NCBI GenBank assembly: GCA_964639185.1
Contig: CAZXCN010000001.1
Coordinates: 38,626-102,625 of the forward strand
Direction of reading: 5' to 3'
Origin: an uncultured Candidatus Saccharibacteria bacterium
GTDB lineage: Bacteria; Patescibacteriota; Minisyncoccia; Phycocordibacterales; UBA9973
Length of the DNA stretch: 64,000 nt
Shown: positions 1-64,000 of the stretch, piece after piece
How positions within the stretch are numbered: the first letter of the stretch is position 1
How the letters are laid out: every line of letters begins with the position of its first letter
Notes under the pieces: generated by a model
What the model was told of the DNA's origin: nothing
Seen by the model: only the letters and a program-made list of their open reading frames with translations
Databases searched by the model: none
Position numbers and translations under genes: made by a program

Positions 1-557
1 TTGTAGGTGCGCGTATGACAAAAAAGATACTAGAAAGGTTAAAATTTGATAACCAAACTATAGATTTTTTAACTAATATGGTTCGCCGTCACATGTTCTT
101 TTCTGACACGGAATTAATTACATTATCTGCAGTAAGGAGAGTAATACAGAATGTAGGTCCAGAACACATATGGGAATTGATGGAAATACGTGAATGCGAC
201 AGGGTAGGCATGAAAAAGAAAGAGGCTCCTTATAGATTACGTAAATACCATGCCATGATAGAAGAAGCGCTTCATGACCCTATTTCAGTAAAACAACTCA
301 AAATCAATGGTGAGTATCTAATGAATACGTTACACATGAAACCAGGTCCTCGAATGGGTTGGATACTCATTGCATTACTAGAAGAAGTCCTCGATGATCC
401 TACAAAAAATACGGTGGAAATTTTGAGCGAAAGAGTAGGGGAGTTAGAAAAATTATCAGACACAGACCTAAAAGCATTGGGTGATAAAGCTAAAGAAAAA
501 AAGGAGGAGCTCGAAGAGGAAGAAGTAGGAAAACTGAGAAAGAAGCATGGGGTATAA
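1..557 (+). CDS. tRNA nucleotidyltransferase (CCA-adding) / poly(A) polymerase family, C-terminal portion; 5' end lies outside window
   Basis: Frame is open to position 1. C-terminal motif L.INGEYLMNTLHMKPGPRMGWILIALLEEVL..NT is typical of the CCA-enzyme C-terminal domain. Acidic/lysine-rich tail. Confidence 0.55.
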   Translation, partial: VGARMTKKILERLKFDNQTIDFLTNMVRRHMFFSDTELITLSAVRRVIQNVGPEHIWELMEIRECDRVGMKKKEAPYRLRKYHAMIEEALHDPISVKQLKINGEYLMNTLHMKPGPRMGWILIALLEEVLDDPTKNTVEILSERVGELEKLSDTDLKALGDKAKEKKEELEEEEVGKLRKKHGV

Positions 558-583
558 GAAATATGAAATTTTGGGTTGGCAAT

Positions 584-620
584 AAAAAAAACCGATTTGT
601 GTAAACAAATCGGTTTTTAT
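584..620. terminator. Bidirectional rho-independent terminator hairpin (ACCGATTTG / CAAATCGGT flanked by A- and T-runs)
   Basis: Perfect 9-bp inverted repeat with A-run upstream and T-run downstream, between convergent genes. Confidence 0.7.
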
Positions 621-634
621 TTAATAAGTTTATT

Positions 635-2527
635 TTAATCTTTGTTTTCAATGAAAACGGGATAAAATAATTTTTCAATGAACAATTCTTTATCTAAAAG
701 TGTGTTTAGATCAGTTTTTGCAATCAAATCATGCAAAAACCCACCACAAATTAATAGATCTTCCCTACTCAAACCAGAATTAGTATTCAATTCTGCAATT
801 TCTTTCTTTTGCTCTAAATAAAGCCTGTAAAGATTTTGCAAAGAACTCATAGAACTTTCAAATTGCTTCCTCTCACTATCATCATCAACCTGAGAAGAAA
901 CATAGAAAGATTCTTCTATTGCTTCCACTACATTCTCGGCAGAATTGTCTGCAAGGTCGGCTTTTGAATTTTTTGAGTACCCCACAATAACATGTGTACG
1001 ATGATTTGATAACCGATGTGCTTTGATTGCTTTATTATTTTTTAGCTCCTCAAGTAACCATTGACATGCGATCTCCCTGTTTGTCTCAAATTCCTCATGG
1101 AAAGTAACTAATTTTGATTCATTCTCTCCCTCTTCATTGGGGGCAATAGTAATTTTTACATCCGAACCATGGGCTACTTTGTCATAAGCCTCACGAATAA
1201 TGCGTTCAAGTCCATAAGCTTTTTTACCAAAAACCCAAAGGGTTTTCTTGCCTCTTGGAGATTTGTCAACATCATAAAGTGGCAATAAAAATTCAAGGAT
1301 CGATTCAAGAGATTCAAAAGATTCACTACAGTATATTGGTACAAAATTCTGCTTGGGGTTGAAAGGACCCATTTCATAATTTTTGTAATTGAATTTACCT
1401 GACTGCAATAAATAATTATTTACATCTAACCTCAGTGCTTTAAACTTTTCTTGCTCTTCTTTTGAAAGTTCAGCCTTAGCCTTACTTACTTTTGCATATG
1501 GTTTATCATTTACAACAGAAGGAGTGAGTTCATCTTTAGCTTCCTTGGAGTCTATTTTGCCTACTATCCAAAAAGATCTAGAATTAGGATTATTAACAGG
1601 CCTAACTTCATATAAATTTCCAGCAACTATAAAATCATAAGCTGTTTTCATCACAGCAGAAGTCCTAAAATGAAGCGAAAAGCTACCAGGGTTTATAATT
1701 GTGTTTAACAACTTTTTACCTTTTAAATAGACTTGAATCTCTTTTTTAGTTTCTTTTGTAAAGAAATTAATCTTAGGCAATTTAAACCAAAGCGTTTTTG
1801 TATTCTCGGCTACTGGTTTTTCGTAAGAAATGTTAGCTTTTGTTAAATTTCCTTCTATCTCCTGCCTAATGGATGGAGTAGTAGCTTTCAAATTAATACG
1901 CTTGTGTTCTTCATCAATTTCTAACGTCATATAATGACGTCCGTGCTGATAATCACTTAAACTTAAAAAGTTTTCAATAGACACAAGTAATTCAGCTAGT
2001 TTACTTAGTGTTGTTGTTTTAGGTGTGGCTGTTTGTGTTGTCATTTCTGTCTTGTTTGTTTGTGATGAATTTAAATTTTCTGAAGGTGCAACAATTTCTT
2101 GTTCATACGTTGTAGTCTCTTTTGAGATCGAATTAGTCGAGTCGTTTTTTAACCCAACAGAAGTCTTTAAGAATTGCTCAAAAGTCAAATCTTCAAATCT
2201 GTTCTTAAAAGAATTCAAGTGCTCTTCAATGATTGAAAAACGGATTGTGTCTTCTGGTATTATCGTGCAAACAATTTGATTTAATGTAACTCTTACAATA
2301 AATTTTTTCGCTTCAGCAATAAAGTTTTCGTACATAATCTCCTTAAAATGAACCTCCAGCCCTGTGCCTGCTTTTAGTGATACAGTTTTTGTAGATAATC
2401 CTTGATGTACAAAATTTTGTTTCAATAGACTAATTAGTCTATTGAAAATTACCTCTCGAGCATCGTTTGCTTTTTTCTGTTTGTTTTGAGCCTCTTTCAT
2501 GTCGGCTTTTCCATAAATTCCTACCAT
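635..2527 (-). CDS. Hypothetical protein, 630 aa, no recognisable family
   Basis: Long uninterrupted ORF with coding-like composition. No motif I can assign. Confidence 0.5.
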   Translation of the reverse strand: MVGIYGKADMKEAQNKQKKANDAREVIFNRLISLLKQNFVHQGLSTKTVSLKAGTGLEVHFKEIMYENFIAEAKKFIVRVTLNQIVCTIIPEDTIRFSIIEEHLNSFKNRFEDLTFEQFLKTSVGLKNDSTNSISKETTTYEQEIVAPSENLNSSQTNKTEMTTQTATPKTTTLSKLAELLVSIENFLSLSDYQHGRHYMTLEIDEEHKRINLKATTPSIRQEIEGNLTKANISYEKPVAENTKTLWFKLPKINFFTKETKKEIQVYLKGKKLLNTIINPGSFSLHFRTSAVMKTAYDFIVAGNLYEVRPVNNPNSRSFWIVGKIDSKEAKDELTPSVVNDKPYAKVSKAKAELSKEEQEKFKALRLDVNNYLLQSGKFNYKNYEMGPFNPKQNFVPIYCSESFESLESILEFLLPLYDVDKSPRGKKTLWVFGKKAYGLERIIREAYDKVAHGSDVKITIAPNEEGENESKLVTFHEEFETNREIACQWLLEELKNNKAIKAHRLSNHRTHVIVGYSKNSKADLADNSAENVVEAIEESFYVSSQVDDDSERKQFESSMSSLQNLYRLYLEQKKEIAELNTNSGLSREDLLICGGFLHDLIAKTDLNTLLDKELFIEKLFYPVFIENKD

Positions 2528-2667
2528 AATGTTATTTGGTTTTTAAATTTTTCTTTTATATTACATTATTTTTCTAATTTGTCAAATATTATATACACTA
2601 TAACTATAAGACATCTCAAATAAAAATAGCCCCATTAGGGCTATTTTTATTTTACTTATACTCGAGA

Positions 2668-3258
2668 TTATTTTACAGGGACTGTTACTATAAGCTCAAT
2701 TTCCTCATTGGCGAATTTTTGGTCTATACCGAAGTCTTTCATATTAAGGGTAAAGTCTGCTGTGTATGTATTGTTTACCAATGTAACAGGGAAGCTGATT
2801 GTCTTTGCAATATTACGTATAGTCATAACACCAGTAACCTTTCCATCGTCCCAGCTATTAATTTTGAAATTTGCTGTTTTAAATTTAGCTGTGTCAAAAA
2901 AGTCTTTTGAGTTTAAGTGGGTTGTAAGCTTGTCACTATCGCTTGTCAAAGACGCCACATCAATAGAGATATTTCCTGTGAGTGCCTCACCAACAAAATG
3001 CATATCTGATGTAACCTTACCAAATGACCCATCATGCACCTTGCCTGGACCAAATCCTTTGAACGCAACTTTTATATTTGTATTATCTACTTGTCTTTTT
3101 GAAGTCGGCGCTGTATTTTCTTCTTTTTCTTCATTTTGGTCTATAACCACATCGTTCACTTGAGCTTGGGGAATATTTGCCTCGGGCTTTGTTTGGATAG
3201 CGTACCAGACACCGTAACCTATAACCAAAAATGCAAGGATAATTAAAATTGTTTTCAT
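2668..3258 (-). CDS. YceI-like (polyisoprenoid-binding) family protein with N-terminal membrane anchor/signal
   Basis: N-terminal hydrophobic segment. Beta-rich KVAFKGFGPGKVHDGSFGKV ... TISFPVTL pattern resembles the YceI family. Confidence 0.6.
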   Translation of the reverse strand: MKTILIILAFLVIGYGVWYAIQTKPEANIPQAQVNDVVIDQNEEKEENTAPTSKRQVDNTNIKVAFKGFGPGKVHDGSFGKVTSDMHFVGEALTGNISIDVASLTSDSDKLTTHLNSKDFFDTAKFKTANFKINSWDDGKVTGVMTIRNIAKTISFPVTLVNNTYTADFTLNMKDFGIDQKFANEEIELIVTVPVK

Positions 3259-3583
3259 ATGTGTTAAAAAATTACTTATTAAGATTGTTATTATAGCAAA
3301 TTTAAGGGCAAATAAAAAAAGGTCCAGCTTGCACTGGACCTTTAAACCTAATCACTTAATCACCCATATTAACAGAACAAACAGGTCTTACAAAAAACAA
3401 TCATACTTATTCAGTATCCCCAGTATTAGGCTTCGTATCTCAGTAACGAAGCCCATACCAGGAACACAAAAATGTATAATAACTATTATCCAAATAGTAC
3501 TCTTGTATAGAAATTGTGTCAATATAATAAAACATGTATAGACAAATATATTTTTTGTGTTATGCTGTTAGAAAATAGTAATT

Positions 3584-4102
3584 ATGGGAAAAATTAAAAA
3601 CGGTGTTTTGGCAGTAGAGAATTTACTGTCCAACAAATTGCTTGCTAGGGTAATGCTTGTATTATCAATAATTGCCTTTCTAATCTTATTTCTAATCTTA
3701 ATTAGAAGAGGAAATAACACTTTTGCGATGCAACAATTATTATGGCCAAGCCTTAGTAAATTTATCATTGCAATACCTTTCTGTATATTTCATATAATAC
3801 AGATGCTCATTTATAGGGGTCCAATGAGGTACGCCAAAAGAAATGGGTATTCTAATGTAATTGGGTGGCGTACCGCAATATTCAGTTATTTTATATACTG
3901 TTTGGGCACGGGTTGGATATTCCTTATTGTACTACTTGCAAAAGCAATTCATATTTATTCTAGTATAGAAAATATGGAAAGCAAAAAACCTTTAGCAAAC
4001 TGGTTTGTGTGGGATATTGTTACTGTATTTACAGTATCAATAACTGCATGCCTGATACCAGAGAACTATCATATAACCATGAAAAGCATTCTAGGTTATT
4101 AA
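3584..4102 (+). CDS. Hypothetical integral membrane protein (about 4 TM helices)
   Basis: ORF with several hydrophobic helices. No family assignment. Confidence 0.4.
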   Translation: MGKIKNGVLAVENLLSNKLLARVMLVLSIIAFLILFLILIRRGNNTFAMQQLLWPSLSKFIIAIPFCIFHIIQMLIYRGPMRYAKRNGYSNVIGWRTAIFSYFIYCLGTGWIFLIVLLAKAIHIYSSIENMESKKPLANWFVWDIVTVFTVSITACLIPENYHITMKSILGY

Positions 4103-4124
4103 AGTAAAAATTAATTTAAATTAT

Positions 4125-4157
4125 AAAAAAGCTCTACTATTTAGTAGAGCTTTTTTT
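4125..4157. terminator. Bidirectional terminator hairpin (AAAAAGCTCTACTA..TAGTAGAGCTTTTT)
   Basis: Perfect 10-bp stem flanked by A-run and T-run between convergent genes. Confidence 0.7.
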
Positions 4158-4971
4158 ATTTTATCTCCAATACAATAGGGCAGTGGTCGGAACCCATGTA
4201 GTCAGATAACATCTTTGAATCCACCACTTTTTTCATTATATTTTGTGATACGAAAAAGTAGTCGATACGCCAGCCCACATTCCTGTCGCGTGAGCGAGTC
4301 TTTTGATCCCAATACGTATACATATCTTTTGTATTTGGGTAAAGTTGCCGGAATGTATCAATGTATCCGGCTTTGATTACCTTTGATATCCATGCACGCT
4401 CGATAGGTAGGAAGCCTGTGTTCTCTTCGTTTGCTTTTGGTCGAGCTAGATCCACCTCTGTATGTGCCGTATTTATATCACCTGTAAATATTATTTCATA
4501 TCCTGACTTTTTCTTTTTATTTATAAATTTTAGAAAAGCTTCGTAGAACTTCAATTTATATTCTAAACGATGTGGACCTTGGCCACCGTTCGGATAGTAA
4601 CCATTGATAAGAATAATTTTACTTTTTATACCACCGAGACCTTTATTGAAGTACAAGACAACAAGTCGGCCTTCTTGATCCAACTCTTTTACACCCATTC
4701 CATATTCCACCTTGTCAGGTTTTATTTTAGTAAACACAGCAACCCCACTGTAACCCTTGCGTTCGAGTGAAGGGGATAGATAAAAATGATACTTACCCGC
4801 CTTGCTGGAGGGGTCTTTATAATCTATTATTTCTTTTGGTAACTGATCTATCTCGCTCTTTGTTTCCTGAAGGCAAACAATGTCGGGCTTGTATTTAACA
4901 AAGAGTGGGTCAAAATGACCTTGTTTTATAGTCGCTCGTAATCCATTTGTATTCCAACTAATAATTCGCAT
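4156..4971 (-). CDS. xthA: Exodeoxyribonuclease III (AP endonuclease, Xth family)
   Basis: N-terminal MRIISWNTNGLRA, LQETK, and C-terminal GSDHCPIVLEI motifs are hallmark ExoIII/EEP-family signatures. Confidence 0.9.
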   Translation of the reverse strand: MRIISWNTNGLRATIKQGHFDPLFVKYKPDIVCLQETKSEIDQLPKEIIDYKDPSSKAGKYHFYLSPSLERKGYSGVAVFTKIKPDKVEYGMGVKELDQEGRLVVLYFNKGLGGIKSKIILINGYYPNGGQGPHRLEYKLKFYEAFLKFINKKKKSGYEIIFTGDINTAHTEVDLARPKANEENTGFLPIERAWISKVIKAGYIDTFRQLYPNTKDMYTYWDQKTRSRDRNVGWRIDYFFVSQNIMKKVVDSKMLSDYMGSDHCPIVLEIK

Positions 4972-5065
4972 ATTTGTGTATTATATCAGATATTTATAAA
5001 ACCTATTGACTATGAATAACCAAAAGAGTACTACAAAAAAGATTTTTCTTTACGGAGCCACAAAC

Positions 5066-5096
5066 AAAAAAACCCAATCTATGATTGGGTTTTTTA
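5066..5096 (-). terminator. Terminator hairpin downstream of the xer recombinase gene (AAAAACCCAATC..GATTGGGTTTTT)
   Basis: Perfect inverted repeat with flanking A/T runs. Confidence 0.65.
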
Positions 5097-6050
5097 TTTA
5101 CTATGAAACTTCTTATGTATTTCACGAAGCTGTTTGTCTGTCACATGCGTATATATTTGAGTCGTTGCTATATTTGCATGGCCGAGCATCATCTGCACGG
5201 AACGTATATCGGCACCGTTCTCCAATAGATCAGTTGCAAAGCTATGGCGTATCACGTGCGGAGTAACCTTTTTTGATATCCCTGCGATGATAGCATAGTG
5301 TGCAACTATACGCTCGATCGAGCGAGGAGTCAGGCGCCCTGTGCCTTTTCTATTATTAGATTGTTGGATAAACATCGGTTCATCCATATCGCGCCTATTT
5401 TTCAAATACATACGTATCGCATCTTTGGCTGAATCAGACAAGAAAACGACACGCACCTTTTCACCCTTACCACGGATCGAGAATTCATCTTTGGACAAAT
5501 CCAAGTCACGATTGAGCGAACAAAGTTCCGACAAACGAAGACCAGTAGAAAAGAATAGCTCGAGTATCGCTTTGTCGCGTAGGCATTTTAAACTTTCTGA
5601 ATCTTTATCTTTTGTTATTTTAGAATCTGCATTTTTTAATATTTGATTCGGTGCATCAAGCAATCTTTGTAACTCACTACCAGATATCAAGTCTAGATGC
5701 CTCCCTTTAACTTTTGCGAGCTCGATTCTGTCTGGGGGGAGCGACGTAACCCCGCGCTTCATTAAATATTTCAAAAAAGCACGAAGCGCAATGAGGTGAT
5801 AATTCTGAGTATTCTTTTTTAGTGTGCCTGCTTGCTGACCCTTTGCTTTAACTCCTGGCAGTCTATTGATGTGTAGACGAAATTCACGAATAACATCGTC
5901 AGTGATATCCTTTGGGCCCGAAACTTTGCCCACTTCAAAAAATCGAGTAAGGTAATGATCGTAGTTACGAACAGTTAGAAGACTGTTGCCTTTCTCGATC
6001 TCCACATGTTCGAGGAATTCGCGTTTCAATTGTTCAATAGGTGTTGTCAT
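5094..6050 (-). CDS. Tyrosine site-specific recombinase, XerC/XerD family
   Basis: C-terminal RHSFATDLLENGADIRSVQMMLGHANIATTQIYTHV contains the catalytic R..H..R..Y tetrad context. N-terminal core-binding domain present. XerC versus XerD not distinguishable by eye. Confidence 0.85.
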   Translation of the reverse strand: MTTPIEQLKREFLEHVEIEKGNSLLTVRNYDHYLTRFFEVGKVSGPKDITDDVIREFRLHINRLPGVKAKGQQAGTLKKNTQNYHLIALRAFLKYLMKRGVTSLPPDRIELAKVKGRHLDLISGSELQRLLDAPNQILKNADSKITKDKDSESLKCLRDKAILELFFSTGLRLSELCSLNRDLDLSKDEFSIRGKGEKVRVVFLSDSAKDAIRMYLKNRRDMDEPMFIQQSNNRKGTGRLTPRSIERIVAHYAIIAGISKKVTPHVIRHSFATDLLENGADIRSVQMMLGHANIATTQIYTHVTDKQLREIHKKFHSK

Positions 6051-6157
6051 ATCAATGTCGTAAAATAATTATATCATGAAACAAACCATCAAACCCTACA
6101 AAAATAATGTAGGTGTGGGGGCTTGCAATATTTATCAATATATGCTATTATACTCCC

Positions 6158-6418
6158 ATGTTAACAACAAAGAAAAAGCAAAATATCATTAAGAAAAACC
6201 AAGCACATGCTACAGATACTGGTTCTCCTGAGGTTCAGATCGCTATGCTTTCAGAGCGTATTGACGAACTAGCTATTCATTTAAAGAAGCACAAGAAGGA
6301 TAATCACTCACGCCGTGGCCTAATAAAGATGGTTGCTGACCGCCGTGGTCACCTAAAGCATCTTGAAAAGTCAGACAAGACTCGTCACGAGAAAGCTCTA
6401 AAAAAAATCAAAGCTTAA
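6158..6418 (+). CDS. rpsO: 30S ribosomal protein S15
   Basis: About 87 aa with GSPEVQIA.L..RI..L..HLK.HKKD.HSRRGL motif, characteristic of S15. The ORF-track start at 6113 is probably upstream of the true start. Confidence 0.9.
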   Translation: MLTTKKKQNIIKKNQAHATDTGSPEVQIAMLSERIDELAIHLKKHKKDNHSRRGLIKMVADRRGHLKHLEKSDKTRHEKALKKIKA

Positions 6419-6421
6419 ATG

Positions 6422-6445
6422 AAAAACTCCTGCAAGGGAGTTTTT
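6422..6445 (+). terminator. Terminator hairpin after rpsO (AAAAACTCC..GGAGTTTTT)
   Basis: Inverted repeat followed by T-run. Confidence 0.65.
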
Positions 6446-6470
6446 CATTTTATGGTACAATTATATTTAT

Positions 6471-6974
6471 ATGATAATTAAACACAAAGAACAAAGAGTT
6501 GGGGTATTTATCGATACATCGAACTTATATCACAGCGCAAAAAATTTATATAAAAAGAAGGTCAATTTTGGCCAAGTATTAAAAGATGCATTAGCTGACA
6601 GAAAGTTAGTGCGTGCAACAGCATATGTTATCACCAGTGAAGGTGGTGACGAAAAGAACTTTTTTGAAGCATTAACAAAGCTTGGTATTGAAACAAAAAC
6701 AAAAGAATTACAAATATTTGCTGGTGGAGCAAAGAAGGGGGATTGGGATGTAGGAATAACAGTTGATGTTATTAAAATGTCATCTCGCCTCGATGCAGTA
6801 GTATTGGTAACTGGTGACGGTGACTACATACCACTTGTTGAATATTTACAAGCACAGCTTGTGCAAGTCGAAGTGGTTTCATTTGATAAATCTACTTCAA
6901 TGAAATTAAAAGAAGCGGCCGACGATTTCCTCGACCTTTCAAAGAATCCAAAAAAATATCTAATGGGAAGATAA
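6471..6974 (+). CDS. NYN-domain (LabA-like, PIN-related) protein
   Basis: VGVFIDTSNLYHS ... VVLVTGDGDYIPLVEYL pattern matches the NYN/LabA nuclease-like domain. Confidence 0.7.
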   Translation: MIIKHKEQRVGVFIDTSNLYHSAKNLYKKKVNFGQVLKDALADRKLVRATAYVITSEGGDEKNFFEALTKLGIETKTKELQIFAGGAKKGDWDVGITVDVIKMSSRLDAVVLVTGDGDYIPLVEYLQAQLVQVEVVSFDKSTSMKLKEAADDFLDLSKNPKKYLMGR

Positions 6975-6988
6975 CATCTATCAATTGC

Positions 6989-7861
6989 ATGGATATACCT
7001 CTTAATCTTATCTACATACATAATCAAAGCGACATACACTGTGGCGGTTTTTCGGCGCAAGATGAATCGGCTCTTGGGATAGAGGCTGGGACTCTATTAA
7101 TACAAATAAGTACTTTGCATGAATTGGTAACCTTGCATCGAACAAACCTAGGAAAGAATTTAGAAAAATACAGAGAATTATACATAATAAAAAGTGGCGA
7201 ATACACCGAAGTCCAATCAGGTGTGTTCATACATAATACTGCTACAGTAGATGACCAAGTAGTTTTTAATACAAAAAATGGAATAATAGTAATAGAGGAG
7301 GGTGTGCACATAAATCCATTTACATATTTAGTAGGACCACTACGCATAGACAAACACGCAACAATAAACCCACATGCAAATATTGGTAATTCTTATATTG
7401 GTAAATATTGCAAAGTTGGTGGCGAAGTATCCAACTCTATTATAGAAGGCTATAGCAACAAAGGTCATTATGGATACGTGGGTGACAGCTGGGTAGGAAG
7501 CTGGGTGAATTTGGGTGGGGGAACTTCTACATCGAATCTAAAGAATACTTATGGTAATATCAAAATGGGAGGGCAAGATACTGGCGAACAATTCTTGGGA
7601 TCTATAATATGCGACCACGTAAAGACTGCATCGAACACGAGTATATACACAGGCAAGGTGATCGGAGTAGGTAGCCATATATATGGAACTGTTACAAGCG
7701 ATGTTCCGAATTGTGTAAATTATTATTCAAAAGACAACACAACGAGTATCCCAATCGAAGTAATAGAAAAGACAGCAAAGAGGATGATGGCGCGTCGTGG
7801 TGTAGAATTTACAGAAGATGATAAAAAATTATTAATAAATTTATATAAAAACAATGAGTAA
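6989..7861 (+). CDS. Left-handed beta-helix (hexapeptide-repeat) protein, putative acyl/nucleotidyl transferase
   Basis: Repeated [LIV]G..[ST]..[LIV] hexapeptide periodicity in the C-terminal half. The region around GGGTSTSNLKNTYGNIKMG resembles the GlmU-type LbH acetyltransferase domain. The 3' end overlaps the tdh start by 8 nt. Confidence 0.5.
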   Translation: MDIPLNLIYIHNQSDIHCGGFSAQDESALGIEAGTLLIQISTLHELVTLHRTNLGKNLEKYRELYIIKSGEYTEVQSGVFIHNTATVDDQVVFNTKNGIIVIEEGVHINPFTYLVGPLRIDKHATINPHANIGNSYIGKYCKVGGEVSNSIIEGYSNKGHYGYVGDSWVGSWVNLGGGTSTSNLKNTYGNIKMGGQDTGEQFLGSIICDHVKTASNTSIYTGKVIGVGSHIYGTVTSDVPNCVNYYSKDNTTSIPIEVIEKTAKRMMARRGVEFTEDDKKLLINLYKNNE

Positions 7862-8795
7862 AATTTTAATCATGGGTGCATGTGGGCAGATCGGGGTAGA
7901 GCTAACATTGGCCCTGCGTAAAATTCATGGAAATGAAAATGTAATAGCGAGTGATTTAAAAGGAAATCACCCAATGCTTGTAGACGGCCCTTATATACAA
8001 CTCGATGCAACAGATGCAGTAAAGACAAAAGAGATAGTGGAAAAAGAGGGTATTACAGATATATATTTACTCGCAGCATTACTTTCTGCTACAGGGGAGC
8101 AGAATCCAAAGCTTTGCTGGGATCTAAACATGGGTAGCTTGAGGCAAATATTAGACCTAGGTGTAGAGAAAAATTTAAAAATTTTTTGGCCTTCATCTAT
8201 CGCAGTCTTTGGGCCAACTACTCCTCGTGATCAAACTCAACAACAGACTGTTATTGAACCTACTACAATGTACGGCATTACTAAGTACGCAGGCGAAATG
8301 CTCTGCCAATATTACAACAATAAATTTGGGCTTGATGTGCGAAGTGTGCGCTACCCAGGATTGATAAGCTGGAAAAGTGAGCCAGGTGGTGGAACTACCG
8401 ACTATGCTGTAGAAATTTTCTATGAGGGTATAAAGAATAAAAAATATACATGTTTCCTTGGTGAAAACACTTATCTACCTATGATGTATATGGACGATGC
8501 TATCCGTGCAACGATCGAACTCATGCAAGCACCAGCAGAAAATATTAAAAACAGAATGTCTTACAATCTTTCTGCAATTAGCTTCTCACCAAAAGAAATT
8601 ACAAACGAAATCAAAAAACACATTCCAGAATTAGAAATATCGTATGCACCCGATCAACGCCAAAAGATCGCCGACTCATGGCCTGCAAGTATCGATGACT
8701 CTGTAGCACGAAGTGATTGGGGCTGGAAACACGAATTTGATTTAGAAAAAATGACTGAAGTAATGCTTGTAAACTTAAAGGATAAGTTAAAGTAG
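7854..8795 (+). CDS. tdh: L-threonine 3-dehydrogenase (NAD-dependent epimerase/dehydratase-family type)
   Basis: N-terminal Rossmann motif ILIMGACGQIG and the Y..K active-site pair (YGITKYAGE) of the extended SDR family. Lies immediately upstream of kbl, the conserved tdh-kbl arrangement. Confidence 0.75.
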   Translation: MSKILIMGACGQIGVELTLALRKIHGNENVIASDLKGNHPMLVDGPYIQLDATDAVKTKEIVEKEGITDIYLLAALLSATGEQNPKLCWDLNMGSLRQILDLGVEKNLKIFWPSSIAVFGPTTPRDQTQQQTVIEPTTMYGITKYAGEMLCQYYNNKFGLDVRSVRYPGLISWKSEPGGGTTDYAVEIFYEGIKNKKYTCFLGENTYLPMMYMDDAIRATIELMQAPAENIKNRMSYNLSAISFSPKEITNEIKKHIPELEISYAPDQRQKIADSWPASIDDSVARSDWGWKHEFDLEKMTEVMLVNLKDKLK

Positions 8796-8962
8796 TTATT
8801 TAAAAAATTAATTTAAATCTTTACTTGGCATATCTTTTCTTTGGGTACGGATTTTTTGAAGCTTAAAAAATCCTGAAGTTTGCTCGCCGTCGCTCGCAAA
8901 ACCCCCTCGAAAAGATACGCCTGCGATGATTTAAATTGGTAAAAATTTTATAATATAAAAAT

Positions 8963-10174
8963 ATGTACACAAAAAAAATAAAAGATTTTATAGATAATGA
9001 TTTGCAGGCAATAAAAGATGCTGGCAAATTCAAGGTAGAGAAGGTGATAAATGGTGCACAAGATACACATGTAAATGTCGGGGGTAGGGATCTTGTAATG
9101 TTTGCTTCAAATAATTATCTAGGTATGGCTAACCACCCAACACTAGTTGAAGCTGCAAAAAATGGGTTGGATCAATACGGTTTTGGAACAGCTTCTGTAC
9201 GCTTCTTATCCGGCACACAAACAATCCACCACGAGTTAGAGAATAGGATTGCTAAATTCATAGGCACCGAAGATGCCATAGTTTACTCTACGAACTTCAT
9301 GGCCAACCTCGGTTTGTTTGCAACATTGGTAAATGAACCATTTGGAGCAACTCAACCTTGGAAAGATGTAATATACAGTGATGCCAACAATCATGCCTCT
9401 ATCATCGACGCATTTAAACTTTGCAAGAAAGAAAATCTAGACAAGAGGATCTACAAAGGTGGTGACCTAAATATGCTTGAGCAAATGTTGGAAGAAGATA
9501 AGGATAAAAATTACAGAAATAAAATAATAGCAACCGATGGAATATTTAGCATGGAAGGCACAATGGCCAACCTGCCAAAATTAATTGAACTCGCAGAAAA
9601 ATACGAAGCACTACTATTTGTAGATGATGCACATGGTATTGGTGTCATGGGTGAAAATGGAAAAGGAACAGCAGAACAGCAAAATGTATTTGGTAAAATC
9701 GATATCATTTCCGGCACATTTGGCAAAGCACTTGGTGGCGCTGTCGGTGGATACATTGGGGGAAGTAGCACACTTGTAGAACTGCTTCGCCAAAAGTCAC
9801 GCACATATATGTTCTCTAATGCATTACCGGCAAGTGTAGCACTAGCAGGTATTGCATCGCTTGACCTACTCGAATCAAACAATGATCTAACAGCAAAGGT
9901 TATGGAAAATGCGCAATACTTTAGAAATAAATTACAGGAGAATAACTTGCCAACACTTCCAGGCAACCATGCTATCGTACCACTGATGATAGGTGATGCT
10001 AGTCGTGCAAGTGATCTCTCAAAGAAATTATACGAAGAGGGTATCTACGCTGTGTCACTTTCATTCCCAGTTGTGCCTGAAGGCGAAGCCCGTATCCGTT
10101 TCCAGATGTCAGCATTACATACACACGAAGATATAGACAAAGCAATCGAAGCAATAAAGAAACACTACTCATAA
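8963..10174 (+). CDS. kbl: 2-amino-3-ketobutyrate CoA ligase (glycine C-acetyltransferase), PLP-dependent
   Basis: Alpha-oxoamine synthase family motifs (NNYLG, ATDGIFSMEG, PLP-lysine context SGTFGKALGG). 403 aa. Confidence 0.9.
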   Translation: MYTKKIKDFIDNDLQAIKDAGKFKVEKVINGAQDTHVNVGGRDLVMFASNNYLGMANHPTLVEAAKNGLDQYGFGTASVRFLSGTQTIHHELENRIAKFIGTEDAIVYSTNFMANLGLFATLVNEPFGATQPWKDVIYSDANNHASIIDAFKLCKKENLDKRIYKGGDLNMLEQMLEEDKDKNYRNKIIATDGIFSMEGTMANLPKLIELAEKYEALLFVDDAHGIGVMGENGKGTAEQQNVFGKIDIISGTFGKALGGAVGGYIGGSSTLVELLRQKSRTYMFSNALPASVALAGIASLDLLESNNDLTAKVMENAQYFRNKLQENNLPTLPGNHAIVPLMIGDASRASDLSKKLYEEGIYAVSLSFPVVPEGEARIRFQMSALHTHEDIDKAIEAIKKHYS

Positions 10175-10249
10175 AGTAGTGTTTCTTTATTTAACTTTTT
10201 TAAATAAAAGTGTATTGACATTGTCATTACATGGATATATACTGTACAT

Positions 10250-10561
10250 ATGAGTAATAACACACAAACAGTACAAATAAGAATAGATGCTAAGACAAAA
10301 ATCGCAGCCCAGAAAACATTCAAAGCTTTGGGTATGGACATGTCTTCTGGAGTAAAGATATTTTTAACTCAAGTGGTCAAGGACCAGTGTTTTCCTTTCG
10401 TGCCAAGCACAAAGAAAAATATCGCTTTACGCAAAGAAATAGACAAAGAAATAGCAGAAATAAAAAAAAGTAAAATAAAAGGTTACAAGAATGCAAAAGA
10501 ATTACACGAGTCTATCTTAGGAAAAAAGGAGTACTCAAAATATGCTAGTTTACAAAAGTAA
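10250..10561 (+). CDS. Type II antitoxin, RelB/DinJ family
   Basis: IRIDAKTKIAAQKTFKALGMDMSSGVKIFLTQVV is the classic DinJ/RelB ribbon-helix-helix antitoxin pattern. Overlaps the downstream toxin gene by 20 nt. Confidence 0.75.
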   Translation: MSNNTQTVQIRIDAKTKIAAQKTFKALGMDMSSGVKIFLTQVVKDQCFPFVPSTKKNIALRKEIDKEIAEIKKSKIKGYKNAKELHESILGKKEYSKYASLQK

Positions 10562-10820
10562 AAATTATACAAAATCCCTAAAAAAGATTTTAAGGAGTGG
10601 AAAAATTCATATTCTAGAAATAGAAATGGTTATTGATTTGCTGGCAGAGGGAAAGACTCTTCCAATCAAGTATCAGGACCACTACCTAACAGGAGAATTT
10701 ACTGGATGTCGTGAATGCCACATAAGGCCAGACTTGCTTCTGATATACAAAATTGAAAAAAATATTCTAATACTCACACTCATCGATATCGGTAGCCACT
10801 CAAAACTTTTCGGTAAATAA
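10542..10820 (+). CDS. Type II toxin, YafQ/RelE family mRNA interferase
   Basis: 92 aa. Motif GEFTGCRECHIRPDLLLIYKI...LIDIGSHSKLF matches the YafQ/RelE toxin family. Paired with the upstream DinJ-like antitoxin. Confidence 0.75.
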   Translation: MLVYKSKNYTKSLKKILRSGKIHILEIEMVIDLLAEGKTLPIKYQDHYLTGEFTGCRECHIRPDLLLIYKIEKNILILTLIDIGSHSKLFGK

Positions 10821-10856
10821 AATTCCCCTAGGTCGGACCTAGGGGAATTTTATTTT
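10818..10856. terminator. Bidirectional terminator hairpin (AAAATTCCCCTAGGT..CCTAGGGGAATTTT)
   Basis: 14-bp perfect inverted repeat flanked by A- and T-runs between convergent yafQ-like and glmS. Confidence 0.75.
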
Positions 10857-10862
10857 TTGTAT

Positions 10863-12710
10863 TTATTCTACAGTTACGCTCTTTGCGAGGTTGCGAGGCT
10901 TGTCTACATCGGCGCCACGAAGGATGGCGGTGTGGTAGGCAAGTAGCTGAAGAGGGATAACAGAGAGTATAGGCATCCATTCGTCAGGAACATCAGGCAC
11001 CTCTATAATATGATCGAAAATATTGCGAGCTTCTTTGTCACTTGCGCGCACGATACCTATCGTCAATGCCCCTCGGGCTTTAACCTCTTGAACATTAGAA
11101 ATAACTTTATCAAGCAAATGTTCATTTGTTGCTACTACAATCACAGGGAAATCTTTCTCCACTAATGCTATTGGACCATGTTTCATCTCTGCTGATGGAT
11201 ACCCTTCGGCATGAATATATGAAATCTCTTTTAACTTTAAAGCCCCTTCGAGTGCTACAGGGAACAGTGCGCCTCGGCCCAAGAACAATGCATTATTTTT
11301 ATTTTTTAATATTTCGGCAACTTCTTTTATTTTATTTTCTTGTTTCAAAACTTCTTCAACTTTGTCACCAATATTTTCCAAAGAATCTACGAGTTTCACA
11401 TAATCAGTTTCAGCAAGCGTGCCACGAGTTTTTGCTAACAATAGTGCAAGGAGTGACAGTATGACAACTTGACCAGTAAATGCTTTCGTACTCGCAACAC
11501 CTATCTCGGGCCCAACGTGTATATATGAACCTGCGTCAGTTGTACGCGCTATTGATGAACCAACAACATTACAAATACCATAAGTCACCGCCCCTTTTTC
11601 TTTTGCCAGAGCCAACGCAGCAAGTGTGTCGGCTGTTTCACCTGACTGTGAAATAGCAATAACAATATCGTGCTTGTTTAATATTGGATTGCGATACCTA
11701 AATTCAGAAGCATACTCTACTTCAACTGGCATCTGGGCCAACTGCTCAACAAGATATTCACCCACCAAACCCGATATCCAAGACGTTCCACACGCCACAA
11801 TAATTAACCTACGCGCAATTGCTAATTGGTCAGATATTTCCTCAAGACCTCGTAAATGTACTGAATGATCAGGAAGAATATGCCCACGCAATGCATCAGA
11901 TATAGTATGAGCTTGTTCAAATATTTCTTTTTGCATGTAATGCTCATAACCATTCTTCTCCAACATTTCGGCTTCGAGTGTTAGCTTTTCTATAAATGGA
12001 GTTTGTGGTACACCCGCAATACTTGAAACATTGTATTCGCCACTGCGCTTCAATATCGCTATCTGATTATCATCCAGATATATAACACTCTTTGTGTATT
12101 CAGATATTGGTGAAGCATCAGATGCAATAAAAAATTCGTGTTCCCCAATACCCACAACAAGTGGACTACCACGACGCGCCACTATCAGTGTGTCAGTATC
12201 ATTTTCATCCATTACTATTATTGCGTATGCTCCAATAACTTGAGTTAGTGCTTCACGTACTGCCTCAAGGAGAGTTAAGTTATCTTTTGTTTTTACTGTT
12301 TCAATAAGGTGTATCAGAACTTCAGTATCAGTATCACTTTTAAATTTATGCCCATCTTTTTCCAAGGCTTTTTTTAATACTGCATAATTTTCTATTATGC
12401 CGTTGTGAATTATTGCGAGTGAACCTGATTCAGACAAATGTGGGTGCGAATTGCGATCAGAAGGTTCGCCATGTGTTGCCCAGCGTGTATGACCTATACC
12501 TATCGTACCTTTGACATTACTGCCATCAGTTAGTTTCAATAGTTCTGCAACTTTACCGTTCTTCTTGTACACACGCATGCTACCGGTACCTGCTTCTTCG
12601 ACAAGTGCTACGCCCGCAGAATCATAACCCCGGTATTCGAGCCTTTGTAAACCTTTGATTATAATAGGGAAGGCTTCGCGCCCCCCGATGTATCCAATAA
12701 TTCCACACAT
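10863..12710 (-). CDS. glmS: Glutamine--fructose-6-phosphate aminotransferase (isomerising)
   Basis: N-terminal MCGIIGY nucleophile-Cys glutaminase domain, two SIS domains, C-terminal ...TVE. 615 aa. Confidence 0.95.
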   Translation of the reverse strand: MCGIIGYIGGREAFPIIIKGLQRLEYRGYDSAGVALVEEAGTGSMRVYKKNGKVAELLKLTDGSNVKGTIGIGHTRWATHGEPSDRNSHPHLSESGSLAIIHNGIIENYAVLKKALEKDGHKFKSDTDTEVLIHLIETVKTKDNLTLLEAVREALTQVIGAYAIIVMDENDTDTLIVARRGSPLVVGIGEHEFFIASDASPISEYTKSVIYLDDNQIAILKRSGEYNVSSIAGVPQTPFIEKLTLEAEMLEKNGYEHYMQKEIFEQAHTISDALRGHILPDHSVHLRGLEEISDQLAIARRLIIVACGTSWISGLVGEYLVEQLAQMPVEVEYASEFRYRNPILNKHDIVIAISQSGETADTLAALALAKEKGAVTYGICNVVGSSIARTTDAGSYIHVGPEIGVASTKAFTGQVVILSLLALLLAKTRGTLAETDYVKLVDSLENIGDKVEEVLKQENKIKEVAEILKNKNNALFLGRGALFPVALEGALKLKEISYIHAEGYPSAEMKHGPIALVEKDFPVIVVATNEHLLDKVISNVQEVKARGALTIGIVRASDKEARNIFDHIIEVPDVPDEWMPILSVIPLQLLAYHTAILRGADVDKPRNLAKSVTVE

Positions 12711-12841
12711 ATATATCTATCCTAAATGATATTAGATAAGTAAGCAATACCAAAACCCCTTATTTCACAATGATATTTTACTTGACAAATAGGGTACTAT
12801 TGTGCTATAATATACACAAATCACAATTAAATAAAAAACAC

Positions 12842-13240
12842 ATGAAAAATCAAAAAAGTTTTAGAGTTTGGGGATTCTGCCTTGTAATCCTAAGTATTGC
12901 CTTCTTGTTTATAAACATAACCTGGTATTATGTTGATGAATTTTTTAACTTCCTAGCACTTCTTCCTGCATTAGTTGGCGGAATCCTACTTGGAGCAGGA
13001 ATTGGAGTTCGACCACAAGGTGATCTTTATTGGCTTAGCGACATTCAAAACGGAAAAAGATTCCAGGTAATAAATGATGCTTGGCCTACCCCAAACGATG
13101 ATCCGGATGGTAAAACTATTTTGTGTACTTTCCCGAAAAAACAATACTTCCTTTTGTTTGTAGGCAAAGATTTCTATGCCAACAAAGAGATAGATGGAAA
13201 GTTTTTCATTAAACACAAAGAGAAAGTATACGCGGAATAA
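12842..13240 (+). CDS. Hypothetical small membrane protein
   Basis: ORF with two hydrophobic helices. Start chosen at the internal Met (MKNQKSF) after the promoter-like region. Confidence 0.35.
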   Translation: MKNQKSFRVWGFCLVILSIAFLFINITWYYVDEFFNFLALLPALVGGILLGAGIGVRPQGDLYWLSDIQNGKRFQVINDAWPTPNDDPDGKTILCTFPKKQYFLLFVGKDFYANKEIDGKFFIKHKEKVYAE

Positions 13241-13474
13241 AAACCCGTAGTACAAAAATTTTAAATCCGTACAACTAGAGAAAATCCAGTTGTACGGATT
13301 TTCTTTTTATCTATTTATAAAAAAGCATATATATGTTATAAATGAATTATTAAAAGGTAATTGCTAGCCCTCAGACAGTTAGAGTTGAAACATATTTGGA
13401 ATAGGGTTTCCAGATTAGAATTTCAAAACTAGAGTCTGGAGGTTAGCCCCGCCATAGCGGGTAAATATATAAAT

Positions 13475-15598
13475 ATGAATACACAAGAATTCGAGGTAGA
13501 GATAGGTGGCAAGAAAATTGTCGCAATGTTTAGCGACCTAGCTGACCAAGCCAATGGTTCAGTCATGTTAAAAAGTGGTGGCACAGTAGTCATGGCCACA
13601 GCAGTGATAAGTCGCGATGGAAAATCTAATCCAGGATTTTTTAATTTAACTGTTGAATATTTAGAAAAGTTTTATGCGTCTGGAAAAATACTCGGCTCAC
13701 AATTTATGCGTCGTGAAGGCCGACCAAGCGACCAAGCTATACTTGCTGCACGCGTTATCGACCGCACTATCCGCCCATTGTTTGATCATCGGATTAAAAA
13801 TGCAGTTCAAGTAATTATCACTGTTATAGCTATCGGTGATACTGATCCAAAAATGCTCGGCATCAATGCTGCGTCTATTGCGCTCCACATGTCTGACATT
13901 CCATGGGCAGGGCCTATCGGTGCTGTGCACATAAGTAACACAAAAGAAGACAGTATACTTGCAGTAAATAATTATATTCCAAATTCTGACGAACCAGTAT
14001 ACACACTAGACTTAATGGTGTGCGGAAAAGACAAAACAATAAATATGATCGAGGCGATGACATTTGAGCTTTCTGAAGAATTGGTGGGCCAAGCATTTGA
14101 CCTTGCAAGTGACGAAATAACAAAGTGGGAAAACTTCCAAAAAACTCTACGTGAAAAATTAGGTAAAGAGAAGTTGGTTTTTACAACAGCTGAAACAACT
14201 GAAGAAATAAAAAGTTTGTTTAATGAAAAAATTACTCCAATGTTAGACGCTGGTTTATTCAGCAAAACAGAAAGCAAAAAAACAATCACCGAAGCTGAAC
14301 ATGAATGGAAAAAAATATGCGAAGAAAAATATGCCGAGGACCAAGCGATGAAATTTATAGCCGAGGATTACATTGAAACATATATCGACAAAGCTTTACA
14401 TGTTGCCGCACTTACAAAAGACATGCGTCCAGACATGCGAGGACTCGATGAAGTTCGAGCCCTCTCTGGTATGGCTGGTGGTATATCCGATGTGTTACAC
14501 GGCTCTGGTGTATTTTACCGTGGGCAAACTCATGTATTGAGCGTACTGACACTTGCAGGTCCCGAGAGCATGCACACAATAGATGGAATCGAATTCTCTG
14601 CGAAGAAAAGATTTATGCATCATTATAATTTCCCTCCATATTCTGCTGGTGAAACAGGTCGCGTAGGTGGAATCAATCGCCGTGAAATGGGTCATGGATT
14701 CCTAGCAGAAAAAGCTTTACTACCAGTGTTACCAAACAAAATAGATTTCCCTTATACTATTCGCCTTGTTTCAGAATCTACGGCATCAAATGGTTCTACA
14801 TCACAAGCTTCAATATGTGCGGCAACAATAGCACTACTTGATGGTGGTGTGCCGATCAAATACCCAGTAGCAGGAATATCAGTTGGTGTAATGATGGATG
14901 ATACTGACCCTACAAAATACAAATTGATAACTGACATTCAAGGCCCTGAGGATCACTATGGTGATATGGATTTTAAAGTTGCCGGAACTACAAATGGTAT
15001 TACTGCAATACAATTAGATATAAAAGTAGACGGTGTTCCAGTAAAAGTTTTAAAGGATGCTTTGATAAAAGCAAAAACTGCACGACTACATATACTCGAA
15101 GCAATCACGAATGTAATCAGTGCACCACGTGCCGACATATCACCAAAGGCCCCAAAGATAGTGGTAACAAAAGTGAAGACAACTCAGATAGGATTGATAA
15201 TCGGACCAGGTGGAAAAAATGTAAATGCAATTCGTGAAGAAACAGGCGCAGAAATAAGTATCGAAGAAGACGGAACAATATACATAACAGGTAAAGATGG
15301 TGCTGCAGATAAAGCAAAGAAAATAATCGAGGACATGACTCATGAATACAAGCCAGGCGACACAGCCCAAGGTGTTGTAGTAAAGATCACTGACTTTGGT
15401 GCATTCGTAAAGATAGGACGTGATACTGAAGGACTCGTGCATGTTTCTGAAATGGCCCCATTCCGCGTAGAGAAAATTTCTGATATTCTTAAAGAAGGAC
15501 AAACTGTTCCGATAAAGATATTGAAGCTCGATGAAAAAGGCCGTTTGTCATTTTCTATAAAAGAAGCTGACGGAGATTTCTTTAAACCAAAAGCTTAA
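13475..15598 (+). CDS. pnp: Polyribonucleotide nucleotidyltransferase (PNPase)
   Basis: Two RNase PH domains, KH and S1 domains (GQTVPIKILKLDEKGRLSFSIKEA at C-terminus). 707 aa. Confidence 0.95.
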   Translation: MNTQEFEVEIGGKKIVAMFSDLADQANGSVMLKSGGTVVMATAVISRDGKSNPGFFNLTVEYLEKFYASGKILGSQFMRREGRPSDQAILAARVIDRTIRPLFDHRIKNAVQVIITVIAIGDTDPKMLGINAASIALHMSDIPWAGPIGAVHISNTKEDSILAVNNYIPNSDEPVYTLDLMVCGKDKTINMIEAMTFELSEELVGQAFDLASDEITKWENFQKTLREKLGKEKLVFTTAETTEEIKSLFNEKITPMLDAGLFSKTESKKTITEAEHEWKKICEEKYAEDQAMKFIAEDYIETYIDKALHVAALTKDMRPDMRGLDEVRALSGMAGGISDVLHGSGVFYRGQTHVLSVLTLAGPESMHTIDGIEFSAKKRFMHHYNFPPYSAGETGRVGGINRREMGHGFLAEKALLPVLPNKIDFPYTIRLVSESTASNGSTSQASICAATIALLDGGVPIKYPVAGISVGVMMDDTDPTKYKLITDIQGPEDHYGDMDFKVAGTTNGITAIQLDIKVDGVPVKVLKDALIKAKTARLHILEAITNVISAPRADISPKAPKIVVTKVKTTQIGLIIGPGGKNVNAIREETGAEISIEEDGTIYITGKDGAADKAKKIIEDMTHEYKPGDTAQGVVVKITDFGAFVKIGRDTEGLVHVSEMAPFRVEKISDILKEGQTVPIKILKLDEKGRLSFSIKEADGDFFKPKA

Positions 15599-15608
15599 AA
15601 AAAATAAA

Positions 15609-16508
15609 ATGGATGAAGATAATTCACAAAAAAATATAGGCCCCGAAGGGACACCTGTTATACACACGTATGCAGGGGACATGGCTTCTATGGTACGTGA
15701 TCACGAAACAAGTGTTATCAAGATAGCCCTAGCTGAACAAAGACGCCGTGAACAAGATGCTCAGAAAGAAAAATATTCTCGCAACAGTAAACGCAGTACT
15801 TTATTTATATTTGGAACAATTGTTATTATTATGATAACAATATTTGGTGTTCAATTATTAAAACAAAAAACAATAAAGGATTCTATTCACCCAGAAGTCT
15901 TAACACGCACACCTACATTTATTCCTACTGATGTTGATTCAATAATCGATGCAGACAGATTCACTGGCAAGGAAGACTTAACAATGATCTTCAATAAAGA
16001 AAGGGGTACCCCTGGCAAACGCGGGGAAGTGCGCTCAATCTTTTTTACCCAAGGTGTTGGTGATAATAAAACAATAATAAAAACTAGTGAATTCTTGAAA
16101 TTACTACAGAGCAGTATCCCCGGATCAATGGCTCGATCGTTCGATGAATCCATGATGGTAGGAATATATACTGATAGTGCTGACACAACACGCACATACT
16201 TTATATTTAAAACAAATAGTTTTGAAAATGCATACGCAGGATCGCTCGCTTGGGAAAATACACTTCTCGATGAATTGTTCCCATTATTTGGAATAGATAT
16301 TAGTGGGGAACGAGGTGTATTATTGCAAAATAGATTTACTGACAAACTAATAGAAAATATTGATACACGTGTTTTATTCGACAACGACAGTAATGTATTA
16401 ATGTATTCATTATTCTTAAATAAGGAATACTACCTGATCACCGATAGTGATGAAATAATAAAAGAGATGGCAAAGCGCCTACGCTCGATAAATAGCACAG
16501 CTCGATAA
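15609..16508 (+). CDS. Hypothetical single-pass membrane protein with extracytoplasmic domain
   Basis: ORF with one TM helix (STLFIFGTIVIIMITIFGV). No family assignment. Confidence 0.45.
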   Translation: MDEDNSQKNIGPEGTPVIHTYAGDMASMVRDHETSVIKIALAEQRRREQDAQKEKYSRNSKRSTLFIFGTIVIIMITIFGVQLLKQKTIKDSIHPEVLTRTPTFIPTDVDSIIDADRFTGKEDLTMIFNKERGTPGKRGEVRSIFFTQGVGDNKTIIKTSEFLKLLQSSIPGSMARSFDESMMVGIYTDSADTTRTYFIFKTNSFENAYAGSLAWENTLLDELFPLFGIDISGERGVLLQNRFTDKLIENIDTRVLFDNDSNVLMYSLFLNKEYYLITDSDEIIKEMAKRLRSINSTAR

Positions 16509-16543
16509 GTTGCGTGTTTGAGTGTGCATGATAATATAGACAT

Positions 16544-16894
16544 ATGATAAACACAGAACAACAAAAGGGTAAATTACAAGAGGAGAAAGCTTTATTAGAA
16601 AGTGAGCTAACCGGTATGAGCTCATCTCAAGACGAAAACGGTGCCTGGGTTGCAAAGCCATTAGAGGAAACAGCTCCAGAAGCTGATGAAAATGACCTTG
16701 CAGATAGGAACGAGGATTTCAATGAAAAGAGTTCTACAACAGAAATCTTGGCAAAAAGATTATCTGACATAAATACTGCACTTGCAAATATTGAATCTGG
16801 TAATTATGGTGTGTGTACAATGTGTGGTAACAATATTGAAGAGGACAGGCTCGAAGCAAATCCCGCAGCGCAAACTTGCAAAGCTTGCATGTAA
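16544..16894 (+). CDS. DksA/TraR-family C4-type zinc-finger protein
   Basis: C-terminal CTMCGNNIEEDRLEANPAAQTCKAC four-Cys motif with a coiled-coil N-terminus, typical of DksA/TraR. Confidence 0.65.
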   Translation: MINTEQQKGKLQEEKALLESELTGMSSSQDENGAWVAKPLEETAPEADENDLADRNEDFNEKSSTTEILAKRLSDINTALANIESGNYGVCTMCGNNIEEDRLEANPAAQTCKACM

Positions 16895-16940
16895 TTTAAA
16901 AAAACTCCCCACTGGGGAGTTTTTTTGATACAATATTAAC

Positions 16941-18512
16941 ATGTCATTCGCTAGAGTATATGCAGCGCAACCATATTTACTAAAAGGTAAGTTGGTGACA
17001 ATAGAAGTAGATATTACCAAAAATACTCTACATGCATTTACAATGGTCGGCTTGCCCGACAAAGCTGTCGATGAATCTAAGGATCGTATGGCTTCGGCAC
17101 TAAAGAATTCTGGATACCCCTCACCAAAAAGCCAGAATCAAAAAATAGTTATATCACTTTCCCCAGCTGATTTAAAAAAGGAGGGCTCGTATTTCGACCT
17201 GGCTATTGCATTGGCGTATTTACTGTCTGCCGAGGAAGTAGATTTTGATGCCGAAGGGAGAATATTTCTAGGCGAGCTTGCACTCAACGGTGAACTACGC
17301 CCTATCCGTGGAGCATTGCCATTAACCCAAGAAGCCAAACGCCTTGGATACAAAGAAATATTTCTTCCGATGGAAAATGCAAAAGAAGCGGCACTTGTAG
17401 ATGGTATTGATATATATGGTGCCAACACTTTAAATGAAGTCCTCGATCATATATATAAAATAAAACATGACAAGAAAGGGAATCCATTGGAAAAAGAACG
17501 CCCGAAATTAAATAAGGAACCTCGAACAATTATAGATAGAAAGGTAGCCGAATTCAAAACCGACTTCCAAGATATCCGTGGTCAAGAAGGTGCCAAAAGG
17601 GCATTGGAAATAGCTGCAGCTGGCGGACATAATATAGCAATGTCTGGACCACCAGGCACAGGCAAAACAATGCTGGCTCGCGCTTTTACACACATACTTC
17701 CCGACTTGGACAATGACGATATTCTAGAAATCACTGGAATACATTCAATAGTAGGGTTACTCGATGGTGCACTTGTGACCGAGCCACCATTACGCTCTCC
17801 GCATCACACTGCAAGCTATGTAGCACTCATTGGTGGTGGTGCAAATATAAAACCAGGCGAAGTGACACTAGCACACAAAGGTGTATTATTCCTCGACGAA
17901 TTCCCTGAATTCGAAAAGAAAGTTTTAGAAAGTCTACGCCAACCTCTCGAAGATAATATCGTATCAGTATCTCGAGCAAAAGGTACAGCCATATTCCCAT
18001 CCAATTTTATACTAATTGCTGCCATGAACCCATGCCCATGTGGGAACAAAGGCAACAAGCAAAAACAATGCATCTGCAAGCCAAGTGACTTGGAAAGATA
18101 CAATAGAAAATTGTCAGGCCCTATTATGGACCGTATTGATATATGGGTTACCGTTGGTAATGTAGAATACGACACACTTTCCGACACAACACCAAGTGGT
18201 ACAAGCACAAAAATAATAAAAGAACGTGTACGTATTGCCCGTGATATTCAAGGCAAGAGGTTAAAGCAAGCAACAAGAAAAATAAAAACAAATAGCGATA
18301 TGAATGTTAAAGATTTAAATACTTTTGCCGTACTTTCAAGCGAAGTAAAAGAAGTTTTAAATCAGAGCGCCGAAAAACTCCAGCTTTCAGCACGAGCATA
18401 TCACCGCACAATAAAGCTTGCTCGGACTATTGCTGATATTGAACATAGTGCCGACATACAAATACCACACATCCTCGAAGCCCTGCAGTACAGACCAAAG
18501 ATAAATCAATAG
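16941..18512 (+). CDS. YifB/ComM-family Mg-chelatase-like AAA+ ATPase
   Basis: Lon-like N-terminal domain, Walker A MSGPPGTGKTMLA, ChlI-type AAA+ region, C-terminal domain. 523 aa. Confidence 0.9.
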   Translation: MSFARVYAAQPYLLKGKLVTIEVDITKNTLHAFTMVGLPDKAVDESKDRMASALKNSGYPSPKSQNQKIVISLSPADLKKEGSYFDLAIALAYLLSAEEVDFDAEGRIFLGELALNGELRPIRGALPLTQEAKRLGYKEIFLPMENAKEAALVDGIDIYGANTLNEVLDHIYKIKHDKKGNPLEKERPKLNKEPRTIIDRKVAEFKTDFQDIRGQEGAKRALEIAAAGGHNIAMSGPPGTGKTMLARAFTHILPDLDNDDILEITGIHSIVGLLDGALVTEPPLRSPHHTASYVALIGGGANIKPGEVTLAHKGVLFLDEFPEFEKKVLESLRQPLEDNIVSVSRAKGTAIFPSNFILIAAMNPCPCGNKGNKQKQCICKPSDLERYNRKLSGPIMDRIDIWVTVGNVEYDTLSDTTPSGTSTKIIKERVRIARDIQGKRLKQATRKIKTNSDMNVKDLNTFAVLSSEVKEVLNQSAEKLQLSARAYHRTIKLARTIADIEHSADIQIPHILEALQYRPKINQ

Positions 18513-18546
18513 TGGACAAAATTGTTAGTGGGAGTAGAATATAATT

Positions 18547-18822
18547 ATGAAAAGAGAAATGTTTAATTCACAAATAAGGACTCCAAAAGAGGCTACCACA
18601 GAGGCCCTAAATAATACAGTTAACCCTTTTGAATTAGGAGACATCCAACAAAAAGCTCATATACTACTAGGTAGGATTTATTCTATGGGCAGAAATGATT
18701 CTGAAAAATCAACAATAGAAAATGTTATTCTTGAATTCAAAAGTGGTAAAATCAATCATGCCGAAGCACTAACAGCATTACACACAATAGAAACAATAAA
18801 AGATAGAGGAGATTACAATTAA
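18547..18822 (+). CDS. Hypothetical small protein
   Basis: ORF only. Confidence 0.3.
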   Translation: MKREMFNSQIRTPKEATTEALNNTVNPFELGDIQQKAHILLGRIYSMGRNDSEKSTIENVILEFKSGKINHAEALTALHTIETIKDRGDYN

Positions 18823-18866
18823 CAAAACAACTAGGCTTGGCCTAGTTGTTTTTTAATATTTAGATT

Positions 18867-20072
18867 TTAATCCTTTATACTGTAACTTGTGGAATTCTTT
18901 GCAAGACCAAGATATGGATTAATGGATCCACCTTTGAATTCAATATGCACGTGTGGGCCTGTCGAGCGACCAGTTGAACCAACGTATCCGATAACATCAC
19001 CCTTCTTTACTGTTTGCCCTGCATGCGAAGCAACAACACTCATATGGGCAAATATTGCCTGCTTGCCATCATTGAAGTTAACAACTACATACAATCCATA
19101 TCCACCATTGTAACCGCTTGAGTCTGTTGTTAGGACAACTCCATCTTGAATAGCATATATAGGTGTACCTTTTGGAGCAGCAAAGTCATAAGCTTGGCCA
19201 TCATGCTGACCTTGTGATATTCGTCCAGTACCAGCAGGGAATGGCCAAATGTATCCTCCTGAAACTTTACCTGAATGAACCATTTGGTTTGGAGTTGCAG
19301 ATTTCTTAGTAGGTGTCTTTACTGAAGTCTTTGGCTTTTCTACTTTTGTAATAGTTGTAGATTTTACACCAACGAGGATCAATGTTTGACCCACTTTCAA
19401 ACTATCACCTTTATCCATAAGGTTGTATTCCAATATATCGCTTGTACTAATACCGTATTTATTTGAAATTCCGCCTAAAGTATCACCCTTTTTCACTACG
19501 TATGAAGCACCTTCTAGAGGGATAATTACGAGTACGGTACCTTCCTCGGTTAATTTACTCTGACTTATATCACTGTTAGCATACAAAATAGAAGCTTTTG
19601 ATACATTGTTTGCCTTAGCAATACTCTCGAGAGTATCACCAGCCTTTACTATATATAGGTTAATTCTAGAATCTGAACCAGAATAACCATTCAAGTCAGC
19701 ATCGGTGCCCATAGGGCCAGTTACTGATTCTAGGGCCTCATCACCAATAATAGTTACATCAGCATCATCAGAGCCTGGCTTCAAGTCGGTAGTTAGGGAA
19801 GATTCCATTAATGGGATATTTTGAGAATTGTGAACTGTACCATTTGATACTTCATCCAAAGCAAATGTCTGACTGCCAAATAACCCACCAATAAAGGAAA
19901 AAAGACCGGCATGAGCTTGGAAAGGTAACACCCAAACAGCCAATATTAGTACCATAGTAGAAAAAGCCTTTGACATATTAGGCTTATTTGATGAGGTTAT
20001 TTCAGTAGGAACGGCTGATCCTGGACTTTCAGGCAAGCTCATATCCTTCTTTGTATTAGAATTTATTTTCAT
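18867..20072 (-). CDS. Secreted peptidoglycan hydrolase: LysM repeats plus M23 (lysostaphin-like) metallopeptidase domain
   Basis: N-terminal TM/signal, two LysM-like segments (GDTLESIAKANNVS; GDTLGGISNKYGIS), and C-terminal M23 motifs (H.G.D; GYVGSTGRSTGPHVHIE). Confidence 0.85.
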   Translation of the reverse strand: MKINSNTKKDMSLPESPGSAVPTEITSSNKPNMSKAFSTMVLILAVWVLPFQAHAGLFSFIGGLFGSQTFALDEVSNGTVHNSQNIPLMESSLTTDLKPGSDDADVTIIGDEALESVTGPMGTDADLNGYSGSDSRINLYIVKAGDTLESIAKANNVSKASILYANSDISQSKLTEEGTVLVIIPLEGASYVVKKGDTLGGISNKYGISTSDILEYNLMDKGDSLKVGQTLILVGVKSTTITKVEKPKTSVKTPTKKSATPNQMVHSGKVSGGYIWPFPAGTGRISQGQHDGQAYDFAAPKGTPIYAIQDGVVLTTDSSGYNGGYGLYVVVNFNDGKQAIFAHMSVVASHAGQTVKKGDVIGYVGSTGRSTGPHVHIEFKGGSINPYLGLAKNSTSYSIKD

Positions 20073-20299
20073 AATTTATTGGGTCTTGCGGTTGGTCAGA
20101 TATATGATCTGTACAGGTATTTCGGTATTTTATAAGGCCTAAACCTTATATCTTTTAATGGTAACCGAAAGCTTTTGTATGGTCAACCAAGATATACACA
20201 ATATTATCCACAATACCTAAAATCCTAAAAATAACCTTATTTTGCCCTATAAGGCCTAAATTTTGACACTATTTATATATACGTGGTATAATTTTTAAT

Positions 20300-22312
20300 A
20301 TGGAAAAACTAAGGGTGGATACACCAAAAGAAAGGGTAGTTTCAGAAAAGCACATAAATGACATCAAAGGGCTATTGGATGTAGACAAGTCACATCAAAG
20401 TGAATTCAATCAGAAAGTTATAGATGAAATAATAAAAGCAGTCTTGAGTGGAAAGACAGAAAAAGCTCTTAAAATACTAGATTTGAAATCTCGTTCTGAA
20501 AATGGGGAACCTGTAACTATAATTCCACAAGAAATCAAGGACAATCTTATCTCTATCTCAAATCAATACAAAGAGGAAAACAATATATCAACTGATGCTG
20601 AACTAAAACACAAGCGTTATACAAACAAGCAAGCAAGGAAAGAATCATGGGAACAAGATAGGGCAAAAATACTTGAACTATTTGATTCATTTGTAAACAA
20701 ATCACCAAAACCTAAATCAAAAATTGATAACAAAAAATCAGGCATGGTAAAAGATGTTATAATCGAAGATATGGTAAAAGAAGAAGTAATTGAAAATAAA
20801 TTCGGTGGCTCTGGAAAAGGCGACAGTGATGAGATTATTGAAAATAAAGATGTTTCTAAACTTTCATTAGTGGAATTAGTACGACGTGGGTACGCATTCA
20901 ATAGCCCTCAAGTTCTTGCTGCGTTAGAAAAATCCAAAATAGATACAGAAAAACAAGAAAAAGAAATACTAGCCAAGATGGAAAGTAAAAAACAAAATTC
21001 TCAAGAAAAAGAAGCAGCTATAGAAAAAATGAGGTTTGAAAACATGATTCGAGACATAAAAACGCTCGAGGGATTAGGACGTCGTTTCAAGAACGATAAA
21101 GAAAAAATAGAATTATGGAAAAATATTTCAGAAAAATATAATTTAGGTATTATATCTATTGACCCAATAAAAAAGGAGGGTAACTCTGCCAAAGAATTTG
21201 CCATACAAAAATACGAGAAATCCTTATTAGAAATCGGAGATATCATAAAAGAGGGTGTAGATAAAGTTGTAATACATGGTAATGATGTTTATGACAAAGA
21301 AACAATGAACGCAACAAGTTTAAGATTTAAAAATGATTTAGACACAAATGGAGCATTATATTTTCTAAATGATATAGCAAATATCAAATACAAAGAAGGA
21401 TCAACAACTGAAGTAGTAAATAAGGGTGGCCGGAGCCAAGAAAACACTGGAAATGTATTGTATGTAGACGTTGGTGGAAGAACCACCGGGGTAGAGAAAA
21501 CAGGAACTGGTAAAAGAGCTTTTATAGATCATCACCAAGAGGAATACAAAACTCATGAAACTTCAGCCACACAAATAACATATGATATTCTTGTAAAGAA
21601 TAAGATAATAGAAGGTGAACCTTGGATGGAAAATTTGGTAAAATTCACTACAAACATGGATAACTTGCAGTATGTGCGGGGTAAAGATTTCGACCTAAAA
21701 TTCTTTAAAGAAAAGTGGCCTAGTAGCCTTTACTCTCTTGCAGAAAAAGTACCATTTAAATATTTAGTACAATGGTTCAAAGAAGGCCGTGATCCAAAAA
21801 ATCCTTTCACAGAAGAAGAGATAAAAAATATTAAGATAGAAAAATATTCCCCAGCTTCAAAAACAATGAGTAAACATTCTTTAGAAGGACTTATAAAAAC
21901 AAATAGCATTGCTGCAGCGAAATCAACTGCAAACATATTATTTGCAAAAGAACAGATGATAAAAAATGCAATAAAAACAAGAACGGACGAGCTTGGAAAA
22001 GTTTTATATAATACGACAGAAGAAGTGATAAATCACCGCACAGGTAATAACTCAATAAACAAAATAGATATAAATGGTTTTATACCATCTACAGCTATGG
22101 GATATGATACATTCATTTCATATAATACTGAAACTCAAAAATATTTTATAAACTCCATTAATTATGACCTTACGAACGCCTACAATAGAATAAAAAAAAT
22201 AGTTCCAGATACAAAATTGATACGCGGGGTGATGATATTGCCACCCAACAACGAAAGCAGAAAGTTAATTACCCCAGAAAAATTATTAAAAATATTAGAT
22301 TTAAAAGAATAA
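20300..22312 (+). CDS. Hypothetical K/E-rich protein with a central DHH-family phosphoesterase-like domain
   Basis: Motifs VVIHGNDVYD, LYVDVGG and AFIDHHQ in the order expected for DHH motifs I-III. Long charged N-terminal region. An extended -10 (TGGTATAAT) lies just upstream. Confidence 0.5.
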   Translation: MEKLRVDTPKERVVSEKHINDIKGLLDVDKSHQSEFNQKVIDEIIKAVLSGKTEKALKILDLKSRSENGEPVTIIPQEIKDNLISISNQYKEENNISTDAELKHKRYTNKQARKESWEQDRAKILELFDSFVNKSPKPKSKIDNKKSGMVKDVIIEDMVKEEVIENKFGGSGKGDSDEIIENKDVSKLSLVELVRRGYAFNSPQVLAALEKSKIDTEKQEKEILAKMESKKQNSQEKEAAIEKMRFENMIRDIKTLEGLGRRFKNDKEKIELWKNISEKYNLGIISIDPIKKEGNSAKEFAIQKYEKSLLEIGDIIKEGVDKVVIHGNDVYDKETMNATSLRFKNDLDTNGALYFLNDIANIKYKEGSTTEVVNKGGRSQENTGNVLYVDVGGRTTGVEKTGTGKRAFIDHHQEEYKTHETSATQITYDILVKNKIIEGEPWMENLVKFTTNMDNLQYVRGKDFDLKFFKEKWPSSLYSLAEKVPFKYLVQWFKEGRDPKNPFTEEEIKNIKIEKYSPASKTMSKHSLEGLIKTNSIAAAKSTANILFAKEQMIKNAIKTRTDELGKVLYNTTEEVINHRTGNNSINKIDINGFIPSTAMGYDTFISYNTETQKYFINSINYDLTNAYNRIKKIVPDTKLIRGVMILPPNNESRKLITPEKLLKILDLKE

Positions 22313-22315
22313 CAT

Positions 22316-23350
22316 ATGGCAAATAAATTTGAATTTACATTTAAAGATGGAACAATCCTTACAGGGAATAGTCTTTCTGATGCATTGTTAAATTCAAAGA
22401 AAAGAAATCCTGTAAAACCAGAGTCTACATCTAAAAATCCAGCAGAAAAAACACCAGAAGAATCCGATAATCTAAAGAGCAAAATAGATGATCTGAATTC
22501 TCGTGGGGTAAAATTTACACAAACAAAAAATGGAGACAAGGAGGTTATTAAGTATGATGACAAAATAGAAACATACACAAATGGTACATTTACTAGTGTT
22601 GAATGGATATTAGATCAAAACAATGATGAGGATATAGATGGGTCAAAATTTGAACCAGTAGAGTTAGATACAAAATTCAACGAACAACTTACTGGGCTTA
22701 TCAAGCAGTACATGGAACTAAATAAAGAAATTATTAAAGAAAAAAATGAGTATAACAAATTAAAAGAAGAAATAAGAGGTATTAAAACAGAAAAATCCAT
22801 GAATGCAGTAGAGGCATTGGAGGAGTTGAAAAGTATTGATAAAAAAATAGAAGAGAAAGATAAAAAATTACAGTCTATGGTTGATAAGAATGAGGAGTGG
22901 CGGAAAATATATGATGAAATAAATATTTTAGAAGAAAATAAATTAAAACCTCATTCCATATTGTACCCAAATGCATATAAAGCATTTAATAAAATAAACC
23001 CAGAAAATACATACCCCATCGACGTACTTAGTAACACAACGGATAAAAAGGGTAATTACCAAGATCCTATGACTTATCACCAAAGAACATTCCATGCGTT
23101 TCAAGAAATAAATGAAGACGAAGGGTATTTTGATATGAGTATTCTAGGTTTTTATAAGATTTTGAAAAATAGAGAAGATGTATCTAACAAAAATGGCATT
23201 GATTCAAAATCACGAAAGGCGATATATAAAGTCATTGGCCCTGATGGATCCATACTGATAGATAATGTTGGGTATAAGGAGGCAAGTAAATTTATGGATA
23301 AAGAATCCGAAAAATATAAAATAAAACTTGAGAAAGAGTTTAGTGTATAA
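22316..23350 (+). CDS. Hypothetical coiled-coil-rich protein (shares IDGSKFEP motif with the downstream gene)
   Basis: ORF. The 25-nt exact repeat shared with the 23370 gene implies paralogous segments. Confidence 0.45.
   Translation: MANKFEFTFKDGTILTGNSLSDALLNSKKRNPVKPESTSKNPAEKTPEESDNLKSKIDDLNSRGVKFTQTKNGDKEVIKYDDKIETYTNGTFTSVEWILDQNNDEDIDGSKFEPVELDTKFNEQLTGLIKQYMELNKEIIKEKNEYNKLKEEIRGIKTEKSMNAVEALEELKSIDKKIEEKDKKLQSMVDKNEEWRKIYDEINILEENKLKPHSILYPNAYKAFNKINPENTYPIDVLSNTTDKKGNYQDPMTYHQRTFHAFQEINEDEGYFDMSILGFYKILKNREDVSNKNGIDSKSRKAIYKVIGPDGSILIDNVGYKEASKFMDKESEKYKIKLEKEFSV
22632..22656. repeat. 25-nt exact direct repeat (ATATAGATGGGTCAAAATTTGAACC), copy 1, encoding IDGSKFEP
   Basis: Identical 25-mer also at 23571-23595 inside the next gene. 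Confidence 0.8.
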
Positions 23351-23369
23351 TTAATTCATATAAATAAAC

Positions 23370-25661
23370 ATGATAGAACCTATGACAATTAATCCGGAAG
23401 AATTAGCGAAAAAAGAAGCAGAATTGCTTGAAAAGGAAGCTCGTATAGCTCACTTGAGCGCAGAAGCAAGTAAACTTGGTGATGGTATTACTGTATTGCT
23501 AAAAACAAAAACTCCCGAGGAATTGCTGGCTATGGGTTTGAGCAAGGAAGAGCTCGAGGGGTTTGGAATAAATATAGATGGGTCAAAATTTGAACCTAAA
23601 AAATACAAAGAAGAGACTAGGGAACAAAAGGCAGTAGAAGAAGCTCGGGAAAAATATGCGAAGGAAATTTCTAAGTATAAAAAGGAAACTAAAATATGGG
23701 ACAAGATGAAGCACCACATAACTCCAGAGAAAAAACATGCCTATATAAATGATAAGTTTCCAAATGTTGCACTCCTAAAGGAATCTTATGATAAAGCCCG
23801 AATAGAATTGGGTAATAAAATGTATTTTGACAAGAAGATGGAGCTGGAAAAAACTGGAAAATCTGACTCTGAAATAAAAGAAGAATTAGATGAATATAAA
23901 AACTATGAAATCAAGTTTGCAATACATTTTGTAGAACATGCAAAAAGTAATGTAATTCGTTCAGAGAGATTACCACTAAATGCTAGAGAATCTTTAAATA
24001 AGACATTAGAATTTACCCAAAAAGCTTACATCCAAACAATGGACAAAGCTTCAAAGGCTTATTCAGCTGTAATGAATTCCAAGGCTATGGATCTTTATAA
24101 AAAAGTGGGAGATTGGGGTTCAAAATCAAAATATGGTCATGCAAACATAAAAGGGTACGATCTTACCGCTGGGAAGTTGGCCCGCTCTGCAGTATTAGGT
24201 CTTGGAACAGGATTTGCTTTCGGCGCTGCAGCTTATGGAATTCGATTTATTCGAGGTACTGCTATTGCTATGGGAGGGGGGATAGCTATCAGTAAGATGA
24301 ATGCTTGGCACCAACAAAGATTAGATATCTTAAATCAAGAAAAAAATGATGCGATGCAATCTCTTTCTGGATTAAATACAGCCGAGCAATTAATAAATCA
24401 AGAAAAAATATCAGATATAGAGAAAAGAATTAGAAAGGAGGATAGGGCTCATATGTTAAAAATGGGTGCAATCGCAGCCCTTATGCTAGGGGCCAACTGG
24501 GGTGCAGCAAAAGCTGAAAATTCCATGTTTGGGCATGGGGCAGAAGAAACTGGAAGTGAACCGAAGTCAAAAGATAAAGAAGAGACAACAGTTACCGAAA
24601 AGAAAGTTGAAGATAAGCCAAAAATCAAAAAACCGGAACCAACTACTGCTCCTAAAACAAAAACCCCAGAGGCAAATAATAATGTTGTAAAAACTCCAGA
24701 AAAAAAATCTATTATCCCAAAAGAAGCCTTTATAGATTCAAAGCACAATATAGGTATTACTTATGCATTTAGAAGTCAGCTAGAAGCCAATAGTGATCTT
24801 GCCCACAAGCTGGGCTATGATGTAGCACCTAATAAACCACAATTCCTTGCAGACCTTGGTAAAAAGCTAGGATACATTGGTGAAAATGGTGACGTGCGTG
24901 TACGCGGAGACGGCATGGGTGCAGCATATGTGTTACACATAGATGCAAGTGGTAATCCATATGTTGAAGAATTTCAAAATGGAATTTCTTCAGATACAGT
25001 TCATCATATTGGTGATAAATTTGAAGACAGGGATGTGCAGGAAAAATATGAATACTATAACGAAAATACTCCTAAAAATACAAGCGCAGGTACTAAAGGC
25101 GAATTCGATGGAGAAGCCACAAGTATTGCCCCATCTGGTACTCGAGCAGAGGGCAGTGCCGACGAATTTGCTGGTGAAGCAAAAGTTGTCCAAGGGGCAC
25201 CTTTGGGTGATAATAATAGTACAGACGGAAAATTTGGCCCGAAAACAAAAAGCGCATTGAACATTTACCAAACCGGAAACAAAGACCTGTTGAGTACAAA
25301 TGGCGTAGCCGAAGAGCTAGCACGTCGAGCAGATGCCATAGCAAATACAAATAGTGCTGGGTTGGATAATATCAACATCGAAAACACTGCATTGTTTATA
25401 AATGAAAAATCTGAAATTTTAAAAAATACATTCAAGAAATTCCTATCTAATGATTATAATCATAAAAATTGGGAACATGTTCAATATAAAAATATGAATG
25501 AATTAGCAAGCAAGGATAACCCGTATGAATTTGCATCCAGAGGTGAGCGTAAGTCTGTAATACGATTATTGAAACAAGCAAAGGAAATGGGTATTGATTA
25601 TCATGACAAGACAGCCGACCAATTGGTAAACGATATGACTAAACACGAATTAGGTAAATAA
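23370..25661 (+). CDS. Hypothetical membrane-associated protein, 763 aa, with a charged coiled-coil N-terminal region, central hydrophobic helices and a P/T/K-rich linker
   Basis: ORF. Hydrophobic segments AVLGLGTGFAFGAAAYGI and MGAIAALMLGANWGAA. No family assignment. Confidence 0.5.
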   Translation: MIEPMTINPEELAKKEAELLEKEARIAHLSAEASKLGDGITVLLKTKTPEELLAMGLSKEELEGFGINIDGSKFEPKKYKEETREQKAVEEAREKYAKEISKYKKETKIWDKMKHHITPEKKHAYINDKFPNVALLKESYDKARIELGNKMYFDKKMELEKTGKSDSEIKEELDEYKNYEIKFAIHFVEHAKSNVIRSERLPLNARESLNKTLEFTQKAYIQTMDKASKAYSAVMNSKAMDLYKKVGDWGSKSKYGHANIKGYDLTAGKLARSAVLGLGTGFAFGAAAYGIRFIRGTAIAMGGGIAISKMNAWHQQRLDILNQEKNDAMQSLSGLNTAEQLINQEKISDIEKRIRKEDRAHMLKMGAIAALMLGANWGAAKAENSMFGHGAEETGSEPKSKDKEETTVTEKKVEDKPKIKKPEPTTAPKTKTPEANNNVVKTPEKKSIIPKEAFIDSKHNIGITYAFRSQLEANSDLAHKLGYDVAPNKPQFLADLGKKLGYIGENGDVRVRGDGMGAAYVLHIDASGNPYVEEFQNGISSDTVHHIGDKFEDRDVQEKYEYYNENTPKNTSAGTKGEFDGEATSIAPSGTRAEGSADEFAGEAKVVQGAPLGDNNSTDGKFGPKTKSALNIYQTGNKDLLSTNGVAEELARRADAIANTNSAGLDNINIENTALFINEKSEILKNTFKKFLSNDYNHKNWEHVQYKNMNELASKDNPYEFASRGERKSVIRLLKQAKEMGIDYHDKTADQLVNDMTKHELGK
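23571..23595. repeat. 25-nt exact direct repeat, copy 2
   Basis: Identical to 22632-22656. Confidence 0.8.
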
Positions 25662-25684
25662 ATTATTAATTAGTATCCTGCTAT

Positions 25685-26017
25685 TTGGCAGGCAAAAATA
25701 TTATGGCATTTGATACAAATACACATTCAATATTGGCAAAAGCTTTGGGGGTAGATGGATTACCCGAAGATAAAAAAGAGGCAATGATAGAATCTGCGGG
25801 GGCTATTGTCTACCAAGCAGTATTAACGAAAGCAATGGAGGAATTACCTGAAGAAGCTCTAGATGAATTCGAGAAAATAATAAACGCTGAACCAACTCCT
25901 GAATTAGTCTTTGCATTCTTCCGAAGTAATATCATGAACTTTGATTCAATGATAGAAGAGGAGGCAAAAGCATTTATCGAAGACGGGCAAAATATTATGA
26001 ATCAGATAGGGGAATAA
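25685..26017 (+). CDS. Hypothetical small acidic protein
   Basis: ORF followed by a strong terminator hairpin at 26041-26080. Confidence 0.35.
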   Translation: MAGKNIMAFDTNTHSILAKALGVDGLPEDKKEAMIESAGAIVYQAVLTKAMEELPEEALDEFEKIINAEPTPELVFAFFRSNIMNFDSMIEEEAKAFIEDGQNIMNQIGE

Positions 26018-26083
26018 GTAGAAAAGAATAACACAAAAATACCACAGTAAAGCTGTGGTATTTTTGTGTTAGAATAGTGTGAT

Positions 26084-28000
26084 ATGAATATGAATTATCT
26101 AGATGAATTAAATGAAAAACAACGAACAGCTGCCGAATACCTCGAAGGACCTCTGTTGATAGTCGCTGGTGCAGGTGCAGGCAAAACCAAAACTCTTACA
26201 TATCGTATAACAAACCTTATCAGTCACGGTGTTGAACCATCGCAAATATTGGCAGTTACATTTACAAACAAAGCAGCAATGGAAATGCGTGAGAGAACAA
26301 TAAAAATGCTCGAGGGGCGCAATTATAATTCTGTACCACTTATATCAACTTTTCACTCATTAGGAGTAAGGATCATAAAGGAAAATGCTCAAAAATTGGG
26401 CCTAACTCGACATTTTGCAATAGCCGATGAATCCGATGCATTAACAATAATAAAAAATGCATTAAAAGAATTAGACTTGGACATAAAACAATACGAACCT
26501 AGAAAAATAAAGTCGATAATATCACGTTCCAAGGGTGACTTCATAACCCAAAGCAAATTTGCCGAGGATGCAGTATCGCACTTTGCACAGCTTGTTGCTC
26601 GTATATGGAAGATGTATGAAGAGGGCCTAAAGAAGGAACAAGCCTTGGATTTCGATGACCTATTACTTGAAACAGTATTATTATTGCGTAAAAATCCTGA
26701 AATATGCGAGCAGTATAAAAAACGTTGGCAATATATACATATCGATGAATATCAAGATACGAATGAGGTTCAATATGAATTGACCAAATTATTAGTAGGT
26801 GACAAGCACAATATTTGCGTCGTAGGTGACACTGATCAGAATATATATAGCTGGCGCGGAGCAAATATTAAAAACATGCTTCATTTTGAAAAGGATTACC
26901 CAACAACCAAAATAGTTATGCTTGAACAAAATTATCGTTCTACAAAAACAATCATCGAAGCAGCAAATGAAGTAATAAAGAAAAATATTTACCGAGCTCC
27001 AAAAGATTTATTTACCGAAAATGCTGTTGGCGACACTATCACACTACACGAAGCGTATGATGAAGTATATGAAGCCAACTTTGTAGCCAATACTATATAT
27101 GAATTACTAGAAGGGGGGCATGCTGAGCCCTCAGATATTGCAGTGTTGTATCGTGCTAATTTTCAATCTCGAGTACTAGAAGAAGCACTGCTTGGAAAGC
27201 AAATACCGTACCAAGTATTGGGTGTAAAATTCTTTGAACGTCGCGAAGTTCGTGACATGTTGTCATACATACGAGCAAGCCTTAACAAAGAAAGCTTGTC
27301 GGATATAAGGCGTATTATAAATGTCCCTGCCCGTGGTATTGGCAAAGTAACAATTGCAAAATTATTTGCCAACCAATTTTCAGATTTACCAGCAAGTATG
27401 CAAATAAAAATAAATAAATTCTACGAACTACTAAATGATATCAAAGAGTGTAGTGACAGTAATCCCGTAAGCGAGGTTATAAAATTTACACTCTCAGCAA
27501 GTGGCTTGGACAAAGAACTCGCTGATAGTGGCGAGGAAGGGATGGAAAGATTGGAAAATATAAAAGAATTAGTAACTCTTGCTACCAAATATGATGCGTA
27601 TGGCGAAGAAGGGTTAGACATGTTACTAACCGATGCATCACTTGCCAGTGACCAAGACAGCCTCAATGAAGTACGCGAAGGTATCCGCCTAATGACAGTG
27701 CATGCTTCTAAAGGTTTAGAATTCAAGTATGTATTCATAACTGGCCTCGAACAAGATTTGTTTCCACATCAACGATCTAATAATTCAAAGAATGCTGGTG
27801 AGAGCGAGGAGGAACGTAGATTATTTTATGTTGCCCTAACTCGAGCAGAACATAAATTGTATTTATCATACGCATCTTTACGAACAATATTTGGCATGAA
27901 GCAAGTAAACAGCCCGAGTGAATTCTTGTCTGATATTCCTACACACCTAACCAATTTTCAAACAGGTGGTGGTAATGGTGAAAGGATAGTTTATTTATAA
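26084..28000 (+). CDS. ATP-dependent DNA helicase, UvrD/PcrA/Rep family
   Basis: Walker A AGAGAGKTKTLT, motifs DEYQDTN, and C-terminal VALTRAE. 638 aa. Confidence 0.9.
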   Translation: MNMNYLDELNEKQRTAAEYLEGPLLIVAGAGAGKTKTLTYRITNLISHGVEPSQILAVTFTNKAAMEMRERTIKMLEGRNYNSVPLISTFHSLGVRIIKENAQKLGLTRHFAIADESDALTIIKNALKELDLDIKQYEPRKIKSIISRSKGDFITQSKFAEDAVSHFAQLVARIWKMYEEGLKKEQALDFDDLLLETVLLLRKNPEICEQYKKRWQYIHIDEYQDTNEVQYELTKLLVGDKHNICVVGDTDQNIYSWRGANIKNMLHFEKDYPTTKIVMLEQNYRSTKTIIEAANEVIKKNIYRAPKDLFTENAVGDTITLHEAYDEVYEANFVANTIYELLEGGHAEPSDIAVLYRANFQSRVLEEALLGKQIPYQVLGVKFFERREVRDMLSYIRASLNKESLSDIRRIINVPARGIGKVTIAKLFANQFSDLPASMQIKINKFYELLNDIKECSDSNPVSEVIKFTLSASGLDKELADSGEEGMERLENIKELVTLATKYDAYGEEGLDMLLTDASLASDQDSLNEVREGIRLMTVHASKGLEFKYVFITGLEQDLFPHQRSNNSKNAGESEEERRLFYVALTRAEHKLYLSYASLRTIFGMKQVNSPSEFLSDIPTHLTNFQTGGGNGERIVYL

Positions 28001-28040
28001 AATTTTCATCTTTTAGAGATAAGCTGTTATCATATAGTAT

Positions 28041-28868
28041 ATGTTACACAAAGCAAAAAAGTCATTGGGGCAGAACTTTCTTAAATCAAAGGGGGCTTTG
28101 TTGGCTATGTGTAAAGCAGGTGAATTAACTGGCAACGATATTGTCCTTGAAATAGGCCCTGGCAAGGGTGCACTGACTGAATACTTACTAAAAGAAGCAA
28201 AGAAAGTGATCGCAGTTGAAAAAGATTACGATTTGGCTATATTTTTGTCAGAAAAATTCAAAAAAGAGGTGGTGGATGGTAAATTAGTGCTTGTTCAAGG
28301 AGATATTTTGGAAAAAGACCCAAGTATATATGGATTAAAGGATGGAAAATATAAACTTATAGCCAATATCCCGTACAATATTACTGGTGCAATATTCAAA
28401 AAATTCCTATCTGGGCCTGTAAAACCAAGCATTATGACACTTTTAGTTCAAAAAGAGGTAGCCGAGAGGGTAGTCGCCCGTGATAAAAAAGAAAGTATCC
28501 TATCTATAAGCGTAAAAGTGTATGGTATTCCAAAATACATAACAAAAGTAAGCAAAAAATACTTTTCCCCTTCACCAAAAGTAGATTCCGCAATAATACA
28601 AATAACTAGTATTTCGAACAAATTATTCAAAAACAAAGAACTCGAGTCATGGTTCTTCCAAATATTAAAAGCTGGTTTTGCTCATAAAAGGAAGGTACTC
28701 AAGAGTAATTTAAATATTATTGCAAAAACAGAAGATATAAATCAAGTTTTTGAAAAATTACAAATAAATGGAAAATCTCGTGCTGAAAATATTGAAATTG
28801 GCACATGGGTCAAATTGGCAAGTGAATTGTCTGTAGAAAATAGTAAAAACTTTCAAAAGGTTATATAA
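28041..28868 (+). CDS. rsmA: 16S rRNA (adenine1518/1519-N6)-dimethyltransferase RsmA/KsgA
   Basis: LGQNFL, EIGPGKGALT SAM motif, NIPYNIT motif. Confidence 0.9.
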   Translation: MLHKAKKSLGQNFLKSKGALLAMCKAGELTGNDIVLEIGPGKGALTEYLLKEAKKVIAVEKDYDLAIFLSEKFKKEVVDGKLVLVQGDILEKDPSIYGLKDGKYKLIANIPYNITGAIFKKFLSGPVKPSIMTLLVQKEVAERVVARDKKESILSISVKVYGIPKYITKVSKKYFSPSPKVDSAIIQITSISNKLFKNKELESWFFQILKAGFAHKRKVLKSNLNIIAKTEDINQVFEKLQINGKSRAENIEIGTWVKLASELSVENSKNFQKVI

Positions 28869-28893
28869 TATTATTACACATGTTGTGTAATAA

Positions 28894-29790
28894 ATGAATA
28901 ATAATTTTTTACCAAGCAAACAGTTTGCAAAAAGAGCAATAATAATATTTGTTCTTATTGTTGTTGTATTAATACTAACAAAAGTTACTCCTTCCATTAA
29001 AGATAAATTAAATCGGGTAAATACCAATAGACAGCTATCTGTTAGCGAATTAGTAGGGCAGGACAGTAATACAAATGGGATACAAGATTGGGAGGAAATA
29101 TTATGGGGCCTAGACCCAAATGCTGATGGATCAGAAAATAAAAATTTTATAATAAACAAAAAGAAGCAATTAAACGGTGGTGTATTGCCAGCAGAAAATG
29201 ATACTCCGTTGACTGACAACGACAAATTGGCTCGTGAATTCTTTGCTATGATTATATCACTACAACAAAGTGGCAACTTGAACGAAGACGCAATAAAAAA
29301 TATATCAAATTCTGTAGGTGCAAATATTGTTGCTGAAGATCTAAAAGATATTTATACAAAAGATATGCTAGAAATACAAAGCACTACAACTATCACAGTG
29401 GGCAACTATCAAAATGAGATGCGAAAAATAACTCAGAAATATAATAATAGCGATATGGGTAATGAACTATCATTTATCGGCCAAGCCGTAGCAGGGAATG
29501 ACCCTCAGGTATTACGTATAGGTACTTCAATAGCAAACTCATATCGTTCACTGGGCAAAGATATATTAAAAGTGTCTGTACCAACATCATTAGTAACAAC
29601 ACACTTAGAATTGGCAAATAATATGGAGAAAACAGCTCGTTCGATAGAAAATATGCGTACACTACTCGATGACCCAATGGTTGGCATGACAGCAATTGTT
29701 CAGTATAAAAGATACAATGATGCACTGCTCTTAAATTTGGAACAGATTAAAACATTTTTCATTAAAAATGGTATAATAAAATATAATTAA
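28894..29790 (+). CDS. Hypothetical membrane-anchored protein; first gene of the secretion-associated island
   Basis: N-terminal TM anchor (AIIIFVLIVVVLIL). No family. Confidence 0.45.
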   Translation: MNNNFLPSKQFAKRAIIIFVLIVVVLILTKVTPSIKDKLNRVNTNRQLSVSELVGQDSNTNGIQDWEEILWGLDPNADGSENKNFIINKKKQLNGGVLPAENDTPLTDNDKLAREFFAMIISLQQSGNLNEDAIKNISNSVGANIVAEDLKDIYTKDMLEIQSTTTITVGNYQNEMRKITQKYNNSDMGNELSFIGQAVAGNDPQVLRIGTSIANSYRSLGKDILKVSVPTSLVTTHLELANNMEKTARSIENMRTLLDDPMVGMTAIVQYKRYNDALLLNLEQIKTFFIKNGIIKYN

Positions 29791-32760
29791 ATGAGTATAG
29801 ATAGATACAAAAAAATAGTATCTTCAATTACACTAATGGTGTTTGTTTTTTCTACCATTATTGGGCCTACAGCCATAGTCTACGCGGAAGATATTGATAC
29901 TGGAAGTCAGGAGGCTACAACAAACAAAGCAGCTTATACTACGAACAACCCTGCATATACGTTCAATATACAAAATATATCCAATGTTCTACCTGCAGTT
30001 ATAGGGTGTACTGGCATTGTGAATAAAGTAAAGCAATACATGACAAGTGCTTTTGATGGCAATTCCGGAGGTATTTCAAATGATCTTACTTCATCTAAAA
30101 CAGGTACTGGTAATTATAAAGCTGGTTATGATGATGGTAGTGGTAACACAGATATCGATGGATTTAACGCTGGTATAGTAACAGAAAGTGTACCAACTGG
30201 TGATGCCTCTACTCAAAAAAATACACAAAAAAGTGCAGCAGAAGAAGCAAAAATAGCAGAAGAAGAAAAACAAAAGAGAATCAAAGATGAATGTCTAAAT
30301 GGGGTAGCATATGCATTAGCTAAAGCTCAATTGGCATCTATCACAAACAAAACAGTAAATTGGATAAATAGTGGATTCAATGGTGATCCATTATTTATTC
30401 GTGATCGTGAATCATATTTCAAAAGTCTAGGTGACCAAACATTACAAAGCCTACTTGGACCACTTGCAAATATAAATAATCAATCTCTGTATCCATTTGG
30501 ACAAGATTTTGCTCGTTCAGCAATACTATCAGCTAAAACAACATTTTTAGACAGATCAAAATCAACTCTTTCCCAATCATTAAAGCCTGGTGCAACTACA
30601 GAAGATTTTTCCAAAGATTTTAGCCAAGGTGGGTGGGATGGGTGGTTCTCCTTAACACAAAACCCTCAGAATAACCCTCTTGGATTTGGAATCATAGCAT
30701 CACAAGAACTTACTAATAAAATAAATGCAAAACAACAAGAAGCTGAAGCCGACTTGGCTCAAGGTGATGGATTCCTTTCACAAAAGAGGTGTGTGGAATA
30801 TTCAAAATCAGACGAAGGGCTAGATAATACAACAACATCTTCTTCAAAAAATTATAGTATTGTTTCAAATGATACAAATGCAAAACTAACAGGATTCTAC
30901 ATAACTACAAATTCTGTAAATATGGCTATCAAATACCAAGCAGGCGAGCTCGGCACATTGACTGCTTCTATAAAAAATTCTGCAGGTATATCCAAAGGGG
31001 CACAAATAGTTGGTAAAACAAAAAAAGGCAACAATGACCTAGGTACAACTTTCAATAGCTTGTCCGCTTCATCGAAATATGAAGTTAAATTTACATATCT
31101 AGCAGACACAGGTAGTACAGGGGAGAAAACTATTTTAACACTAAATATAACAACCCCTGACAAAGCTACTGGTAATCAGGATACAAATCGTCCAACAAAC
31201 ACATCAACAAATACAAATGCCACCCCTGAATGTATCCGCTGGGAAACAGTAACACCAGGAACAGTTATCGCTGACCAATTAAAGATAAATTTGGGTTCCT
31301 CTGTACGCCAACTTGAACTTGCTGATAGCTTGAATGAATCACTCAGTGCAATATTTGAAGCTCTAGTGAACCAGCTAGTAAATCAAGGTTTATCTAGCCT
31401 AAGTAACATAAAGAATACTTCTACAAATGGATTAGGTGGTGCTGGTAATAATAAAGTTTATGATTCTAGTGGTATTGATATCTCAGGAATATCTGCCGAA
31501 GGAATTCTAGGTAATAAATTATCAGTGAACAAAGGTTCAGGATGGTACAACACAAATGATACATTTGATATAACAAAAGATCTGGGTGATATCTATAAAT
31601 TAGAAAAGGGGAAGAAAGTGTTAGTAAAAAAAGGTATCATAACTATACAATCTGAATACATAACAGCAGTAAAAGCCTCCATGAAAGAAGCTCCACCTAT
31701 TATCCCTGCATTAGGTGAACTTGATTATTGTATTCCGGGGCCAAATCCAAACTGGAAATCAATTGCTGTTCCAAATGTAAATGAAACCATGGCAATTCTA
31801 CGAGACATAGACAAGAATGGTGTTACAACCATTGACACTTCTAACCCAAGAATGGAAGCTATTTACTCTTTTATGAGAGAATACAATCCTGGTTTTAAAT
31901 TAGGGGAAAATATTGGTAATATCTTTACAGCAAAGAGGAAGGCTGGTGAGGCACAACAGCTAAATAGTGCTATAGATGAAAGTTATTATGTTGGTAAATT
32001 ACTATTGAAGTTTAATATACAACTTATTGGTGACCAATATAAATCATACAGAGACAAGATGGACCAATTGTATGGACCAAATTCATCTATGCGTGACCCT
32101 ACTAGTGCGTGGTATTTACCAATGGCTGAAGCAGGTCTAGGATTAACAAAGAACTTGATATCTTACGACCAAAGCATGGGTGGACTCTTGGATGATTACA
32201 CTGACCAAATCAATCAAACAAATGCAAATATTTACAAACTCCAACAAATAAAGAAAAAAGTGGATGCAATAGTGGCAGCTGCTAAAAAAAGACAAGCTGC
32301 AGATATTCGAAGTGGTAAAATACAATTCTGCGCAGAAGAAGCTGGTGGCCCTATAGATACTGGTGTTACAAATGGGGGACTACTTAACAACACTAGCTCA
32401 GGAACAAAACTAAATCCAAATAACAATGGGGCAGTCAGTGGTATTGAACCTATACCAGATTTCAACTTAAGTATTACAGAATCTTTGGAGGATTGTACTG
32501 CAAAAATAATTGCAAAAAATACCTCAATAAATACAGTAGGACCTTATACTTGGAACAGAGTAACAACCGACAAAAACCAATCACAATACAATGCAACTTC
32601 TAAAGATTTTGAGTTTAATGTATCTACCTTTAGCGCATCTGGTCAAGCAAAAGTTACATTAACAATATCTGATACACTTGGTAAACCTATTAGCAAATCA
32701 AAAAACATAACAGTACCAAAAAGAACAAAAACATTATCCGGTCAGGCTTGCCCAATATAA
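29791..32760 (+). CDS. Large secreted protein (989 aa), S/T/N/G-rich, unknown family
   Basis: Signal peptide (KKIVSSITLMVFVFSTIIGPTAIVYA-ED), then low-complexity regions and beta-rich segments. Confidence 0.55.
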   Translation: MSIDRYKKIVSSITLMVFVFSTIIGPTAIVYAEDIDTGSQEATTNKAAYTTNNPAYTFNIQNISNVLPAVIGCTGIVNKVKQYMTSAFDGNSGGISNDLTSSKTGTGNYKAGYDDGSGNTDIDGFNAGIVTESVPTGDASTQKNTQKSAAEEAKIAEEEKQKRIKDECLNGVAYALAKAQLASITNKTVNWINSGFNGDPLFIRDRESYFKSLGDQTLQSLLGPLANINNQSLYPFGQDFARSAILSAKTTFLDRSKSTLSQSLKPGATTEDFSKDFSQGGWDGWFSLTQNPQNNPLGFGIIASQELTNKINAKQQEAEADLAQGDGFLSQKRCVEYSKSDEGLDNTTTSSSKNYSIVSNDTNAKLTGFYITTNSVNMAIKYQAGELGTLTASIKNSAGISKGAQIVGKTKKGNNDLGTTFNSLSASSKYEVKFTYLADTGSTGEKTILTLNITTPDKATGNQDTNRPTNTSTNTNATPECIRWETVTPGTVIADQLKINLGSSVRQLELADSLNESLSAIFEALVNQLVNQGLSSLSNIKNTSTNGLGGAGNNKVYDSSGIDISGISAEGILGNKLSVNKGSGWYNTNDTFDITKDLGDIYKLEKGKKVLVKKGIITIQSEYITAVKASMKEAPPIIPALGELDYCIPGPNPNWKSIAVPNVNETMAILRDIDKNGVTTIDTSNPRMEAIYSFMREYNPGFKLGENIGNIFTAKRKAGEAQQLNSAIDESYYVGKLLLKFNIQLIGDQYKSYRDKMDQLYGPNSSMRDPTSAWYLPMAEAGLGLTKNLISYDQSMGGLLDDYTDQINQTNANIYKLQQIKKKVDAIVAAAKKRQAADIRSGKIQFCAEEAGGPIDTGVTNGGLLNNTSSGTKLNPNNNGAVSGIEPIPDFNLSITESLEDCTAKIIAKNTSINTVGPYTWNRVTTDKNQSQYNATSKDFEFNVSTFSASGQAKVTLTISDTLGKPISKSKNITVPKRTKTLSGQACPI

Positions 32761-32763
32761 TAT

Positions 32764-34110
32764 ATGCAAAACAATCCACACAAAAGCAGAGCATTGATAA
32801 TCACCTTCGTAATAGTACTTGGGCTATTGATAGGTGGATATTTTGTATTTACTAGTGATACATTGTTTGGAGTAGAGAATAGTATTGGTCAAAAATTCTC
32901 ACCATTTCTAACAACACCAAAAGAGAAAAATCTAAATCAGATAGAAGACCCAAACACACTAGACCCAAATGGGGAAATACCCGATACGAATAATACTAGT
33001 ACTGATGATACTCTTGGAACAGACAGTGGATCAGGAGGAACAGGTAATGGATTCTCTGGTAATATTGGGAGCGGGGGAGCAACAGGCGGTATCTACACAT
33101 CACCAACAGGGGGCTCGGTTGCACTTCCAGGAAGCAAAGGGACAGTTATTACATCTAATTTTGTACCTCAATGTAGCGATAAAATAGACAATGATGCAGA
33201 TAAATTAATCGATGCATTAGATCCGGGTTGCCATAGCGACGGAGACGCAAGTAATACAAAGAGTTACAATAAAAACCAATATCTAGAATACAATTTTATA
33301 CCTGCTTGTAATGATGGAATAGACAATGATGCAGATAAATTAATCGATGCACTAGATCCAGTTTGTCATAGTGACAATAATGCAAAAAATCCTGCAACTT
33401 ATACTCCAAATTATACTTCAGAATATGTATCACAAACCAATACAAATAAAGCATCTAGCCAGTGTAATCCAGACGATCTTGCTCTTGTATTTACAGCCGA
33501 GGAACAAGCCGAGCTTGATGAATTGACTCGTCAATTCTATCGCATTGCTCCAACATTAAAGTCAACAAATGATATCCTGATAGAAGACAAGGCTAAACAA
33601 AGCTATATTGACCTAGTAAACAATGCCACAACACTTACAAATGAATGCTATGCGCAAACATATAATGATAAATATTTAGCAAATAGTACCAGCGTTGTAA
33701 CTGAAGGATTTGAAGCACTTAATACCAGATACTCATCGGACACAAAAGAAATCGATGGAACAGCATATGTTATAAAAACTTGGTATCCTTTCTTAAATAA
33801 TCAAAATGGAACACTCATCAGTGGTGGTAAGGAATTCAAAGAATCTTCAAGCTTAAGTATCCCACTATATCCTTATGCAAGCTTGAGTGGTCCAGATGCA
33901 AGTGGCCTAGGGGACAAAGGCAGGACCGAAAGACGAGGTAACCCTTATATAAGTCAAAAACCAGTATCTTCATATTGGCAAATATACGAAACAAAGCAAG
34001 CGACAAGAGACCCTAATGCTAATTATTATGGAAATGTTTACAAAAAAACCATAATTGGAAATAAATACTTCCCTTGGGCTGACTGGGAAAATATGATGGG
34101 TATTTGGTAA
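32764..34110 (+). CDS. Secreted protein with duplicated Cys-flanked D-x-D-x-D calcium-binding-like modules
   Basis: N-terminal TM/signal. Two copies of C.D.IDNDADKLIDALDP.CHSD (dockerin/EF-hand-like acidic loops) with a 33-nt perfect nucleotide repeat. Gly-rich linker. Confidence 0.5.
   Translation: MQNNPHKSRALIITFVIVLGLLIGGYFVFTSDTLFGVENSIGQKFSPFLTTPKEKNLNQIEDPNTLDPNGEIPDTNNTSTDDTLGTDSGSGGTGNGFSGNIGSGGATGGIYTSPTGGSVALPGSKGTVITSNFVPQCSDKIDNDADKLIDALDPGCHSDGDASNTKSYNKNQYLEYNFIPACNDGIDNDADKLIDALDPVCHSDNNAKNPATYTPNYTSEYVSQTNTNKASSQCNPDDLALVFTAEEQAELDELTRQFYRIAPTLKSTNDILIEDKAKQSYIDLVNNATTLTNECYAQTYNDKYLANSTSVVTEGFEALNTRYSSDTKEIDGTAYVIKTWYPFLNNQNGTLISGGKEFKESSSLSIPLYPYASLSGPDASGLGDKGRTERRGNPYISQKPVSSYWQIYETKQATRDPNANYYGNVYKKTIIGNKYFPWADWENMMGIW
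33184..33216. repeat. 33-nt exact direct repeat, copy 1 (ATAGACAATGATGCAGATAAATTAATCGATGCA)
   Basis: Identical 33-mer at 33319-33351, in frame, 135 nt (45 codons) apart. Confidence 0.8.
33319..33351. repeat. 33-nt exact direct repeat, copy 2
   Basis: Identical to 33184-33216. Confidence 0.8.
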
Positions 34111-34111
34111 T

Positions 34112-34142
34112 AAAACAGCGTGTTGAAAAACACGCTGTTTTA
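34112..34142 (+). terminator. Terminator hairpin (AAAACAGCGTGTT..AACACGCTGTTTT)
   Basis: 13-bp perfect inverted repeat with flanking A/T runs after the 32764 gene. Confidence 0.75.
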
Positions 34143-34182
34143 TATAGCAACAGTATTAATGAAATGCTATAATATTTAAAGC

Positions 34183-36615
34183 GTGAAGAAATTCTTGCCA
34201 TACATTTTAACACTATTAGTTGTCGTGAACTTATTCGCGCCATTTAGTGTTATATGGAAAGAAAACAATACTCTATCAGTAACAAAGAACGAGGCTAAAG
34301 CATCAGGTATTATAGTATTAGGAGGAGCTGGACAAATCACTTCAACAGACACCACTATATCAGTAACAGTAACTGCGGAATTTCCTACAGATTTTTCAAA
34401 AATAGATAGCGAAGGGGTTTCTGTTTATTTAAAAAAACCCACAGAAAGTGAGGAAGATGCAAAATTAGAAACCTTAACAGATAATTTCAAAGTTGTTGCT
34501 GATAAAAAAAATACCAAATCAGGTACTGTTGTTTTCCAAGACCTAACTCCCAATACACAATACCAAGTATGGTATGCTGTCTTACAAGACGAAGGTAGTG
34601 TTTGGGGCAAGCTAACAAGTGGTTGGAGGTATGGGTATGACAATACAATATCTGCTGAAGTCAGGAATCCATCTCAAAACTATTATGAAGTAACAACAAC
34701 TTCCGGAGGGCAAGCTAACGTTAACACCGAAACATCAGGTAATGCAGAGGGTATGATGCCCGCTTGTGGTGTATCAACTGGTGATGAATTATTAGGCTGT
34801 GTGGCAAAATTATTCTACTATGCAGTATTCACCACTACATCATTCTTATTTGGATTGGCAGGTAAATTCTTTGACTGGACATTTGCCTACTCTATAACAG
34901 ACACATCATACCGAACAGCTTTTGTGAACGAAGGTTGGGCAATAGTACGTGATATATGTAATATATTTTTTATATTTGTATTGTTATATGCTGCTTTCAA
35001 ATCAATATTTGGCTCACACGAAGCTAAATCAATTGTTATAAATGTAATCATTATTGGATTACTGATAAATTTTAGCCTCTTTGCTGCCCGTATCATGATA
35101 GATGCTTCAAATATTCTAGCTAGATTATTCTATACATCACAAGCAGTAGAAATATTGGCATCAGATAGTAGTGGAAATTATTCAAGGGGTGGGGTGGACA
35201 CACTACAAGATTCTGGATTGGGGGAACTTTCTCTTTCTAGTGCTTTGGTAAATAAAATTAACCCACAAAAAATTATTCTAGGGGCAAGAAATATAAATAT
35301 CAAAGATGATGCTTTGGGTGCAAATGGTAATGCCCAAAACAACAAGAATCAACCAATCGGAATTGGGGCATTTTTCCTTATCACCCTTCTAGCTGTAATT
35401 GTAAATGTGGTTGGACTCTTTGTATTCTTATCTGTTGGCCTTATATTTGTGGCCCGAGTTATTGGATTATGGATTGCTATGGTTTTGGCACCATTTGCAT
35501 TCTTTAGTTACACAGTGCCCAAACTTTCAAAAACAAAAATGCTAGGGTGGAGTAATTGGTGGAGCGATACACTAGGGCTATGTTTTGTAGCACCAATATT
35601 TATGTTTTTCCTTTATTTAATATTACTATTCTTGGAAAATGGATTCTCATCTTTGATAGACCCAAATGTTACTGGAGCAAATTTTGTCTTGGTCACAATT
35701 ATCCCATTTGTATTTATAATGATATTACTAATGACTGCTAAAAAGTTGGCAAAAGAGTATTCAGGAACAATAGGCCAAACAATTACCGGTGCAGTTACTG
35801 CAGTAGGGGCGGCGGCGCTTGGCGGGGCAGCGTTAGGCACAGCATGGGCTGGTAGAGGAGTAGGAAAAGGTTTTAATATGGCATCACAACAAGGAACAAG
35901 ACTCAAAGAAATAAAAGAACAAAAAGCTGCAGGAACATATGTAAAACAAAAGGGTGACTGGAAAGCACAAACATTTGGACGTATTGGTAATCCACTAAAC
36001 AGAACTCAAGAAAAAATAAATAAAGTTGACCACGCTAGACATGAGCTTGATACTCTTACTGAAAAAAAGTTTGGTAAGGGTCAAAGGTTTGAAAGACTTT
36101 CTGGTTATCAAAAAAGTTTGATTCAACAAGAACATGCTAAAAAGGAACGTGCTGGTGTCGAAGAAAAATACAGAAGAGAAAATGGTCTTAGTAAAAGTCA
36201 GGCTCTTACCGCAGCACAAAGAAGTGACGTTGATGCTAAACTATCACATGAATTCGATCATTTCGTTGACGAAGCTAAGAAGAAAATTTCAGGGCTTAGT
36301 CGAGCATTTTCACAAGTCAATACTGGAAGTTGGGATGTTAGAAACATGTCAGATGTAAAACAAGACAGAAGAGAAGGTTTGATAACCAAATTCTCATCAA
36401 AATTAATGTCTGGTACTGCTGGGGGAATGCGTATGGGATTAAATAAAAGTGCTGATATAAATTACGGAAAAGGTTTTGCTGATATTTTTAAGGATCTTGG
36501 CCATACAATAACAGAAGCCTTGAAGAGTGCTAAATTTGAAATAAAAGCCGACGCTTCTCACGGAGCTGGAGCTGCTGAAAGTGGACATGATGCTGGACAT
36601 GGAGGAGGGCATTAG
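34183..36615 (+). CDS. Polytopic membrane protein, VirB6/TrbL-like candidate, with N-terminal FN3-like ectodomain and long charged cytoplasmic tail ending in His/Gly-rich segment
   Basis: Signal/TM, then ectodomain with DLTPNTQYQVWYAV (FN3-like). At least six hydrophobic helices. About 270-aa K/E/R-rich tail ending HGAGAAESGHDAGHGGGH. Assignment to VirB6 is by architecture and context only. Confidence 0.45.
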   Translation: MKKFLPYILTLLVVVNLFAPFSVIWKENNTLSVTKNEAKASGIIVLGGAGQITSTDTTISVTVTAEFPTDFSKIDSEGVSVYLKKPTESEEDAKLETLTDNFKVVADKKNTKSGTVVFQDLTPNTQYQVWYAVLQDEGSVWGKLTSGWRYGYDNTISAEVRNPSQNYYEVTTTSGGQANVNTETSGNAEGMMPACGVSTGDELLGCVAKLFYYAVFTTTSFLFGLAGKFFDWTFAYSITDTSYRTAFVNEGWAIVRDICNIFFIFVLLYAAFKSIFGSHEAKSIVINVIIIGLLINFSLFAARIMIDASNILARLFYTSQAVEILASDSSGNYSRGGVDTLQDSGLGELSLSSALVNKINPQKIILGARNINIKDDALGANGNAQNNKNQPIGIGAFFLITLLAVIVNVVGLFVFLSVGLIFVARVIGLWIAMVLAPFAFFSYTVPKLSKTKMLGWSNWWSDTLGLCFVAPIFMFFLYLILLFLENGFSSLIDPNVTGANFVLVTIIPFVFIMILLMTAKKLAKEYSGTIGQTITGAVTAVGAAALGGAALGTAWAGRGVGKGFNMASQQGTRLKEIKEQKAAGTYVKQKGDWKAQTFGRIGNPLNRTQEKINKVDHARHELDTLTEKKFGKGQRFERLSGYQKSLIQQEHAKKERAGVEEKYRRENGLSKSQALTAAQRSDVDAKLSHEFDHFVDEAKKKISGLSRAFSQVNTGSWDVRNMSDVKQDRREGLITKFSSKLMSGTAGGMRMGLNKSADINYGKGFADIFKDLGHTITEALKSAKFEIKADASHGAGAAESGHDAGHGGGH

Positions 36616-36666
36616 GAAAGATAAGCAGAAAGTAGTAAGGAAATACTAATTTAAAAAATAATTGAA

Positions 36667-37578
36667 ATGGATCAACAACAACTACAACAAAAGATCGCTG
36701 AATACGCAAGCAAGCTTCCACCAAATGCCCAAGAGTATTTTATCAAAATGGATTGGATGAATGTACTACAAACTATTGCGACTAAGTACCAGCTAAACGA
36801 ACAACAAGTAGCAAGCCTTGGTACTGAAACAACACTATTATTACTAGGTATAGTGCACCCAGATGAATATACAGGCTTCTTAAAGAAGGAGATAAATATG
36901 GAAGAAGAGGCAAGTGTACAAATGTTTAATGATATTAATACTCAGATAATTGGCAACTTGCGTGGTGACCTAGAGAGTGCCCATATGGCAAACTCGATAG
37001 AACTTGCAGAGAATGAATATGGTGATAATCTGGAAACAGAAATGAATATTCCTGAAGCCCCGAAGCCACCATACGTATCCACACCACCAGCACCAAATTT
37101 ATCTATTCCAAATGCTCCAACTCCATCATACAAGCCTGCTCCGGAAGCAATAGCTACTGTGGCTATACCAGTTGAATCTGAAGCAGACATATCAATAGAA
37201 ACAGCAAATAGCCCTACCAATATAAACCCAGCAAAAGATAGCTCTAATATTTTTTCAAATGCTGGTATAGAGATGGTGTCTATAAATAAATCCGACACTA
37301 CCATCGGAAGCCAGCCAAAGGTAATGCCATTAGTTACAAGGAGTTTCAATACAGCTGACAGGTTCATGGAATCTGGAATTGATATAATTCCCGAGCGTAA
37401 AGCTGACGATGTATTCAAGCCTAATTCTGCTACTGGGGCAGAAACTCTATCTGGTATAAATAATCCAACAATGGGTGTTGTTAATATGCTAGGCGATAAA
37501 CTAAATAAAGCCACAGTAACACCAACAACACAAAGCAACCAAAGCTTGAACAAAGACCCTTACAAAGAACAAATATAA
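36667..37578 (+). CDS. Hypothetical protein with P/S/T/N-rich low-complexity C-terminal half
   Basis: ORF. The minus-strand ORF 36942-37553 overlapping it is judged spurious. Confidence 0.4.
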   Translation: MDQQQLQQKIAEYASKLPPNAQEYFIKMDWMNVLQTIATKYQLNEQQVASLGTETTLLLLGIVHPDEYTGFLKKEINMEEEASVQMFNDINTQIIGNLRGDLESAHMANSIELAENEYGDNLETEMNIPEAPKPPYVSTPPAPNLSIPNAPTPSYKPAPEAIATVAIPVESEADISIETANSPTNINPAKDSSNIFSNAGIEMVSINKSDTTIGSQPKVMPLVTRSFNTADRFMESGIDIIPERKADDVFKPNSATGAETLSGINNPTMGVVNMLGDKLNKATVTPTTQSNQSLNKDPYKEQI

Positions 37579-37579
37579 T

Positions 37580-37981
37580 ATGCAATTCAAAGTACCACAA
37601 TTTATCGATGTAGAGGACAAATTATTTGGCCCATTTACTTTTAAACAATTTGCTTATATGGCAGGTGGTGGGGGATTGGTATATATATTGTATAAAGTAT
37701 TACCTATATGGATCGCTATTCCACTAATAATACCTGTGGTAATACTTACAGCATTACTTACTTTTTATAAAATCAATGGCAAATCTTTTCTATACTACCT
37801 ACAAGCAAGCATTACATATGCAACAAAAAGCAAGCTCTATGTATGGAAGCAACGCTTACAGAGGCCAGATACAAAGAAGGATATACCTAATCTACCTACA
37901 CAAACATCAGTAGTTCCAACACTTTCAGGAAGCAAACTCAAGGATTTATCTTGGAGCCTTGATGTACTAGACAAGAAATAG
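37580..37981 (+). CDS. PrgI-like / VirB3-like small membrane protein of type IV secretion systems
   Basis: 133 aa. N-terminal VPQFIDVEDKLFGPFTFKQF followed by two hydrophobic helices resembles PrgI-family (VirB3-analogue) proteins. Sits immediately upstream of VirB4. Confidence 0.5.
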   Translation: MQFKVPQFIDVEDKLFGPFTFKQFAYMAGGGGLVYILYKVLPIWIAIPLIIPVVILTALLTFYKINGKSFLYYLQASITYATKSKLYVWKQRLQRPDTKKDIPNLPTQTSVVPTLSGSKLKDLSWSLDVLDKK

Positions 37982-38024
37982 TTTCCCCTTACTACTTATT
38001 GAATCTACATGTTACAATAACATT

Positions 38025-38672
38025 ATGTCGCTTGATGCAAAAAGATCACAAGAATTTGTTCCAATAAAAGAAGTTCGCGATGGTATCATTATATTAAAAG
38101 ATGGTGGTCTTCGTGCGGTTCTTGTTGCTTCATCTATCAATTTATCACTCAAATCCTCAGACGAACAAAGGGCTGTTATCTCTAATTTTCAAAACTTTCT
38201 AAATGGATTGGATTTTTCTATACAAATAGTAGTTCAATCACGCAGGCTTGATATTCGACCATATTTACTAACACTCGAAGAGCGTATGAAGTTACAAGTA
38301 GAGCCACTTATAAAAATCCAAACCAAAGAATATATGGAATTTATTCAGTCATTTACAAATGAAGTAAACATAATGACCAAAAGTTTCTTTGTTGTTGTAC
38401 CATACAGTGGTGGAACATTTAAATCCGACGAGAGCATAGTGGAAAAAGTCTTAGACATGAAAAAAGCAAAGAAAACTAATTCAAAGAAGGAGGCCGACCT
38501 AGCCAGTTTTGAGGAAAAGAGGTCACAATTGGACCAGCGAGTATCCATGATAAGTCAGGGGTTAGGTGGGTTTGGAGTACGTAGTTCACAATTAGGAACC
38601 GAAGAAGTTATCGAGATGTTTTACAAGACATTTAATCCTGGTGATATAAGTCAGGGAATAAAATTAGAATAA
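38025..38672 (+). CDS. VirB4/TrbE/CagE-family ATPase, N-terminal segment (terminated by an in-frame TAA)
   Basis: FVPIKEVRDGIIILKDGGLRAVLVASSINLSLKSSDEQRAVISNFQNFLN matches the conserved N-terminal region of VirB4 proteins. Same reading frame as the downstream ATPase ORF, separated only by TAA-TAT-ATG. Confidence 0.65.
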   Translation: MSLDAKRSQEFVPIKEVRDGIIILKDGGLRAVLVASSINLSLKSSDEQRAVISNFQNFLNGLDFSIQIVVQSRRLDIRPYLLTLEERMKLQVEPLIKIQTKEYMEFIQSFTNEVNIMTKSFFVVVPYSGGTFKSDESIVEKVLDMKKAKKTNSKKEADLASFEEKRSQLDQRVSMISQGLGGFGVRSSQLGTEEVIEMFYKTFNPGDISQGIKLE

Positions 38673-38675
38673 TAT

Positions 38676-40505
38676 ATGAGTATTTTTTCATCAATTTTTG
38701 GTTCAAATAAAGCAACACCACAAGGCAAAATGGTGCTACCTGTGTTACCAAATGAAATATACCAAGCAGCCACATTGGAGCTTCAGGATATAATAGCCCC
38801 TTCAGCATTACAAATCAGCCCAAAATCACTAAATCTCGGAGACAAGATATCCCGCACATTTTTTGTTATATCATACCCACGCTACCTTACCGACAATTGG
38901 TTTTCACCAATTATCAATTTAGATAAAATATTTGATGTTTCTATATTTATTCACCCTATCAATACGGGGGAAATACTACGTTCTTTCCAAAAGAAGGTGG
39001 CTGAAGTGCAAAGTCAGATATCGATACGTGAATCCAAGGGGCTCGTGCGTGACCCAATGCTAGATACTGCATATGGCGACCTCGAGGAACTTCGCAATAA
39101 CTTGATGCAAGCTCAGGAAAAGATGTTCGATGTAGGTTTATATATCACTATATATGCCGACAACGAAAACGAATTATATAAATCCGAAAATGAAATCAAG
39201 TCATTATTGGAATCTAAATTAATATATTTAAAACCTGCATTATTCCAACAAGAAGAAGCTTTCAAAAGCTCTATCCCTACTGGTACTGACCTTTTGGAAA
39301 TAGGGCAGAAGTTGAATACCGAACCACTTTCTAGTGTATTTCCATTTGTATCCTTTGACCTTACTTCAGACAAAGGCATACTATATGGGGTAAATAGGCA
39401 TAATTCCAGCCTTATCATATTTGACCGTTTCTCACTGCCAAACTATAACTCTATTACATTTGCCACATCTGGTGCTGGTAAATCATACGCTACCAAACTA
39501 GAGATCATTCGCACTCTTATGTTTGATACCGAAGTAATTGTCATAGATCCTGAACGTGAATACGAATTCCTGTCTGAAGCAATGGGGGGTAGGTATTTCA
39601 ATATTGCACTTTCATCTGAGCACCACATCAATCCATTTGACCTGCCTATCCCAAGCGAAGACGAAACAGGTGGTGATGTATTGCGATCAAACACCATCAA
39701 CCTTGTTGGATTATTTCGTATCATGCTCGGTGGCCTAACCCCAGAAGAGGATTCCATAATCGATCGTGCTATTACAGAAACATATGCGCTTAAAGACATT
39801 ACCGCGGAAAGTGATTTTCGAAATATTGAACCTCCTTTACTTTCCGATTTTGAAATGGTTCTAGCTGGCATGGAAGGTAGTGATTCAATCATACAACGCC
39901 TTACAAAATACACTCGTGGAAGTTGGGCTTCGTTCCTAAATCAACCTTCAAATGTGGATATAAATAGAAAATTTGTTGTCTTTTCTGTACGTGATATGGA
40001 AGATGAGCTCAAACCAGTAGCTATGTATATAGTTACACATTATATATGGAACGCTATTCGTAAAAATATAAAGAAGCGACTATTGGTGGTAGATGAAGCT
40101 TGGTGGATGATGAAATCCGAGGACACAGCTTCGTTCCTATATTCTATTGCAAAACGTGGGCGTAAATATTACTTAGGGCTTGCTACTATAACCCAAGATG
40201 TGGGAGACTTTATGAAGAGCCCTTATGGTATACCTATTGTTACCAACTCTTCACTTCAACTTCTACTAAAGCAATCACCATCAACAGTAGACCTGCTTCA
40301 AAAAACTTTCAACCTTACCGACGAGGAAAAATACCTTCTTTTAGAAGCAAATGTAGGGGAGGGTATATTCTTTGCAGGACTCAAACACGTAGCTGTTAAA
40401 ACTATTGCTTCTTATACCGAGGACCAGATCATAACATCGGACCCATCACAAATATTGGCTATAAAAAAAGCAAAAGACGAATTAATGAATAATAATACGC
40501 AATAG
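38676..40505 (+). CDS. VirB4/TrbE/CagE-family type IV secretion ATPase (main body)
   Basis: Walker A ATSGAGKS, Walker B LLVVDEAWWM, and the conserved LATITQDV region. 609 aa. Confidence 0.85.
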   Translation: MSIFSSIFGSNKATPQGKMVLPVLPNEIYQAATLELQDIIAPSALQISPKSLNLGDKISRTFFVISYPRYLTDNWFSPIINLDKIFDVSIFIHPINTGEILRSFQKKVAEVQSQISIRESKGLVRDPMLDTAYGDLEELRNNLMQAQEKMFDVGLYITIYADNENELYKSENEIKSLLESKLIYLKPALFQQEEAFKSSIPTGTDLLEIGQKLNTEPLSSVFPFVSFDLTSDKGILYGVNRHNSSLIIFDRFSLPNYNSITFATSGAGKSYATKLEIIRTLMFDTEVIVIDPEREYEFLSEAMGGRYFNIALSSEHHINPFDLPIPSEDETGGDVLRSNTINLVGLFRIMLGGLTPEEDSIIDRAITETYALKDITAESDFRNIEPPLLSDFEMVLAGMEGSDSIIQRLTKYTRGSWASFLNQPSNVDINRKFVVFSVRDMEDELKPVAMYIVTHYIWNAIRKNIKKRLLVVDEAWWMMKSEDTASFLYSIAKRGRKYYLGLATITQDVGDFMKSPYGIPIVTNSSLQLLLKQSPSTVDLLQKTFNLTDEEKYLLLEANVGEGIFFAGLKHVAVKTIASYTEDQIITSDPSQILAIKKAKDELMNNNTQ

Positions 40506-40589
40506 ATATAGGGTGATACTAACAAATCGATTTGTGCTTTTAATTCTTTTCTACTTTCTACTTTTTACTTATTTTAGTATAATATAATA

Positions 40590-41579
40590 GTGAAAAAATG
40601 GTTTATACAAATAACCCTATTAATACTTTTAGTTATTAGTGTATCACCTCTGTATATCAATGCTGAGAGTCTTCAGGTTACATCTGCTGATATAAATATT
40701 GAAACAATACCAGAAAACCCAGCTCCGTATTCTGATGTAACTATCAATATTACGAGCTACGCTACTGACTTGAATAAAGCACTAATAACATGGAAAAGTG
40801 GCAATGATACACTACTTTCTGGAATAGGGCGCACAAAATATGTATTTAAAACTGGGGCTCCTAATATAAATACCGCATTTCAAATTTCTATTACCCCTGC
40901 TGGAACATTTGGGTCTGTTGATAAAAGCTTTATCATACAACCATCTGAAGTAGAGATGCTATGGCAAGCTATCGATTCATATACACCACCTTTCTACAAA
41001 GGTAGAAGTTTCCCATCAACCGAAGGGTATATTCGAGTAGTAGCTATGCCAAACACTGCTGGTGTAGCAAATATAAACAACAAGAACATGGCTTACTATT
41101 GGAAGATAAATTACAATAGTGACCAAGATGCATCGGGGTATGGCAAGGATTCATTTACTTATAAAAATAGCTACCTTAATGATATTGACCATGTTGGGGT
41201 TGCTGTATCCACCACAAATGGATCATACACTGGTACTGGTACAGTAGATATACCGATGTCTAAACCTGAAATAATTTTCTACAAAAAGTCACCTACTGAA
41301 GGGATCAATTATAACGAAGCTATATCTAATACAGTAGATATGACCGAAGATGAGATGACCCTAGTAGCAGAACCTTATTTTCTAAATAATATAATTAACA
41401 CAAATGATTTAGTATATAAATGGCAAATAAACAACAAAGATATCAATACCCCTAGAAACCCTTATGAATTAACAATCCGCCCAGAATCACGTGGGGGATA
41501 TGCTAATATAAATATATCAATAAACAGTATTAGTAAACTTTTCCAGTCGGTTAGTAAATCTATTAAAATAAATTTGTAA
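40590..41579 (+). CDS. Secreted protein with three internal beta-rich modules, unknown family
   Basis: Signal peptide (ITLLILLVISVSPLYINA-ES). Recurrent W[KQ]...N pattern. No family assignment. Confidence 0.45.
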   Translation: MKKWFIQITLLILLVISVSPLYINAESLQVTSADINIETIPENPAPYSDVTINITSYATDLNKALITWKSGNDTLLSGIGRTKYVFKTGAPNINTAFQISITPAGTFGSVDKSFIIQPSEVEMLWQAIDSYTPPFYKGRSFPSTEGYIRVVAMPNTAGVANINNKNMAYYWKINYNSDQDASGYGKDSFTYKNSYLNDIDHVGVAVSTTNGSYTGTGTVDIPMSKPEIIFYKKSPTEGINYNEAISNTVDMTEDEMTLVAEPYFLNNIINTNDLVYKWQINNKDINTPRNPYELTIRPESRGGYANINISINSISKLFQSVSKSIKINL

Positions 41580-41580
41580 T

Positions 41581-43035
41581 ATGAAAAAGGTAACCATATT
41601 AGTATTATCAATATTAACAATGCTTGGTGGAGTATTTATTTCAATGTACCCACAAAAGGCTAGTGCAGCAGCATGTTCTGTATCATCAGCAACTTTTAGC
41701 CCTAGTGGTGATCAAGCAGACAAATGGTATGCCCCTGGTAAAAACAAAGTGTCCATAGAAATAATCACTGAAAATTGCATTGGGCAAACACTTACCGTAA
41801 ATGTAACAGAAGCGGACAGTTGCCCTCTTGTTGATTGCGATGATTATTTACCAGATTCAGGACTTGAAAATTTAAAAATAAAAATTGAACAAATTATTAC
41901 AAATATAGATATAACTGCAGGTGAGGAATCTTGTGAAGCAGGACTGGGGTTTGATTGTGATTTATATCTTCGAGTTAAAAGTGGTGGTTATTCATTGTAT
42001 TCATCTTGGGAAAAGAGTCAGGGTAATTTAAGATATGAATGTAGTGGTGTGTGTTTAGACAATGCAAAATTAGGAAATATTGCATTTAGTGAGGGAACTG
42101 GTCCTGTTAATGAAAATGGTGATCCTGTATCTGTTACACCTACAGGCAACCGAGTATTTGATGAGGATTATAAATTACTAGCACCATTACCTGGGATATC
42201 TAAAATAGACAGTACAACAACTACATTGGGAGATTATCTGAATATAATTTTCAAATTAGCTATTGGTATTTGTGGGGCACTGGCTGTAATTATGATTGTA
42301 ATATACGGAGTACAGTACATGGGGGATGGGTCAGTATTTGGTCATACTGAGGCAAAGAGCAAGATATCAGCTGCTATAATGGGTCTATTACTAGCACTCG
42401 GTGCATATGCAATATTGAATACAATTAATCCCGATCTGGTAGGGGAAAGTGGTATAAACATAAAGCAAGTACAGATAAGTATCTCTCCAGACGATACATC
42501 AACAGGATCATCTACAAATCTTTGTATTTCATCAACAAATCCGCCAAATCCAGATGATGCGAAAGGGACAACAGTAACTTTAAACAAAACCATGCTGGAT
42601 AAATACATACCTGAAATAAACAAAATTACTTCATTAAAAACTGGTCAAAAATTACTAATGACAGCACAAACATTTACTGAAGGTTTTAACGAAACTCCAT
42701 CACCAGGTACTAAATCTTACAGAACAAATAATCCTGGTAATATAGGGAACACAGATGATGGTAAAACTAAATCTTTTCCAACACTTAAAGAAGGCATAAT
42801 AGCACAATCAACCGAAGTGATAAGTGGGAAAGGAAGTTACCAGATCAATGGATCATCCACCTGTGCTCTTGGCAAAGAATTATATGATGGGTCTTTGTAT
42901 CAGTATTTAAGAATATATTCTACTGGAGCAAGACAAAATAATAATTATGTTAATTCTATTATTGGTTATTTTAAAGCAAACGGTAAAACAATTACAGCAA
43001 GAACAAAGATGTCTGAAATATATAACATGAATTAA
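41581..43035 (+). CDS. Secreted Cys-rich protein with an internal VirB2/TrbC-pilin-like two-helix hydrophobic hairpin and a C-terminal globular domain
   Basis: Signal peptide. Cys-rich N-domain. Segment FKLAIGICGALAVIMIVIYGVQYMGDGSVFGHTEAKSKISAAIMGLLLALGAYAILNTI resembles TrbC/VirB2 pilin helices. C-terminal ~200 aa of unknown function. Confidence 0.4.
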   Translation: MKKVTILVLSILTMLGGVFISMYPQKASAAACSVSSATFSPSGDQADKWYAPGKNKVSIEIITENCIGQTLTVNVTEADSCPLVDCDDYLPDSGLENLKIKIEQIITNIDITAGEESCEAGLGFDCDLYLRVKSGGYSLYSSWEKSQGNLRYECSGVCLDNAKLGNIAFSEGTGPVNENGDPVSVTPTGNRVFDEDYKLLAPLPGISKIDSTTTTLGDYLNIIFKLAIGICGALAVIMIVIYGVQYMGDGSVFGHTEAKSKISAAIMGLLLALGAYAILNTINPDLVGESGINIKQVQISISPDDTSTGSSTNLCISSTNPPNPDDAKGTTVTLNKTMLDKYIPEINKITSLKTGQKLLMTAQTFTEGFNETPSPGTKSYRTNNPGNIGNTDDGKTKSFPTLKEGIIAQSTEVISGKGSYQINGSSTCALGKELYDGSLYQYLRIYSTGARQNNNYVNSIIGYFKANGKTITARTKMSEIYNMN

Positions 43036-43040
43036 TTAAC

Positions 43041-44363
43041 ATGAGAAAGACAATAATCATTATTATACTTATACTAATCACCGCTGGTGGGACATTTTGG
43101 TATATACAAAATAAACAAAATACTACTGCAACCAGTAACACTAATACAGACACTGGATTCTTTAAATCATTCTTTTCATTTACACAAAAAAAATCAGACA
43201 CAACAACTGGTACTGGCTCGGACACAACAGACACAACAACTGGTACAGACACCAATGGCGATGGGGTAGTAGATACTTCAGTACAAAATACTCCTAAATT
43301 AAAACAGGTCACAAATTTTGCGATATCAGGTTTTACAACATTTATCGACAAAAGAAAGCTTCCAGAAAGTGCAGTACCTTTTTCTGAAACACCAATATTA
43401 ACAAACACAAAGGAAAAGCAAGTAACCCCGATAATACCTAAAATAGAGGAGGAGTCAGTGTCAGCATTACGCTATGTTGCACGATCAAATGGACATATTT
43501 ATAGTCAGTATTTAGACACAGAAGCAAGTGCTAAAACATCTAACTCAACAATTCCAAGTATTTACGAAACATATTTAGGCAACAATGGTAGTGCTGTAAT
43601 ATACAGATACCTAAGCAATAACAACAAAACAATACAAACATTTCTAACACATACAAATCAAACAAAAGGGGATTTTCTTCAAGAAGATATAACAAGTGTA
43701 TCAATATCACCAGATAGTGTTGGTTTATTCTACCTTGCACCACTCGGTAGTGATATAGCTGGTTATTACATGAACCTTCAGGATAATAATAAAGTACAAA
43801 TATTCACATCTGCATTTACTGAGTGGTTACCACAATGGGCAGGGACTTCTACTATATTCCTGACAACAAAGCCATCATGGGACACCAGAGGTTCATTGTA
43901 CGCAACAAATATAGGTAAAAACAATTTCACAAAAGTATTTGGAGGGATAAAGGGTCTAACCACACTTGCTTCTAATAATGCTACAAATATAATATACAGC
44001 GCAACAACAAATATTGGCCCAGAATTAGGTGTATACAATATAGAAAAGAAAGAATTCACAAAGCTTCCAGTACGAACAATGGCAGATAAATGCGTATGGA
44101 GCAGGGATGGGGTGAGGGTTTATTGTGCAAAGCCAAACAACATTGAAGGCAATAAGTATCCAGATAACTGGTATAAAGGCATAACTTCATTCAATGACAG
44201 TATTGTAGTTATAGATATTACAAACAAATCTTACCTAACTATCATAAATACTGAAGATGTTTCAGCAATAGATGCAATAAATCTAACACTATCAAAAGAT
44301 GAAAAGGTTTTATTATTTATGAATAAAAAAGATTCAACATTGTGGAGATTGGATTTAGAATAA
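43041..44363 (+). CDS. Membrane-anchored protein with T-rich linker and beta-propeller-like (TolB/PD40-like) C-terminal region, unknown function
   Basis: N-terminal TM (IIIIILILITAGGTFWYI), T/G/D-rich linker, repeated [YF]..[ST].DG-type blades. Assignment is weak. Confidence 0.4.
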   Translation: MRKTIIIIILILITAGGTFWYIQNKQNTTATSNTNTDTGFFKSFFSFTQKKSDTTTGTGSDTTDTTTGTDTNGDGVVDTSVQNTPKLKQVTNFAISGFTTFIDKRKLPESAVPFSETPILTNTKEKQVTPIIPKIEEESVSALRYVARSNGHIYSQYLDTEASAKTSNSTIPSIYETYLGNNGSAVIYRYLSNNNKTIQTFLTHTNQTKGDFLQEDITSVSISPDSVGLFYLAPLGSDIAGYYMNLQDNNKVQIFTSAFTEWLPQWAGTSTIFLTTKPSWDTRGSLYATNIGKNNFTKVFGGIKGLTTLASNNATNIIYSATTNIGPELGVYNIEKKEFTKLPVRTMADKCVWSRDGVRVYCAKPNNIEGNKYPDNWYKGITSFNDSIVVIDITNKSYLTIINTEDVSAIDAINLTLSKDEKVLLFMNKKDSTLWRLDLE

Positions 44364-44374
44364 CCTCTCCCTAG

Positions 44375-44438
44375 CCCTCTCCTTTGTAATGAGAGGGGAT
44401 AACCAAAAGAAAAAGAGGAGATTATATCTCCTCTTTTT
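44375..44438. terminator. Two adjacent terminator hairpins between convergent genes (CCCTCTCC..GGAGAGGG and AAAAAGAGGAGAT..ATCTCCTCTTTTT)
   Basis: Perfect inverted repeats with A/T runs, one serving each strand. Confidence 0.7.
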
Positions 44439-44889
44439 CTTTGTATTTAATTACTACTCTACGTCCTGGACCAACTCCAGATGATTCAGTAGTGATGTCT
44501 GGGATATTCTCTAGAAACATGTGCACAATACGACGTTCATATGCAGGCATAGGGTCAAGCTCGACACTATTCTTGAAATATCGTGCGCGCTCAGCCAACA
44601 TGTGTGCAGTAGTTTTCAAGCTATCAAACCTCTTCTTATTATAACCATTGATATCGATCATAAGCATGCCGGCCTCGGCCTCACTTATATCCTTCTCGAT
44701 CATTTTACGAACAATATGATTTAAAGATTTAAGTGTATCACCCTCACGGCCTATCATGAATCGTGAATCGGGTGTTGATACAGAGCACCACAACATTGAG
44801 CCTTCTTCGGTAAATTCACATGCATCCAATTTGCACGCTGTGTGTTTAAATATATCTTCTATTATTTTTTTTATATTATCTTTGTCCAT
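44422..44889 (-). CDS. Jag/KhpB-like R3H-domain RNA-binding protein
   Basis: KH-like plus R3H motif (ERRIVHMFLEN...SSGVGPGRRVVI). Downstream of yidC as in the canonical oriC-region operon. Confidence 0.8.
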   Translation of the reverse strand: MDKDNIKKIIEDIFKHTACKLDACEFTEEGSMLWCSVSTPDSRFMIGREGDTLKSLNHIVRKMIEKDISEAEAGMLMIDINGYNKKRFDSLKTTAHMLAERARYFKNSVELDPMPAYERRIVHMFLENIPDITTESSGVGPGRRVVIKYKEKEEI

Positions 44890-44902
44890 ATTTATAATAT
44901 AT

Positions 44903-45664
44903 TTATTTTACTTCAATCGCTTTTACTTCTATTATGCCATCTTCTTTCTTTAAATTATTCTTTACGTACCATTCCTGAATAATTGTAAACACGTTACTTG
45001 TAACCCAATAAAGTGCTACTGCTGCAGATATTTTGTAAGAAATAAATACTATGAATATTGGTAATATAAAGCGAACATTTACAGACATACTGTCAGACAT
45101 TTGCTCTTGGAAAGTTTTTGGTTTATCAGAATCAGCTGGGTCTTTCTTTGGCTTTTTTGCAAACATCATCTGCCCTTGGATAAATTGTGATATACCAGCA
45201 AGCAAAGCAAGAACTATTGATTTACCATGAACATCAATAACACCTAGGAACATTGTGTGTAAATTCACTGGCATTGTTACAAATGAATATAATGGGTCAG
45301 TCCCTTGTGCCAAACCCTTATAAAATGCGTAATACAAAGCAAATATAACAGGCAACTGTACTAACAGAACCAAACACCCAGAAAAAGGATTTACTTTGTA
45401 TTGTTTATATAACTCAAAAGTCTTCTTTGATTGCTCTTCTTTATTTGGATAATCCTCCTTTATCTTCTTTAGAAGGGGTTCTATTTGCTTCATTTTGAAT
45501 TGACTGCGAATAGACTTCTTTGAAAGAGGGAATAGTATCAGTTTTACTAAAATTGTAAGTATTATGATAGCAAAACCAACATCCCCAAAGGTGACATGGT
45601 TTATAATAAAGATAAGAGCGTTATAAATAGGTTGATAAAAAAGATTAGTCCAAATAGTTTGCAT
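44903..45664 (-). CDS. yidC: Membrane protein insertase YidC/Oxa1 family (short form)
   Basis: Five-TM core with conserved hydrophilic groove residues. Position in the rpmH-rnpA-yidD-yidC-jag cluster. Confidence 0.9.
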   Translation of the reverse strand: MQTIWTNLFYQPIYNALIFIINHVTFGDVGFAIIILTILVKLILFPLSKKSIRSQFKMKQIEPLLKKIKEDYPNKEEQSKKTFELYKQYKVNPFSGCLVLLVQLPVIFALYYAFYKGLAQGTDPLYSFVTMPVNLHTMFLGVIDVHGKSIVLALLAGISQFIQGQMMFAKKPKKDPADSDKPKTFQEQMSDSMSVNVRFILPIFIVFISYKISAAVALYWVTSNVFTIIQEWYVKNNLKKEDGIIEVKAIEVK

Positions 45665-45707
45665 TAAACTATTGTAACTTAATAAGCTCTAAAATCAAAA
45701 TATTTGT

Positions 45708-45914
45708 TTATTTTAAAGGGTCTAAGCGGTTTTTCTGCCATGGATGGCAACGTAATATCCTATACACACCTTTATACACACCTTTTAGAGATCCATACTT
45801 TTCAATAGCTTGTTTAGTATACTCAGAGCAAGTTGGGACAAAAACACAAGCATAATGCGCCCTTGTTGGGGTCTTTTGATATGTATTTATAAGCCAAATT
45901 AGTAGTTTTTTCAA
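45708..45914 (-). CDS. yidD: Membrane protein insertion efficiency factor YidD
   Basis: 68 aa with the C.F.PTCSEY...RC.PW motif. Confidence 0.85.
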   Translation of the reverse strand: MKKLLIWLINTYQKTPTRAHYACVFVPTCSEYTKQAIEKYGSLKGVYKGVYRILRCHPWQKNRLDPLK

Positions 45915-45915
45915 T

Positions 45916-46245
45916 TTAAGCCTTTATTTTAAGGAATAATTCAGATAAATCGCCTTTAATTTGCTCAAAAGAAGCCTCTTTGGCTTGTTTCTTGTAAAAA
46001 ACTATGTAAACAAAGCCTTTTTTGAGATTCACACAAGAAATAGCCCTATAACCCTGTCTTCGAAGGGAATTACGCTTTGAGGCAAGCTTGGCTACTGCTT
46101 TTGGTGCAACAAAGGCTAATTTATATACATCTTTATCCGAAAAAGCCTTATATTTCAACATAAAAAAAGGGCTATGCAAAACATTGCCTTCTTTTATGAC
46201 AGAATCGAATAACCCTTTTGTTACTCGTCTATTCTTTGAGATCAT
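45916..46245 (-). CDS. rnpA: Ribonuclease P protein component
   Basis: 109 aa, basic. Immediately downstream of rpmH (1-nt spacing), conserved synteny. Confidence 0.8.
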   Translation of the reverse strand: MISKNRRVTKGLFDSVIKEGNVLHSPFFMLKYKAFSDKDVYKLAFVAPKAVAKLASKRNSLRRQGYRAISCVNLKKGFVYIVFYKKQAKEASFEQIKGDLSELFLKIKA

Positions 46246-46247
46246 AC

Positions 46248-46388
46248 TTATTTTGATACTGAGAGTTTTGCGCGACCCTTTTGGCGTCGGCGAGCAAGCA
46301 CCTTCTTACCACCAACTGTTTTTGTACGAGTTAGGAAGCCGTGAGTTTTTGCTCTTTTTCTTTTATTAGGTTGGTATGTTTGAGACAT
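46248..46388 (-). CDS. rpmH: 50S ribosomal protein L34
   Basis: [46 protein letters not shown], 46 aa, a near-textbook L34 sequence. The longer ORF-track version has a spurious upstream extension. Confidence 0.9.
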
Positions 46389-46497
46389 ATAGGAAATATA
46401 TACTATAATGTACATTATTGCAAATCCACATGTTATCAACATGTTAATTAAGAGTTGCAAGTATTACTTATTAACAAAGACGGGTATAATACAAATT

Positions 46498-47838
46498 ATG
46501 AATAACACAAAGGAATTATGGAATACATGCCTAATAGATATCGAATCAAATATCTCACGTGCCAACTTTACAACATGGTTCAAGAACACATCTATCATAA
46601 AAGAGGATAGTGGTACGTTACACATAGGTGTTCCAAATGAATTCGTAAAGGATTGGTTATACAACAAATTCCACAAACTGATCCTAAAAACTCTAATGTC
46701 ACACAAGGATGATATTCGTAGCATTGAATACGTGATAGTTAAACATGACTCTAGTAAAATAGCACCACCTCCAGTCTCTACCCAAAACAAAGAATTACCT
46801 TTAGGTGATTTATATATAAACAAAGAAGATAATCTAAATCCTAAATACACATTCAACTCATTTATTGTTGGACCTTTCAACGAGCTTGCTTATGCCGTAT
46901 CACAAGCAATAATAAACAATCCTGGCAATAGTTATAATCCTTTCTTTATTTATGGTGGTACTGGGTTGGGTAAAACTCATATGATCCAATCAATAGGGAA
47001 TACCATAAAAGCAAAATTTCCAAACAAAAAGATATTCTATGTAAGCTTGGAAAGGTTTTCAATCGATTATGTAAATTCATTACAAAACAAAACACCAAAT
47101 GCTTTCAAGGAGAAGTATAGAAAATACGATGTGATAATAATGGATGATATTCAATTCATATCTGGTAAAGAAAAAACTCAGGAAGAATTATTCCACTTAT
47201 TCAACACACTTCACGAGAGTAACCGACAGATAATATTCTCATCTGATAAACACCCGAACTTTATCCAAGGTCTAGAGGAGAGGTTACAATCAAGATTTGC
47301 TTCAGGTATGACTGTTCAAATAACTGAACCTGACTATGAATCTCGTATAGCTATAATACAAGCTAAATTACAGAACAATAATTGTATCGTGGATGAAGAT
47401 GTGGTTTCATATCTTGCAGCTTCTCTTGAGGGTAATATACGCGAATTAGAGGGTAGTTTGAACGCTATTATATGCCAATCTCAATTAAAAAATAAGAGTA
47501 TTAGTCTAATAGAAGCAAAACAATTAATAAAAAACAACATTAAACCAAAAAAGAGTGTTGCAATAAAAGATGTTGTAAAAACAATAGCTGATTATTATGG
47601 AATAGAAGAAGAAACAATATACGATAAAACAAGAAGGAAGGAGATAGTTCGAGCTCGCCAAGTAACTATGTATATCTTGAGAGAAGATTTCAATATATCT
47701 TACCCACTTATTGGTCAGAAAATGGGTGGCAAAGATCACACAACAGTAATACACTCTCATTTAAAAATAAAGAAGGATATAACAACCGACCCAGCATTAG
47801 TACAAGAATTAGAAAAGATAAGAATATTGTTTAAATAG
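46498..47838 (+). CDS. dnaA: Chromosomal replication initiator protein DnaA
   Basis: Start taken at MNNTKELW. AAA+ Walker A GGTGLGKTHM, Walker B IMDDIQF, and C-terminal DNA-binding helix-turn-helix. Confidence 0.95.
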   Translation: MNNTKELWNTCLIDIESNISRANFTTWFKNTSIIKEDSGTLHIGVPNEFVKDWLYNKFHKLILKTLMSHKDDIRSIEYVIVKHDSSKIAPPPVSTQNKELPLGDLYINKEDNLNPKYTFNSFIVGPFNELAYAVSQAIINNPGNSYNPFFIYGGTGLGKTHMIQSIGNTIKAKFPNKKIFYVSLERFSIDYVNSLQNKTPNAFKEKYRKYDVIIMDDIQFISGKEKTQEELFHLFNTLHESNRQIIFSSDKHPNFIQGLEERLQSRFASGMTVQITEPDYESRIAIIQAKLQNNNCIVDEDVVSYLAASLEGNIRELEGSLNAIICQSQLKNKSISLIEAKQLIKNNIKPKKSVAIKDVVKTIADYYGIEEETIYDKTRRKEIVRARQVTMYILREDFNISYPLIGQKMGGKDHTTVIHSHLKIKKDITTDPALVQELEKIRILFK

Positions 47839-48065
47839 TTGTGGATAAGTTACTTATAAGTTAATAAAAAAATGTTTATAAGTGTTAATAAAAATAGAAT
47901 AAGTACACGGTTTAATAAAAAATGTATTTAAATAAAAATTAATTAACATTTCGATAATTTAAAAAACAATAATATACATTTATAAAATAAGGTTTAAAAA
48001 GTAATCCACATTATACAGACAGTAATAGTAATAATAATGTATTAATAGATAATATACACAATTAT
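47839..48065. promoter_or_regulatory. Candidate chromosomal origin (oriC): AT-rich dnaA-dnaN intergenic region with DnaA boxes
   Basis: Perfect DnaA box in reverse orientation TGTGGATAA at 47840-47848. Near-consensus TAATCCACA at 48002-48010. Additional TTATAAGT/ATATACACA-like boxes and a >85% AT tract. Canonical location next to dnaA/dnaN, diverging from rpmH. Confidence 0.6.
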
Positions 48066-49163
48066 ATGAATATAGAAACAACATTAGAAAAGATAAAGAA
48101 AGCATTGGTTATTGTAGAGAGAATGACTGGTAAGAATTTAACACTACCAGTACTAAATTCAATATTGATAATAGCTCGTGGTAATAACTTGATACTAAGA
48201 TCAACAAACCTTAGTATTGGTGCTGAGATATCAATACCTGTAAAAGTAATAAAAGAAGGTGTTGTCGCTGTAAAGGGTGATATCCTTAGCTCAATGTTTT
48301 CAAATATAAATACTGATAGTAATGTTGTTTTTATTCAACAAGATAATAATTTGAATATAAAAACAAAAAACAATAATATAACTCTCAAGACATTACCACA
48401 CGAAGACTTTCCAACACTACCTGTTGTGGAGGGGGAAACATGTGTAATACCAGCAAGTAAGTTAATCGAAGGTTTGAAATCTGTTTATTTTAGTGCATCT
48501 GTTTCTGATATTAAACCAGAGATAGGTAGTGTGTATATATACCCAGAAGACGATAATCTTGTCTTTGTTGCTACTGACTCATTTAGGCTTGCTGAGAAAA
48601 AGGTAAAAATAAAACAAAATTTAAATTTTAATGGAATATTAATACCATTTAAGAATACTATAGAATTAATAAGAGTTTTTGAAGGTGAGACAGATGATGT
48701 GAATATTGTTTTTAATAAAAACCAAGCATCTTTTACTGTAGGTAATATTTATATTACTTCTCGTGTTATCGACGGTGTATTCCCTGATTATAAACAGATA
48801 ATTCCAAAACAACCAACAACAGAGGTTGTAATTTTGAAACAAGATATAATTAATGCTTTAAAGGTAGCAAATGTTTTATCTGATAAATTTAATCAAATAA
48901 TATTTGAAATTAACCCAAAAGAGAAAAAGTTTGAAATAGAATCTAGGAATACAGATGTTGGAGAAAACATAACAATGGTTGCTGGTGCTTTGAAAGGGGA
49001 GGAGGTTACAGCATCTTTTAATTATCGATATATATTAGATTCATTTCAATCAATATCAGTAGACAGTGTTACTTTTGAGTTAACTGGTAGTAATAAAGCC
49101 ATGGTAATACGCCCTATAAGCGATAATACGTTCTTATACCTCATTATGCCTATGAATAGGTAA
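48066..49163 (+). CDS. dnaN: DNA polymerase III beta sliding clamp
   Basis: 365 aa, three-domain clamp, immediately downstream of dnaA. Terminal MPMNR-like C-terminus. Confidence 0.9.
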   Translation: MNIETTLEKIKKALVIVERMTGKNLTLPVLNSILIIARGNNLILRSTNLSIGAEISIPVKVIKEGVVAVKGDILSSMFSNINTDSNVVFIQQDNNLNIKTKNNNITLKTLPHEDFPTLPVVEGETCVIPASKLIEGLKSVYFSASVSDIKPEIGSVYIYPEDDNLVFVATDSFRLAEKKVKIKQNLNFNGILIPFKNTIELIRVFEGETDDVNIVFNKNQASFTVGNIYITSRVIDGVFPDYKQIIPKQPTTEVVILKQDIINALKVANVLSDKFNQIIFEINPKEKKFEIESRNTDVGENITMVAGALKGEEVTASFNYRYILDSFQSISVDSVTFELTGSNKAMVIRPISDNTFLYLIMPMNR

Positions 49164-49166
49164 TAT

Positions 49167-49427
49167 ATGGACTACAAGCCTATTTCAAGCTTTCTAGATA
49201 GGATAAAGAGTATTGTGTTGATATCAGATACACAGATTGATTTAATTCAAGTAATTCTGAAAAATTCAATAAAGAAAGAGATTCCAAAAGAAAAAATAAT
49301 TTTTAAAAAAGGAATTCTTAGTTTTGATAACCTAGGGCCTGTTTACAAGAGTGAGATATTTATAAATAAAAATAAAATATTAGAAAATGCCCGTATTCTA
49401 AATATTAATATTCTAGATATTAAATAA
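49167..49427 (+). CDS. Hypothetical small protein downstream of dnaN
   Basis: ORF only, 86 aa. Confidence 0.3.
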   Translation: MDYKPISSFLDRIKSIVLISDTQIDLIQVILKNSIKKEIPKEKIIFKKGILSFDNLGPVYKSEIFINKNKILENARILNINILDIK

Positions 49428-51959
49428 TTATTTTATTTGTAGTGTAATTTCTGTCTGACTAGAGCTACCGTATATATCATATGCAAGTGCTCGAATCTTG
49501 TTAACAGATGATACACCTTGAACTTCATTGGGTGTTATCGAGAATTTTCCAGAGGAAGATTTAAGAGATGTTATATATAAATTATTTATAAAAATATCTA
49601 TTTTTTGTATCGGTGAAGAACTATTTGTTGTGATTGTGATTATTTGTTCTTGGTTACCATCATAAACTACTGACTCATCTATACCCGATAGATAAACTAG
49701 GGGTTTATTGTTCTCTGTGTGAATTGAGTCGTAGCTTGTTGGTTTGTTTCCTTCTGTTATTGTTTTGTATTTATGTTTATTGTTTTCCCACCATTTTTGT
49801 ACACCATATTCCCATCTTTTGTATTGGGGATCACTTTCGGGGTTATTTGTTTTTCCACCTGTTGGGTTATTTTTGTCTAACCAATATAATATTGTATGAA
49901 CATTTGTTATAGATGTTTCTACTTTTGTTGCATCTGGAGTATTTTCTGTTGCAAGTTTACCTGACATTGAGTCTATTGTGAAAGTCTCACCTCCTTGCCA
50001 GAATCCTCGTAATATTGGTGGTAAATTCCTGTCTATGTATTCTGGTTTATTAAAGTTTCCAGCAGGATATGTCACAGAAGCTTCTTTTATTATTTGGTTC
50101 CATATTGGACCAGCCAATGCAGCACCACCCTTCTTCATTGGAGTATTGTCATTGTTACCAACCCAAGCACCAACAGTTATTGATGTTGTATAACCTATTG
50201 TCCAAGCATCTTTGTTGCTGTTTGTTGTACCTGTTTTAGCAGCAGAGTTTATGTCACCCGTATATAAGCTTGAGTGTGAACCAAAAGTAGGAACACGAGC
50301 TTGTTCGTCTGATAATATGTCTGATATTATTCTTGTTGTATTTGGGTCTAATACTATTGTTGGGTTCTCTTTGTATTCTTCTGTTTTTACACCATCTTTG
50401 TCTTCTACAGATAATATGCCTGTGTATGGTTGACGAATACCTTCTGTTGCAAAGACACCGTATGCTGATGTCATATCTAACAAACTTACTTCACCACCTC
50501 CTATAACAAGTGATAGTCCATAACGACTTGGGTCGTTCAGGCTTGTTACACCCATATCATGAGCGAGTTTAATGGAATCAGTAACACCTACTAAATATAG
50601 TAATTTTACAGCTATAACGTTTATTGATTGTGCTAATGCATCGCGTAGTGTCATTGGTCCACGAAAAGCATTGTCATAATTATTAGGCATGTAACAATTA
50701 TCCTTACTAGCACCACCAATAGGGTTACCTACAGCGTCACATGAATCTGAAAATTGTGTTTTTACATCAAAAAGCGTTGTTTTGTCTGTGTATCCATTCT
50801 TAAAAGCTAATGCATATACAAATGGTTTAAATGCTGAACCTGGTTGTCTTTGCGCTGTGACCACATTAAAATTACCTTCTATTTCTTTGTCGAAATAATT
50901 TCGTGAGCCAACCATAGACAGTATTTGTCCTGTCTTTGTTTCTATTACTACAGCAGCTGCATTTTTACCATTTGCATTTTTTGCATTTTCTTCTGCTTGT
51001 TTTGCTACTATTGCCTCGGCTTTTTCTTGTAGACTTGCGTCGAGTGTTGTTATAACTTTTAATCCACCTACATCGAGTGCTTCTGCACCATATTTATTTT
51101 CCAAATAATCTTTGATAAAAAATACAAAATGCGGAGCTTTTATATTTGTAGGTTGTTCTGGTAGAAATACAACTACTTCATTTACTGATTTTTGATACTC
51201 ATCGTTTGTTATATAACCTAGGTCGAACATTCTCTTTAATACTAAATTCTTTCTCTCATCTAATTGAGCTTTGTGTTTTTTGTACGGTGAATAATATGTC
51301 GGGCTATTTGGTATAGCGGCGAGGTACGCTGATTCCGCAATTGTTATGTCACGAGGCTCTTTACCAAAAAACATTCTTGCTCCTTCTTTTATTCCGTATA
51401 CTGTACCACCATACGGAGCCTCATTTAAATAAAGCCCCAATATTTCGTCTTTACTTATAATTCTTTCTAGTTTGATAGCCAGTATCCATTCCTTTATCTT
51501 TCTTGTTAGAGTTTTTTCTTGGGTTAGAAGAGTGTTCTTTATTAATTGTTGGGTTATGGTTGAACCACCACCAGCCTTTTGGTTACCTAGGAATCTTTGC
51601 CATAATGCACGGATTATTGATGTTATGCGGATACCTTTGTGATTATAGAATTCAGAATCTTCGATAGCTATAGTTGCATTTTTTATATTTGTACCCATGT
51701 CTTCAAAAGGGATGACAGTTCTACGCATATCTTTGTGTACATCGTATAGTAGTATTTCCCCAGTACGGTCGTATATTTTTGTCGAATTAGCCACCTTTCT
51801 TTCGGTAAATGATTTAAAATCAGGGAGTCTAAGGGTGCTTAATAGTATTATTACCAAGCCTAAAAAGACAGAAAATAGACCTGTTAATATTAATAGCCAA
51901 AACTTAATTTTTTTAGGCTTTGTATTTGATTTTGTATTTGGATTCATGTTATTTATCAT
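49428..51959 (-). CDS. Class A penicillin-binding protein (PBP1A-type bifunctional transglycosylase/transpeptidase) with extended C-terminal domain
   Basis: N-terminal TM, GT51 motifs (EDSEFYNHKGI, GGSTITQQL), transpeptidase SxxK (SAFKP), SxN and KTG(T) motifs. 843 aa. Confidence 0.9.
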   Translation of the reverse strand: MINNMNPNTKSNTKPKKIKFWLLILTGLFSVFLGLVIILLSTLRLPDFKSFTERKVANSTKIYDRTGEILLYDVHKDMRRTVIPFEDMGTNIKNATIAIEDSEFYNHKGIRITSIIRALWQRFLGNQKAGGGSTITQQLIKNTLLTQEKTLTRKIKEWILAIKLERIISKDEILGLYLNEAPYGGTVYGIKEGARMFFGKEPRDITIAESAYLAAIPNSPTYYSPYKKHKAQLDERKNLVLKRMFDLGYITNDEYQKSVNEVVVFLPEQPTNIKAPHFVFFIKDYLENKYGAEALDVGGLKVITTLDASLQEKAEAIVAKQAEENAKNANGKNAAAVVIETKTGQILSMVGSRNYFDKEIEGNFNVVTAQRQPGSAFKPFVYALAFKNGYTDKTTLFDVKTQFSDSCDAVGNPIGGASKDNCYMPNNYDNAFRGPMTLRDALAQSINVIAVKLLYLVGVTDSIKLAHDMGVTSLNDPSRYGLSLVIGGGEVSLLDMTSAYGVFATEGIRQPYTGILSVEDKDGVKTEEYKENPTIVLDPNTTRIISDILSDEQARVPTFGSHSSLYTGDINSAAKTGTTNSNKDAWTIGYTTSITVGAWVGNNDNTPMKKGGAALAGPIWNQIIKEASVTYPAGNFNKPEYIDRNLPPILRGFWQGGETFTIDSMSGKLATENTPDATKVETSITNVHTILYWLDKNNPTGGKTNNPESDPQYKRWEYGVQKWWENNKHKYKTITEGNKPTSYDSIHTENNKPLVYLSGIDESVVYDGNQEQIITITTNSSSPIQKIDIFINNLYITSLKSSSGKFSITPNEVQGVSSVNKIRALAYDIYGSSSQTEITLQIK

Positions 51960-52007
51960 ACCACAAATACCATATCAAAAAGGACAAGAAATACAAAATA
52001 TGTTAAA

Positions 52008-53219
52008 GTGGTTTATATGACAAAAGAGGAAATCAAAAATAATACTTTATTGACTAGAGGTGTTTCTGCTGTGTATCCAACAGCTAATTATGTTGCATCT
52101 AGGATCAATCGAGGGGAAAAACTTACAATATATTTAGGTATTGACCCTACTGGCCCAACGCTACATTTGGGGCATGTTATTGCACTACGCAAGCTTGGTG
52201 AATTCCAGCGTGCTGGGCACAAGGTCATAATGCTTTTGGGTGACTTTACTGCAATGATAGGTGATCCTACTGATAAAGGTGCTACTCGTAAACAGCTCAC
52301 TCATAAAGAAGTAATGAAGAATTTAAAGAATTACAAGAAGCAGGCTTCAAAAATTTTATCTTTCTCTGGTAAAAATAGTGCCAAGGTTATGTTCAACTCA
52401 AAGTGGTTGGGAAAAATGAAATTCGAAGATGTGTTGAATCTTGCTTCAAATATGACAGTAAGCCAAATGCTCGAACGTGATATGTTTGAAAAAAGAATAG
52501 AAGAAGGTAAGCCTGTATTTATACATGAATTCATGTACCCACTTATGCAAGGTTATGATAGTGTGGCTATGGACGTGGATGGTGAGATAGGTGGTAATGA
52601 TCAAACATTCAATATGCTTGCTGGACGTGATCTAATGAAGTCATTAAAAAACAAAGAAAAGTTTGTCATAACTATGAAGTTACTCGAAGACAACACTGGT
52701 AAAAAGATGGGTAAGACAGAAGGGAATATGATAGCCTTGTCTGATTCAATAACAGAAATGTTTGGCAAAGTTATGAGTTGGAATGATAACCTAATAATAC
52801 CGGGGTTTGAATTGTGTACAGATGTTCCTATGGAGGATGTTGCATCTATCGCTACAGACATCACTCGTGGAGCATTGAACCCTCGTGATGCAAAGATGCG
52901 CCTTGCTCGAGAAATAATAAAAATATTCTTTTCAGAAGAAAAAGCAAATAAAGTTCAAGAAGAATTTATAGCGACTTTTTCCAAAAAAGAAATTCCTGAT
53001 AATATCGACAATATAAATGTAGGGGCTGATGAGTTATTGATAGATATTTTTGTAAAAGAAAAATTAGTATCTTCTAGGAGTGATTTTCGTAGGTTGGTAG
53101 ATGAAGGTGCTATTACAAATCTAACAACTGATAAAAAGGTTTCTGACAATAATACAAAAGTAGACTCTGGTGTGTATAGAATAGGGAAGAAGAGATTTAT
53201 AAAAATAAATTTTAAATAA
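52008..53219 (+). CDS. tyrS: Tyrosine--tRNA ligase
   Basis: HIGH motif (PTGPTLHLGHV), KMSKS-type motif (KMGKTEG), and C-terminal S4 RNA-binding domain (SRSDFRRLVDEGAI). True start may be the Met at 52017. Confidence 0.9.
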   Translation: MVYMTKEEIKNNTLLTRGVSAVYPTANYVASRINRGEKLTIYLGIDPTGPTLHLGHVIALRKLGEFQRAGHKVIMLLGDFTAMIGDPTDKGATRKQLTHKEVMKNLKNYKKQASKILSFSGKNSAKVMFNSKWLGKMKFEDVLNLASNMTVSQMLERDMFEKRIEEGKPVFIHEFMYPLMQGYDSVAMDVDGEIGGNDQTFNMLAGRDLMKSLKNKEKFVITMKLLEDNTGKKMGKTEGNMIALSDSITEMFGKVMSWNDNLIIPGFELCTDVPMEDVASIATDITRGALNPRDAKMRLAREIIKIFFSEEKANKVQEEFIATFSKKEIPDNIDNINVGADELLIDIFVKEKLVSSRSDFRRLVDEGAITNLTTDKKVSDNNTKVDSGVYRIGKKRFIKINFK

Positions 53220-53222
53220 AAT

Positions 53223-53250
53223 TAAAACCCTCCATTTATGGAGGGTTTTA
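53223..53250. terminator. Bidirectional terminator hairpin (AAAACCCTCCA..TGGAGGGTTTT)
   Basis: Perfect inverted repeat with flanking A/T runs after tyrS and after the minus-strand ruvC-small ORF unit. Confidence 0.7.
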
Positions 53251-53254
53251 ATTT

Positions 53255-53431
53255 CTAGTACATATCGTCGGCAGCAAGATCGTCTTCTACAAGATCTTCT
53301 TCATCATCAGCAAGGATATCATCAGACAAATCATCTTCTAGTAAAGAATCACTTAAATTATCAGAAAATAAATCTAAATCATCTTCCATTGTATCTAAAT
53401 CATCTTTTATTTCATCGTCACTATAGCTCAT
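53255..53431 (-). CDS. Candidate small, extremely acidic protein (58 aa; MSYSDDEIKDDLDTMEDDLDLFSDNLSDSLLEDDLSDDILADDEEDLVEDDLAADDMY), not in the supplied ORF track
   Basis: My own translation of the minus strand. Open frame from ATG (rc of 53429-53431) to TAG (rc of 53255-53257). Strongly periodic D/E/L composition. Lies between ruvC and a terminator on the same strand. Confidence 0.3.
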   Translation of the reverse strand: MSYSDDEIKDDLDTMEDDLDLFSDNLSDSLLEDDLSDDILADDEEDLVEDDLAADDMY

Positions 53432-53529
53432 ATTTGGTATTTTAAATTTTAAAAAATAAGCGACCTATTAATATGCATTATTTGTATCAAAATCATAAAC
53501 TCTTTGCAATACAAGTAGATTGTGGAAAA

Positions 53530-54009
53530 CTATTTGAATTGCTCTATAGCATAGCATGTTAGGCCTATTGCTACAGCATCAAGCTCGTCATCTGACTCAG
53601 TGATCTTATCCATTTTGCATAATTTGGGCACCATCGACATGATCATTTCCTTTGTAGCCTTACCATAGCCTGTTATAGCAACCTTGATTTCACCAGGGGT
53701 ATATTCATATATGTCCAAGCCTGCACGGCTAGCCTCGTATAATATAACTCCTCGAGCTTCTGATACATTCATGGCAGTTTTTTGATTGTTGGTTATATAC
53801 AGCTTCTCTATTGCTAGGGCTTTTGGTTTATAGTTCTCTATTATGTTCCTTACTTCTTCCCCTAATAAAAATAATCTTTCATGAAATTTTATCTTAGGTG
53901 TTGTTTTGAAGCATTCGGAATAAACAACAACCTCCTTTCCAGTAAGGGGTTTTTCTATTATTGCTATGCCGAGCCTTTCAAAGCCAGGGTCTATTCCAAT
54001 GATTCTCAT
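53530..54009 (-). CDS. ruvC: Crossover junction endodeoxyribonuclease RuvC
   Basis: MRIIGIDPG... RNase H-like fold with catalytic acidic residues. 159 aa. Confidence 0.9.
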   Translation of the reverse strand: MRIIGIDPGFERLGIAIIEKPLTGKEVVVYSECFKTTPKIKFHERLFLLGEEVRNIIENYKPKALAIEKLYITNNQKTAMNVSEARGVILYEASRAGLDIYEYTPGEIKVAITGYGKATKEMIMSMVPKLCKMDKITESDDELDAVAIGLTCYAIEQFK

Positions 54010-54190
54010 GTATTTTTATTTAAAAAATTATTTCGTTTAAAAGCTCTTTTCAAAAAGCACGAATATTTTCCTGTTGGAAAATTTCTCTGCTCGTCGTTCA
54101 AGAAAATAATACTCACTTTGTTCGTTTATTTTCTAAACTCCTGCGCAAGTCTTTTCTCTAAGACTTTTAAACTTCATCATAGTTTTTATT

Positions 54191-55213
54191 TTATTTTTCA
54201 ATAAACTCGAAACCTAAATGCTCATATGCCTTCTTTGTTACAGTACGTCCACGAGGTGTGCGCTCGAGGAATCCGAGCTGTATTAGGTATGGCTCGATAA
54301 CTTCCTCTATAGTAGCCTCTTCCTCACTTGTAGCTGCGGCTATCGTCTTGAGTCCAACTGGTCCACCATTGAATTTATCTATCACTGTTGTTAACACGCG
54401 TCTGTCTGAAGATGTTAATCCATGTTCATCTATCTCAAGTAATGCCAATGCTTTCTTTACAGAATCTTTCGTCATATTTGTTTTGTGTACTTGAGCAAAA
54501 TCACGACAACGCTTTAGGAAATAATTTGCAGTACGTGGTGTGAATCGTGCACGCATTGCTATTTCATCCAAAGCTTCGTCCTCGAGTACGATACCTAGGA
54601 TTTTGGCAGAGCGACCTAATATTTTTTTTATTTCTTCATGAGTGTAGAATTCTAGGCGAAAGACTCCTCCTGAGAATCTGGATCGTAGTGGTGATGACAA
54701 TAATGCAATACGAGTGGTGGCTGCGATCATGGTAAATGGTGGTAACTCGAGTTGGATCGTTCTAGCTGATGGACCTTTACCGATAATAATATCAAGTACA
54801 CCGCTTTCCATTGCTGGGTAAAGAACTTCTTCTACCATTTTATTTAGTCTGTGTATCTCATCTATAAATACAATATCACCAGGGGAGAGGTTGGTCAGTA
54901 TCGATGCCAAGTCACCAACTTTTTCAATAGCAGGTCCGGAGGTTATTTTCATTTGGCGACCAGTGTCTTTGGCTATAAGGTGGGCCAAAGTAGTTTTACC
55001 AAGGCCTGGTGGCCCATAAAATAGTATATGTTCAGGAGGGTGATTGCGTTCGCTCGCCGCTTGTAGTAATATTCGCAAGTTTTCCTTTATATTATTTTGG
55101 CCAATATAATCATCCCAGATACTTGGTCGTAAAGTTTGGTCTAAAAATCCATCATCTTTTACAGATGTTTCTTCGGAATCGATATTTTCAGTGTTTTTAT
55201 TTAGGCTTGACAT
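54191..55213 (-). CDS. ruvB: Holliday junction branch migration ATPase RuvB
   Basis: AAA+ Walker [12 protein letters not shown], Walker B VFIDEIHR, sensor motifs, and winged-helix C-terminus. Confidence 0.95.
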
Positions 55214-55478
55214 AAAAATTTTAATATGCTATACTCTTCTCAGATATGTTTTAACTGTTTATGTAAGAAGTATATCATTTCTTAATCAAAACTTCATATC
55301 AATGCAAAAGAGGACATGAATCTCTAAGCAATCAGCCCCTGGCTCTATATTTGTGCGTAGGACGTCCTGGTTTATTTTTAATATTACTGGGTCCATCCTG
55401 CAATCCTGTGTTACTTTAGTGGTCTTGTATCATTAAAGGATTGTTTAGAGATTTATGTCTTTTTTAATTTCTGTTAAT

Positions 55479-55508
55479 ACACCCATAATGTTTCGGGTGT
55501 ATTTTTTT
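55479..55508 (+). terminator. Plus-strand terminator hairpin (ACACCC..GGGTGT followed by T7)
   Basis: 6-bp GC-rich stem followed by TATTTTTTT. Implies a plus-strand transcript ending here although no CDS precedes it. See finding on candidate sRNA. Confidence 0.5.
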
Positions 55509-55537
55509 ATCCCTCAATAGCGACGGCCGTCGCTAAG
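55507..55537. repeat. GC-rich palindromic repeat, copy 1 (CAATAGCGACGGCCGTCGCTAAGTGATATTA)
   Basis: 18-bp perfect palindrome TAGCGACGGCCGTCGCTA. Related copies at 56140 and 56765 carry compensatory C/G swaps that preserve the palindrome. Confidence 0.85.
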
Positions 55538-55581
55538 TGATATTATGTTGTTATGTTTTTATCTCATGATATAGTAATAAT

Positions 55582-56121
55582 ATGGATAAAATAACAAATG
55601 GCGATGTTGAATTAAAATACCTTGATATAAATAGATATCAAGAACTTTTTGACCTTACAGATAAGAATCGTACTTATTTAAAGAAAACACTAGCTTGGTT
55701 GGACATAACTAAGACGGAAGAAGTTTCAAAAAAGTTTATTGAAACATCTCTAGAAAAACAAAAAAATGGTAGTGGAATAGCTTTTGAGATCTGGTACAAG
55801 GGTGAATTTGTTGGAATGATTGATTATCACGATATGGATAAAAGGAATAATATTGGTCGGATTGGTTATTGGTTGGATGAGGGTCATCAAGGTAAGGGTA
55901 TCATAACCGAAGCTTGTAAATTAATTATTAAATATGGTTTTGAAAAATTGAATTTAAATAGAATAGAGATAATTTGCGCGCTCCACAATCCAAGGAGTGG
56001 TGCTGTGGCACAAAGACTTGGATTTGTAAAAGAGGGGGTATTACGTAAATGGGCATTCATGTATGACCACTATGACGACATGGAATCTTGGAGCCTAATA
56101 AAAGGTGAAGAATCTTTCTAA
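55582..56121 (+). CDS. GNAT-family N-acetyltransferase (RimJ/RimL-like)
   Basis: Acetyl-CoA binding motif region QGKGIITEA...RIEI and overall RimJ/L-like layout. 179 aa. Confidence 0.8.
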   Translation: MDKITNGDVELKYLDINRYQELFDLTDKNRTYLKKTLAWLDITKTEEVSKKFIETSLEKQKNGSGIAFEIWYKGEFVGMIDYHDMDKRNNIGRIGYWLDEGHQGKGIITEACKLIIKYGFEKLNLNRIEIICALHNPRSGAVAQRLGFVKEGVLRKWAFMYDHYDDMESWSLIKGEESF

Positions 56122-56139
56122 TATTTATAATAATATATT

Positions 56140-56169
56140 AATAGCCACGGCCGTGGCTAAGTCATATTA
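56140..56169. repeat. GC-rich palindromic repeat, copy 2 (AATAGCCACGGCCGTGGCTAAGTCATATTA)
   Basis: 18-bp perfect palindrome TAGCCACGGCCGTGGCTA. Lies between the convergent GNAT and PaaX-like genes. Confidence 0.85.
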
Positions 56170-56188
56170 CAATAAGATATCATTTGTT

Positions 56189-56746
56189 TTAAAGATTGAA
56201 ATGTCTTTCTAGTCTTTCTCTATTTGTTAAGTCTTTTACTAATGCAAATTGGACGTATTTACCAATGTTCCAATAATTCGCTATGAAATCAATCTCTTTC
56301 TGGCAAGGGTATGGGTATACCCACACACTATCATTAAATTTTATAAAACCCATTTCTTTCATCTTGTTTCTCAGGGAATCTCTGGCGTTTCTTTTATTTT
56401 CTGGAATATCAAAGATTATCATTCTAAAATTCCTATCCCAAACCTTATCTTCTTTAATTTTAATTTCCTCATAATTAAATCTAAGAAATATTTTCTTGCC
56501 ATCTTCTGTTAAGGTAATCTTGTCTTCTTTTCCAATCTTTTCTATTTTAATTAATTTCTGCTTTCTTAGTTTATGAAAATACTGACTAACATTTTTAGGT
56601 TTTTTATCTTTAAAAATATCTTTTATAATTTCATTTGCAAACTTATAACTAACTCTTTTATTTGAGAGGGTAGCAAGTACCCCCAGACTCATACCCAGAG
56701 ATCTTATTATTTTTCCACTTGTTGATGACTTATCTATGTTTCTCAT
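56189..56746 (-). CDS. Short PaaX-family-like transcriptional regulator (winged helix plus PaaX WD...FD.PE...R..R..L...GF....SVWV.P motif)
   Basis: N-terminal wHTH-like region. Motif WDRNFRMIIFDIPENKRNARDSLRNKMKEMGFIKFNDSVWVYPYP matches the conserved PaaX core (WDG.W.L....VPE..R..RD.LR..L...GF..L..GVWV.P). 185 aa, shorter than E. coli PaaX. Confidence 0.5.
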   Translation of the reverse strand: MRNIDKSSTSGKIIRSLGMSLGVLATLSNKRVSYKFANEIIKDIFKDKKPKNVSQYFHKLRKQKLIKIEKIGKEDKITLTEDGKKIFLRFNYEEIKIKEDKVWDRNFRMIIFDIPENKRNARDSLRNKMKEMGFIKFNDSVWVYPYPCQKEIDFIANYWNIGKYVQFALVKDLTNRERLERHFNL

Positions 56747-56764
56747 CTGTATTTAATTATATCA

Positions 56765-56795
56765 CAATAGCCACGGCCGTGGCTAAGTCATATTA
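56765..56795. repeat. GC-rich palindromic repeat, copy 3 (CAATAGCCACGGCCGTGGCTAAGTCATATTA)
   Basis: Identical to copy 2 over 30 nt. Lies between the PaaX-like gene and the pilB/gspE stop. Confidence 0.85.
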
Positions 56796-56814
56796 ATTAT
56801 TTTAATTAGATGTT

Positions 56815-58533
56815 TTAGGCTTCGTAGAAGTCTACAACACTAGCCACTTCTTCGTACGATGTGATACCTGTTAGGATTTTTACCACACCATCTTCTTTCA
56901 TATTTAGTATGCCTTGGTTTGCGGCTACTTCACGGATCTCGCGTTCGCTTGGGTTTTTTGGGATGATGGCTTCTATGTTGGCATCATTTTGTATTGCTTC
57001 AAATAATCCCATACGGCCCTTGTATCCAGTATTGTTACATTGTTCGCAACCGGAAGCCTCGTATAATTTAATACCAGCTTCAATATCTACACCATAATCC
57101 TTTATATCTTTGTTATGAGTTTTAGCTTCGGCAATAATAGCATTTATTATTTTTAACTCTTCTTCGTTTACTTGTTTTTCCTTTTTGCAATTTACGCATA
57201 GCTTGCGTACAAGACGCTGAGCAATGGAGAGTGAAAGTGCAGAAACCAATATCTTTGGATTTACATCTAGGTCGATAAGGCGGGGGATCACACCAGCTGC
57301 ATTGTTGGTATGAAGGGTTGAGAACACTAGGTGGCCAGTAAGTGCTGATTCGACAGCTATCTTTGCTGTCTCTGCGTCACGGATTTCACCCACCATGATT
57401 ACATCTGGGTCTTGGCGTAGTGATGAACGTAAGCCTTCGAGGAATGTATAACCTTTTTCATCACTTGTTTGAGTTTGAGTAATACCAGGCAAGTGGTATT
57501 CGATAGGGTCTTCGATTGTGATGATTTTTATTTCAGTTGAATATATTCTTTGCAAGAATGCATAGAGTGTTGTTGTCTTACCACTACCTGTTGGACCAGT
57601 TAGGAGTATCATGCCATTTGGCTTTTTTATTTCACGCATGAATACTTCGTATAATTTGGGTTCGATACCCATATCCTCAAGTTTTACACGGATAGATTTT
57701 GGATTTAATATACGCATTACCACGCCCTCGCCATATGCACCAGGTATTAGTGATACACGCACACTTATTTCTTCCTCGTTAAGGATTATACTGAATCGTC
57801 CGTCTTGTGCTGTGCGTTCAGTACTTATCTTTACGCCTGATAATATTTTAATACGTGAATTTAGAAAGCGATGTATTTCATGAGGTATATCGATCACTTC
57901 TTGGAGTACACCATCGAGTCGGTATCGGAGTCTAACAGTAGCTTCCTCTGGTTCAAAGTGTATATCTGAAGCATCAATAGCAATAGCACCAGCTAGTATT
58001 ACTTCGAGTATGTGTGATGTAGTGTGAACTTTATCTTTCTCGACTTCTTCTATTTTTTTCTTTACATCGACTAAGCTTTTTATATCTTTACCTATCTCGC
58101 TTAGGACTTCACCAGATATGTCTATGCTACCAGCATGAGATTGTTCAGCATAAGACATTTCTTTGTACCTATCCCAAGCTTTAGTCAGGCTCGCAAGTGA
58201 AGCCATATAGAAGTGGGGAATAAAACCATGGTTTTTGAAATATTCAGTTAGTTTTGTTAAGTGTTCAGGTATGGGTGATCGTACTGCTACATGTAGTTCG
58301 TGCCCGAGCACCTTAAAAGGGGCTACTTGTTCTTCCAAAGCATCTTTTTCTTTCATTGCACGTAAAGCATCATTCTCTATTGGAAGGTTAGCTAGGTTGA
58401 TATGAGGGATATTGTACTTGCTTTCGGCAAGCATAGCCACTAACTCCTCCTCTTCATCTTTTCTTAAATCTTGAAGCTCTTTTTCACTCTTATCGTCATC
58501 AAATTGAATTGTCATAATGGCCTTATTATACAA
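56815..58533 (-). CDS. Type II secretion / type IV pilus assembly ATPase (GspE/PilB family)
   Basis: N-terminal GspII-type domain, Walker A LLTGPTGSGKTTTL, Asp/His boxes, and C-terminal tetra-Cys zinc motif CVNC...CEQCNNTGYKGR. 572 aa. Confidence 0.9.
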   Translation of the reverse strand: MYNKAIMTIQFDDDKSEKELQDLRKDEEEELVAMLAESKYNIPHINLANLPIENDALRAMKEKDALEEQVAPFKVLGHELHVAVRSPIPEHLTKLTEYFKNHGFIPHFYMASLASLTKAWDRYKEMSYAEQSHAGSIDISGEVLSEIGKDIKSLVDVKKKIEEVEKDKVHTTSHILEVILAGAIAIDASDIHFEPEEATVRLRYRLDGVLQEVIDIPHEIHRFLNSRIKILSGVKISTERTAQDGRFSIILNEEEISVRVSLIPGAYGEGVVMRILNPKSIRVKLEDMGIEPKLYEVFMREIKKPNGMILLTGPTGSGKTTTLYAFLQRIYSTEIKIITIEDPIEYHLPGITQTQTSDEKGYTFLEGLRSSLRQDPDVIMVGEIRDAETAKIAVESALTGHLVFSTLHTNNAAGVIPRLIDLDVNPKILVSALSLSIAQRLVRKLCVNCKKEKQVNEEELKIINAIIAEAKTHNKDIKDYGVDIEAGIKLYEASGCEQCNNTGYKGRMGLFEAIQNDANIEAIIPKNPSEREIREVAANQGILNMKEDGVVKILTGITSYEEVASVVDFYEA

Positions 58534-58555
58534 TATTATATTACTTTTTTAGTAC

Positions 58556-58583
58556 TTGACAAATCCTGTAGATTTGATATAAT
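58556..58583 (+). promoter_or_regulatory. Sigma70-like promoter: TTGACA - 16 nt - TATAAT upstream of the 58668 gene
   Basis: Exact consensus -35 and -10 hexamers with 16-nt spacing, about 85 nt upstream of the ATG. Confidence 0.55.
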
Positions 58584-58667
58584 GTAATAGAAAGTTATTC
58601 TATTATTTGTATTGGTGAAGACCACGATTTTTTCGCTGTTTTTGCCAATATAAATAACAGATTAATC

Positions 58668-59843
58668 ATGAAAACAAATAAGAAGATCTTTGCAATTATG
58701 GCGCTCGCCCTTATGGGGTTAGTAGCACCAACAAAACTCAAAGCACAAGACGCAAAAACAAAAGCTGATAATGGACAATGGTTCCATTTTGATTCTAAGG
58801 AGTACATTGTGATAATGGACGATGTTAATGACATTGCACTATTGTCTGACCAAGGTAACTTAGTTAATGGAAAATTATACAAGACTCGTTCTGGTATGAA
58901 ATTCTATACAAAGTACTCTGAGCAATGGAGAGCCAGAATGTTGGCTATCCTGACCAAAGTTACAGGAAGTCCCGTAACATCACTTGTAACTGGTTTTTCT
59001 GGAGCAAGTATTTTGCCCTGGGATCAAAACATTACTATTAAAACTAAAAACTACTACATAAATAATGGAGTAGAGGGTTTCAATAGAAACTTTACTGGTG
59101 GTACTGGAATTAGAACTGTAGTGGTCAATGGGTATCCTGTTTTAAAGGTTGCAGAACCTTGTTTTAACCCAAATGATCCAGAGGTTGAAAAAACAGAACC
59201 TGTTTTTGTAACTAAACCTAATGTTCCTAGCGCTGTTCCTCCACATGTTGTACCTGCTCCAAGAGATACTATAAAGCAAGTAGTACAACAAGTTTGTCCA
59301 TGTAGCACGTATGTTGCATGTACAAATTGTTTTGAAAGTTATCCTGTTAGTTCTGTGAGTGGACTATCCTTCAATCAATACTATCAGTTGAATTCCATGA
59401 GTCATGGTCAATTGCCAACAAGTAGTAATGATCGTTATGGTTCATTCCACGGTCCATATGGAAATATGTACACATCGATAGGCCAAACACCTGGGTATCA
59501 GAATGCAGTTTATTCTGCAACTTCTGGTCAACAGATGATATGGGCTTACGCAGGGTATTCTTCGCCACAATGTTGTGTTCAACAAGTGGCTGTGAATCCT
59601 TGCCCATGCGGACAAGCTATTCAACCTTGTCCATGTGCACAACAACCTGCACCTGCACCAGCATCTGCACCTACGGTTAAGCCAAAACGTAGATGTGGTG
59701 GATGGATTGTTGCTGGTGTTATTGCTACAGGAGTAATTGTGTATGCAATATTAACAGGTAAAAAAACAGATCAAAATTCTGGTGGACCTGGAACACAAGG
59801 TGGAGTTTTACCCACTGGTGGACCTGGAACACAAGGTGGCTAA
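58668..59843 (+). CDS. Secreted Cys-rich protein with CPC motifs, C-terminal TM anchor and tandem GGPGTQGG tail
   Basis: Signal peptide (IFAIMALALMGLVAPTKLKA-QD). Motifs CPCSTYVACTNC and NPCPCGQAIQPCPCAQ. C-terminal hydrophobic helix. A 23-nt tandem repeat encodes GGPGTQGG x2. Confidence 0.5.
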   Translation: MKTNKKIFAIMALALMGLVAPTKLKAQDAKTKADNGQWFHFDSKEYIVIMDDVNDIALLSDQGNLVNGKLYKTRSGMKFYTKYSEQWRARMLAILTKVTGSPVTSLVTGFSGASILPWDQNITIKTKNYYINNGVEGFNRNFTGGTGIRTVVVNGYPVLKVAEPCFNPNDPEVEKTEPVFVTKPNVPSAVPPHVVPAPRDTIKQVVQQVCPCSTYVACTNCFESYPVSSVSGLSFNQYYQLNSMSHGQLPTSSNDRYGSFHGPYGNMYTSIGQTPGYQNAVYSATSGQQMIWAYAGYSSPQCCVQQVAVNPCPCGQAIQPCPCAQQPAPAPASAPTVKPKRRCGGWIVAGVIATGVIVYAILTGKKTDQNSGGPGTQGGVLPTGGPGTQGG

Positions 59844-59872
59844 CAGTAGTTAACTTTGAGTAAAAAATTTTC

Positions 59873-59917
59873 GGTGAAGCTTCGTCATGTATATGACAAA
59901 AGCTTCACCACTTTTTT
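59873..59917 (+). terminator. Compound terminator hairpin (GGTGAAGCTT ... AAGCTTCACC with nested GTCAT..ATGAC, then T-run)
   Basis: 10-bp outer stem, nested palindrome in the loop, followed by CTTTTTT. Confidence 0.65.
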
Positions 59918-59999
59918 AAGTCTTGAACCGAAAAGTCGTCGTGTTAAAGATTTAAAATTGTAAACCTATCCACCTTTGGTGGATTAATTAAAAAAAATT

Positions 60000-62594
60000 A
60001 TGAATAAAATTATTAAAAAAGTCGTATTTATTTTCGCATTCGCAATGCTGTTTACAGCACCGACTGCTTTTGCTGCACCTTTTAATACAGATCCACAAGA
60101 TTGTGCAACAGGAGCTATTGGTAATGCTACTACTAATACAGGAGTTCCTACTTCTTGGGCGATGAGTTGTCAGAATTGGAATTTAACAAGTGTTCCAGCT
60201 AGTGCTGGTGACACTATCAAGGTCCATGTTTATTTCCACAACACAAGTTCAAATCCTGCCACTAATGTAACAATTAGACTAAGTCAGTCACCTTCAAGTG
60301 GAGCTTCAAACAACTTTAACTTTGCTGGTGTTCTGGGTTCAGACCAAGGTTCAATACCATTTAACCTAAGTACTAATATTTCTACTTCTCAGACACTCAG
60401 TGTTGTAAGTGCAACATTAGCAAAAACTCAGGCAAATTTATCTAACCCAACATCTGTGTCAGCTTCACAAATAATGTCTAGTGGTCTAAATATTGGTACT
60501 GTTGGTACAGGCTGGGCAAACCAAGGTGACCTTGTTGTTACATTCCGTGTGGGTAATACTGTTGTAAACAACTGTACGCTTACCAGCTTTCAAGCAAATC
60601 CAACATCTATAAATTCAGGTGGCTCAACAACACTTTCTTGGACAAGCACTGGCTGTACATCGGTAACTATCCCAGGAGTTGGAACATTTACAAATACAAA
60701 TAGTAACACAACAGTGTCACCAAGTAACACGACGACATATTCAGCAACAGGTGGCCCAAGTGGTAACACTCTATCTACAACAGTATCAGTTAACTCTGTA
60801 TCTGCTTGTTACATCACATCATTCTCTGCATCACCTACATACATAAATTCTGGCCAATCAAGTACTCTATACTGGTCTACAACTGGTGCAACAAATGTGA
60901 CTATTAGTTCTCTTGGTACATTTGGCCCAACAGATAGCCGTGTGGTTTACCCAACAAGTACAACTACATATACACTAACAGCTAACTGTATTAACGGAAC
61001 AACAGCAGTGCAAACAGTAATAGTTACAGTAAATGGTAATAATAATGGAACTAATCCATCTGTTCGTACAGATTCACCAACAGGTGTTGATGAGGAGAGT
61101 GCTACACTTCGTGGATATGCCAATGGTAACGGTAGCTTGATCGATGCATGGCTCGAATTTCCATGTCGTGGTACACGGTATGATTATACGTATGGTGTAT
61201 CAAACACAAACTTGTCTTACAATATTTCTTCTTTGTCACCGAATACAACATACTATTATTGTGCAGCTGCGCAGAATTCATATTCCGGACAAATAATTCG
61301 TGGTAGGGAAGTTTCATTTAGAACTGATGACAACAACAATAATAATAATAACCTAGATGTAACTACAAATCCTGCAACAAGTATTGGCAAGACATATGCA
61401 ACAATCAATGGTTATGTAGATGGTAATGGTAATAGTACAACAACATGGTTCCGTTATGGTACAAGTACTGGAGCAATGACAATGTACACAAGTACAGTAA
61501 ACAATGGTAGTGGTGCAGGTAATACGTCTGCGTATCTTTCGAACCTCGCTCCTAACACAACATATTACTTCCAAGCAGTAGCAAATAATTCTGCAAGTGG
61601 AACTGTAAATGGAAATATAAAAAACTTTAACACAGATGCCTCTGTTATTAACAACAGTTCAACGAGCGTAGTCACAACTATTGCAACAAATGTATCAAGG
61701 AATAATGCAACATTAAATGGTATTTTGCTAGATACTTCGAATTTATCAACAAATGTTTATTTTGAATACGGTACTACTGTTAACTTGGGTGCCCGTACAA
61801 ATTCAAAGAACTTGGGTTCAGGAACTTCATTACCATTTAACGAATATATCTCGAACCTTGCTCCGAATACTATCTACTTCTTCCGCGCAATGGCAAATAA
61901 TAGTAACGGTACGGTAATGGGGAATATTGAAATATTCCGCACACCAGGTACAGCGGTAACACCAACACCACCAGTGAACCCACCGCAAGTTGACTCAAAA
62001 ATAATGTTAAAGATCGAGAACCGTTATCAGTTCGTATCAGTTGGTGACACTATCGACTATACAATTACTTATCAGAACATCAGTAAGACAAAGATCACAA
62101 AGCCACTATTGCAAGTAATAGTTCCACGTTATGTAGCATACTTGAATTCTTCACGCGGTACATTTGCAGTCGAGACAAACACACTCAATGTACAAGTAGA
62201 GGATTTGGCCCCAGGTGCAGGCGGAGTAGTATACCTACAAGGTCGTGTACTGTCACTGCCGGAGAATAATGCAGACATAGTAACAACAGCATACATTGCT
62301 TATACTAACGGATCAGGTGCGCAAGATTCTGCAATGGCATATGTACTGAACACTCCAAGAGCAGTCAACAACCTAACTGCATCAGCATTTGGTGCTGGGT
62401 TCTTCCCAAGTTCACTTTGTGGATGGTTGCTATGGGTTGTGATAATACTACTTATACTATGGGCATTACGTGAAATATTCCGTAGTCGTAATATGAGAAA
62501 TAATTATTATTACAATAATGCACAAGCAGTACCACCACGACCTATTAATGCAAACCCAGCACATACAGATTCGCAGGGTGTACCGCATACTTAA
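60000..62594 (+). CDS. Cell-surface protein: signal peptide, two Ig/PKD-like modules, three FN3-like repeats, DUF11/CARDB-like domain, C-terminal TM anchor and N/Y-rich tail
   Basis: Signal peptide (VVFIFAFAMLFTAPTAFA-AP). Repeated ~95-aa units with ATLNG[YI]..GNG....WFEYGT....LS.L.PNT.YYF.A.A.N. Segment DTIDYTITYQNIS...LQVIVP matches the DUF11 conserved-repeat pattern. TM LCGWLLWVVIILLILWAL. Confidence 0.6.
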   Translation: MNKIIKKVVFIFAFAMLFTAPTAFAAPFNTDPQDCATGAIGNATTNTGVPTSWAMSCQNWNLTSVPASAGDTIKVHVYFHNTSSNPATNVTIRLSQSPSSGASNNFNFAGVLGSDQGSIPFNLSTNISTSQTLSVVSATLAKTQANLSNPTSVSASQIMSSGLNIGTVGTGWANQGDLVVTFRVGNTVVNNCTLTSFQANPTSINSGGSTTLSWTSTGCTSVTIPGVGTFTNTNSNTTVSPSNTTTYSATGGPSGNTLSTTVSVNSVSACYITSFSASPTYINSGQSSTLYWSTTGATNVTISSLGTFGPTDSRVVYPTSTTTYTLTANCINGTTAVQTVIVTVNGNNNGTNPSVRTDSPTGVDEESATLRGYANGNGSLIDAWLEFPCRGTRYDYTYGVSNTNLSYNISSLSPNTTYYYCAAAQNSYSGQIIRGREVSFRTDDNNNNNNNLDVTTNPATSIGKTYATINGYVDGNGNSTTTWFRYGTSTGAMTMYTSTVNNGSGAGNTSAYLSNLAPNTTYYFQAVANNSASGTVNGNIKNFNTDASVINNSSTSVVTTIATNVSRNNATLNGILLDTSNLSTNVYFEYGTTVNLGARTNSKNLGSGTSLPFNEYISNLAPNTIYFFRAMANNSNGTVMGNIEIFRTPGTAVTPTPPVNPPQVDSKIMLKIENRYQFVSVGDTIDYTITYQNISKTKITKPLLQVIVPRYVAYLNSSRGTFAVETNTLNVQVEDLAPGAGGVVYLQGRVLSLPENNADIVTTAYIAYTNGSGAQDSAMAYVLNTPRAVNNLTASAFGAGFFPSSLCGWLLWVVIILLILWALREIFRSRNMRNNYYYNNAQAVPPRPINANPAHTDSQGVPHT

Positions 62595-62615
62595 TATCTC
62601 CGATGTAAGATAAAC

Positions 62616-62645
62616 AAAAACCCTCTTTTAAAGAGGGTTTTTGTT
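62616..62645 (+). terminator. Terminator hairpin (AAAAACCCTCTTT..AAGAGGGTTTTT)
   Basis: Perfect inverted repeat plus T-run after the surface-protein gene. Confidence 0.7.
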
Positions 62646-62671
62646 TATGTGTGTAAATATTGATTTGATGC

Positions 62672-63628
62672 ATGTGTGTGGTAGTATTTAGAAAACAAAA
62701 AAATATGAAAAAGCAAATATATGTCCGAAAAATGGAACTAAAATCTTTTTTTGTTCCTGTGATTGTTTTGGCTGTTTTAATATTATTTATACCATTTCGT
62801 ATAGAACATCACACTTTAAAAACTACACAATATATTTTTGGTGGTTTAATGAGTGCTGTTTTTTTAATGCGTTTTGTTGATATAACAATGCCAAATCACC
62901 ACATAAATTTTAAGTTGATCGACTACATACTGACTCCAGTAATTCTTGTCCTTTCATTTTGCATATTAATACCTATTGGAATTATTGCAATTATTATTGG
63001 ATACTTCTTTCCTCGAAGCTGGACATTTGTTGGCTGGCTCGTATCTACTATTGTTCTTTTTACTATAGGAATAAGACTGAGGTATTCAGGCAAGATACCT
63101 AATTTTACTCAACGTAATTATATTATGATCGCGAACCATTCATCGTGGATTGATTATTTCTTGATAGTTCATATTATGGGCTTTCGTGGTAAATACAAAA
63201 TATTTTACGGTACAAATTTACGCAAATATAAAATCTGGAATCCATTTTTGGATAGACATGGTATTGGAGTAAATCGTAAGAGTAAAATATCTCAAGGACG
63301 TGCCCATTTGCAAATGGAAAAAGATTTGAAAGATGGATACTCTATTGCTATTTTCCCTGAAGGTACACGAATGCGCTCATACGAAAAGGAACAAAAATTA
63401 CTTCCTTTTAAAGAGGGTACATTTACTACCGCAGTCAAATTTAATCTAGAGATAGTACCAATTGTTTTTGATTGGCCGATACTTTATTCGGCTCCTGATA
63501 AACCTTGGTTATTATCACCACACACAATCAAAGCAACTGTGTTACCTCGCTTGGTAACAAATAATCATGATGCTGAAAAAGTTATGGAACATGCTCATAA
63601 AGTAATGCTTCATGAGCTAAAGAATTAA
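62672..63628 (+). CDS. Membrane-bound 1-acyl-sn-glycerol-3-phosphate acyltransferase-like (PlsC/LPLAT family) with N-terminal TM region
   Basis: H(X)4D motif NHSSWID and FPEGTR motif of the lysophospholipid acyltransferase family. N-terminal three hydrophobic helices. True start may be Met at 62705. Confidence 0.65.
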   Translation: MCVVVFRKQKNMKKQIYVRKMELKSFFVPVIVLAVLILFIPFRIEHHTLKTTQYIFGGLMSAVFLMRFVDITMPNHHINFKLIDYILTPVILVLSFCILIPIGIIAIIIGYFFPRSWTFVGWLVSTIVLFTIGIRLRYSGKIPNFTQRNYIMIANHSSWIDYFLIVHIMGFRGKYKIFYGTNLRKYKIWNPFLDRHGIGVNRKSKISQGRAHLQMEKDLKDGYSIAIFPEGTRMRSYEKEQKLLPFKEGTFTTAVKFNLEIVPIVFDWPILYSAPDKPWLLSPHTIKATVLPRLVTNNHDAEKVMEHAHKVMLHELKN

Positions 63629-63702
63629 AATTATTTTTTGAATCAAAGGCAGGCCTACGGGACTGCCTTTTTTTATACCTGAAATGCTATAATAGGGGGT
63701 AT

Positions 63703-64000
63703 ATGGCAAAAATGAAAGATAATAAAAAGAGGCTGGTATTACTGGATGTGCATGCCATTATTCACCGCGCCTATCATGCATTGCCTGACTTTATGGCAAG
63801 CTCTGGCGAGCCTACAGGGGCCTTGTATGGCCTGGCTACTATGCTTATGAAGATAGTCTCTGAATTGTCACCTGATTATATCGTGGCTTGCTATGACTTA
63901 CCAAAGAAGACTTTTCGCCACGAAGCTTATGATGCATACAAAGCCGGCCGAGCAAAGACCGATGATTCATTGGTTGCCCAGCTTATAAAATCCCGCGAAG
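63703..64000 (+). CDS. polA: DNA polymerase I, N-terminal 5'-3' exonuclease domain (3' end beyond window)
   Basis: LVLLDVHAIIHRAYHALP...GEPTGALYGL matches the PolA/FEN N-terminus. TATAAT at 63687-63692 upstream. Frame open to the window end. Confidence 0.8.
   Translation, partial: MAKMKDNKKRLVLLDVHAIIHRAYHALPDFMASSGEPTGALYGLATMLMKIVSELSPDYIVACYDLPKKTFRHEAYDAYKAGRAKTDDSLVAQLIKSRE

Follow-up and report, generated by a model that had tools for sequence, protein, structure and literature searches.

Does the absence of TGA from the gene ends of one bacterial region mean that the codon has fallen out of use, or changed its meaning, in that genome? The question is raised by a stretch of 64,000 nucleotides (the window), which comes from a Patescibacteria metagenome-assembled genome (Ca. 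Nomurabacteria; class Paceibacteria/Minisyncoccia) and represents its dnaA/origin region. Those DnaA matches that bear names come from Ca. Nomurabacteria/Paceibacterota. With dnaA as anchor we fetched 80 related loci, among which the nearest specifically named ones are Ca. Paceibacteria/Paceibacterota and Ca. Nomurabacteria; many entries bear the label 'uncultured Candidatus Saccharibacteria'. From the comparisons below we consider it likely that the window is an ordinary stretch of chromosome under the standard bacterial code and that UGA, although rare, still works as a stop in its Ca. Nomurabacteria clade.

Stop codons of the window

The original prediction had reported that none of about 60 genes ends in TGA. 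Our census confirmed this: the 57 open reading frames (ORFs) in 1..64000 end in TAA (49) or TAG (8), and TGA was found at none. The ORF set is greedy and non-overlapping, with a minimum length of 60 aa; it was called by ORF heuristics rather than by a trained gene finder and covers 93.6% of the window under code 11. The eight TAG-ending ORFs largely match the genes that had been listed as ending in TAG (table 1). TGA had also been said not to occur as a sense codon, and indeed none of the 19,908 codons of the window is an in-frame TGA, while TGG occurs 165 times and glycine codons 1,335 times.

Table 1. Features of the window with their stop codons and the corresponding stops in related loci.
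Feature	Position	Strand	Stop and remarks
ORF	3329-3541		TAG; dubious ORF
tdh-like ORF	7854-8795		TAG
comM/YifB	16941-18512		TAG
ORF	34183-36615		TAG
PrgI-like ORF	37580-37981		TAG
TraC-like gene	38025..38672	+	TAA; orthologous stop is TGA in L025, L082
VirB4-like ORF	38676-40505		TAG
rnpA	45916..46245	-	TAA
dnaA	46498..47838	+	TAG; orthologous stop is TGA in L006, L030, L065
ruvC	53530..54009	-	TAG
ruvB-ruvC spacer	54010..54190		181 nt, AT-rich
ruvB	54191..55213	-	EFIEK-TAA, stop at 54191-54193
Conserved structured RNA	55309..55459	-	no entry in Rfam 15
Acyltransferase gene	62732..63628	+	TAA
polA, 5' part	63712..64000	+	runs off the window; TAG-ending in L167

Reassignment of UGA to tryptophan (code 4) or glycine (code 25) would be compatible with a window without TGA stops, and the phylum holds lineages with code 25 and also, according to reports of 2026, lineages with code 4. 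We nevertheless regard it as extremely improbable for this genome. The original prediction had raised such a change, but because in-frame TGA is entirely absent from the window, reassignment is excluded there. The coding density given above is already reached under code 11, and alignment of the window proteins to 82 loci (tblastn) revealed no TGA at a tryptophan or glycine position. Immediately to the left of the window lie tRNA-Gly genes with the anticodons GCC and TCC, no tRNA(UCA) was seen in that flank, and the one TGA stop that we located in this genome (see below) lies at a conserved protein end. Reassignment to tryptophan or glycine is thus refuted for the 67.6 kb seen.

A second possibility is that nothing specific to TGA is at work, and that AT mutation pressure together with sampling noise gives a TAA-dominated set. 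The composition of the window (GC 0.36; GC3 0.28) agrees with this. Housekeeping genes near the origin tend toward TAA stops, which would act in the same direction, and at the rate found in the window's own clade (4.4%) zero TGA in 53-57 genes has a probability of about 0.09 (0.09 for 53 genes). Under mutation pressure, however, TAG and TGA should fall alike, yet they number 8 and 0 in the window and 105 and 23 in the clade. Outside gene ends TGA is about as frequent as TAG: the window contains 1,077 TGA and 892 TAG trinucleotides in total, with 315 and 763 TGA in the two off-frames, and between genes TAA, TAG and TGA occur 359, 124 and 106 times. If the intergenic TGA share (18%) applied to gene ends, zero among 57 would have a probability of about 1e-5; at the 14.6% that the same gene neighbourhood carries in GC-matched Paceibacteria, it would be 2e-4. 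Composition and chance are therefore an unlikely explanation. The predicted avoidance of TGA stops stood in that it is strong, TGA-specific and far below compositional expectation; it did not stand as disuse, since a TGA-ending gene lies close by.

A TGA stop just beyond the window

To the right of the window we could follow the sequence on Logan contig L167, which was retrieved by exact-protein look-up with the acyltransferase. It matches positions 54126-64000 over 9,875 nt with 100.000% identity and 0 mismatches, and runs 3.5 kb beyond the right end. There polA is followed by a methyltransferase gene (PEMT/ICMT family, 166 aa) that ends TWL-TGA-TAA and overlaps the ATG of the next gene. Its TGA occupies the window-equivalent positions 66,659-66,661, 2.66 kb beyond the right end, and falls exactly at the conserved C-terminus: all 22 of the 22 aligned methyltransferase orthologues stop at the same TW[LIV] residue. 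TGA also terminates the gene in two relatives (L168-L173). The exact protein is recorded on an NCBI contig of 116,086 nt, a length shared with the contig given for DnaA, PNPase and Xth of the window. Given this stop on a window-identical contig, the claim that TGA is effectively unused is not supported.

Together, the window and the L167 extension give one TGA among 62 genes. Were RF2 lost from this genome and UGA left unassigned, as in a codon-capture intermediate, no gene end should carry UGA at all; this single case speaks only weakly against that, given the adjacent TAA. Because TAA directly follows in frame, the methyltransferase TGA would be harmless even without RF2, and the remaining TGA could be tolerated in this way. 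The back-up is found in L167, unlike at the orthologous TGA of the two relatives, where sense-like codons follow. It is in favour of RF2 loss, as are the TGA-free gene ends of the window, that the only TGA stop found in the genome is backed in this manner, and that Minisyncoccia have reassigned UGA to tryptophan at least twice, with sister lineages at 3.9-4.6% UGA. Against it, the TGA is placed precisely at the shared protein end and is kept as TGA in relatives, and the comparisons that follow place the window within a clade that uses TGA. Overall, we judge the loss of RF2 to be very unlikely.

TGA usage in the clade and in distant relatives

Among close relatives TGA makes up 23 of 528 stops (4.4%), a figure that covers about 0.6 Mb, taken around dnaA and around two further anchors, and is not genome-wide. 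Distant Paceibacteria of similar composition (GC<=0.39) have 41 TGA among 280 stops (14.6%), about three times the share of the clade, and the two groups differ strongly (Fisher p = 8e-7). The window, by comparison, fits the rate of its clade (Fisher p = 0.25). As close relatives use only about 4.4% TGA, zero in the window is unremarkable: given some 4% UGA stops, a 57-gene sample without UGA is a roughly one-in-ten outcome for the clade. In such low-UGA lineages, a count of zero TGA at the ends of about 60 genes does not indicate that the code has changed.

The depletion is clade-wide and specific to UGA. UAG is 4-5 times commoner as a stop (TAG 105, TGA 23; binomial p = 1e-13) despite the equal frequency of the two codons off-frame and between genes. 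A split of the clade into TGA-free and TGA-using genomes was not found (chi-square p = 0.44), and in the DnaA tree the TGA-using genomes L083 and L005 adjoin the window. This homogeneity, like the fit of the window to the clade rate, argues against a loss of RF2 confined to the genome under study.

TGA is still a stop in the clade: in relatives it falls exactly on stop positions of the window in dnaA, ruvB and the TraC-like gene. The ruvB of L083, the nearest relative, has TGA at the codon that is TAA in the window, overlapping the ATG of ruvC, and ruvB is also TGA-ending in L013, L019 and L024. This ruvB stop is a further point against RF2 loss. The original prediction had named an intact prfB together with TGA-terminated genes elsewhere as grounds for giving it up; the second of these is borne out by the methyltransferase gene of this genome and by ruvB of L083. 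The spacer that separates ruvB and ruvC in the window is missing from L083, and there the two genes overlap as ATGA. We also considered the ATGA at the ruvC start of the window (54006-54009) as a relic stop and rejected it, as it is merely ATG followed by AGA. By alignment, TGA likewise occupies the stop positions of dnaN, a PBP gene and tyrS in relatives. At the position matching rnpA, ORFs of rnpA size end in TGA in L005, L010, L011 and L034, in each case as an NTGA overlap with the next gene.

Such overlaps account for 10 of 28 clade TGA stops, compared with 25 of 117 in distant relatives, an enrichment without statistical significance. Roughly one in three of the UGA stops that are left may be held in ATGA start-stop overlaps, where the downstream ATG would fix the G. 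AT mutation pressure would convert TGA to TAA through G to A changes. Beyond AT pressure, selection against UGA termination may contribute: UGA termination rests on RF2 alone and UGA is most readily misread by tRNA-Trp, so that weak or leaky RF2-dependent termination is a candidate cause. RF2 itself is most likely retained and weakly used. A signature of leaky termination was absent from the gene ends: the distance from a TGA stop to the next in-frame TAA or TAG was no shorter than in other genes (Mann-Whitney p = 0.35), and tandem back-up stops were not over-represented.

Release factors and tRNAs

We looked for the release factors in the DNA at hand. A scan for the GGQ[HNS][VI]N motif of RF1/RF2 in the window and the first 166 fetched loci (about 2.9 Mb), translated in all six frames, gave no hit, and RF domains were absent from the Pfam annotations of neighbourhoods that were fetched afterwards. 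The window contains no tRNA genes. In its flanks and in the clade loci we found only Arg(TCG), Gly(GCC), Gly(TCC) and Pro(TGG), and no tRNA(UCA) among them. The lineage-wide depletion of TGA is real, and the DNA covered gives no evidence of reassignment or RF2 loss.

Published surveys point to retention of RF2, reporting prfB in essentially all code-11 Minisyncoccia. It was found in every code-11 genome of the Minisyncoccia trees except one (bioRxiv 10.64898/2026.05.24.727570), and code-11 Minisyncoccia in which UGA is 3.9-4.6% of stops keep RF2 (PMC13092985 Suppl. Table 2). A search of the literature on Parcubacteria/CPR for lost RF2 or for the use of stop codons returned nothing specific to this clade. 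As for the explanation by a tRNA-Trp with a 4-bp anticodon stem (PMC13092985), the contig prefixes of five relatives from the Nomurabacteria-type loci (L013-L024) are absent from the supplementary files of that paper, its table of 4-bp tRNA-Trp included.

Comparison with known systems

Reassignment of UGA to tryptophan was reported in 2026 within the class Minisyncoccia/Paceibacteria (PMC13092985; bioRxiv 10.64898/2026.05.24.727570). [quoted passage not shown] They differ in that in-frame UGA falls at tryptophan in 150-303 Pfam columns, whereas the window has no in-frame UGA; they usually have a tRNA-Trp(UCA), and they have no prfB (PMC13092985; bioRxiv 10.64898/2026.05.24.727570). Moreover, they lack UGA stops, whereas the window-identical contig has UGA at a conserved protein end. 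The code-25 Absconditabacteria, Gracilibacteria and JAEDAM01 (UGA = Gly) are of the same phylum and, like the window, have no UGA stops, but the window is without in-frame UGA and the tRNA-Gly genes adjoining it are ordinary.

Code-11 Minisyncoccia with very low UGA usage are a close parallel; an example is the family JAVHQB01 (order UBA6257; PMC13092985 Suppl. Table 2), which shares with the window clade the class, the standard code and an excess of UAG over UGA. Its UGA share of 3.9-4.6% is genome-wide, while the 4.4% of the window clade refers to the region given above. RF2 has been demonstrated in the JAVHQB01 family; the window clade is of Nomurabacteria type and belongs to a different order.

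In the codon-capture scenario (Osawa-Jukes; Mollicutes), AT pressure and the near-vanishing of UGA stops are the postulated first step. The window shares this near-disappearance, and the later steps (loss of RF2, a tRNA-Trp with UCA, return of UGA as a sense codon) were not seen in the DNA covered. We consider it very unlikely that the clade is a further independent Minisyncoccia lineage at the pre-reassignment stage, with UGA stops purged but for a remainder partly held in ATGA overlaps, and with RF2 perhaps already dispensable or lost in this genome, whose one observed UGA has a UAA next to it. Should RF2 be absent and UGA unassigned, the genome would represent a naturally occurring intermediate in the reassignment of a stop codon, of a kind that codon-capture theory postulates and that is seldom observed. 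The evidence favours the ordinary case, a lineage that keeps the standard code and seldom ends its genes in UGA, similar to those tabulated in 2026 from another order of the class. In a class prone to reassigning UGA, this is a second clade with few UGA stops; the practical value of the result is modest.

Small TGA-ending ORFs

Outside the called genes, five small ORFs (28-42 aa) end in TGA. For three of the five, no match was found beyond this genome's own contigs. The only conserved one, at 55286-55396, was rejected as a protein gene, as it lies inside the conserved structured RNA. The small ORF at 55191-55319 has a match in the nearest relative, L083, only, and overlaps the same RNA on the opposite strand.

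TGA is avoided as a stop codon within the window

The window (36% GC, 93.6% coding) holds 57 open reading frames (ORFs) under the rule applied to it and to all fetched loci (non-overlapping, at least 60 aa). These end in TAA (49) or TAG (8) and never in TGA, confirming the absence of TGA stops noted in the original prediction. TGA was likewise missing in frame from 19,908 codons, against 165 TGG codons. The triplet itself is common: the whole window contains 1,077 TGA versus 892 TAG, with 315 and 763 TGA in the two off-frames, and the intergenic DNA contains 106 TGA versus 124 TAG. Taking the intergenic TGA share of 18% as the neutral expectation, we calculated a probability of about 1e-5 for none in 57 stops. 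The avoidance of TGA is genuine and confined to the coding frame. Codes 4 and 25, in which UGA is read as Trp and Gly, respectively, are excluded for the window DNA, because a TGA read as sense would interrupt ORFs, yet none ends in TGA.

TGA terminates a gene beyond the window

A search for exact matches to the acyltransferase protein encoded at 62732-63628 retrieved Logan contig SRR12712865_39263 (L167), which is 100.000% identical to window positions 54126-64000 (9,875 nt) and extends 3,526 nt further. In this extension polA stops at TAG, while a PEMT/ICMT-family membrane methyltransferase of 166 aa ends ...KVRTWL-TGA-TAA, its TGA overlapping the ATG of the next gene. An NCBI contig of 116,086 nt carries this very protein, and the contig recorded for the DnaA, PNPase and Xth of the window has an identical length. 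The C-terminus falls on this TW[L/I/V] residue in all 22 aligned orthologues. The TGA stop and the ATGA overlap recur in relatives with 83% and 48% protein identity, and their next in-frame codons are not stops. With two more genes on the left extension (contig L001; stops TAA and TAG), the tally for this genome across window, L001 and L167 is one TGA in 62 genes. The original prediction is only partly supported: TGA is strongly avoided, but the suggestion that it is effectively unused is not supported, a TGA-terminated gene lying just outside the window.

Low TGA usage is a property of the clade

The named DnaA matches are 'Candidatus Nomurabacteria/Paceibacterota', and the specifically named members among 80 related loci are Paceibacteria lineages (Nomura-, Lloyd-, Yonath-, Zambryski-, Wolfebacteria and others); the window is therefore the origin region of a Patescibacteria (Paceibacteria = Minisyncoccia) metagenome-assembled genome. 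Many of the 80 loci were deposited under 'uncultured Candidatus Saccharibacteria'. The best DnaA match in the genome collection is at 83%. These loci around dnaA, one genome per species, were compared together with one closer relative (L083, GCA_964544225.1, ~80% nucleotide identity) and three close loci around pnp, with a DnaA identity of at least 73% delimiting the close clade.

Stops in the close clade were TAA 400, TAG 105 and TGA 23, so that TGA makes up 4.4%, compared with 14.0% in distant Paceibacteria and 14.6% in those with GC of at most 0.39 (clade versus GC-matched relatives, p = 8e-7). The window does not depart from its clade (p = 0.25): at the clade rate, the probability of no TGA in 53 stops is 0.09, about a one-in-ten outcome for a clade with a 4% rate. 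The TGA share is homogeneous among clade loci (p = 0.44), and the window's nearest neighbours in the DnaA tree, L083 and L005, both use TGA. The zero in the window is therefore unremarkable for its clade; it is the clade, not the window, that is unusual.

TGA is still a stop in the clade. When window proteins were aligned by tblastn through their terminal stop, TGA lay exactly opposite the window's stop 10 times, including dnaA in L006 and L030 and a TraC-like gene in L025, and never opposite Trp or Gly inside conserved proteins. Reassignment to either amino acid, raised in the original prediction, thus found no support in these alignments or in the window's 19,908 codons. In L083, the TGA that ends ruvB (...EFIEK-TGA) overlaps the ATG of ruvC; at the matching codon the window reads ...EFIEK-TAA, and a 181-nt AT-rich spacer follows.

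Neither the window nor the first 166 fetched loci contained a release factor gene, and the window, its flanks and the clade loci held no relevant tRNA. TAA comes immediately after the sole TGA stop seen in the window's genome, which would make that TGA tolerable even if RF2 had been lost in this one genome; we consider such a loss very unlikely, and the sequences surveyed gave no sign of RF2 loss or reassignment.

UGA-to-Trp reassignment is reported in Minisyncoccia for family JAKLIH01 and genus GCA-2747955 (PMC13092985; bioRxiv 10.64898/2026.05.24.727570, both 2026). Those code-4 genomes are without prfB and mostly carry tRNA-Trp(UCA) (same sources), and the tabulated JAKLIH01 genomes have no UGA stops (PMC13092985). 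Their code-11 relatives keep RF2 and use UGA for 3.9-27% of stops, including genomes at 3.9-4.6% (PMC13092985). The present clade resembles these low-UGA code-11 genomes but belongs to another order, and is a new example of an already known kind of lineage.

Depletion is specific to UGA

The depletion is shown to be clade-wide and UGA-specific. Clade UAG is 4.6-fold commoner than UGA (binomial p = 1e-13), although AT pressure should affect the two alike and neither triplet outnumbers the other in sequence that is not read. The inferred cause is selection against termination at UGA, acting in addition to mutation pressure from G to A: UGA is recognized by RF2 alone and, among the stops, is the likeliest to be misread by near-cognate tRNA-Trp. 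This fits the report in PMC4989110 that stop usage co-varies with the abundance of release factors. Of the clade's 28 remaining TGA stops, 10 lie in NTGA overlaps, in which the G belongs to the downstream start codon, versus 25 of 117 in distant relatives; this enrichment is suggestive and not significant. TGA stops were not found to be followed by extra back-up stops close by.

A structured RNA element near ruvB

A small TGA-ending ORF with tblastn matches in 28 related loci was rejected as a gene: it lies within a structured element whose indels do not come in multiples of three. This element comprises a closing helix of 17 bp (AUAAAUCUCUAAgCAAUC / GAUUGCUUAGAGAUUUAU) and three further helices; besides the closing helix it has two hairpins and an AGGAU/GUCCU helix around CCAG-[variable hairpin]-ACCAG. 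In clade sequences, 95.9% of cells form pairs versus 29-42% with partners slid, with compensatory changes in 11 pairs; the wider set has them in 24 of 35 pairs, and overall 90-96% of cells are paired versus 29-43% in slid controls. A covariance model found one copy per locus, also across more distant Paceibacteria, in much the same place, 7-10 kb beyond dnaA and on the strand opposite to it. Invariant U-G pairs point to the minus strand. No Rfam 15 match was obtained even at E<=10, and the element appears to be an undescribed RNA family.

Gene content and neighbouring features

Features of the window and its flanks
Feature	Position	Strand	Remarks
First gene block			xth, xerC/D, rpsO, alternative glmU, tdh-like epimerase beside kbl, glmS, pnp, comM/yifB, pcrA, ksgA
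tdh-like NAD-dependent epimerase/dehydrogenase, glycine C-acetyltransferase (kbl)	7854-10174	+	adjacent
RelB antitoxin / YafQ toxin	10250-10820	+	overlap 20 nt
Three large ORFs in a row	20300-25661	+	670, 344, 763 aa; no Pfam/NCBIfam match
Type-IV-secretion (T4SS)-like block	36667-44363	+	PrgI-family, TraC-like, VirB4/TraG-type P-loop ATPase, T4SS-pilin-domain protein; also L083 1-7904
Origin cluster			jag, yidC, yidD, rnpA, rpmH facing dnaA, dnaN
After dnaN			class-A PBP, tyrS, ruvC, ruvB, pilB, polA start
Acidic ORF	53255-53431	-	58 aa, tyrS-ruvC gap, stop TAG
AT-rich insertion, ruvB-ruvC	54010-54190		181 nt; ATGA overlap instead in L083
Rejected ORF	55286-55396	-	
Structured RNA element	55309-55459	-	~150 nt, just upstream of ruvB promoter region; homologues e.g. 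L083 18590-18740, L020 18936-19085, L042 19814-19973, L060 18531-18686
tRNA cluster	L001 9828-11635		Arg(TCG), Gly(GCC), Gly(TCC); ~0.95-2.76 kb left of window start

Together, the tdh-like gene and kbl look like a metabolic module that degrades threonine to glycine, which is notable in a reduced Patescibacteria genome. The three large ORFs lie in the part of the window with the lowest GC (0.315) and strongest A skew (AT skew 0.27). The T4SS-like block, which also encodes several proteins, secreted or in the membrane, that match no family, directly adjoins the jag-yidC-rnpA-rpmH/dnaA cluster, and this synteny is kept in relatives. The extremely acidic ORF (MSYSDDEIKDDLD...), probably the 'small acidic ORF' of the original prediction, was matched by tblastn in none of the fetched loci and is of doubtful coding status. 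The AT-rich insertion goes together with the switch from TGA to TAA at the end of ruvB. Loci L088 and L089 share the tRNA order of L001 plus Pro(TGG), and a further tRNA begins at the right end of L167, from ~13500. At tight gene junctions, a 1-nt gap (TAAnATG type) is commonest in the low-TGA clade (L003-L035; 45 versus 6 four-nt overlaps), whereas four-nt overlaps are relatively commoner in the distant loci (L036-L082; 18 versus 28).

Follow-up and report, generated by a model that had tools for sequence, protein, structure and literature searches.

A putative DHH-superfamily phosphoesterase lacking the GGGH motif, and its predicted membrane partner, at a conserved Paceibacteria-type locus

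The window, that is, the whole stretch of 64,000 nucleotides analysed here, contains a gene (gene 1) whose product is predicted to be a highly divergent metal-dependent phosphoesterase of the DHH superfamily, an assignment supported by its modelled fold, by motif conservation and by profile matches that stay below threshold. Because the GGGH motif that defines DHH/DHHA1 proteins is missing from 76 of 76 copies, the family is, judged from its sequences, a new and previously unannotated DHH subfamily. On balance we favour the view that gene 1 and the three genes that follow it encode a DHH-like enzyme and its membrane partner at a fixed locus of the Paceibacteria type (Table 1).

Table 1. Features of the four-gene locus and its borders (positions in the window)
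Feature	Position	Strand	Basis or detail
LysM-M23 peptidase gene, left neighbour of gene 1	18867-20072	-	divergent; Pfam LysM and Peptidase_M23 on homologues
Sigma-70-type promoter, TTGACA-18-TGgTATAAT	20263-20292	+	12/12 matches, with TG (extended -10)
Gene 1	20300-22312	+	670-aa ORF
Gene 1, N-terminal K/E-rich region, residues 1-295	20300-21184	+	not conserved; K+E 28%
Gene 1, DHH-like catalytic domain, residues 296-527	21185-21880	+	motifs I-IV, AF2 model, Foldseek
Motif I, D346-x-D348 (DLDTNGALYFL)	21335-21343	+	
Motif II, D390	21467-21469	+	
Motif III, D410-H411-H412	21527-21535	+	
Motif IV, D454-N455	21659-21664	+	
Gene 1, linker helix and putative DHHA1-like C-terminal domain, residues 528-670	21881-22312	+	full-length Foldseek alignments
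R642-G643 of gene 1	22223-22228	+	
Gene 2	22316-23350	+	344-aa ORF; N-domain (residues 1-106), coiled coil, C-domain (about residues 169-344)
25-nt direct repeat, copy 1, in gene 2	22632-22656	+	exact match; encodes IDGSKFEP
Gene 3	23370-25661	+	763-aa ORF
25-nt direct repeat, copy 2, in gene 3	23572-23596	+	exact match; encodes IDGSKFEP
Gene 3, conserved helical module, residues 81-215	23610-24014	+	homologues P0005-P0009
Gene 3, Gly/Ala-rich hydrophobic segment, residues 265-308	24162-24293	+	hydropathy
Gene 3, Gly/Ala-rich hydrophobic segment, residues 360-381	24447-24512	+	hydropathy
Gene 3, P/T/K/E-rich linker, residues 396-460	about 24555-24749	+	63% P+T+K+E
Gene 3, conserved C-terminal domains C1 (residues 440-572) and C2 (residues 636-763)			
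Gene 4, small acidic DUF5663 protein	25703-26017	+	Pfam DUF5663, homologue alignment
Perfect 19-bp inverted repeat, 5-nt loop	26029-26071	.	between gene 4 and pcrA/uvrD

The AF2 model for gene 1 scores pLDDT 89.1 (pTM 0.87), and its best 20 Foldseek matches in the PDB are all DHH/DHHA1 proteins, with probabilities of 0.91-1.0. These include NrnA/Pde2 from S. aureus (8iu7, the best match), RecJ (5f55), PggH (7d62, the third), Nrn from B. fragilis (3w5w), NrnA from B. subtilis (5j21) and archaeal RecJ2/GAN. The two-domain DHH/DHHA1 enzymes align over the full length, and the C-terminal domain of AlaRS, which has the DHHA1 fold, matches the second domain. At the level of sequence profiles, the window protein has no Pfam match at E <= 1 and none in NCBIfam or PADLOC; in the family, 4 of 23 members match Pfam DHH (PF01368) below threshold (best E = 1e-4; best score 21.8 bits against a gathering cut-off of 28.1), and DHHA1 (PF02272) matches none of the 23.

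The residues expected of such an enzyme are strongly conserved. Motifs I-IV are retained in 96-100% of the 76 copies and occur in the order DxD, D, DHH, D, which in the DHH superfamily (Aravind and Koonin) is carried by an alpha/beta N-terminal domain; when H326-G327 and T421-S422 are counted as well, conservation ranges from 78 to 100%. The register is backed by the Pfam DHH match of one relative (P0027) and, for motifs II and III, by E. coli RecJ. The preliminary description, which was made from the letters of the sequence, had recognised the DHH identity of gene 1 and correctly read LYVDVGG and IDHH as motifs II and III, but its motif I, HGNDVYD, was misplaced, as only H326-G327 is conserved there and motif I is D346-x-D348.

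A profile of residues 296-670 (the last 375 residues) retrieves 393 cluster representatives at E <= 1e-3, a lower bound on family size counted in such representatives, and 109 at E <= 1e-30. All of these relatives lack annotation, and those with names come from MAGs of Paceibacterota/Nomurabacteria. Gene 3 has five close homologues (P0005-P0009) as well as fused forms, and gene 2 has partial relatives, so that the three genes are not the ORFans they had been taken for. The N-terminal region of gene 1 aligns with its closest relative only, and the length of this extension varies across the family, between roughly 20 and over 400 aa.

The second domain is where the family departs from its relatives. 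GGGH occurs in 0 of 76 copies, as does GGH, and the C-terminal half has no conserved His in these copies, position 571 alone attaining 50% His. Kept instead are G566-K567, N587, K/R598-A-x-G601-x-D603 and R642-G643-x-M645, among which the basic and glycine residues K567, K/R598 and R642-G643 may replace GGGH as the substrate-binding motif. In NrnA-type enzymes GGGH is needed for activity (PMC4081065). Because it is missing from every copy, the substrate class cannot be transferred from known relatives. The gene 1 protein has neither a signal peptide nor a hydrophobic segment and is therefore expected to be cytoplasmic; it would act as a divalent-metal-dependent phosphoesterase in which a linker helix joins the DHH catalytic domain to a DHHA1-like one.

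Gene 3 would encode the partner of gene 1, a long helical protein whose two hydrophobic segments are conserved. These segments and the linker rich in P, T and K had been described earlier and are indeed present. In the protein encoded here the segments reach a borderline maximum KD19 of 1.37, and the AF2 model of gene 3 is poor (pLDDT 46.6); from hydropathy, they are probably embedded in the membrane. In relatives, a helical module of the gene 3 type lies downstream of the DHH-like domain or is fused to it, and the DHH-like domain and gene 3-type sequence share one polypeptide in at least three lineages, at loci L015 (P0018), L016 (P0049) and L022, the last involving domain C1, and in 8 of 152 representatives. 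Such fusions argue for a physical partnership, and they suggest that the enzyme is most likely docked on the gene 3 protein at the membrane. Not every DHH-like locus has the gene 3 partner.

The two coiled-coil partners envisaged earlier are not supported, since gene 2 is lineage-specific and mosaic; co-occurrence elsewhere extends to genes 1 and 3, not to gene 2, which is missing from L001, L005, L007, L008, L015 and L016. In the closest relative (L002), the N-terminus of gene 2 is joined to gene 3, and the N-domain of gene 2 matches the N-terminus of this fused gene; its C-domain matches the C-termini of P0162/L009_506 and L011_539. The 25-nt repeat shared by genes 2 and 3, which had been reported correctly and for which 0 exact copies are expected by chance, is found at this indel: relative to the window, L002 lacks a segment of ~0.94 kb; copy 1 lies at its left edge and copy 2 some 10 codons downstream of its right one. 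Gene 2 is apparently a recent lineage-specific mosaic add-on and not a conserved partner.

Genes 1 to 3 are co-directional and tightly spaced, with gaps of 3 nt and 19 nt, as stated at the outset. The transcription unit nevertheless appears to comprise four genes (g1-g2-g3-g4, 20300-26017) and not three. Gene 4 itself matches Pfam DUF5663 weakly, its homologues clearly, and the gene is kept between gene 3 and UvrD in relatives; it would encode a conserved small accessory protein. Its start is likely ATG 25703 rather than TTG 25685, because the alignment with the L002 homologue begins at M7. The inverted repeat that follows is a probable terminator or attenuator closing the unit. The products of genes 1 to 3 are rich in lysine and glutamate, as had been pointed out, with 22-26% K+E against 15-17% in neighbouring housekeeping proteins.

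The strong extended -10 promoter claimed for gene 1 proved to be the sole perfect site among 31 promoter-like matches, a total no higher than in shuffled sequence. With 7 nt between the end of its -10 box and the ATG, the gene 1 mRNA is probably leaderless. TTTTGAC...GTATAAT is kept at four other loci (L002, L001, L011 and L015) with a -10-to-ATG distance of 6-8 nt, and this holds down to 39% protein identity. This conserved leaderless-type promoter would drive the four-gene operon at a fixed core-genome position of the Paceibacteria type (CPR/Patescibacteria).

Gene 1 lies upstream of the DUF5663 and PcrA/UvrD genes in a fixed chromosomal slot flanked by housekeeping genes (PNPase, ComM, M23, PcrA and RsmA), and the GC content of the locus equals that of its surroundings. 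The order M23(-)/DHH gene/.../UvrD is found in 10 of 11 distinct loci, and an M23 HMM match upstream of and divergent from the DHH-like gene likewise in 10 of 11. At L026 the arrangement is M23-DHH-UvrD alone, with no gene 3 partner; at L013 the DHH-like gene stands in a different context; and at L005, L008 and L009 the same slot is occupied by a DHH-less protein. The slot is mosaic, with N-terminal modules and whole genes varying among relatives. A GH25 (muramidase) gene lies downstream in L011/L012, and a PemK toxin-antitoxin gene occurs in the equivalent region of L007.

For the chemistry of gene 1, we offer the tentative guess that it hydrolyses 5'-phosphorylated short oligonucleotides, ssDNA or nucleotides, as an exonuclease or phosphatase of the NrnA/RecJ kind. 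This would suit an organism that has to salvage nucleotides, and PNPase, ComM and PcrA flank the gene; conserved synteny is weak evidence of a function shared with ComM, PcrA or PNPase, because these genomes are small and rarely rearranged. More speculative, and rather unlikely, is that the enzyme is a dedicated, membrane-docked Paceibacteria nuclease or phosphatase that makes mononucleotides from imported or turned-over nucleic-acid fragments, or else that its altered second domain accepts a new class of DHH substrate. For salvage, the gene 3 partner and the DUF5663 protein would hold the enzyme beside the LysM-M23, ComM and PcrA machinery, and this would represent a lineage-specific nucleotide-salvage solution for organisms unable to make nucleotides.

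That the substrate is not a nucleic acid but, for instance, pyrophosphate, polyphosphate or a phosphodiester linked to lipid or wall, handled together with envelope machinery (M23, and GH25 in L011), is improbable. The exchange of the nucleotide-binding GGGH for different conserved basic residues, the constant adjacency of LysM-M23 and the GH25 gene in L011/L012 would suit it, but the second domain resembles the nucleic-acid-binding fold of DHHA1/AlaRS-C, the protein is expected to be cytoplasmic, and the DHHA2-type family II pyrophosphatase/PPX1 structures match poorly (Foldseek probability 0.12 for 1i74 and 2qb6), with no Pfam DHHA2 match in gene 1 or the family members scanned.

Next in rank, and also improbable, is signalling by a cyclic- or linear-dinucleotide phosphodiesterase of the GdpP/Pde2/PggH kind, a membrane-tethered DHH enzyme that would respond to an envelope signal received through gene 3 by turning over c-di-AMP, pApA or pGpG. 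The positions of NrnA/Pde2 and PggH among the Foldseek matches, the GdpP-like tethering to hydrophobic segments and the conserved cell-wall hydrolase neighbour are compatible with this reading, which the preliminary description had raised for cyclic or linear oligonucleotides. Against it stand the loss of GGGH, the lack of any PAS, GGDEF, DAC (diadenylate cyclase) or HD-GYP in the operon or scanned neighbours, the lack of a c-di-AMP riboswitch by Rfam in the window or relatives, and a gut-genome survey in which 0% of Patescibacteria species had a diadenylate cyclase (PMC12901056).

A catalytically dead scaffold of the Cdc45/GAN type, with a purely structural role in a membrane complex, is very unlikely: archaeal GAN/RecJ2 and Cdc45-type entries do appear among the Foldseek matches and GGGH is lost, but conservation of all four metal-binding and catalytic motifs across 76 divergent copies would be unexpected of an inactive protein. 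The least probable reading is the anti-phage defence or mobile module also suggested earlier, a DHH nuclease effector with two coiled-coil sensors or partners, for which the mosaic slot, the PemK gene of L007 and weak coiled-coil/TPR-type and Avs3a PADLOC matches of gene 2 (best E = 2e-4) can be cited, against the lack of significant PADLOC matches for genes 1, 3 and 4 and of any PHROG, phage or plasmid match, a GC content like that of the surroundings, and a housekeeping position, promoter and neighbours that stay constant down to 39% protein identity.

A DHH-like enzyme with a membrane partner, our preferred reading, can be compared with several known systems. The sole solved protein found by sequence profile is PDB 6mtz chain A (SSGCID target HepC.19480.a, 355 aa), matched at E = 6.5e-5 across motifs III-IV, where about 50 residues align with gene 1 in a DHH...TSAT-like...W...D segment; it is uncharacterised and carries no annotation, and a literature search found no paper on it, so that it offers no clue to function. 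RecJ (5f55, 2zxo and the E. coli protein) shares the DHH/DHHA1 core and the long connecting helix (Foldseek probability 0.99), and gene 1 lies near the DNA helicase genes ComM and PcrA/UvrD. Unlike RecJ, gene 1 stops at residue 670 after the DHHA1-like domain, with no OB-fold or extra C-terminal domains and no GGH-type motif, and the TM-score normalised to RecJ is 0.26.

NrnA/Pde2 (8iu7, 5j21, 3w5w), the best structural matches, apparently share with gene 1 a fold of two domains, DHH and DHHA1-like, that are connected by a linker helix and together span about 320-375 residues; the order of motifs I-IV (DxD, D, DHH, D) is identical and their spacing similar. Gene 1 differs from them in its identity of about 10-14%, in lacking GGGH, in falling below the Pfam DHH and DHHA1 thresholds, in an ~18-residue insertion between the conserved His-Gly and DxD, in its long K/E-rich N-terminal extension and in being coupled or fused to a protein with hydrophobic segments.

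Finally, GdpP is a membrane-anchored c-di-AMP phosphodiesterase with the order TM-PAS-GGDEF-DHH-DHHA1. In contrast, the order here is DHH-DHHA1-like, helical module, hydrophobic segments and C-terminal domains, without GGGH, and scans of genes 1-4 and of seven long family members give no match to PAS or GGDEF. What the two have in common is a DHH phosphoesterase tied to hydrophobic helices, here within the same polypeptide, as in the fused homologues, or within the same operon.

The three co-directional genes, g1 (the DHH-like gene), g2 and g3, were recovered as recomputed ORFs at exactly the positions, strand and spacing (gaps of 3 nt for g1/g2 and 19 nt for g2/g3) given in the preliminary description, and the transcription unit most likely comprises four genes, ending with g4, a small DUF5663 gene. 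The strong extended -10 promoter reported there is also present and is the sole 12/12 site among 31 promoter-like sites in the region, a total that is not above shuffles. Because its -10 box ends 7 nt from the g1 ATG and no Shine-Dalgarno sequence precedes g1, the g1 mRNA is probably leaderless. The promoter, as TTTTGAC-N17/18-GTATAAT, is kept at the window locus, in its closest relative L002 and in the related loci L001, L011 and L015, with 6-8 nt between -10 box and ATG and no Shine-Dalgarno sequence in all five, even though protein identity across them drops to about 39%; this retention of promoter and spacing supports a real, conserved, leaderless g1 transcript. Obvious Shine-Dalgarno sequences are missing also before g2 and g3. 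The mechanical g4 ORF takes TTG 25685 as its start, whereas alignment with homologues begins only at ATG 25703, which has GGCAGG before it, and the true g4 product is probably the 104-residue protein. The window proteins are indeed K/E-rich, with K+E of 22-26% versus 15-17% in the adjacent ComM, PNPase and PcrA.

Features of the g1-g4 locus, of the g1 domain and its fusions, and of other genes in the window
Feature	Position	Strand	Remarks
g1 promoter	20263-20292	+	TTGACA-18-TATAAT with TG upstream; 12/12 match
g1	20300-22312	+	670 aa
g2	22316-23350	+	344 aa
g3	23370-25661	+	763 aa
g4	likely start ATG 25703		104 aa; weak DUF5663 match
25-nt direct repeat	22632-22656 and 23572-23596		exact; flanks dissimilar
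Perfect 19-bp hairpin	26029-26071		just ahead of pcrA/uvrD
Exo_endo_phos nuclease/phosphatase gene beside XerC/D-type tyrosine recombinase gene	4156-6050	-	
VirB4/TraG-type P-loop ATPase	38676-40505		TraG P-loop domain, E = 2e-24
Protein with weak T4SS-pilin match	41581-43035		E = 6e-5, below Pfam threshold
g1 residues	H326-G327		81% / 78% conserved (76 copies)
g1 residues	D346-x-D348		97% / 100% conserved (76 copies)
g1 residue	D390		100% conserved (76 copies)
g1 residues	D410-H411-H412		98% / 96% / 100% conserved (76 copies)
g1 residues	T421-S422		93% / 98% conserved (76 copies)
g1 residues	D454-N455		98% / 97% conserved (76 copies)
P0018 (L015, 1442 aa)	DHH-like 176-742; g3-type 813-1395		hydrophobic 969-993, 1070-1092
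P0049 (L016, 1264 aa)	DHH-like 26-403; g3-type 516-785		hydrophobic 656-687
L022 ORF (1353 aa)	DHH-like 354-718; 1092-1217 matching window g3 440-572		hydrophobic 955-981, 1049-1067

Pfam, NCBIfam and PADLOC scans of the g1-g4 proteins gave nothing significant, and single-sequence PDB searches gave only noise. A word-indexed search with full-length g1 returned only three proteins, g1 itself and two relatives, because the charged K/E-rich N-terminus saturated the word index or candidate list, a problem that was solved by cutting the query to the C-terminal domain. In the alignment of these three proteins, conservation is confined to the last ~375 residues of g1, and an exhaustive search of 1.84 billion cluster representatives with a profile of this region retrieved 393 proteins at E <= 1e-3 and 109 at E <= 1e-30, so that the label of ORFan has to be dropped for g1. 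The domain occurs at varying positions in proteins of 340-1445 aa; all named members are "hypothetical protein" entries and come from MAGs of Paceibacterota, Nomurabacteria or Patescibacteria, and a literature search found no paper on this family or on DUF5663.

Among 76 full-length copies of the domain, the near-invariant residues follow DHH motifs I-IV in order and approximate spacing, and g1 is assigned to the DHH superfamily on this basis. Motifs II and III had been placed correctly at the outset; motif I is DLD at 346-348 and not HGNDVYD, of which His-Gly alone is conserved. A 23-member family profile matches PDB 6mtz_A over motifs III-IV (E = 6.5e-5), and Pfam DHH is matched below threshold by 4 of the 23 members, the match in the homologue P0027 spanning DxD to just beyond DHH. 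Alignment of the family with Escherichia coli RecJ (hhalign) sets motif II on motif II and DHH on DHH, at a statistically weak E = 0.083. The AlphaFold2 model of g1 residues 296-670 is confident (pLDDT 89.1, pTM 0.87), and its best 20 PDB matches in Foldseek are all DHH/DHHA1 proteins; the PDB matches include S. aureus NrnA/Pde2, RecJ, V. cholerae PggH, B. fragilis and B. subtilis NrnA and archaeal RecJ2/GAN, while the second half of the model matches the AlaRS C-terminal domain, a DHHA1 fold. With motif I corrected, the original DHH call thus agrees with motifs, profile matches and predicted structure, all of which indicate that g1 is a divergent DHH-superfamily enzyme, whose conserved catalytic centre is probably active.

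The surroundings of g1 are highly ordered. In all relatives with enough flank, GlmS, PNPase, a 299-aa protein, a DksA-type zinc finger, ComM and, on the opposite strand, a LysM-M23 peptidase gene (M23) lie to the left, followed rightward by the DHH-like gene, further genes, DUF5663, PcrA/UvrD and RsmA. When home-made HMMs were mapped on 17 loci, corresponding to 11 distinct contexts, the DHH-like gene was found divergent from M23 in 10 of the 11, with UvrD 0-9 kb downstream, the exception being the domain-only protein P0035, which adjoins a NUDIX gene. The g1 locus is therefore a fixed core-genome slot and not an island.

Several variations on this slot were also observed. In L005 (7932-9863), L008 (2110-4146) and L009 (8038-9996), a DHH-less protein stands next to M23; all three proteins share an N-terminal module (62-65% identity) with residues 23-162 of L002 g1, and the L005 protein and the N-terminus of L008 g3 have a 33-aa segment in common at 82% identity, which indicates repeated recombination among slot genes. 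L016 has two DUF5663 genes (2122-2412 and 10822-11127), each adjoining a giant protein (1516 and 1264 aa), an arrangement that suggests that DUF5663 is accessory to such giant proteins. Toxin-antitoxin genes occur within or close to the corresponding region in L007 (PemK, 141-476) and L002 (RelB with a ParE/YafQ-family toxin, 309-879), and none in the scanned parts of the window. Between the M23 start and the g1 promoter, a conserved block of ~180 nt is present in L001:9640-9830, L011:7640-7830 and L015:6630-6830 (minus). Its core is AGTACGACCGC...GCGAAgGCTgTA, and two compensatory changes fall in a predicted stem; the block has no Rfam match, is absent from the window and may be a 5'-UTR element of the peptidase gene. 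At about 20158-20186 in the window lies the block GTCAACCAAG.TAT.CAC, shared by all five intergenic regions that were aligned; its minus strand reads TTGACC and is probably the -35 element for divergent transcription of M23.

The partner protein g3 has five close homologues (42-59% identity), in each case directly ahead of DUF5663 and UvrD. A helical module (residues 81-215) is the part of g3 conserved most widely, and it is followed by the hydrophobic segments and P/T/K-rich linker noticed in the first inspection, the former being Gly/Ala-rich and located at 265-308 and 360-381, and by two conserved C-terminal domains; if the membrane is crossed by these two segments only, both C-terminal domains would lie in the cytoplasm, so that the surface location suggested at first is only tentative. 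The AlphaFold2 model of g3 is poor (pLDDT 46.6), and its profile has no match in PDB or Pfam. The PG-binding-like motif DGKFGPKTKSALNIYQ in g3, which gives weak PG_binding_3 and 1lbu matches, is not conserved in homologues and was rejected as chance.

Three long proteins from other lineages carry a DHH-like domain and g3-type sequence in one polypeptide. With a narrow HMM, the helical module was found C-terminal to the DHH-like domain in 8 of 152 family representatives, always in the window gene order, and these fusions give the strongest support available for joint action of g1 and g3. However, L026 has M23, DHH and UvrD only, and the slot holds a DHH-less protein in L005, L008 and L009. The g1-g3 partnership is frequent but not obligatory.

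The g2 protein is a mosaic. In L002, g1 is followed by one 824-aa gene whose N-terminus corresponds to g2 residues 1-106 and whose remainder matches g3 from residue 81; g2 residues ~169-344 match the C-termini of same-slot proteins of unrelated lengths (P0162 with L009, 60% identity, and L011_539). The identical 25-nt segment first seen in g2 and g3 is an exact repeat unexpected by chance (0 in 100 shuffles, even with 3 mismatches allowed), and it marks a recombination-prone junction. Compared with L002, the window has an extra ~0.94 kb, with copy 1 at its left edge and copy 2 ~10 codons inside its right edge. Because g3 residues 1-67 resemble the N-terminus of L007 g3, the split g2/g3 state is probably older and L002 probably a deletion-fusion; the in-frame joining of the g2 N-terminus to g3 in L002 points to these products belonging together. 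Alternatively, a short patch of gene conversion could account for the repeat. The idea that it is the target-site duplication of a mobile insert is disfavoured, as the 915-nt segment between the copies has homologues in the same slot elsewhere (g2 C-domain in L009/L011, g3 N-terminus in L007) and lacks any transposase or integrase; loss of sequence in the L002 lineage, or gene conversion of a local patch, is likelier than mobile insertion. An assembly artefact is unlikely, since two independent contigs (NCBI and Logan) are on record for each of the g1, g2 and g3 products.

Elsewhere in the window, large co-directional genes after RsmA (28894-37578; 298, 989, 448, 810 and 303 aa) have no Pfam match and show synteny with relatives such as L005 (298, 988, 446 and 906 aa); this is a further conserved block, with no function assigned by Pfam. 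About 13 kb downstream of g1-g4, the VirB4/TraG-type ATPase and the protein with the weak T4SS-pilin match together suggest a type IV secretion-like apparatus. The recombinase beside the Exo_endo_phos gene is probably a housekeeping Xer rather than a mobile element, as the pair is also present in L001.

With regard to mechanism, g1 would be a cytoplasmic metal-dependent phosphoesterase docked to g3 at the membrane; it is genetically coupled or fused to a hydrophobic-segment helical protein and DUF5663. Its substrate might, tentatively, be short oligonucleotides, ssDNA ends or nucleotide phosphates, as for NrnA and RecJ. This reading is favoured because all structural neighbours act on such substrates, because the second domain appears to adopt the nucleic-acid-binding DHHA1/AlaRS-C fold and because the Patescibacteria that carry the family depend on nucleotide salvage. 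The signalling role proposed initially is not supported, and a role of g1 as a c-di-AMP phosphodiesterase is less likely: cyclase, PAS and GGDEF genes are absent nearby, GGGH is lacking, Rfam scans of the window and the M23/g1 intergenic regions gave no known RNA and no c-di-AMP riboswitch, and a gut-genome survey reports no diadenylate cyclase in Patescibacteria (PMC12901056). The other initial proposal, a defence module, is unlikely in a fixed core slot with unremarkable GC content and no PHROG, phage or plasmid match.

The GGGH motif of the second domain has been described as a hallmark of the DHH/DHHA1 subfamily, and mycobacterial NrnA requires the His of this motif for activity (PMC4081065). 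In the g1 family, GGGH is found in 0 of 76 copies, which also have no conserved His in the C-terminal half; conserved instead are G566-K567, N587, K/R598-A-x-G601-x-D603 and R642-G643-x-M645. All family members stay below the Pfam thresholds for DHH and DHHA1. The second domain, as modelled, would be DHHA1-like with a rebuilt substrate face.

A fold and probable chemistry for several hundred "hypothetical" core-position proteins are a direct help to annotation; Patescibacteria (CPR) genomes are small and rich in unannotated genes. The family also broadens the DHH superfamily, in that the four catalytic motifs are kept, the supposedly essential GGGH is lost and fusion to a partner is repeated, a combination that makes it a test case for rebuilt substrate recognition in the second domain. 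In addition, it is a candidate for the nanoRNA or ssDNA end-processing activity in Patescibacteria episymbionts. Among known DHH enzymes, GdpP differs in its PAS and GGDEF domains, which are absent from the family, and RecJ in its OB-fold extension, which is absent from g1, whereas DHHA2-type pyrophosphatases match g1 only poorly. Overall, this does not appear to be a system of a new kind; the g1 family is a new, unannotated, GGGH-less DHH subfamily that occupies a fixed locus in Paceibacteria and has a conserved partner, fused to it in some cases.

Follow-up and report, generated by a model that had tools for sequence, protein, structure and literature searches.

Eleven genes on one strand, between rsmA and jag, separate two sets of housekeeping genes in the stretch of 64,000 nucleotides that we analyzed (hereafter the window). 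An earlier note had read them as a core resembling a type IV secretion system (T4SS) among large secreted and surface proteins. The locus raises the question of whether this ensemble is a mobile element, an undescribed variant of a secretion apparatus, or a system that is already known, and of what such a machine would do.

Layout of the gene block between rsmA and jag

The ORF list upheld the co-directional, nonhousekeeping block that the earlier note had described (Table 1), although it contains 11 ORFs, all on the + strand, rather than the twelve genes claimed. The gene order is pcrA-rsmA-[11 genes]-jag-yidC-rnpA-dnaA-dnaN, with pcrA and rsmA identified by synteny and with rsmA, jag, yidC, rnpA, dnaA, and dnaN as the flanking genes of the island in the window. 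The comparison with related genomes that had been proposed found the whole block conserved and in synteny across the 80 closest genomes at the species level. The GC content of the island (0.33–0.37) matches that of its flanks in a composition scan, and there are no pseudogenes in the island. Rfam and tRNA scans across the 64-kb window gave no matches. Upstream of pcrA lie three further large unannotated ORFs.

The gaps between island genes are 0 to 84 nt, and the hairpin at 44406, which is probably a bidirectional terminator ending the operon, is the sole + strand terminator-like site from 28894 to 44442. g1 to g10 thus apparently form one operon beside oriC, and we infer from synteny that the accessory proteins would be co-transcribed and physically associated. 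Six of the island proteins are secreted or anchored ectodomain proteins.

Table 1. Positions in the window of the gene block, its genes, and the adjoining features
Feature	Position	Strand	Description	Basis or context
Gene block	28894-44363	+	Co-directional, nonhousekeeping	ORF list; between rsmA and convergent jag/yidC
rsmA	28041-28868			Directly upstream of island
g1	28894..29790	+	298 aa, lineage-specific accessory protein	N-terminal anchor or signal
g2	29791..32760	+	989 aa, secreted S/T/N-rich, Patescibacteria-specific	
g3	32764..34110	+	448 aa, anchored/secreted, two acidic double-disulfide repeats	NF033662
g4	34183..36615	+	810 aa, candidate "extended VirB6"-type channel subunit	Topology and gene position
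g5	36667..37578	+	303 aa, acidic	No TM segment, no signal peptide
g6	37580..37981	+	133 aa, PrgI/VirB3-family small membrane protein	PF12666
g7a	38025..38672	+	215 aa, TrsD/TraC-like	Equals N-terminal domain of one-piece VirB4
g7b	38676..40505	+	609 aa, VirB4 ATPase, MPF_FATA/CD1110 affinity	conju_CD1110
g8	40590..41579	+	329 aa, secreted, three beta-rich Ig-like modules of ~100 aa each	
g9	41581..43035	+	484 aa, chimeric "pilin-lysin"	Hydropathy, AF2, profiles
g10	43041..44363	+	440 aa, N-terminally anchored, Thr-rich linker, TolB/PD40-like beta-propeller	
Hairpin	44406..44442	.	17-bp stem	Between g10 and convergent jag

The motor core and its relatives

Four T4SS parts had been named in the island; PrgI, VirB4, and the pilin hairpin stand, and the VirB6-type protein is weakly supported. 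The PrgI/VirB3-like protein (g6) was readily identified, with a score of 40.3 bits against Pfam PF12666 PrgI (cut-off 27) and a weak TcpE match; it was found in 76 of the 80 loci at a median identity of 48%. The VirB4 ATPase was likewise recovered: NCBIfam conju_CD1110 is the best curated model for g7b (372.8 bits, cut-off 325), and P-loop_TraG scores 86.4 bits. The single gene that had been assigned to it at 38025-40505, however, is two ORFs (38025-38672 and 38676-40505), divided by an in-frame TAA at 38670-38672. The upstream ORF, g7a, matches NCBIfam NF041427 TrsD at E 7.8e-8 (score 32 versus a cut-off of 200) and the N-terminal region of VirB4_plasma at E 3.6e-10, and it has a precomputed PF26593 TraC-like match. 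A one-piece clostridial VirB4 aligns over g7a and g7b together. The TrsD-like protein and VirB4 are encoded by separate ORFs in 76/76 relatives examined, with gaps and frames that vary. We rejected an alternative genetic code or read-through across the split because the stop is TAA and because the split is conserved while its gaps and frames are variable. Judged from these loci, the split is ancestral.

Relatives of g7b in species genomes number at least 590. The best 80, at 75 to 90% identity, are all from Patescibacteria MAGs (Paceibacteria, Nomurabacteria, Parcubacteria, or other) and have the same flanking housekeeping genes, while the plasmid relatives (27–36% identity) are from Firmicutes and Actinobacteria. 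The window itself belongs to a Paceibacteria (Parcubacteria/"Nomurabacteria") genome. These best hits, together with a published VirB4 tree that suggests ancient transfer from monoderms (PMC12102498), point to probable membership of the protein in the Patescibacteria clade nested in MPF_FATA.

Most of the ultra-small Patescibacteria (CPR bacteria) have an origin-proximal T4SS cluster, according to papers from 2023 to 2025 (PMC12102498, PMC10633639), and these systems are discussed in PMC12857230, PMC11665869, and PMC10633639. The Patescibacteria-clade T4SS is MPF_FATA-derived, with features reported over 2,417 Patescibacteria genomes by Quinonero-Coronel et al. 2025 (PMC12102498). A VirB4 of apparent MPF_FATA affinity is common to the window and to the described systems (PMC12102498; S. 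epibionticum SEML1_0006-0019, Wang et al. 2023, PMC10633639). Both also have a separate TrsD gene beside virB4, a PrgI/VirB3 protein, and a PF18895 VirB2-like pilin; both are chromosomal, by dnaA/dnaN/rnpA/ksgA/rpmH, with no relaxase or T4CP nearby, and they are alike in vertical inheritance within the class (PMC12102498). We conclude that the island is the origin-proximal T4SS locus type already described for Patescibacteria (PMC12102498) and not the undescribed variant that the earlier note had considered possible. It differs from the Saccharimonadia T4SS, in which small-pilin genes form arrays and virB4 is followed by individual genes for peptidase and lysozyme; in the window, one large protein combines the pilin hairpin with an Ig-like domain and a hydrolase slot. 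Compared with the described Patescibacteria T4SS, the window adds the Paceibacteria-specific g1, g2, g5, g8, and g10, which are unannotated in the literature.

Outside Patescibacteria, locus L081 of the C. perfringens plasmid pSXP-169_2, a CTn2/CD1110-type, conjugative MPF_FATA system of a monoderm, shares the order VirB6-like protein, PrgI, VirB4, cell-wall hydrolase, and anchored protein, and its VirB4 is 27 to 32% identical over the full length. CTn2/CD1110-type systems and the island are both single-membrane systems without VirB7, VirB9, and VirB10. In contrast to the window, pSXP-169_2 encodes MobC, a relaxase, DUF3801, and VirD4 immediately upstream of this set. Its VirB4 comes in one piece (783 aa), a TrbL_2 protein of 264 aa is the VirB6-like component, and the hydrolase is SLT+NlpC/P60 on another N-terminal region. 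The TrsD-TrsE pair of pGO1/pSK41 shares with the window a small TrsD, homologous to the VirB4 N terminus, immediately upstream of the ATPase, but the other trs operon genes of pGO1 (relaxase, T4CP, and TrsG hydrolase) are absent from the window.

In agreement with the earlier note, no relaxase, VirD4/T4CP, or VirB11 was found in the 64-kb window by Pfam searches of ORFs of at least 150 aa outside pcrA and rsmA and by BLAST searches that used clostridial relaxase and VirD4 sequences as queries. There are no mobility genes within ~20 kb on each side of the island, and the sole recombinase in the window, a XerC/D-like gene, lies at a distance of 23 kb. The genome could encode a T4CP or relaxase outside the window; VirD4 homologues are far from virB4 in many genomes (PMC12102498). 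These results bear on the possibility that the island is a domesticated or decaying ICE whose relaxase, coupling protein, and integrase are elsewhere or were recently lost. A CD1110-family VirB4 with PrgI is typical of Firmicutes ICEs and plasmids, and the ancient monoderm transfer suggested by the published tree is in line with such an origin. The conserved flanks in 80 species, a VirB4 that is more conserved than DnaA, the lack of pseudogenes, the apparently ancestral TrsD/VirB4 split, the absence of a compositional anomaly, and the lack of mobility genes over ~20 kb on each side all speak against it. We reject the ICE reading on synteny and composition and consider it extremely improbable. 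The lack of nearby mobility genes, the flank-like GC content, and the gene order kept in 80 genomes favor instead the chromosomal, T4SS-derived, and nonconjugative apparatus that had been proposed.

The candidate channel subunit and the pilin-hairpin protein

The protein that had been read as VirB6/TrbL-like, g4, has the polytopic core, FN3-like ectodomain, and long His/Gly tail ascribed to it, but the family assignment is weakly supported, with no match of this protein to a VirB6/TrbL HMM or a solved VirB6 structure. A signal peptide is followed by the ectodomain at about residues 45 to 135 (weakly FN3-like, with profile and Foldseek matches at E about 0.02) and a core at about 200 to 545 with at least five strong TM segments and further helices that are hydrophobic (AF2 pLDDT 85–92). 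The charged helical tail of ~265 aa ends in a conserved GGGH(H), and G809 and H810 are almost invariant among homologues. The homologues, 518 in number, are all unnamed. No match to a VirB6/TrbL model, such as PF04610, PF19478, or PF19590, was obtained for g4 and five homologues against Pfam and NCBIfam, the family profile found no VirB6 among PDB sequences, and Foldseek of the AF2 model against the PDB returned FN3 matches only. Comparison with a clostridial TrbL_2-like protein gave nothing by hmmsearch and a probability of 0.07% by hhalign, and a tblastn search of 72,556 plasmids with the TM core gave no match. A precomputed PF19590 match is present in 6 of 120 listed homologues and is shown as weak TrbL_3 for the syntenic orthologue. 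g4 sits two genes upstream of PrgI, and TrbL_2 holds the matching place next to PrgI on the clostridial plasmid. In architecture, g4 agrees with the "extended VirB6" type (PMC12857230). Topology, gene position, and the weak TrbL_3 matches in orthologues thus make g4 a candidate for the VirB6-type subunit.

The VirB2/TrbC-like hydrophobic hairpin noted earlier in g9 was borne out. By hydropathy and AF2, g9 has a signal peptide and a two-helix hydrophobic hairpin, as in a VirB2/TrbC pilin. The signal peptide is followed by a Cys-rich Ig-like beta-sandwich (33–170, ~150 aa before the hairpin), the hairpin at about 213 to 282 (AF2 helices 216–248 and 252–282), and a C-terminal helical domain of ~175 aa (~310–484). 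The hairpin of g9 itself scores 23.5 bits against PF18895 T4SS_pilin, just below the cut-off of 26.6. In a position set of 76 proteins, made up of g9 plus the ORFs that carry the hairpin in the syntenic loci, 59 match PF18895 at E ≤ 1e-3 (best E 1e-9), and 4 match TrbC/VirB2 too. Kinship of the g9 hairpin to the N terminus of a clostridial SLT/NlpC hydrolase or to a Maff2-like protein was also considered, and no relation was found; nor were further pilin-hairpin genes found in the window. VirB2/TrbC conjugative pilins are small proteins. g9 resembles them in its signal peptide, two-helix hairpin, and PF18895/PF04956 similarity and differs in its size (484 aa) and in having folded domains both before and after the hairpin.

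The C-terminal domain occupies a slot in which the catalytic module is swapped between species among at least eight families. In the 76-protein set, we found NlpC/P60 (15 proteins), VanY (8), YkuD (5), and Amidase_5 (4) and, more rarely, M15_4 (3), SLT (2), Amidase_2 (1), and 3D (1). The slot domain of g9 is rare, unannotated, and lysin-like; it also occurs in endolysin-like proteins, and in the protein P0377 it is joined to a PG-binding domain of the endolysin type. The domain family has an invariant Glu. The hydrolases in the slot of other proteins of the set, the fusion in P0377, and this Glu give indirect support to a peptidoglycan-cleaving role. The slot domain of g9 gave no matches to Pfam or, as a profile, to PDB sequences, its alignment with E. 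coli FlgJ by hhalign was not significant, and tblastn against cultured phage genomes gave no match; Foldseek of g9 against the PDB was dominated by the beta-sandwich.

Like g9, a putative hydrolase, the VirB1-type peptidoglycan hydrolases of Gram-positive systems (PrgK, CwlT, TcpG, and CD419/Orf14) are membrane-anchored and encoded beside virB4; they have NlpC/P60, SLT, and amidase domains, as do g9 orthologues. Unlike these, g9 is anchored by a two-helix hairpin of VirB2 type and has an additional Ig-like ectodomain, and in the g9 set the catalytic module is interchangeable, with the module of the window absent from Pfam. No description of a pilin-hydrolase fusion was found in the searchable literature. 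One could postulate that the Paceibacteria T4SS "pilin" is a pilin-lysin chimera, in which the hairpin, as an anchor or filament, would show an Ig-like domain and a species-specific, often exchanged peptidoglycan hydrolase. One of these hydrolase domains would be undescribed and GH73-like and would occur in endolysin-like proteins from uncultured phages as well. The T4SS would then be a device for breaching the host wall, with a module that tracks host peptidoglycan chemistry. We regard this full proposal as unlikely.

Surface proteins and the proposed function

The earlier note had described four of the flanking proteins, and its descriptions of g3, g8, and g10 were borne out. The 989-aa S/T/N-rich protein (g2) has an N-terminal hydrophobic segment and an S+T+N content of 28%; its core is conserved, and its extensions vary. 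Its 135 homologues are named just as hypothetical or Patescibacteria proteins, and some have DUF5011, FN3, PKD, or F5/8C Ig-like add-ons. A profile search found no relative in the PDB. g2, which is syntenic in 50 loci, may be an adhesin or a structural component outside the cell. The duplicated acidic loops of g3 are two acidic double-disulfide repeats (NF033662 acid_disulf_rpt, 42.1 bits over two stretches, cut-off 41); g3 is the variable member of the island, detected in just 10 of the 80 syntenic loci. The three modules of g8 are homologous pairwise (hhalign probability 90–96%, E 4e-9 to 1.5e-6), and this protein, with a signal-like N-terminal segment and weak Ig_3/Hoc-type matches, is present in 78 of 80 loci. 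The propeller-like g10 has one N-terminal TM segment as its anchor and a weak TolB/PD40 signal (TolB at E 0.003–0.1); it is present in 67 of 80 loci, and its orthologues carry PD40 in 3/65 and PG_binding_1 in 6/65 cases.

Of the remaining proteins, g1 has one N-terminal hydrophobic segment, followed by a conserved acidic, Ca-binding-like motif (DTDxDGxxDWEE, seen in the family alignment consensus) and a helical region. At residues 50 to 101, its profile has a weak match to Bap, a surface protein (E 0.0016), there was no match in Pfam or NCBIfam, and orthologues keep their position in 38 loci. PDB profile searches with g1, g2, and g8 gave weak or nonspecific matches only. g5 had no family match in Pfam or NCBIfam; it is present in 36 loci at ~38% HSP coverage, with conservation confined to the N-terminal part. 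In the same genomes, the median identity of VirB4 is 80%, compared to 63% for DnaA and 27 to 44% for the ectodomain proteins. Thus, VirB4 is more conserved than DnaA, and the surface proteins are fast-evolving.

The T4SS might comprise g4 to g9 only, with g1 to g3 and perhaps g10 being unrelated surface proteins in an origin-proximal, highly expressed neighborhood. This would account for the sparse distribution of g3, for the weak conservation of g1 and g2 (27–33% identity) without a T4SS family match, and for the large unannotated ORFs beyond pcrA. Yet g1, g2, and g10 hold their position wherever the contig extends far enough, the genes are closely spaced and no terminator-like site interrupts the + strand ahead of 44406, and the PG-binding domains in some g10 orthologues fit an envelope machine. 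We consider this restricted view unlikely.

A second alternative concerns function. The machine could import DNA or nucleotides, in the manner of H. pylori ComB or archaeal Ced, and so feed a bacterium unable to make nucleotides, an idea raised in PMC11665869. The lack of a relaxase and T4CP is a better fit to uptake than to donation, a cell-wall hydrolase and surface proteins would be in keeping with access to a neighbor cell, and there is weak CedB similarity at the ATPase P-loop (31.5 bits over 70 residues). This score is nevertheless far under the CedB cut-off of 700, no CedA-like partner was found, and Pfam and NCBIfam gave no other Ced or ComB family match on the island. ComB systems are, moreover, diderm VirB2-10 sets, and no island protein is predicted from its sequence to bind or process DNA. 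In S. epibionticum, competence needs ComEC/T4P (PMC12857230), while epibiotic growth requires the T4SS, independently of ComEC (PMC10633639, PMC12857230). Import therefore appears quite unlikely.

We conclude that the island is very probably a Patescibacteria-clade chromosomal T4SS in its Paceibacteria form, with transport at the host interface rather than conjugation as its proposed function. In the model we propose, PrgI would tether VirB4/TrsD to the g4 channel, and VirB4/TrsD would power the assembly of, and transport via, a single-membrane envelope-spanning channel. g9, held by its pilin-like hairpin, would present a peptidoglycan hydrolase that opens the bacterium's own wall or that of the host cell, while the fast-evolving proteins of Ig-like, FN3, and propeller type would build or decorate the extracellular part and touch the host. 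The most likely cargo would be proteins or other molecules moving across the epibiont-host interface; relaxase-dependent conjugation is probably not the job of the system.

The window reveals no new system. The locus type matters because it is among the most conserved envelope machines of Patescibacteria, a group that accounts for a large part of bacterial diversity and whose members live attached to other cells, and their T4SS is essential in the one species tested. The window offers a clean Paceibacteria reference layout and contrasts an ultra-conserved motor with fast-evolving surface parts, and its pilin-anchored, exchangeable putative hydrolase, with an unannotated lysin-like domain, provides a lead on whether the machine acts on the host wall.

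Layout, conservation and inheritance of the island

Eleven plus-strand ORFs with intergenic gaps of 0-84 nt lie between rsmA/ksgA and the convergent jag and yidC genes, one fewer than the earlier note had counted. An independent gene call on the identical public contig gave the same ORFs for the eight it covered, g4 to g10. Because rnpA, rpmH, dnaA and dnaN come directly after jag/yidC, we place the island beside the replication origin; its GC content (0.33-0.37) equals that of the flanks. Past the last gene lies the sole terminator-like hairpin on the plus strand, a perfect 17-bp inverted repeat that is flanked on each side by T-runs and reaches slightly into the 3' end of jag; it probably terminates transcription in both directions.

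Features of the island and its surroundings, in window positions
Feature	Position	Strand	Remarks
XerC/D-like tyrosine recombinase	5094-6050	minus	
M23-LysM peptidase	18867-20072	minus	
Three consecutive large ORFs	20300-25661	plus	670, 344 and 763 aa; upstream of pcrA-rsmA
DUF5663 ORF (weak match)	25685-26017		just upstream of pcrA-rsmA
rsmA/ksgA	28041-28868		upstream border of island
g1	28894-29790	plus	anchor; DTDxDGxxDWEE motif
g2	29791-32760	plus	large secreted protein
g3	32764-34110	plus	
g4	34183-36615	plus	VirB6-position protein; C-terminus at 36580-36615
g5	36667-37578	plus	no signal peptide, TM segment or family match
g6	37580-37981	plus	PrgI/VirB3 family
g7a	38025-38672	plus	TrsD/TraC-like; ends in TAA 38670-38672
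g7b	38676-40505	plus	VirB4 ATPase
g8	40590-41579	plus	
g9	41581-43035	plus	pilin-hairpin protein, 484 aa
g9 C-terminal helical domain	42508-43032		residues 310-484; motifs TAQT..EGF, NNPGNIG, YQYLRIYSTGAR
g10	43041-44363	plus	
Inverted repeat	44406-44442		between g10 and jag
jag	44422-44889	minus	convergent, downstream border
yidC	44903-45664	minus	convergent, beyond jag
dnaA	46408-47838		downstream flank
dnaN	48066-49163		downstream flank
PilB-type ATPase	56815-58533	minus	T2SSE/MshEN; type IV pilus assembly
FN3/DUF11-like protein	60000-62594		864 aa; near PilB-type ATPase

At least 590 VirB4 relatives were confirmed among species-representative genomes, and the best 80, all from Patescibacteria MAGs (Paceibacteria, "Nomurabacteria" and Parcubacteria; 75-90% identity), were used for synteny. 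Wherever the contig extends, these loci hold the order pcrA-rsmA-g1-g2-(g3)-g4-g5-PrgI-TrsD-VirB4-g8-g9-g10-jag-yidC-dnaA-dnaN, with g3 (10 of 80 loci) as the sole variable member. That unrelated surface genes share a neighbourhood with a T4SS is a less supported reading of this arrangement. Across the 80 genomes, median identity to the window proteins was 80% for VirB4 (somewhat inflated, the loci having been picked by VirB4 similarity), 61% for TrsD and 48% for PrgI; housekeeping proteins gave 63% (DnaA), 56% (DnaN), 56% (PcrA) and 52% (RsmA), and the secreted or ectodomain proteins of the island 27-44%. A very constrained cytoplasmic motor is clearly set against fast-evolving surface parts, a contrast that fits a machine facing another organism.

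Pfam scans (ORFs of at least 150 aa other than pcrA and rsmA, which were named from orthologues) and BLAST with a clostridial relaxase and VirD4 revealed no relaxase, coupling ATPase or VirB11 in the 64-kb window. The same scans otherwise returned housekeeping genes, an XerC/D-like recombinase 23 kb off, a PilB-type pilus ATPase and an M23-LysM peptidase. The earlier note had likewise seen no VirD4, VirB11, relaxase or integrase, and its reading of a chromosomal T4SS-derived apparatus is upheld by the kept synteny and the absence of conjugation-specific genes; a decayed ICE is less supported. We conclude that the island is a chromosomal system passed on vertically, not an ICE.

The XerC/D-like recombinase and the M23-LysM peptidase are typical chromosomal genes unlinked to the island. 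Besides the T4SS, type IV pili have been reported as an essential envelope machine in Saccharibacteria. The three large ORFs upstream of pcrA-rsmA gave no match in the Pfam scan, and the ORFs of this stretch may encode further Patescibacteria-specific surface proteins adjoining the island.

The motor core and the VirB6-position protein

In Patescibacteria, VirB4 occurs in 2,417 of 3,035 genomes as a clade nested in MPF_FATA. Its commonest partner is TrsD; PrgI/VirB3 and, via PF18895, VirB2-like pilins are also found, VirB6 is seldom detected, and relaxases are almost absent; in Paceibacteria the system lies near dnaA, dnaN, rnpA, ksgA and rpmH (Quinonero-Coronel et al. 2025, PMC12102498). The ensemble of the island is already described, not the undescribed variant once thought possible. 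The T4SS of Saccharibacteria, in which no relaxase or coupling protein can be recognised, is essential for growth as an epibiont (Wang et al. 2023, PMC10633639). Outside the CPR, the nearest systems are conjugative elements of Firmicutes and Actinobacteria (VirB4 identity 27-36%). A C. perfringens plasmid has the same local order (TrbL_2-like, PrgI, VirB4, SLT+NlpC/P60 hydrolase, anchored protein) but, unlike the island, carries MobC, relaxase and VirD4 ahead of it.

A real T4SS locus had been rightly recognised, with errors in its gene models. The PrgI/VirB3 assignment of g6 holds (PF12666, 40.3 bits, cut-off 27). The VirB4 ATPase is also present, although what had been taken for one gene is two ORFs split by an in-frame TAA. 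The 215-aa g7a matches VirB4 models over their N-terminal region, g7b is a 609-aa ATPase of the monoderm CD1110 VirB4 family (372.8 bits, curated cut-off 325), and a one-piece clostridial VirB4 spans both in alignment (residues 35-754, E 2e-83). The two ORFs share a frame, with only TAA TAT before the ATG (38670-38678), and resemble one interrupted gene. Since trsD and virB4 are separate in 76 of 76 related loci, with gaps of -83 to +497 nt and differing relative frames, the split is ancestral; this also rules out a pseudogene or read-through. Two related genomes carry an extra small ORF between trsD and virB4 (L046:2975-3419 and L062:9504-10000), whose translation looks by eye like a four-helix bundle of the '23S rRNA intervening-sequence protein' family.

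As described earlier, g4 is polytopic, with an FN3-like ectodomain (weak, E about 0.02-0.1) and a long charged tail, here put at ~265 aa. The analysis adds a signal peptide, at least five strong TM segments and a helical core that AF2 predicts well. Its family link to VirB6/TrbL is unproven: no VirB6/TrbL model, solved structure or plasmid gene was matched by g4 or by the profile of its family, and the sole link at sequence level is a precomputed, weak match to TrbL_3 (PF19590) in 6 of 120 homologues among the matches listed, including an orthologue in a syntenic locus. Given its position and its "extended VirB6" type of architecture (PMC12857230), VirB6 is our best guess for g4. The terminal Gly/His motif (…HDAGHGGGH) is conserved across homologues, with G809 and H810 nearly invariant, and may serve to bind metal or as a tag for docking.

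The pilin-hairpin protein g9

The VirB2/TrbC-like hairpin proposed for g9 is borne out. Residues 213-281 match PF18895 (T4SS_pilin) at 23.5 bits, just under the cut-off of 26.6, and among the 76 proteins at this position (g9 plus 75 hairpin ORFs of syntenic loci) 59 match PF18895 (best E 1e-9) and four also match TrbC/VirB2. In the AF2 model (pLDDT 83), the signal peptide is followed by a beta-sandwich (33-170), the two helices of the hairpin (216-282) and, at the C-terminus, a compact helical domain (pLDDT above 90). The hairpin region alone is constant among homologues; the segment after it is swapped for VanY, NlpC/P60, YkuD, M23, M15_4, SLT or Amidase_2. Domain counts for the 76 proteins (g8-g10 slot) were NlpC/P60 (15), VanY (8), YkuD (5), Amidase_5 (4), M15_4 (3), SLT (2), Amidase_2 (1) and 3D (1). 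Four loci (L016, L050, L060 and L065) have two pilin-hairpin/hydrolase genes at or near this position.

The window's own C-terminal domain is common to only 3 of 80 species. It has an invariant Glu in the EGF motif and an NNPGN motif, and Pfam and PDB sequence searches gave no match. Its family is small (202 representative clusters among 1.84 billion proteins), and most members outside the locus have neither hairpin nor signal peptide; the domain is also C-terminal in signal-less proteins of 200-2,500 aa. Some members are of endolysin-like build. In one homologue, P0377, named peptidoglycan hydrolase-like protein by JGI, the domain stands behind an endolysin-type peptidoglycan-binding domain, the first 60 residues matching that of 710 phage endolysin records. 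A tblastn search of 50,697 deposited phage genomes did not find the domain. The catalytic module of g9 is probably a diverged lysin domain without annotation, and probably one of uncultured phages or CPR bacteria. From sequence and predicted structure, we conclude that g9 would join a VirB2-like anchor with a VirB1-like hydrolase function. Searchable literature yielded no mention of such a pilin-lysin fusion.

Accessory proteins and a proposed mechanism

Three of the flanking proteins bear out their first descriptions. The three modules of g8 (~100 aa each) are mutually homologous (hhalign probability 90-96%) with weak Ig-like matches; g10 is anchored, with a weak TolB/PD40 propeller signal and an added peptidoglycan-binding domain in 6 of 65 orthologues; and the duplicated acidic loops of g3 are two acidic double-disulfide repeats. 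g2 is found in Patescibacteria only, and its relatives carry varied Ig-like add-ons.

The analysis establishes which parts the island has, in what order they stand, how well they are conserved, and that genes specific to conjugation are absent. In the mechanism we propose, VirB4/TrsD, docked via PrgI onto a g4 channel, would power single-membrane transport, g9 would cleave peptidoglycan locally, and the Ig-like, FN3 and propeller proteins would form or decorate an extracellular part and touch the host. Reviews call the role of these systems unknown and propose that they deliver effectors or take up DNA or molecules of the host (PMC11665869, PMC12857230). For the island, a DNA import machine is less supported, and protein or other host-interface cargo would be a likelier substrate than relaxase-processed DNA. 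The putative pilin-lysin fusion is the one lead from this locus that is worth following.

Follow-up and report, generated by a model that had tools for sequence, protein, structure and literature searches.

When a VirB4 ATPase appears to be interrupted by a single in-frame stop codon, the question arises whether one gene has been broken or recoded, or whether two genes adjoin. The question is raised by a locus in the window (the whole stretch of DNA analyzed, 64,000 nucleotides of assembly GCA_964639185.1), in which a 215-aa ORF ends with TAA at 38670–38672 and, after the triplet TAT at 38673–38675, an ATG at 38676 opens a 609-aa ORF in the same frame, so that one stop codon lies between the two. 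The sequence-only reading of this DNA had described exactly this layout, and the sequence is as it said. It considered four explanations, namely a natural split into two polypeptides with termination-reinitiation coupling, a recent nonsense mutation, a sequencing error, and translational readthrough. The features of the locus are as follows.

29791–44363, plus strand: surrounding block of co-directional genes, which includes a T4SS pilin-domain gene at 41581–43035; the left limit is approximate, as the ORFs at 29791–34110 match no family.
37580–37981, plus strand: PrgI/TcpE-family gene for a VirB3-like small membrane protein (Pfam PrgI, E = 4.9e-10; TcpE, E = 1.1e-05).
38025–38672, plus strand: trsD-like gene, 215 aa, PF26593 "TraC-like", a stand-alone homologue of the first ~200 VirB4 residues.
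38670–38678, plus strand: junction TAA-TAT-ATG, comprising the trsD-like stop, a 3-nt spacer, and the virB4 start.
38676–40505, plus strand: virB4 (trsE-like) ATPase gene, 609 aa, without the first N-terminal module; Walker A at 39468–39488 and Walker B at 40080–40103.

The VirB3-like, TrsD-like, and VirB4 genes of the window are adjacent and lie on one strand. The PrgI/TcpE-family gene is the immediate upstream neighbour of the trsD-like/virB4 pair, a place that trsC takes in pSK41 and PrgI genes take in related loci. Intergenic gaps within the T4SS block are short (0–84 nt), and the pilin-domain gene scores just below the family cut-off (Pfam T4SS_pilin, 23.5 bits against 26.6). The block adjoins an origin-proximal cluster at 44422–49163, with matches to R3H, 60KD_IMP, Ribonuclease_P, DnaA, and DnaN, in which jag(R3H)-yidC-rnpA lie on the minus strand and dnaA-dnaN on the plus strand, placing the system near the replication origin. 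This synteny is common to two related loci (L001 and L087). The T4SS is chromosomal, and its host is a Paceibacteria/Nomurabacteria-like Patescibacterium.

Analysis of the 609-aa ORF confirmed that it encodes a Walker A/B ATPase of the VirB4 family. The Walker A motif is SGAGKSY (residues 265–271) and the Walker B motif is LLVVDEAW (residues 469–476). Pfam matches comprise P-loop_TraG (PF19044; E = 2.1e-24, 86.4 bits against a cut-off of 25.8), AAA_10, and DUF87, together with a weak match to the end of CagE_TrbE_VirB. The ORF scores 372.8 bits against the NCBIfam profile conju_CD1110 (NF045971), above the curated cut-off of 325, over profile positions 183–732 of 752. Its ATPase domain resembles those of one-piece VirB4 proteins, matching PDB entry 4ag5, a VirB4 C-terminal domain (E = 4.6e-39), and TrwK (E = 1e-05). 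The first N-terminal module is absent from this ORF, as the match begins at position 183 of 752 in conju_CD1110 and at position 289 of 894 in VirB4_plasma. In all loci surveyed, the ATPase gene opens with its own ATG, and the peptide M(G/S)IFSS directly after it is kept.

The 215-aa ORF was held in the sequence-only reading to carry the VirB4 N-terminal region, an assignment borne out by NCBIfam profile matches and by alignment to a natural fusion protein described below. It matches VirB4_plasma at positions 103–233 of 894 (E = 3.6e-10) and conju_CD1110 at positions 2–116 of 752. The NCBIfam profile TrsD/TraD (NF041427) is matched over most of its length (positions 18–180 of 201, E = 7.8e-8), with a score of 32.4 bits, far below the curated cut-off of 200 bits. 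By these profile scores, the protein is a distant TrsD homologue that lies outside the narrow curated NF041427 subfamily. A profile-profile alignment by hhalign with a diverse set of 72 sequences aligned the protein end to end with pSK41 TrsD (E = 1.5e-4, 175 columns); a narrow 33-sequence profile gave no match to TrsD (probability 2%), and the 72-sequence profile gave no significant match to TrwK. Our Pfam scan returned no family for the ORF, and the Pfam copy used probably lacked the PF26593 model; precomputed annotations assign PF26593 to an identical protein and to all listed homologues. Single-sequence and profile searches of the PDB with the ORF yielded nothing meaningful. The AlphaFold model of the protein is of moderate quality (pLDDT of 69), and the top 13 PDB matches obtained with it in Foldseek are all TrwK/VirB4 of R388, each of them weak (TM of about 0.4, E of about 6e-3, probability of 0.97).

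The product of the 215-aa ORF has at least 7998 homologues in the database. Each of the best 120 stands alone, with a length of 212–224 aa and an identity of 69–100%, and the sources named among them are Patescibacteria, Paceibacteria, or Nomurabacteria. Comparison with L003, a 93%-identical relative, gave a dN/dS of 0.023 for the 215-aa ORF, indicating strong purifying selection, and 0.013 for the 609-aa ORF. The 215-aa ORF is a real gene, as shown by this low ratio and by its stand-alone homologues of similar length (about 215 aa), which number in the thousands. The TrsD-like proteins of other Patescibacteria lineages (P0292, P0321, and others) reach 300–450 aa and carry a long C-terminal tail rich in Pro, Ala, and Gln, which is probably disordered.

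The two ORFs cover the VirB4 profiles in a complementary manner. In conju_CD1110, the 215-aa ORF occupies positions 2–116 and the 609-aa ORF positions 183–732, while in VirB4_plasma they occupy positions 103–233 and 289–881 of 894, with no overlap in either case. An exhaustive profile search with the 215-aa protein gave 2982 clusters at 50% identity; among the best 150 of these, 148 are unfused and two are fused. Both fusions, P0348 (797 aa) and P0370 (898 aa), are genuine, being encoded by DNA that translates free of stops. On P0348, the 215-aa ORF aligns with residues 1–214 and residues 36–601 of the 609-aa ORF align with residues 230–796, again without overlap. Judged by the agreement among conju_CD1110, VirB4_plasma, and P0348, the two products together amount to a full-length VirB4, as the sequence-only reading had proposed. 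In P0370, residues ~215–330 form a low-complexity linker to the ATPase part, which resembles the tails of the longer TrsD-like proteins.

The same evidence bears on the possibility that the 215-aa protein acts independently as an accessory factor, a paralogue of the VirB4 N-terminus that does not complete the ATPase. Such a role would fit the TrsD homologues of Gracilibacteria, which mostly do not adjoin virB4 (PMC12102498), and the many homologues of 300–450 aa in total with long, probably disordered C-terminal tails. Against it, the 215-aa protein supplies exactly the profile region that is missing from the 609-aa ATPase, the fused forms join both parts in canonical order, and the three genes are adjacent and in the order PrgI, TrsD, VirB4 in every locus examined, including those of pSK41 and pJFP838A and the related loci. 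We regard an accessory role as unlikely.

A search with the joined products returned, among the best 120 matches, stand-alone ATPases of 590–627 aa and one apparent fusion, P0124 (846 aa; L001 2060–4600, ENA contig ERZ1758444 NODE_230). We rejected P0124 as a one-piece VirB4: the underlying DNA carries TGA in frame at this very junction (...PIKMN*), and the protein shows W there. P0124 is a gene-calling artefact, in which genetic code 4 (TGA = Trp) merged the trsD-like and virB4 genes, and TGA is a real stop there. Reassignment of TGA in this clade was likewise rejected, as TGA ends 19 of 329 long ORFs in the related loci. The 51 plausible genes of the window end in TAA (44) or TAG (7) and none in TGA. 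Apparently TGA is a rare stop in the clade yet is still used, for example in ATGA overlaps.

The junction itself was compared among relatives. Eighty loci were fetched from species-representative genomes, and the junction was scored wherever both genes were present; the 81 scored loci comprise 78 of these 80, L001, L002, and the window. L002, a separate Logan assembly of run SRR12712865, reproduces the locus of the window identically. The proteins share 61–93% identity, and the place of the split is homologous in every one of the 81 loci. The stop codon of the trsD-like gene is TAA in 70 loci, TAG in 7, and TGA in 4.

These counts bear directly on two of the proposed explanations. That a sequencing or assembly error made the stop codon is a logical possibility for a metagenome-assembled sequence and has nothing else in its favour. 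It is opposed by L002, in which the same junction is present and the products are 100% identical to those of the window, by the TAA that L003 has at the same codon, and by the universality of the split in the clade; together with the dN/dS of 0.023, the 81 of 81 loci refute such an error. The reading of virB4 as a pseudogene produced by a recent nonsense mutation in this genome draws only on a superficial look, that of one in-frame stop within a seemingly full-length VirB4. It is refuted by the stop at the homologous position throughout the surveyed loci and by a dN/dS around 0.02 in both parts, and the stand-alone homologues numbering in the thousands also speak against it. Both explanations are scarcely credible.

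The two genes keep no fixed frame with respect to each other. Counted from the trsD-like stop, virB4 begins in frame +1 in 41 loci, in frame 0 in 22, and in frame +2 in 18. The spacer is 1 nt long in 23 loci, 4 nt in 11, 3 nt in 7, and 6 nt in 6; the commonest junction is TAA-N-ATG (23 of 81 loci, frame +1). The genes overlap as ATGA in 3 loci and are separated by 38–288 nt in 14.

Programmed readthrough of the TAA, or another form of recoding, would give an 825-aa VirB4 beside or instead of the two pieces. It could be argued from the window, where both ORFs share a frame and one stop separates them, from the 15 of 81 loci that have this layout, and from the genuine fusions, which show that the one-piece form is functional in some lineages. 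The survey points in the opposite direction: frame 0 is not enriched, its 22 loci falling below the roughly 27 (one-third) expected by chance (binomial p = 0.90 for enrichment), the commonest layout is in frame +1, some genes overlap as ATGA, and the 38–288-nt inserts of some loci hold further stops. In addition, TAA is the organism's main stop (44 of 51 genes), and the ATG that opens the large ORF is conserved, as is the peptide that follows it. Only 15 of 81 loci have the single in-frame stop layout, and therefore readthrough is not under selection. The free variation of the frame among species leaves readthrough unsupported, and we consider it very improbable. The shared frame of the two ORFs in the window is a coincidence, one chance variant of a variable junction.

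In nine species, a mobile-looking small element lies between the trsD-like stop and the virB4 ATG. Its terminal inverted repeats read CCCGTTAGA(A/G)...TCTAACGGG, and its copies are as follows.

Short form, 107–120 nt: L017 4662–4776, L034, L037 1870–1984, L041 2452–2566, L050, L054, and L058 4650–4769.
Long form, 276 nt: L038 4656–4931, L070 4667–4942, and L048 2188–2463.
Further copies: L023 1291–1408 and L038 7812–7918.

A few further copies precede the start codons of other genes. Among the nine copies whose flanks were inspected, all lie directly 5' of an ATG, and in seven a second copy of the first 4–5 bases, counted from the ATG, stands on the upstream side of the element. The long form encodes an 82-aa GIY-YIG protein (Pfam E = 5.7e-17). 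It resembles a GIY-YIG element whose targets are start-codon regions and which has MITE-like derivatives. A search of the window for a copy gave only chance-level matches, and none is present there.

Inspection of 29 starts in the window (for example those at 29791, 34183, 40590, and 20300) revealed no Shine-Dalgarno-like motif upstream. In several genes, TATAAT-like hexamers lie only 5–12 nt before the start codon. This spacing suggests that mRNAs of the host may be leaderless or have very short leaders.

Taken together, it is very probable that trsD-like and virB4 are two separate conserved T4SS genes, that the TAA and ATG are their normal stop and start, and that the shared frame is coincidental. 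This conclusion is drawn because the split is kept in all 81 loci and the frame is not, because both genes are under purifying selection, because the halves are complementary, and because pSK41 offers a prototype. The description of a VirB4 gene interrupted by a stop was thus mistaken, the TAA being the normal boundary of two conserved genes. Of the explanations first considered, the natural split into two polypeptides holds, given the split in all 81 loci and the dN/dS values; the termination-reinitiation coupling attached to it is probable.

In this reading, the first gene (trsD-like) encodes the N-terminal ~200 residues of a canonical VirB4 and the second (virB4, trsE-like) the rest of the N-domain and the ATPase domain. 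We propose that both polypeptides would be made from one operon transcript. Translational coupling is probable because the stop and the start are adjacent in most species, and tight coupling would not be obligatory because 14 of 81 loci have 38–288 nt between the genes. Once made, the two polypeptides may come together non-covalently as a VirB4-like ATPase at the membrane, with the PrgI/VirB3-like protein. Judging from the known architecture of one-piece VirB4 proteins, the 215-aa protein would be the membrane-proximal module beside PrgI/VirB3. The physical association of the two proteins is likewise presumed, because of the homology with one-piece VirB4, the complementarity, and the rare fusions. 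We give very little weight to a further idea, that low-level TAA readthrough in genomes with the in-frame single-stop layout could yield some fused, functional VirB4, and that the split may let the cell tune or exchange modules. If this were true, the fused VirB4 made by readthrough might have a role such as nucleating assembly, and the ratio or exchange of the membrane-proximal VirB4 module would be set independently of the ATPase.

Comparison with known systems revealed the same arrangement on plasmids of Bacillota. The pSK41/pGO1 system of Staphylococcus aureus (MPF-FATA class, pGO1 subclass) has, like the window, a VirB3-like gene, a TrsD of ~220 aa, and a short VirB4 of 600–670 aa, in the order trsC (VirB3-like), trsD (227 aa), and trsE (672 aa). 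As with the window ATPase, pSK41 TrsE matches conju_CD1110 only from position 183 onward (region 183–730). The sequences of TrsD and the 215-aa ORF are very divergent, with about 17% identity. The window system is chromosomal, lies beside oriC, and has a pilin-domain gene, whereas the pSK41 system is carried on a conjugative plasmid. Stand-alone homologues of the 215-aa protein occur in 101 Bacillota plasmids; on one of them, pJFP838A, PrgI, a hypothetical protein (a stand-alone homologue), and a DUF87 ATPase follow in the order seen in the window.

One-piece VirB4 proteins include the CD1110 family of Clostridioides CTn elements, the VirB4 of Mycoplasma ICE, TrwK of R388, and TraC of F; the window ORFs together cover the whole profile. 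They are single polypeptides of 750–900 aa, whereas in the window a gene of its own encodes the first ~200 residues. VirB3-VirB4 fusions also exist, for example in Campylobacter (PMC12102498), and, like the split in the window, they indicate evolutionary plasticity of the domain boundaries near the VirB4 N-terminus. Such a fusion is the opposite event to fission of the VirB4 N-terminus, and the window has none.

The closest parallels are the T4SS loci of Patescibacteria. Quinonero-Coronel et al. (Microb Genom 2025, PMC12102498) describe TrsD as remotely homologous to the N-terminus of VirB4 and as the most abundant T4SS component recovered in Patescibacteria, with 2,272 homologues, of which 1,664 adjoin virB4. 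According to the account of Wang et al. 2023 given in PMC12102498, a TrsD homologue is essential in Southlakia epibionticum. The T4SS loci of Patescibacteria are often near oriC and, like the window, combine a TrsD-like gene beside virB4 with PrgI/VirB3, VirB6-like, and VirB2-like pilin genes (PMC12102498). We found no difference of substance between the window and these published loci, of which it is one more example. The split trsD-virB4 arrangement is thus already published for Patescibacteria and staphylococcal plasmids, and the window is an ordinary instance of it. What is added here to PMC12102498 is the statistics of the junction, the explicit complementarity of the halves, and the rare true fusions.

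For annotation, the two ORFs should be kept separate, and their junction should not be flagged as a pseudogene, a frameshift, or a recoding site. For the biology of the group, the locus adds another case of the essential, origin-proximal T4SS of Patescibacteria. The N-terminal module that the short VirB4 lacks is exactly what the TrsD-like protein supplies, which supports TrsD as a detached VirB4 domain. This reading offers a concrete hypothesis for TrsD, whose function is not assigned in the literature.
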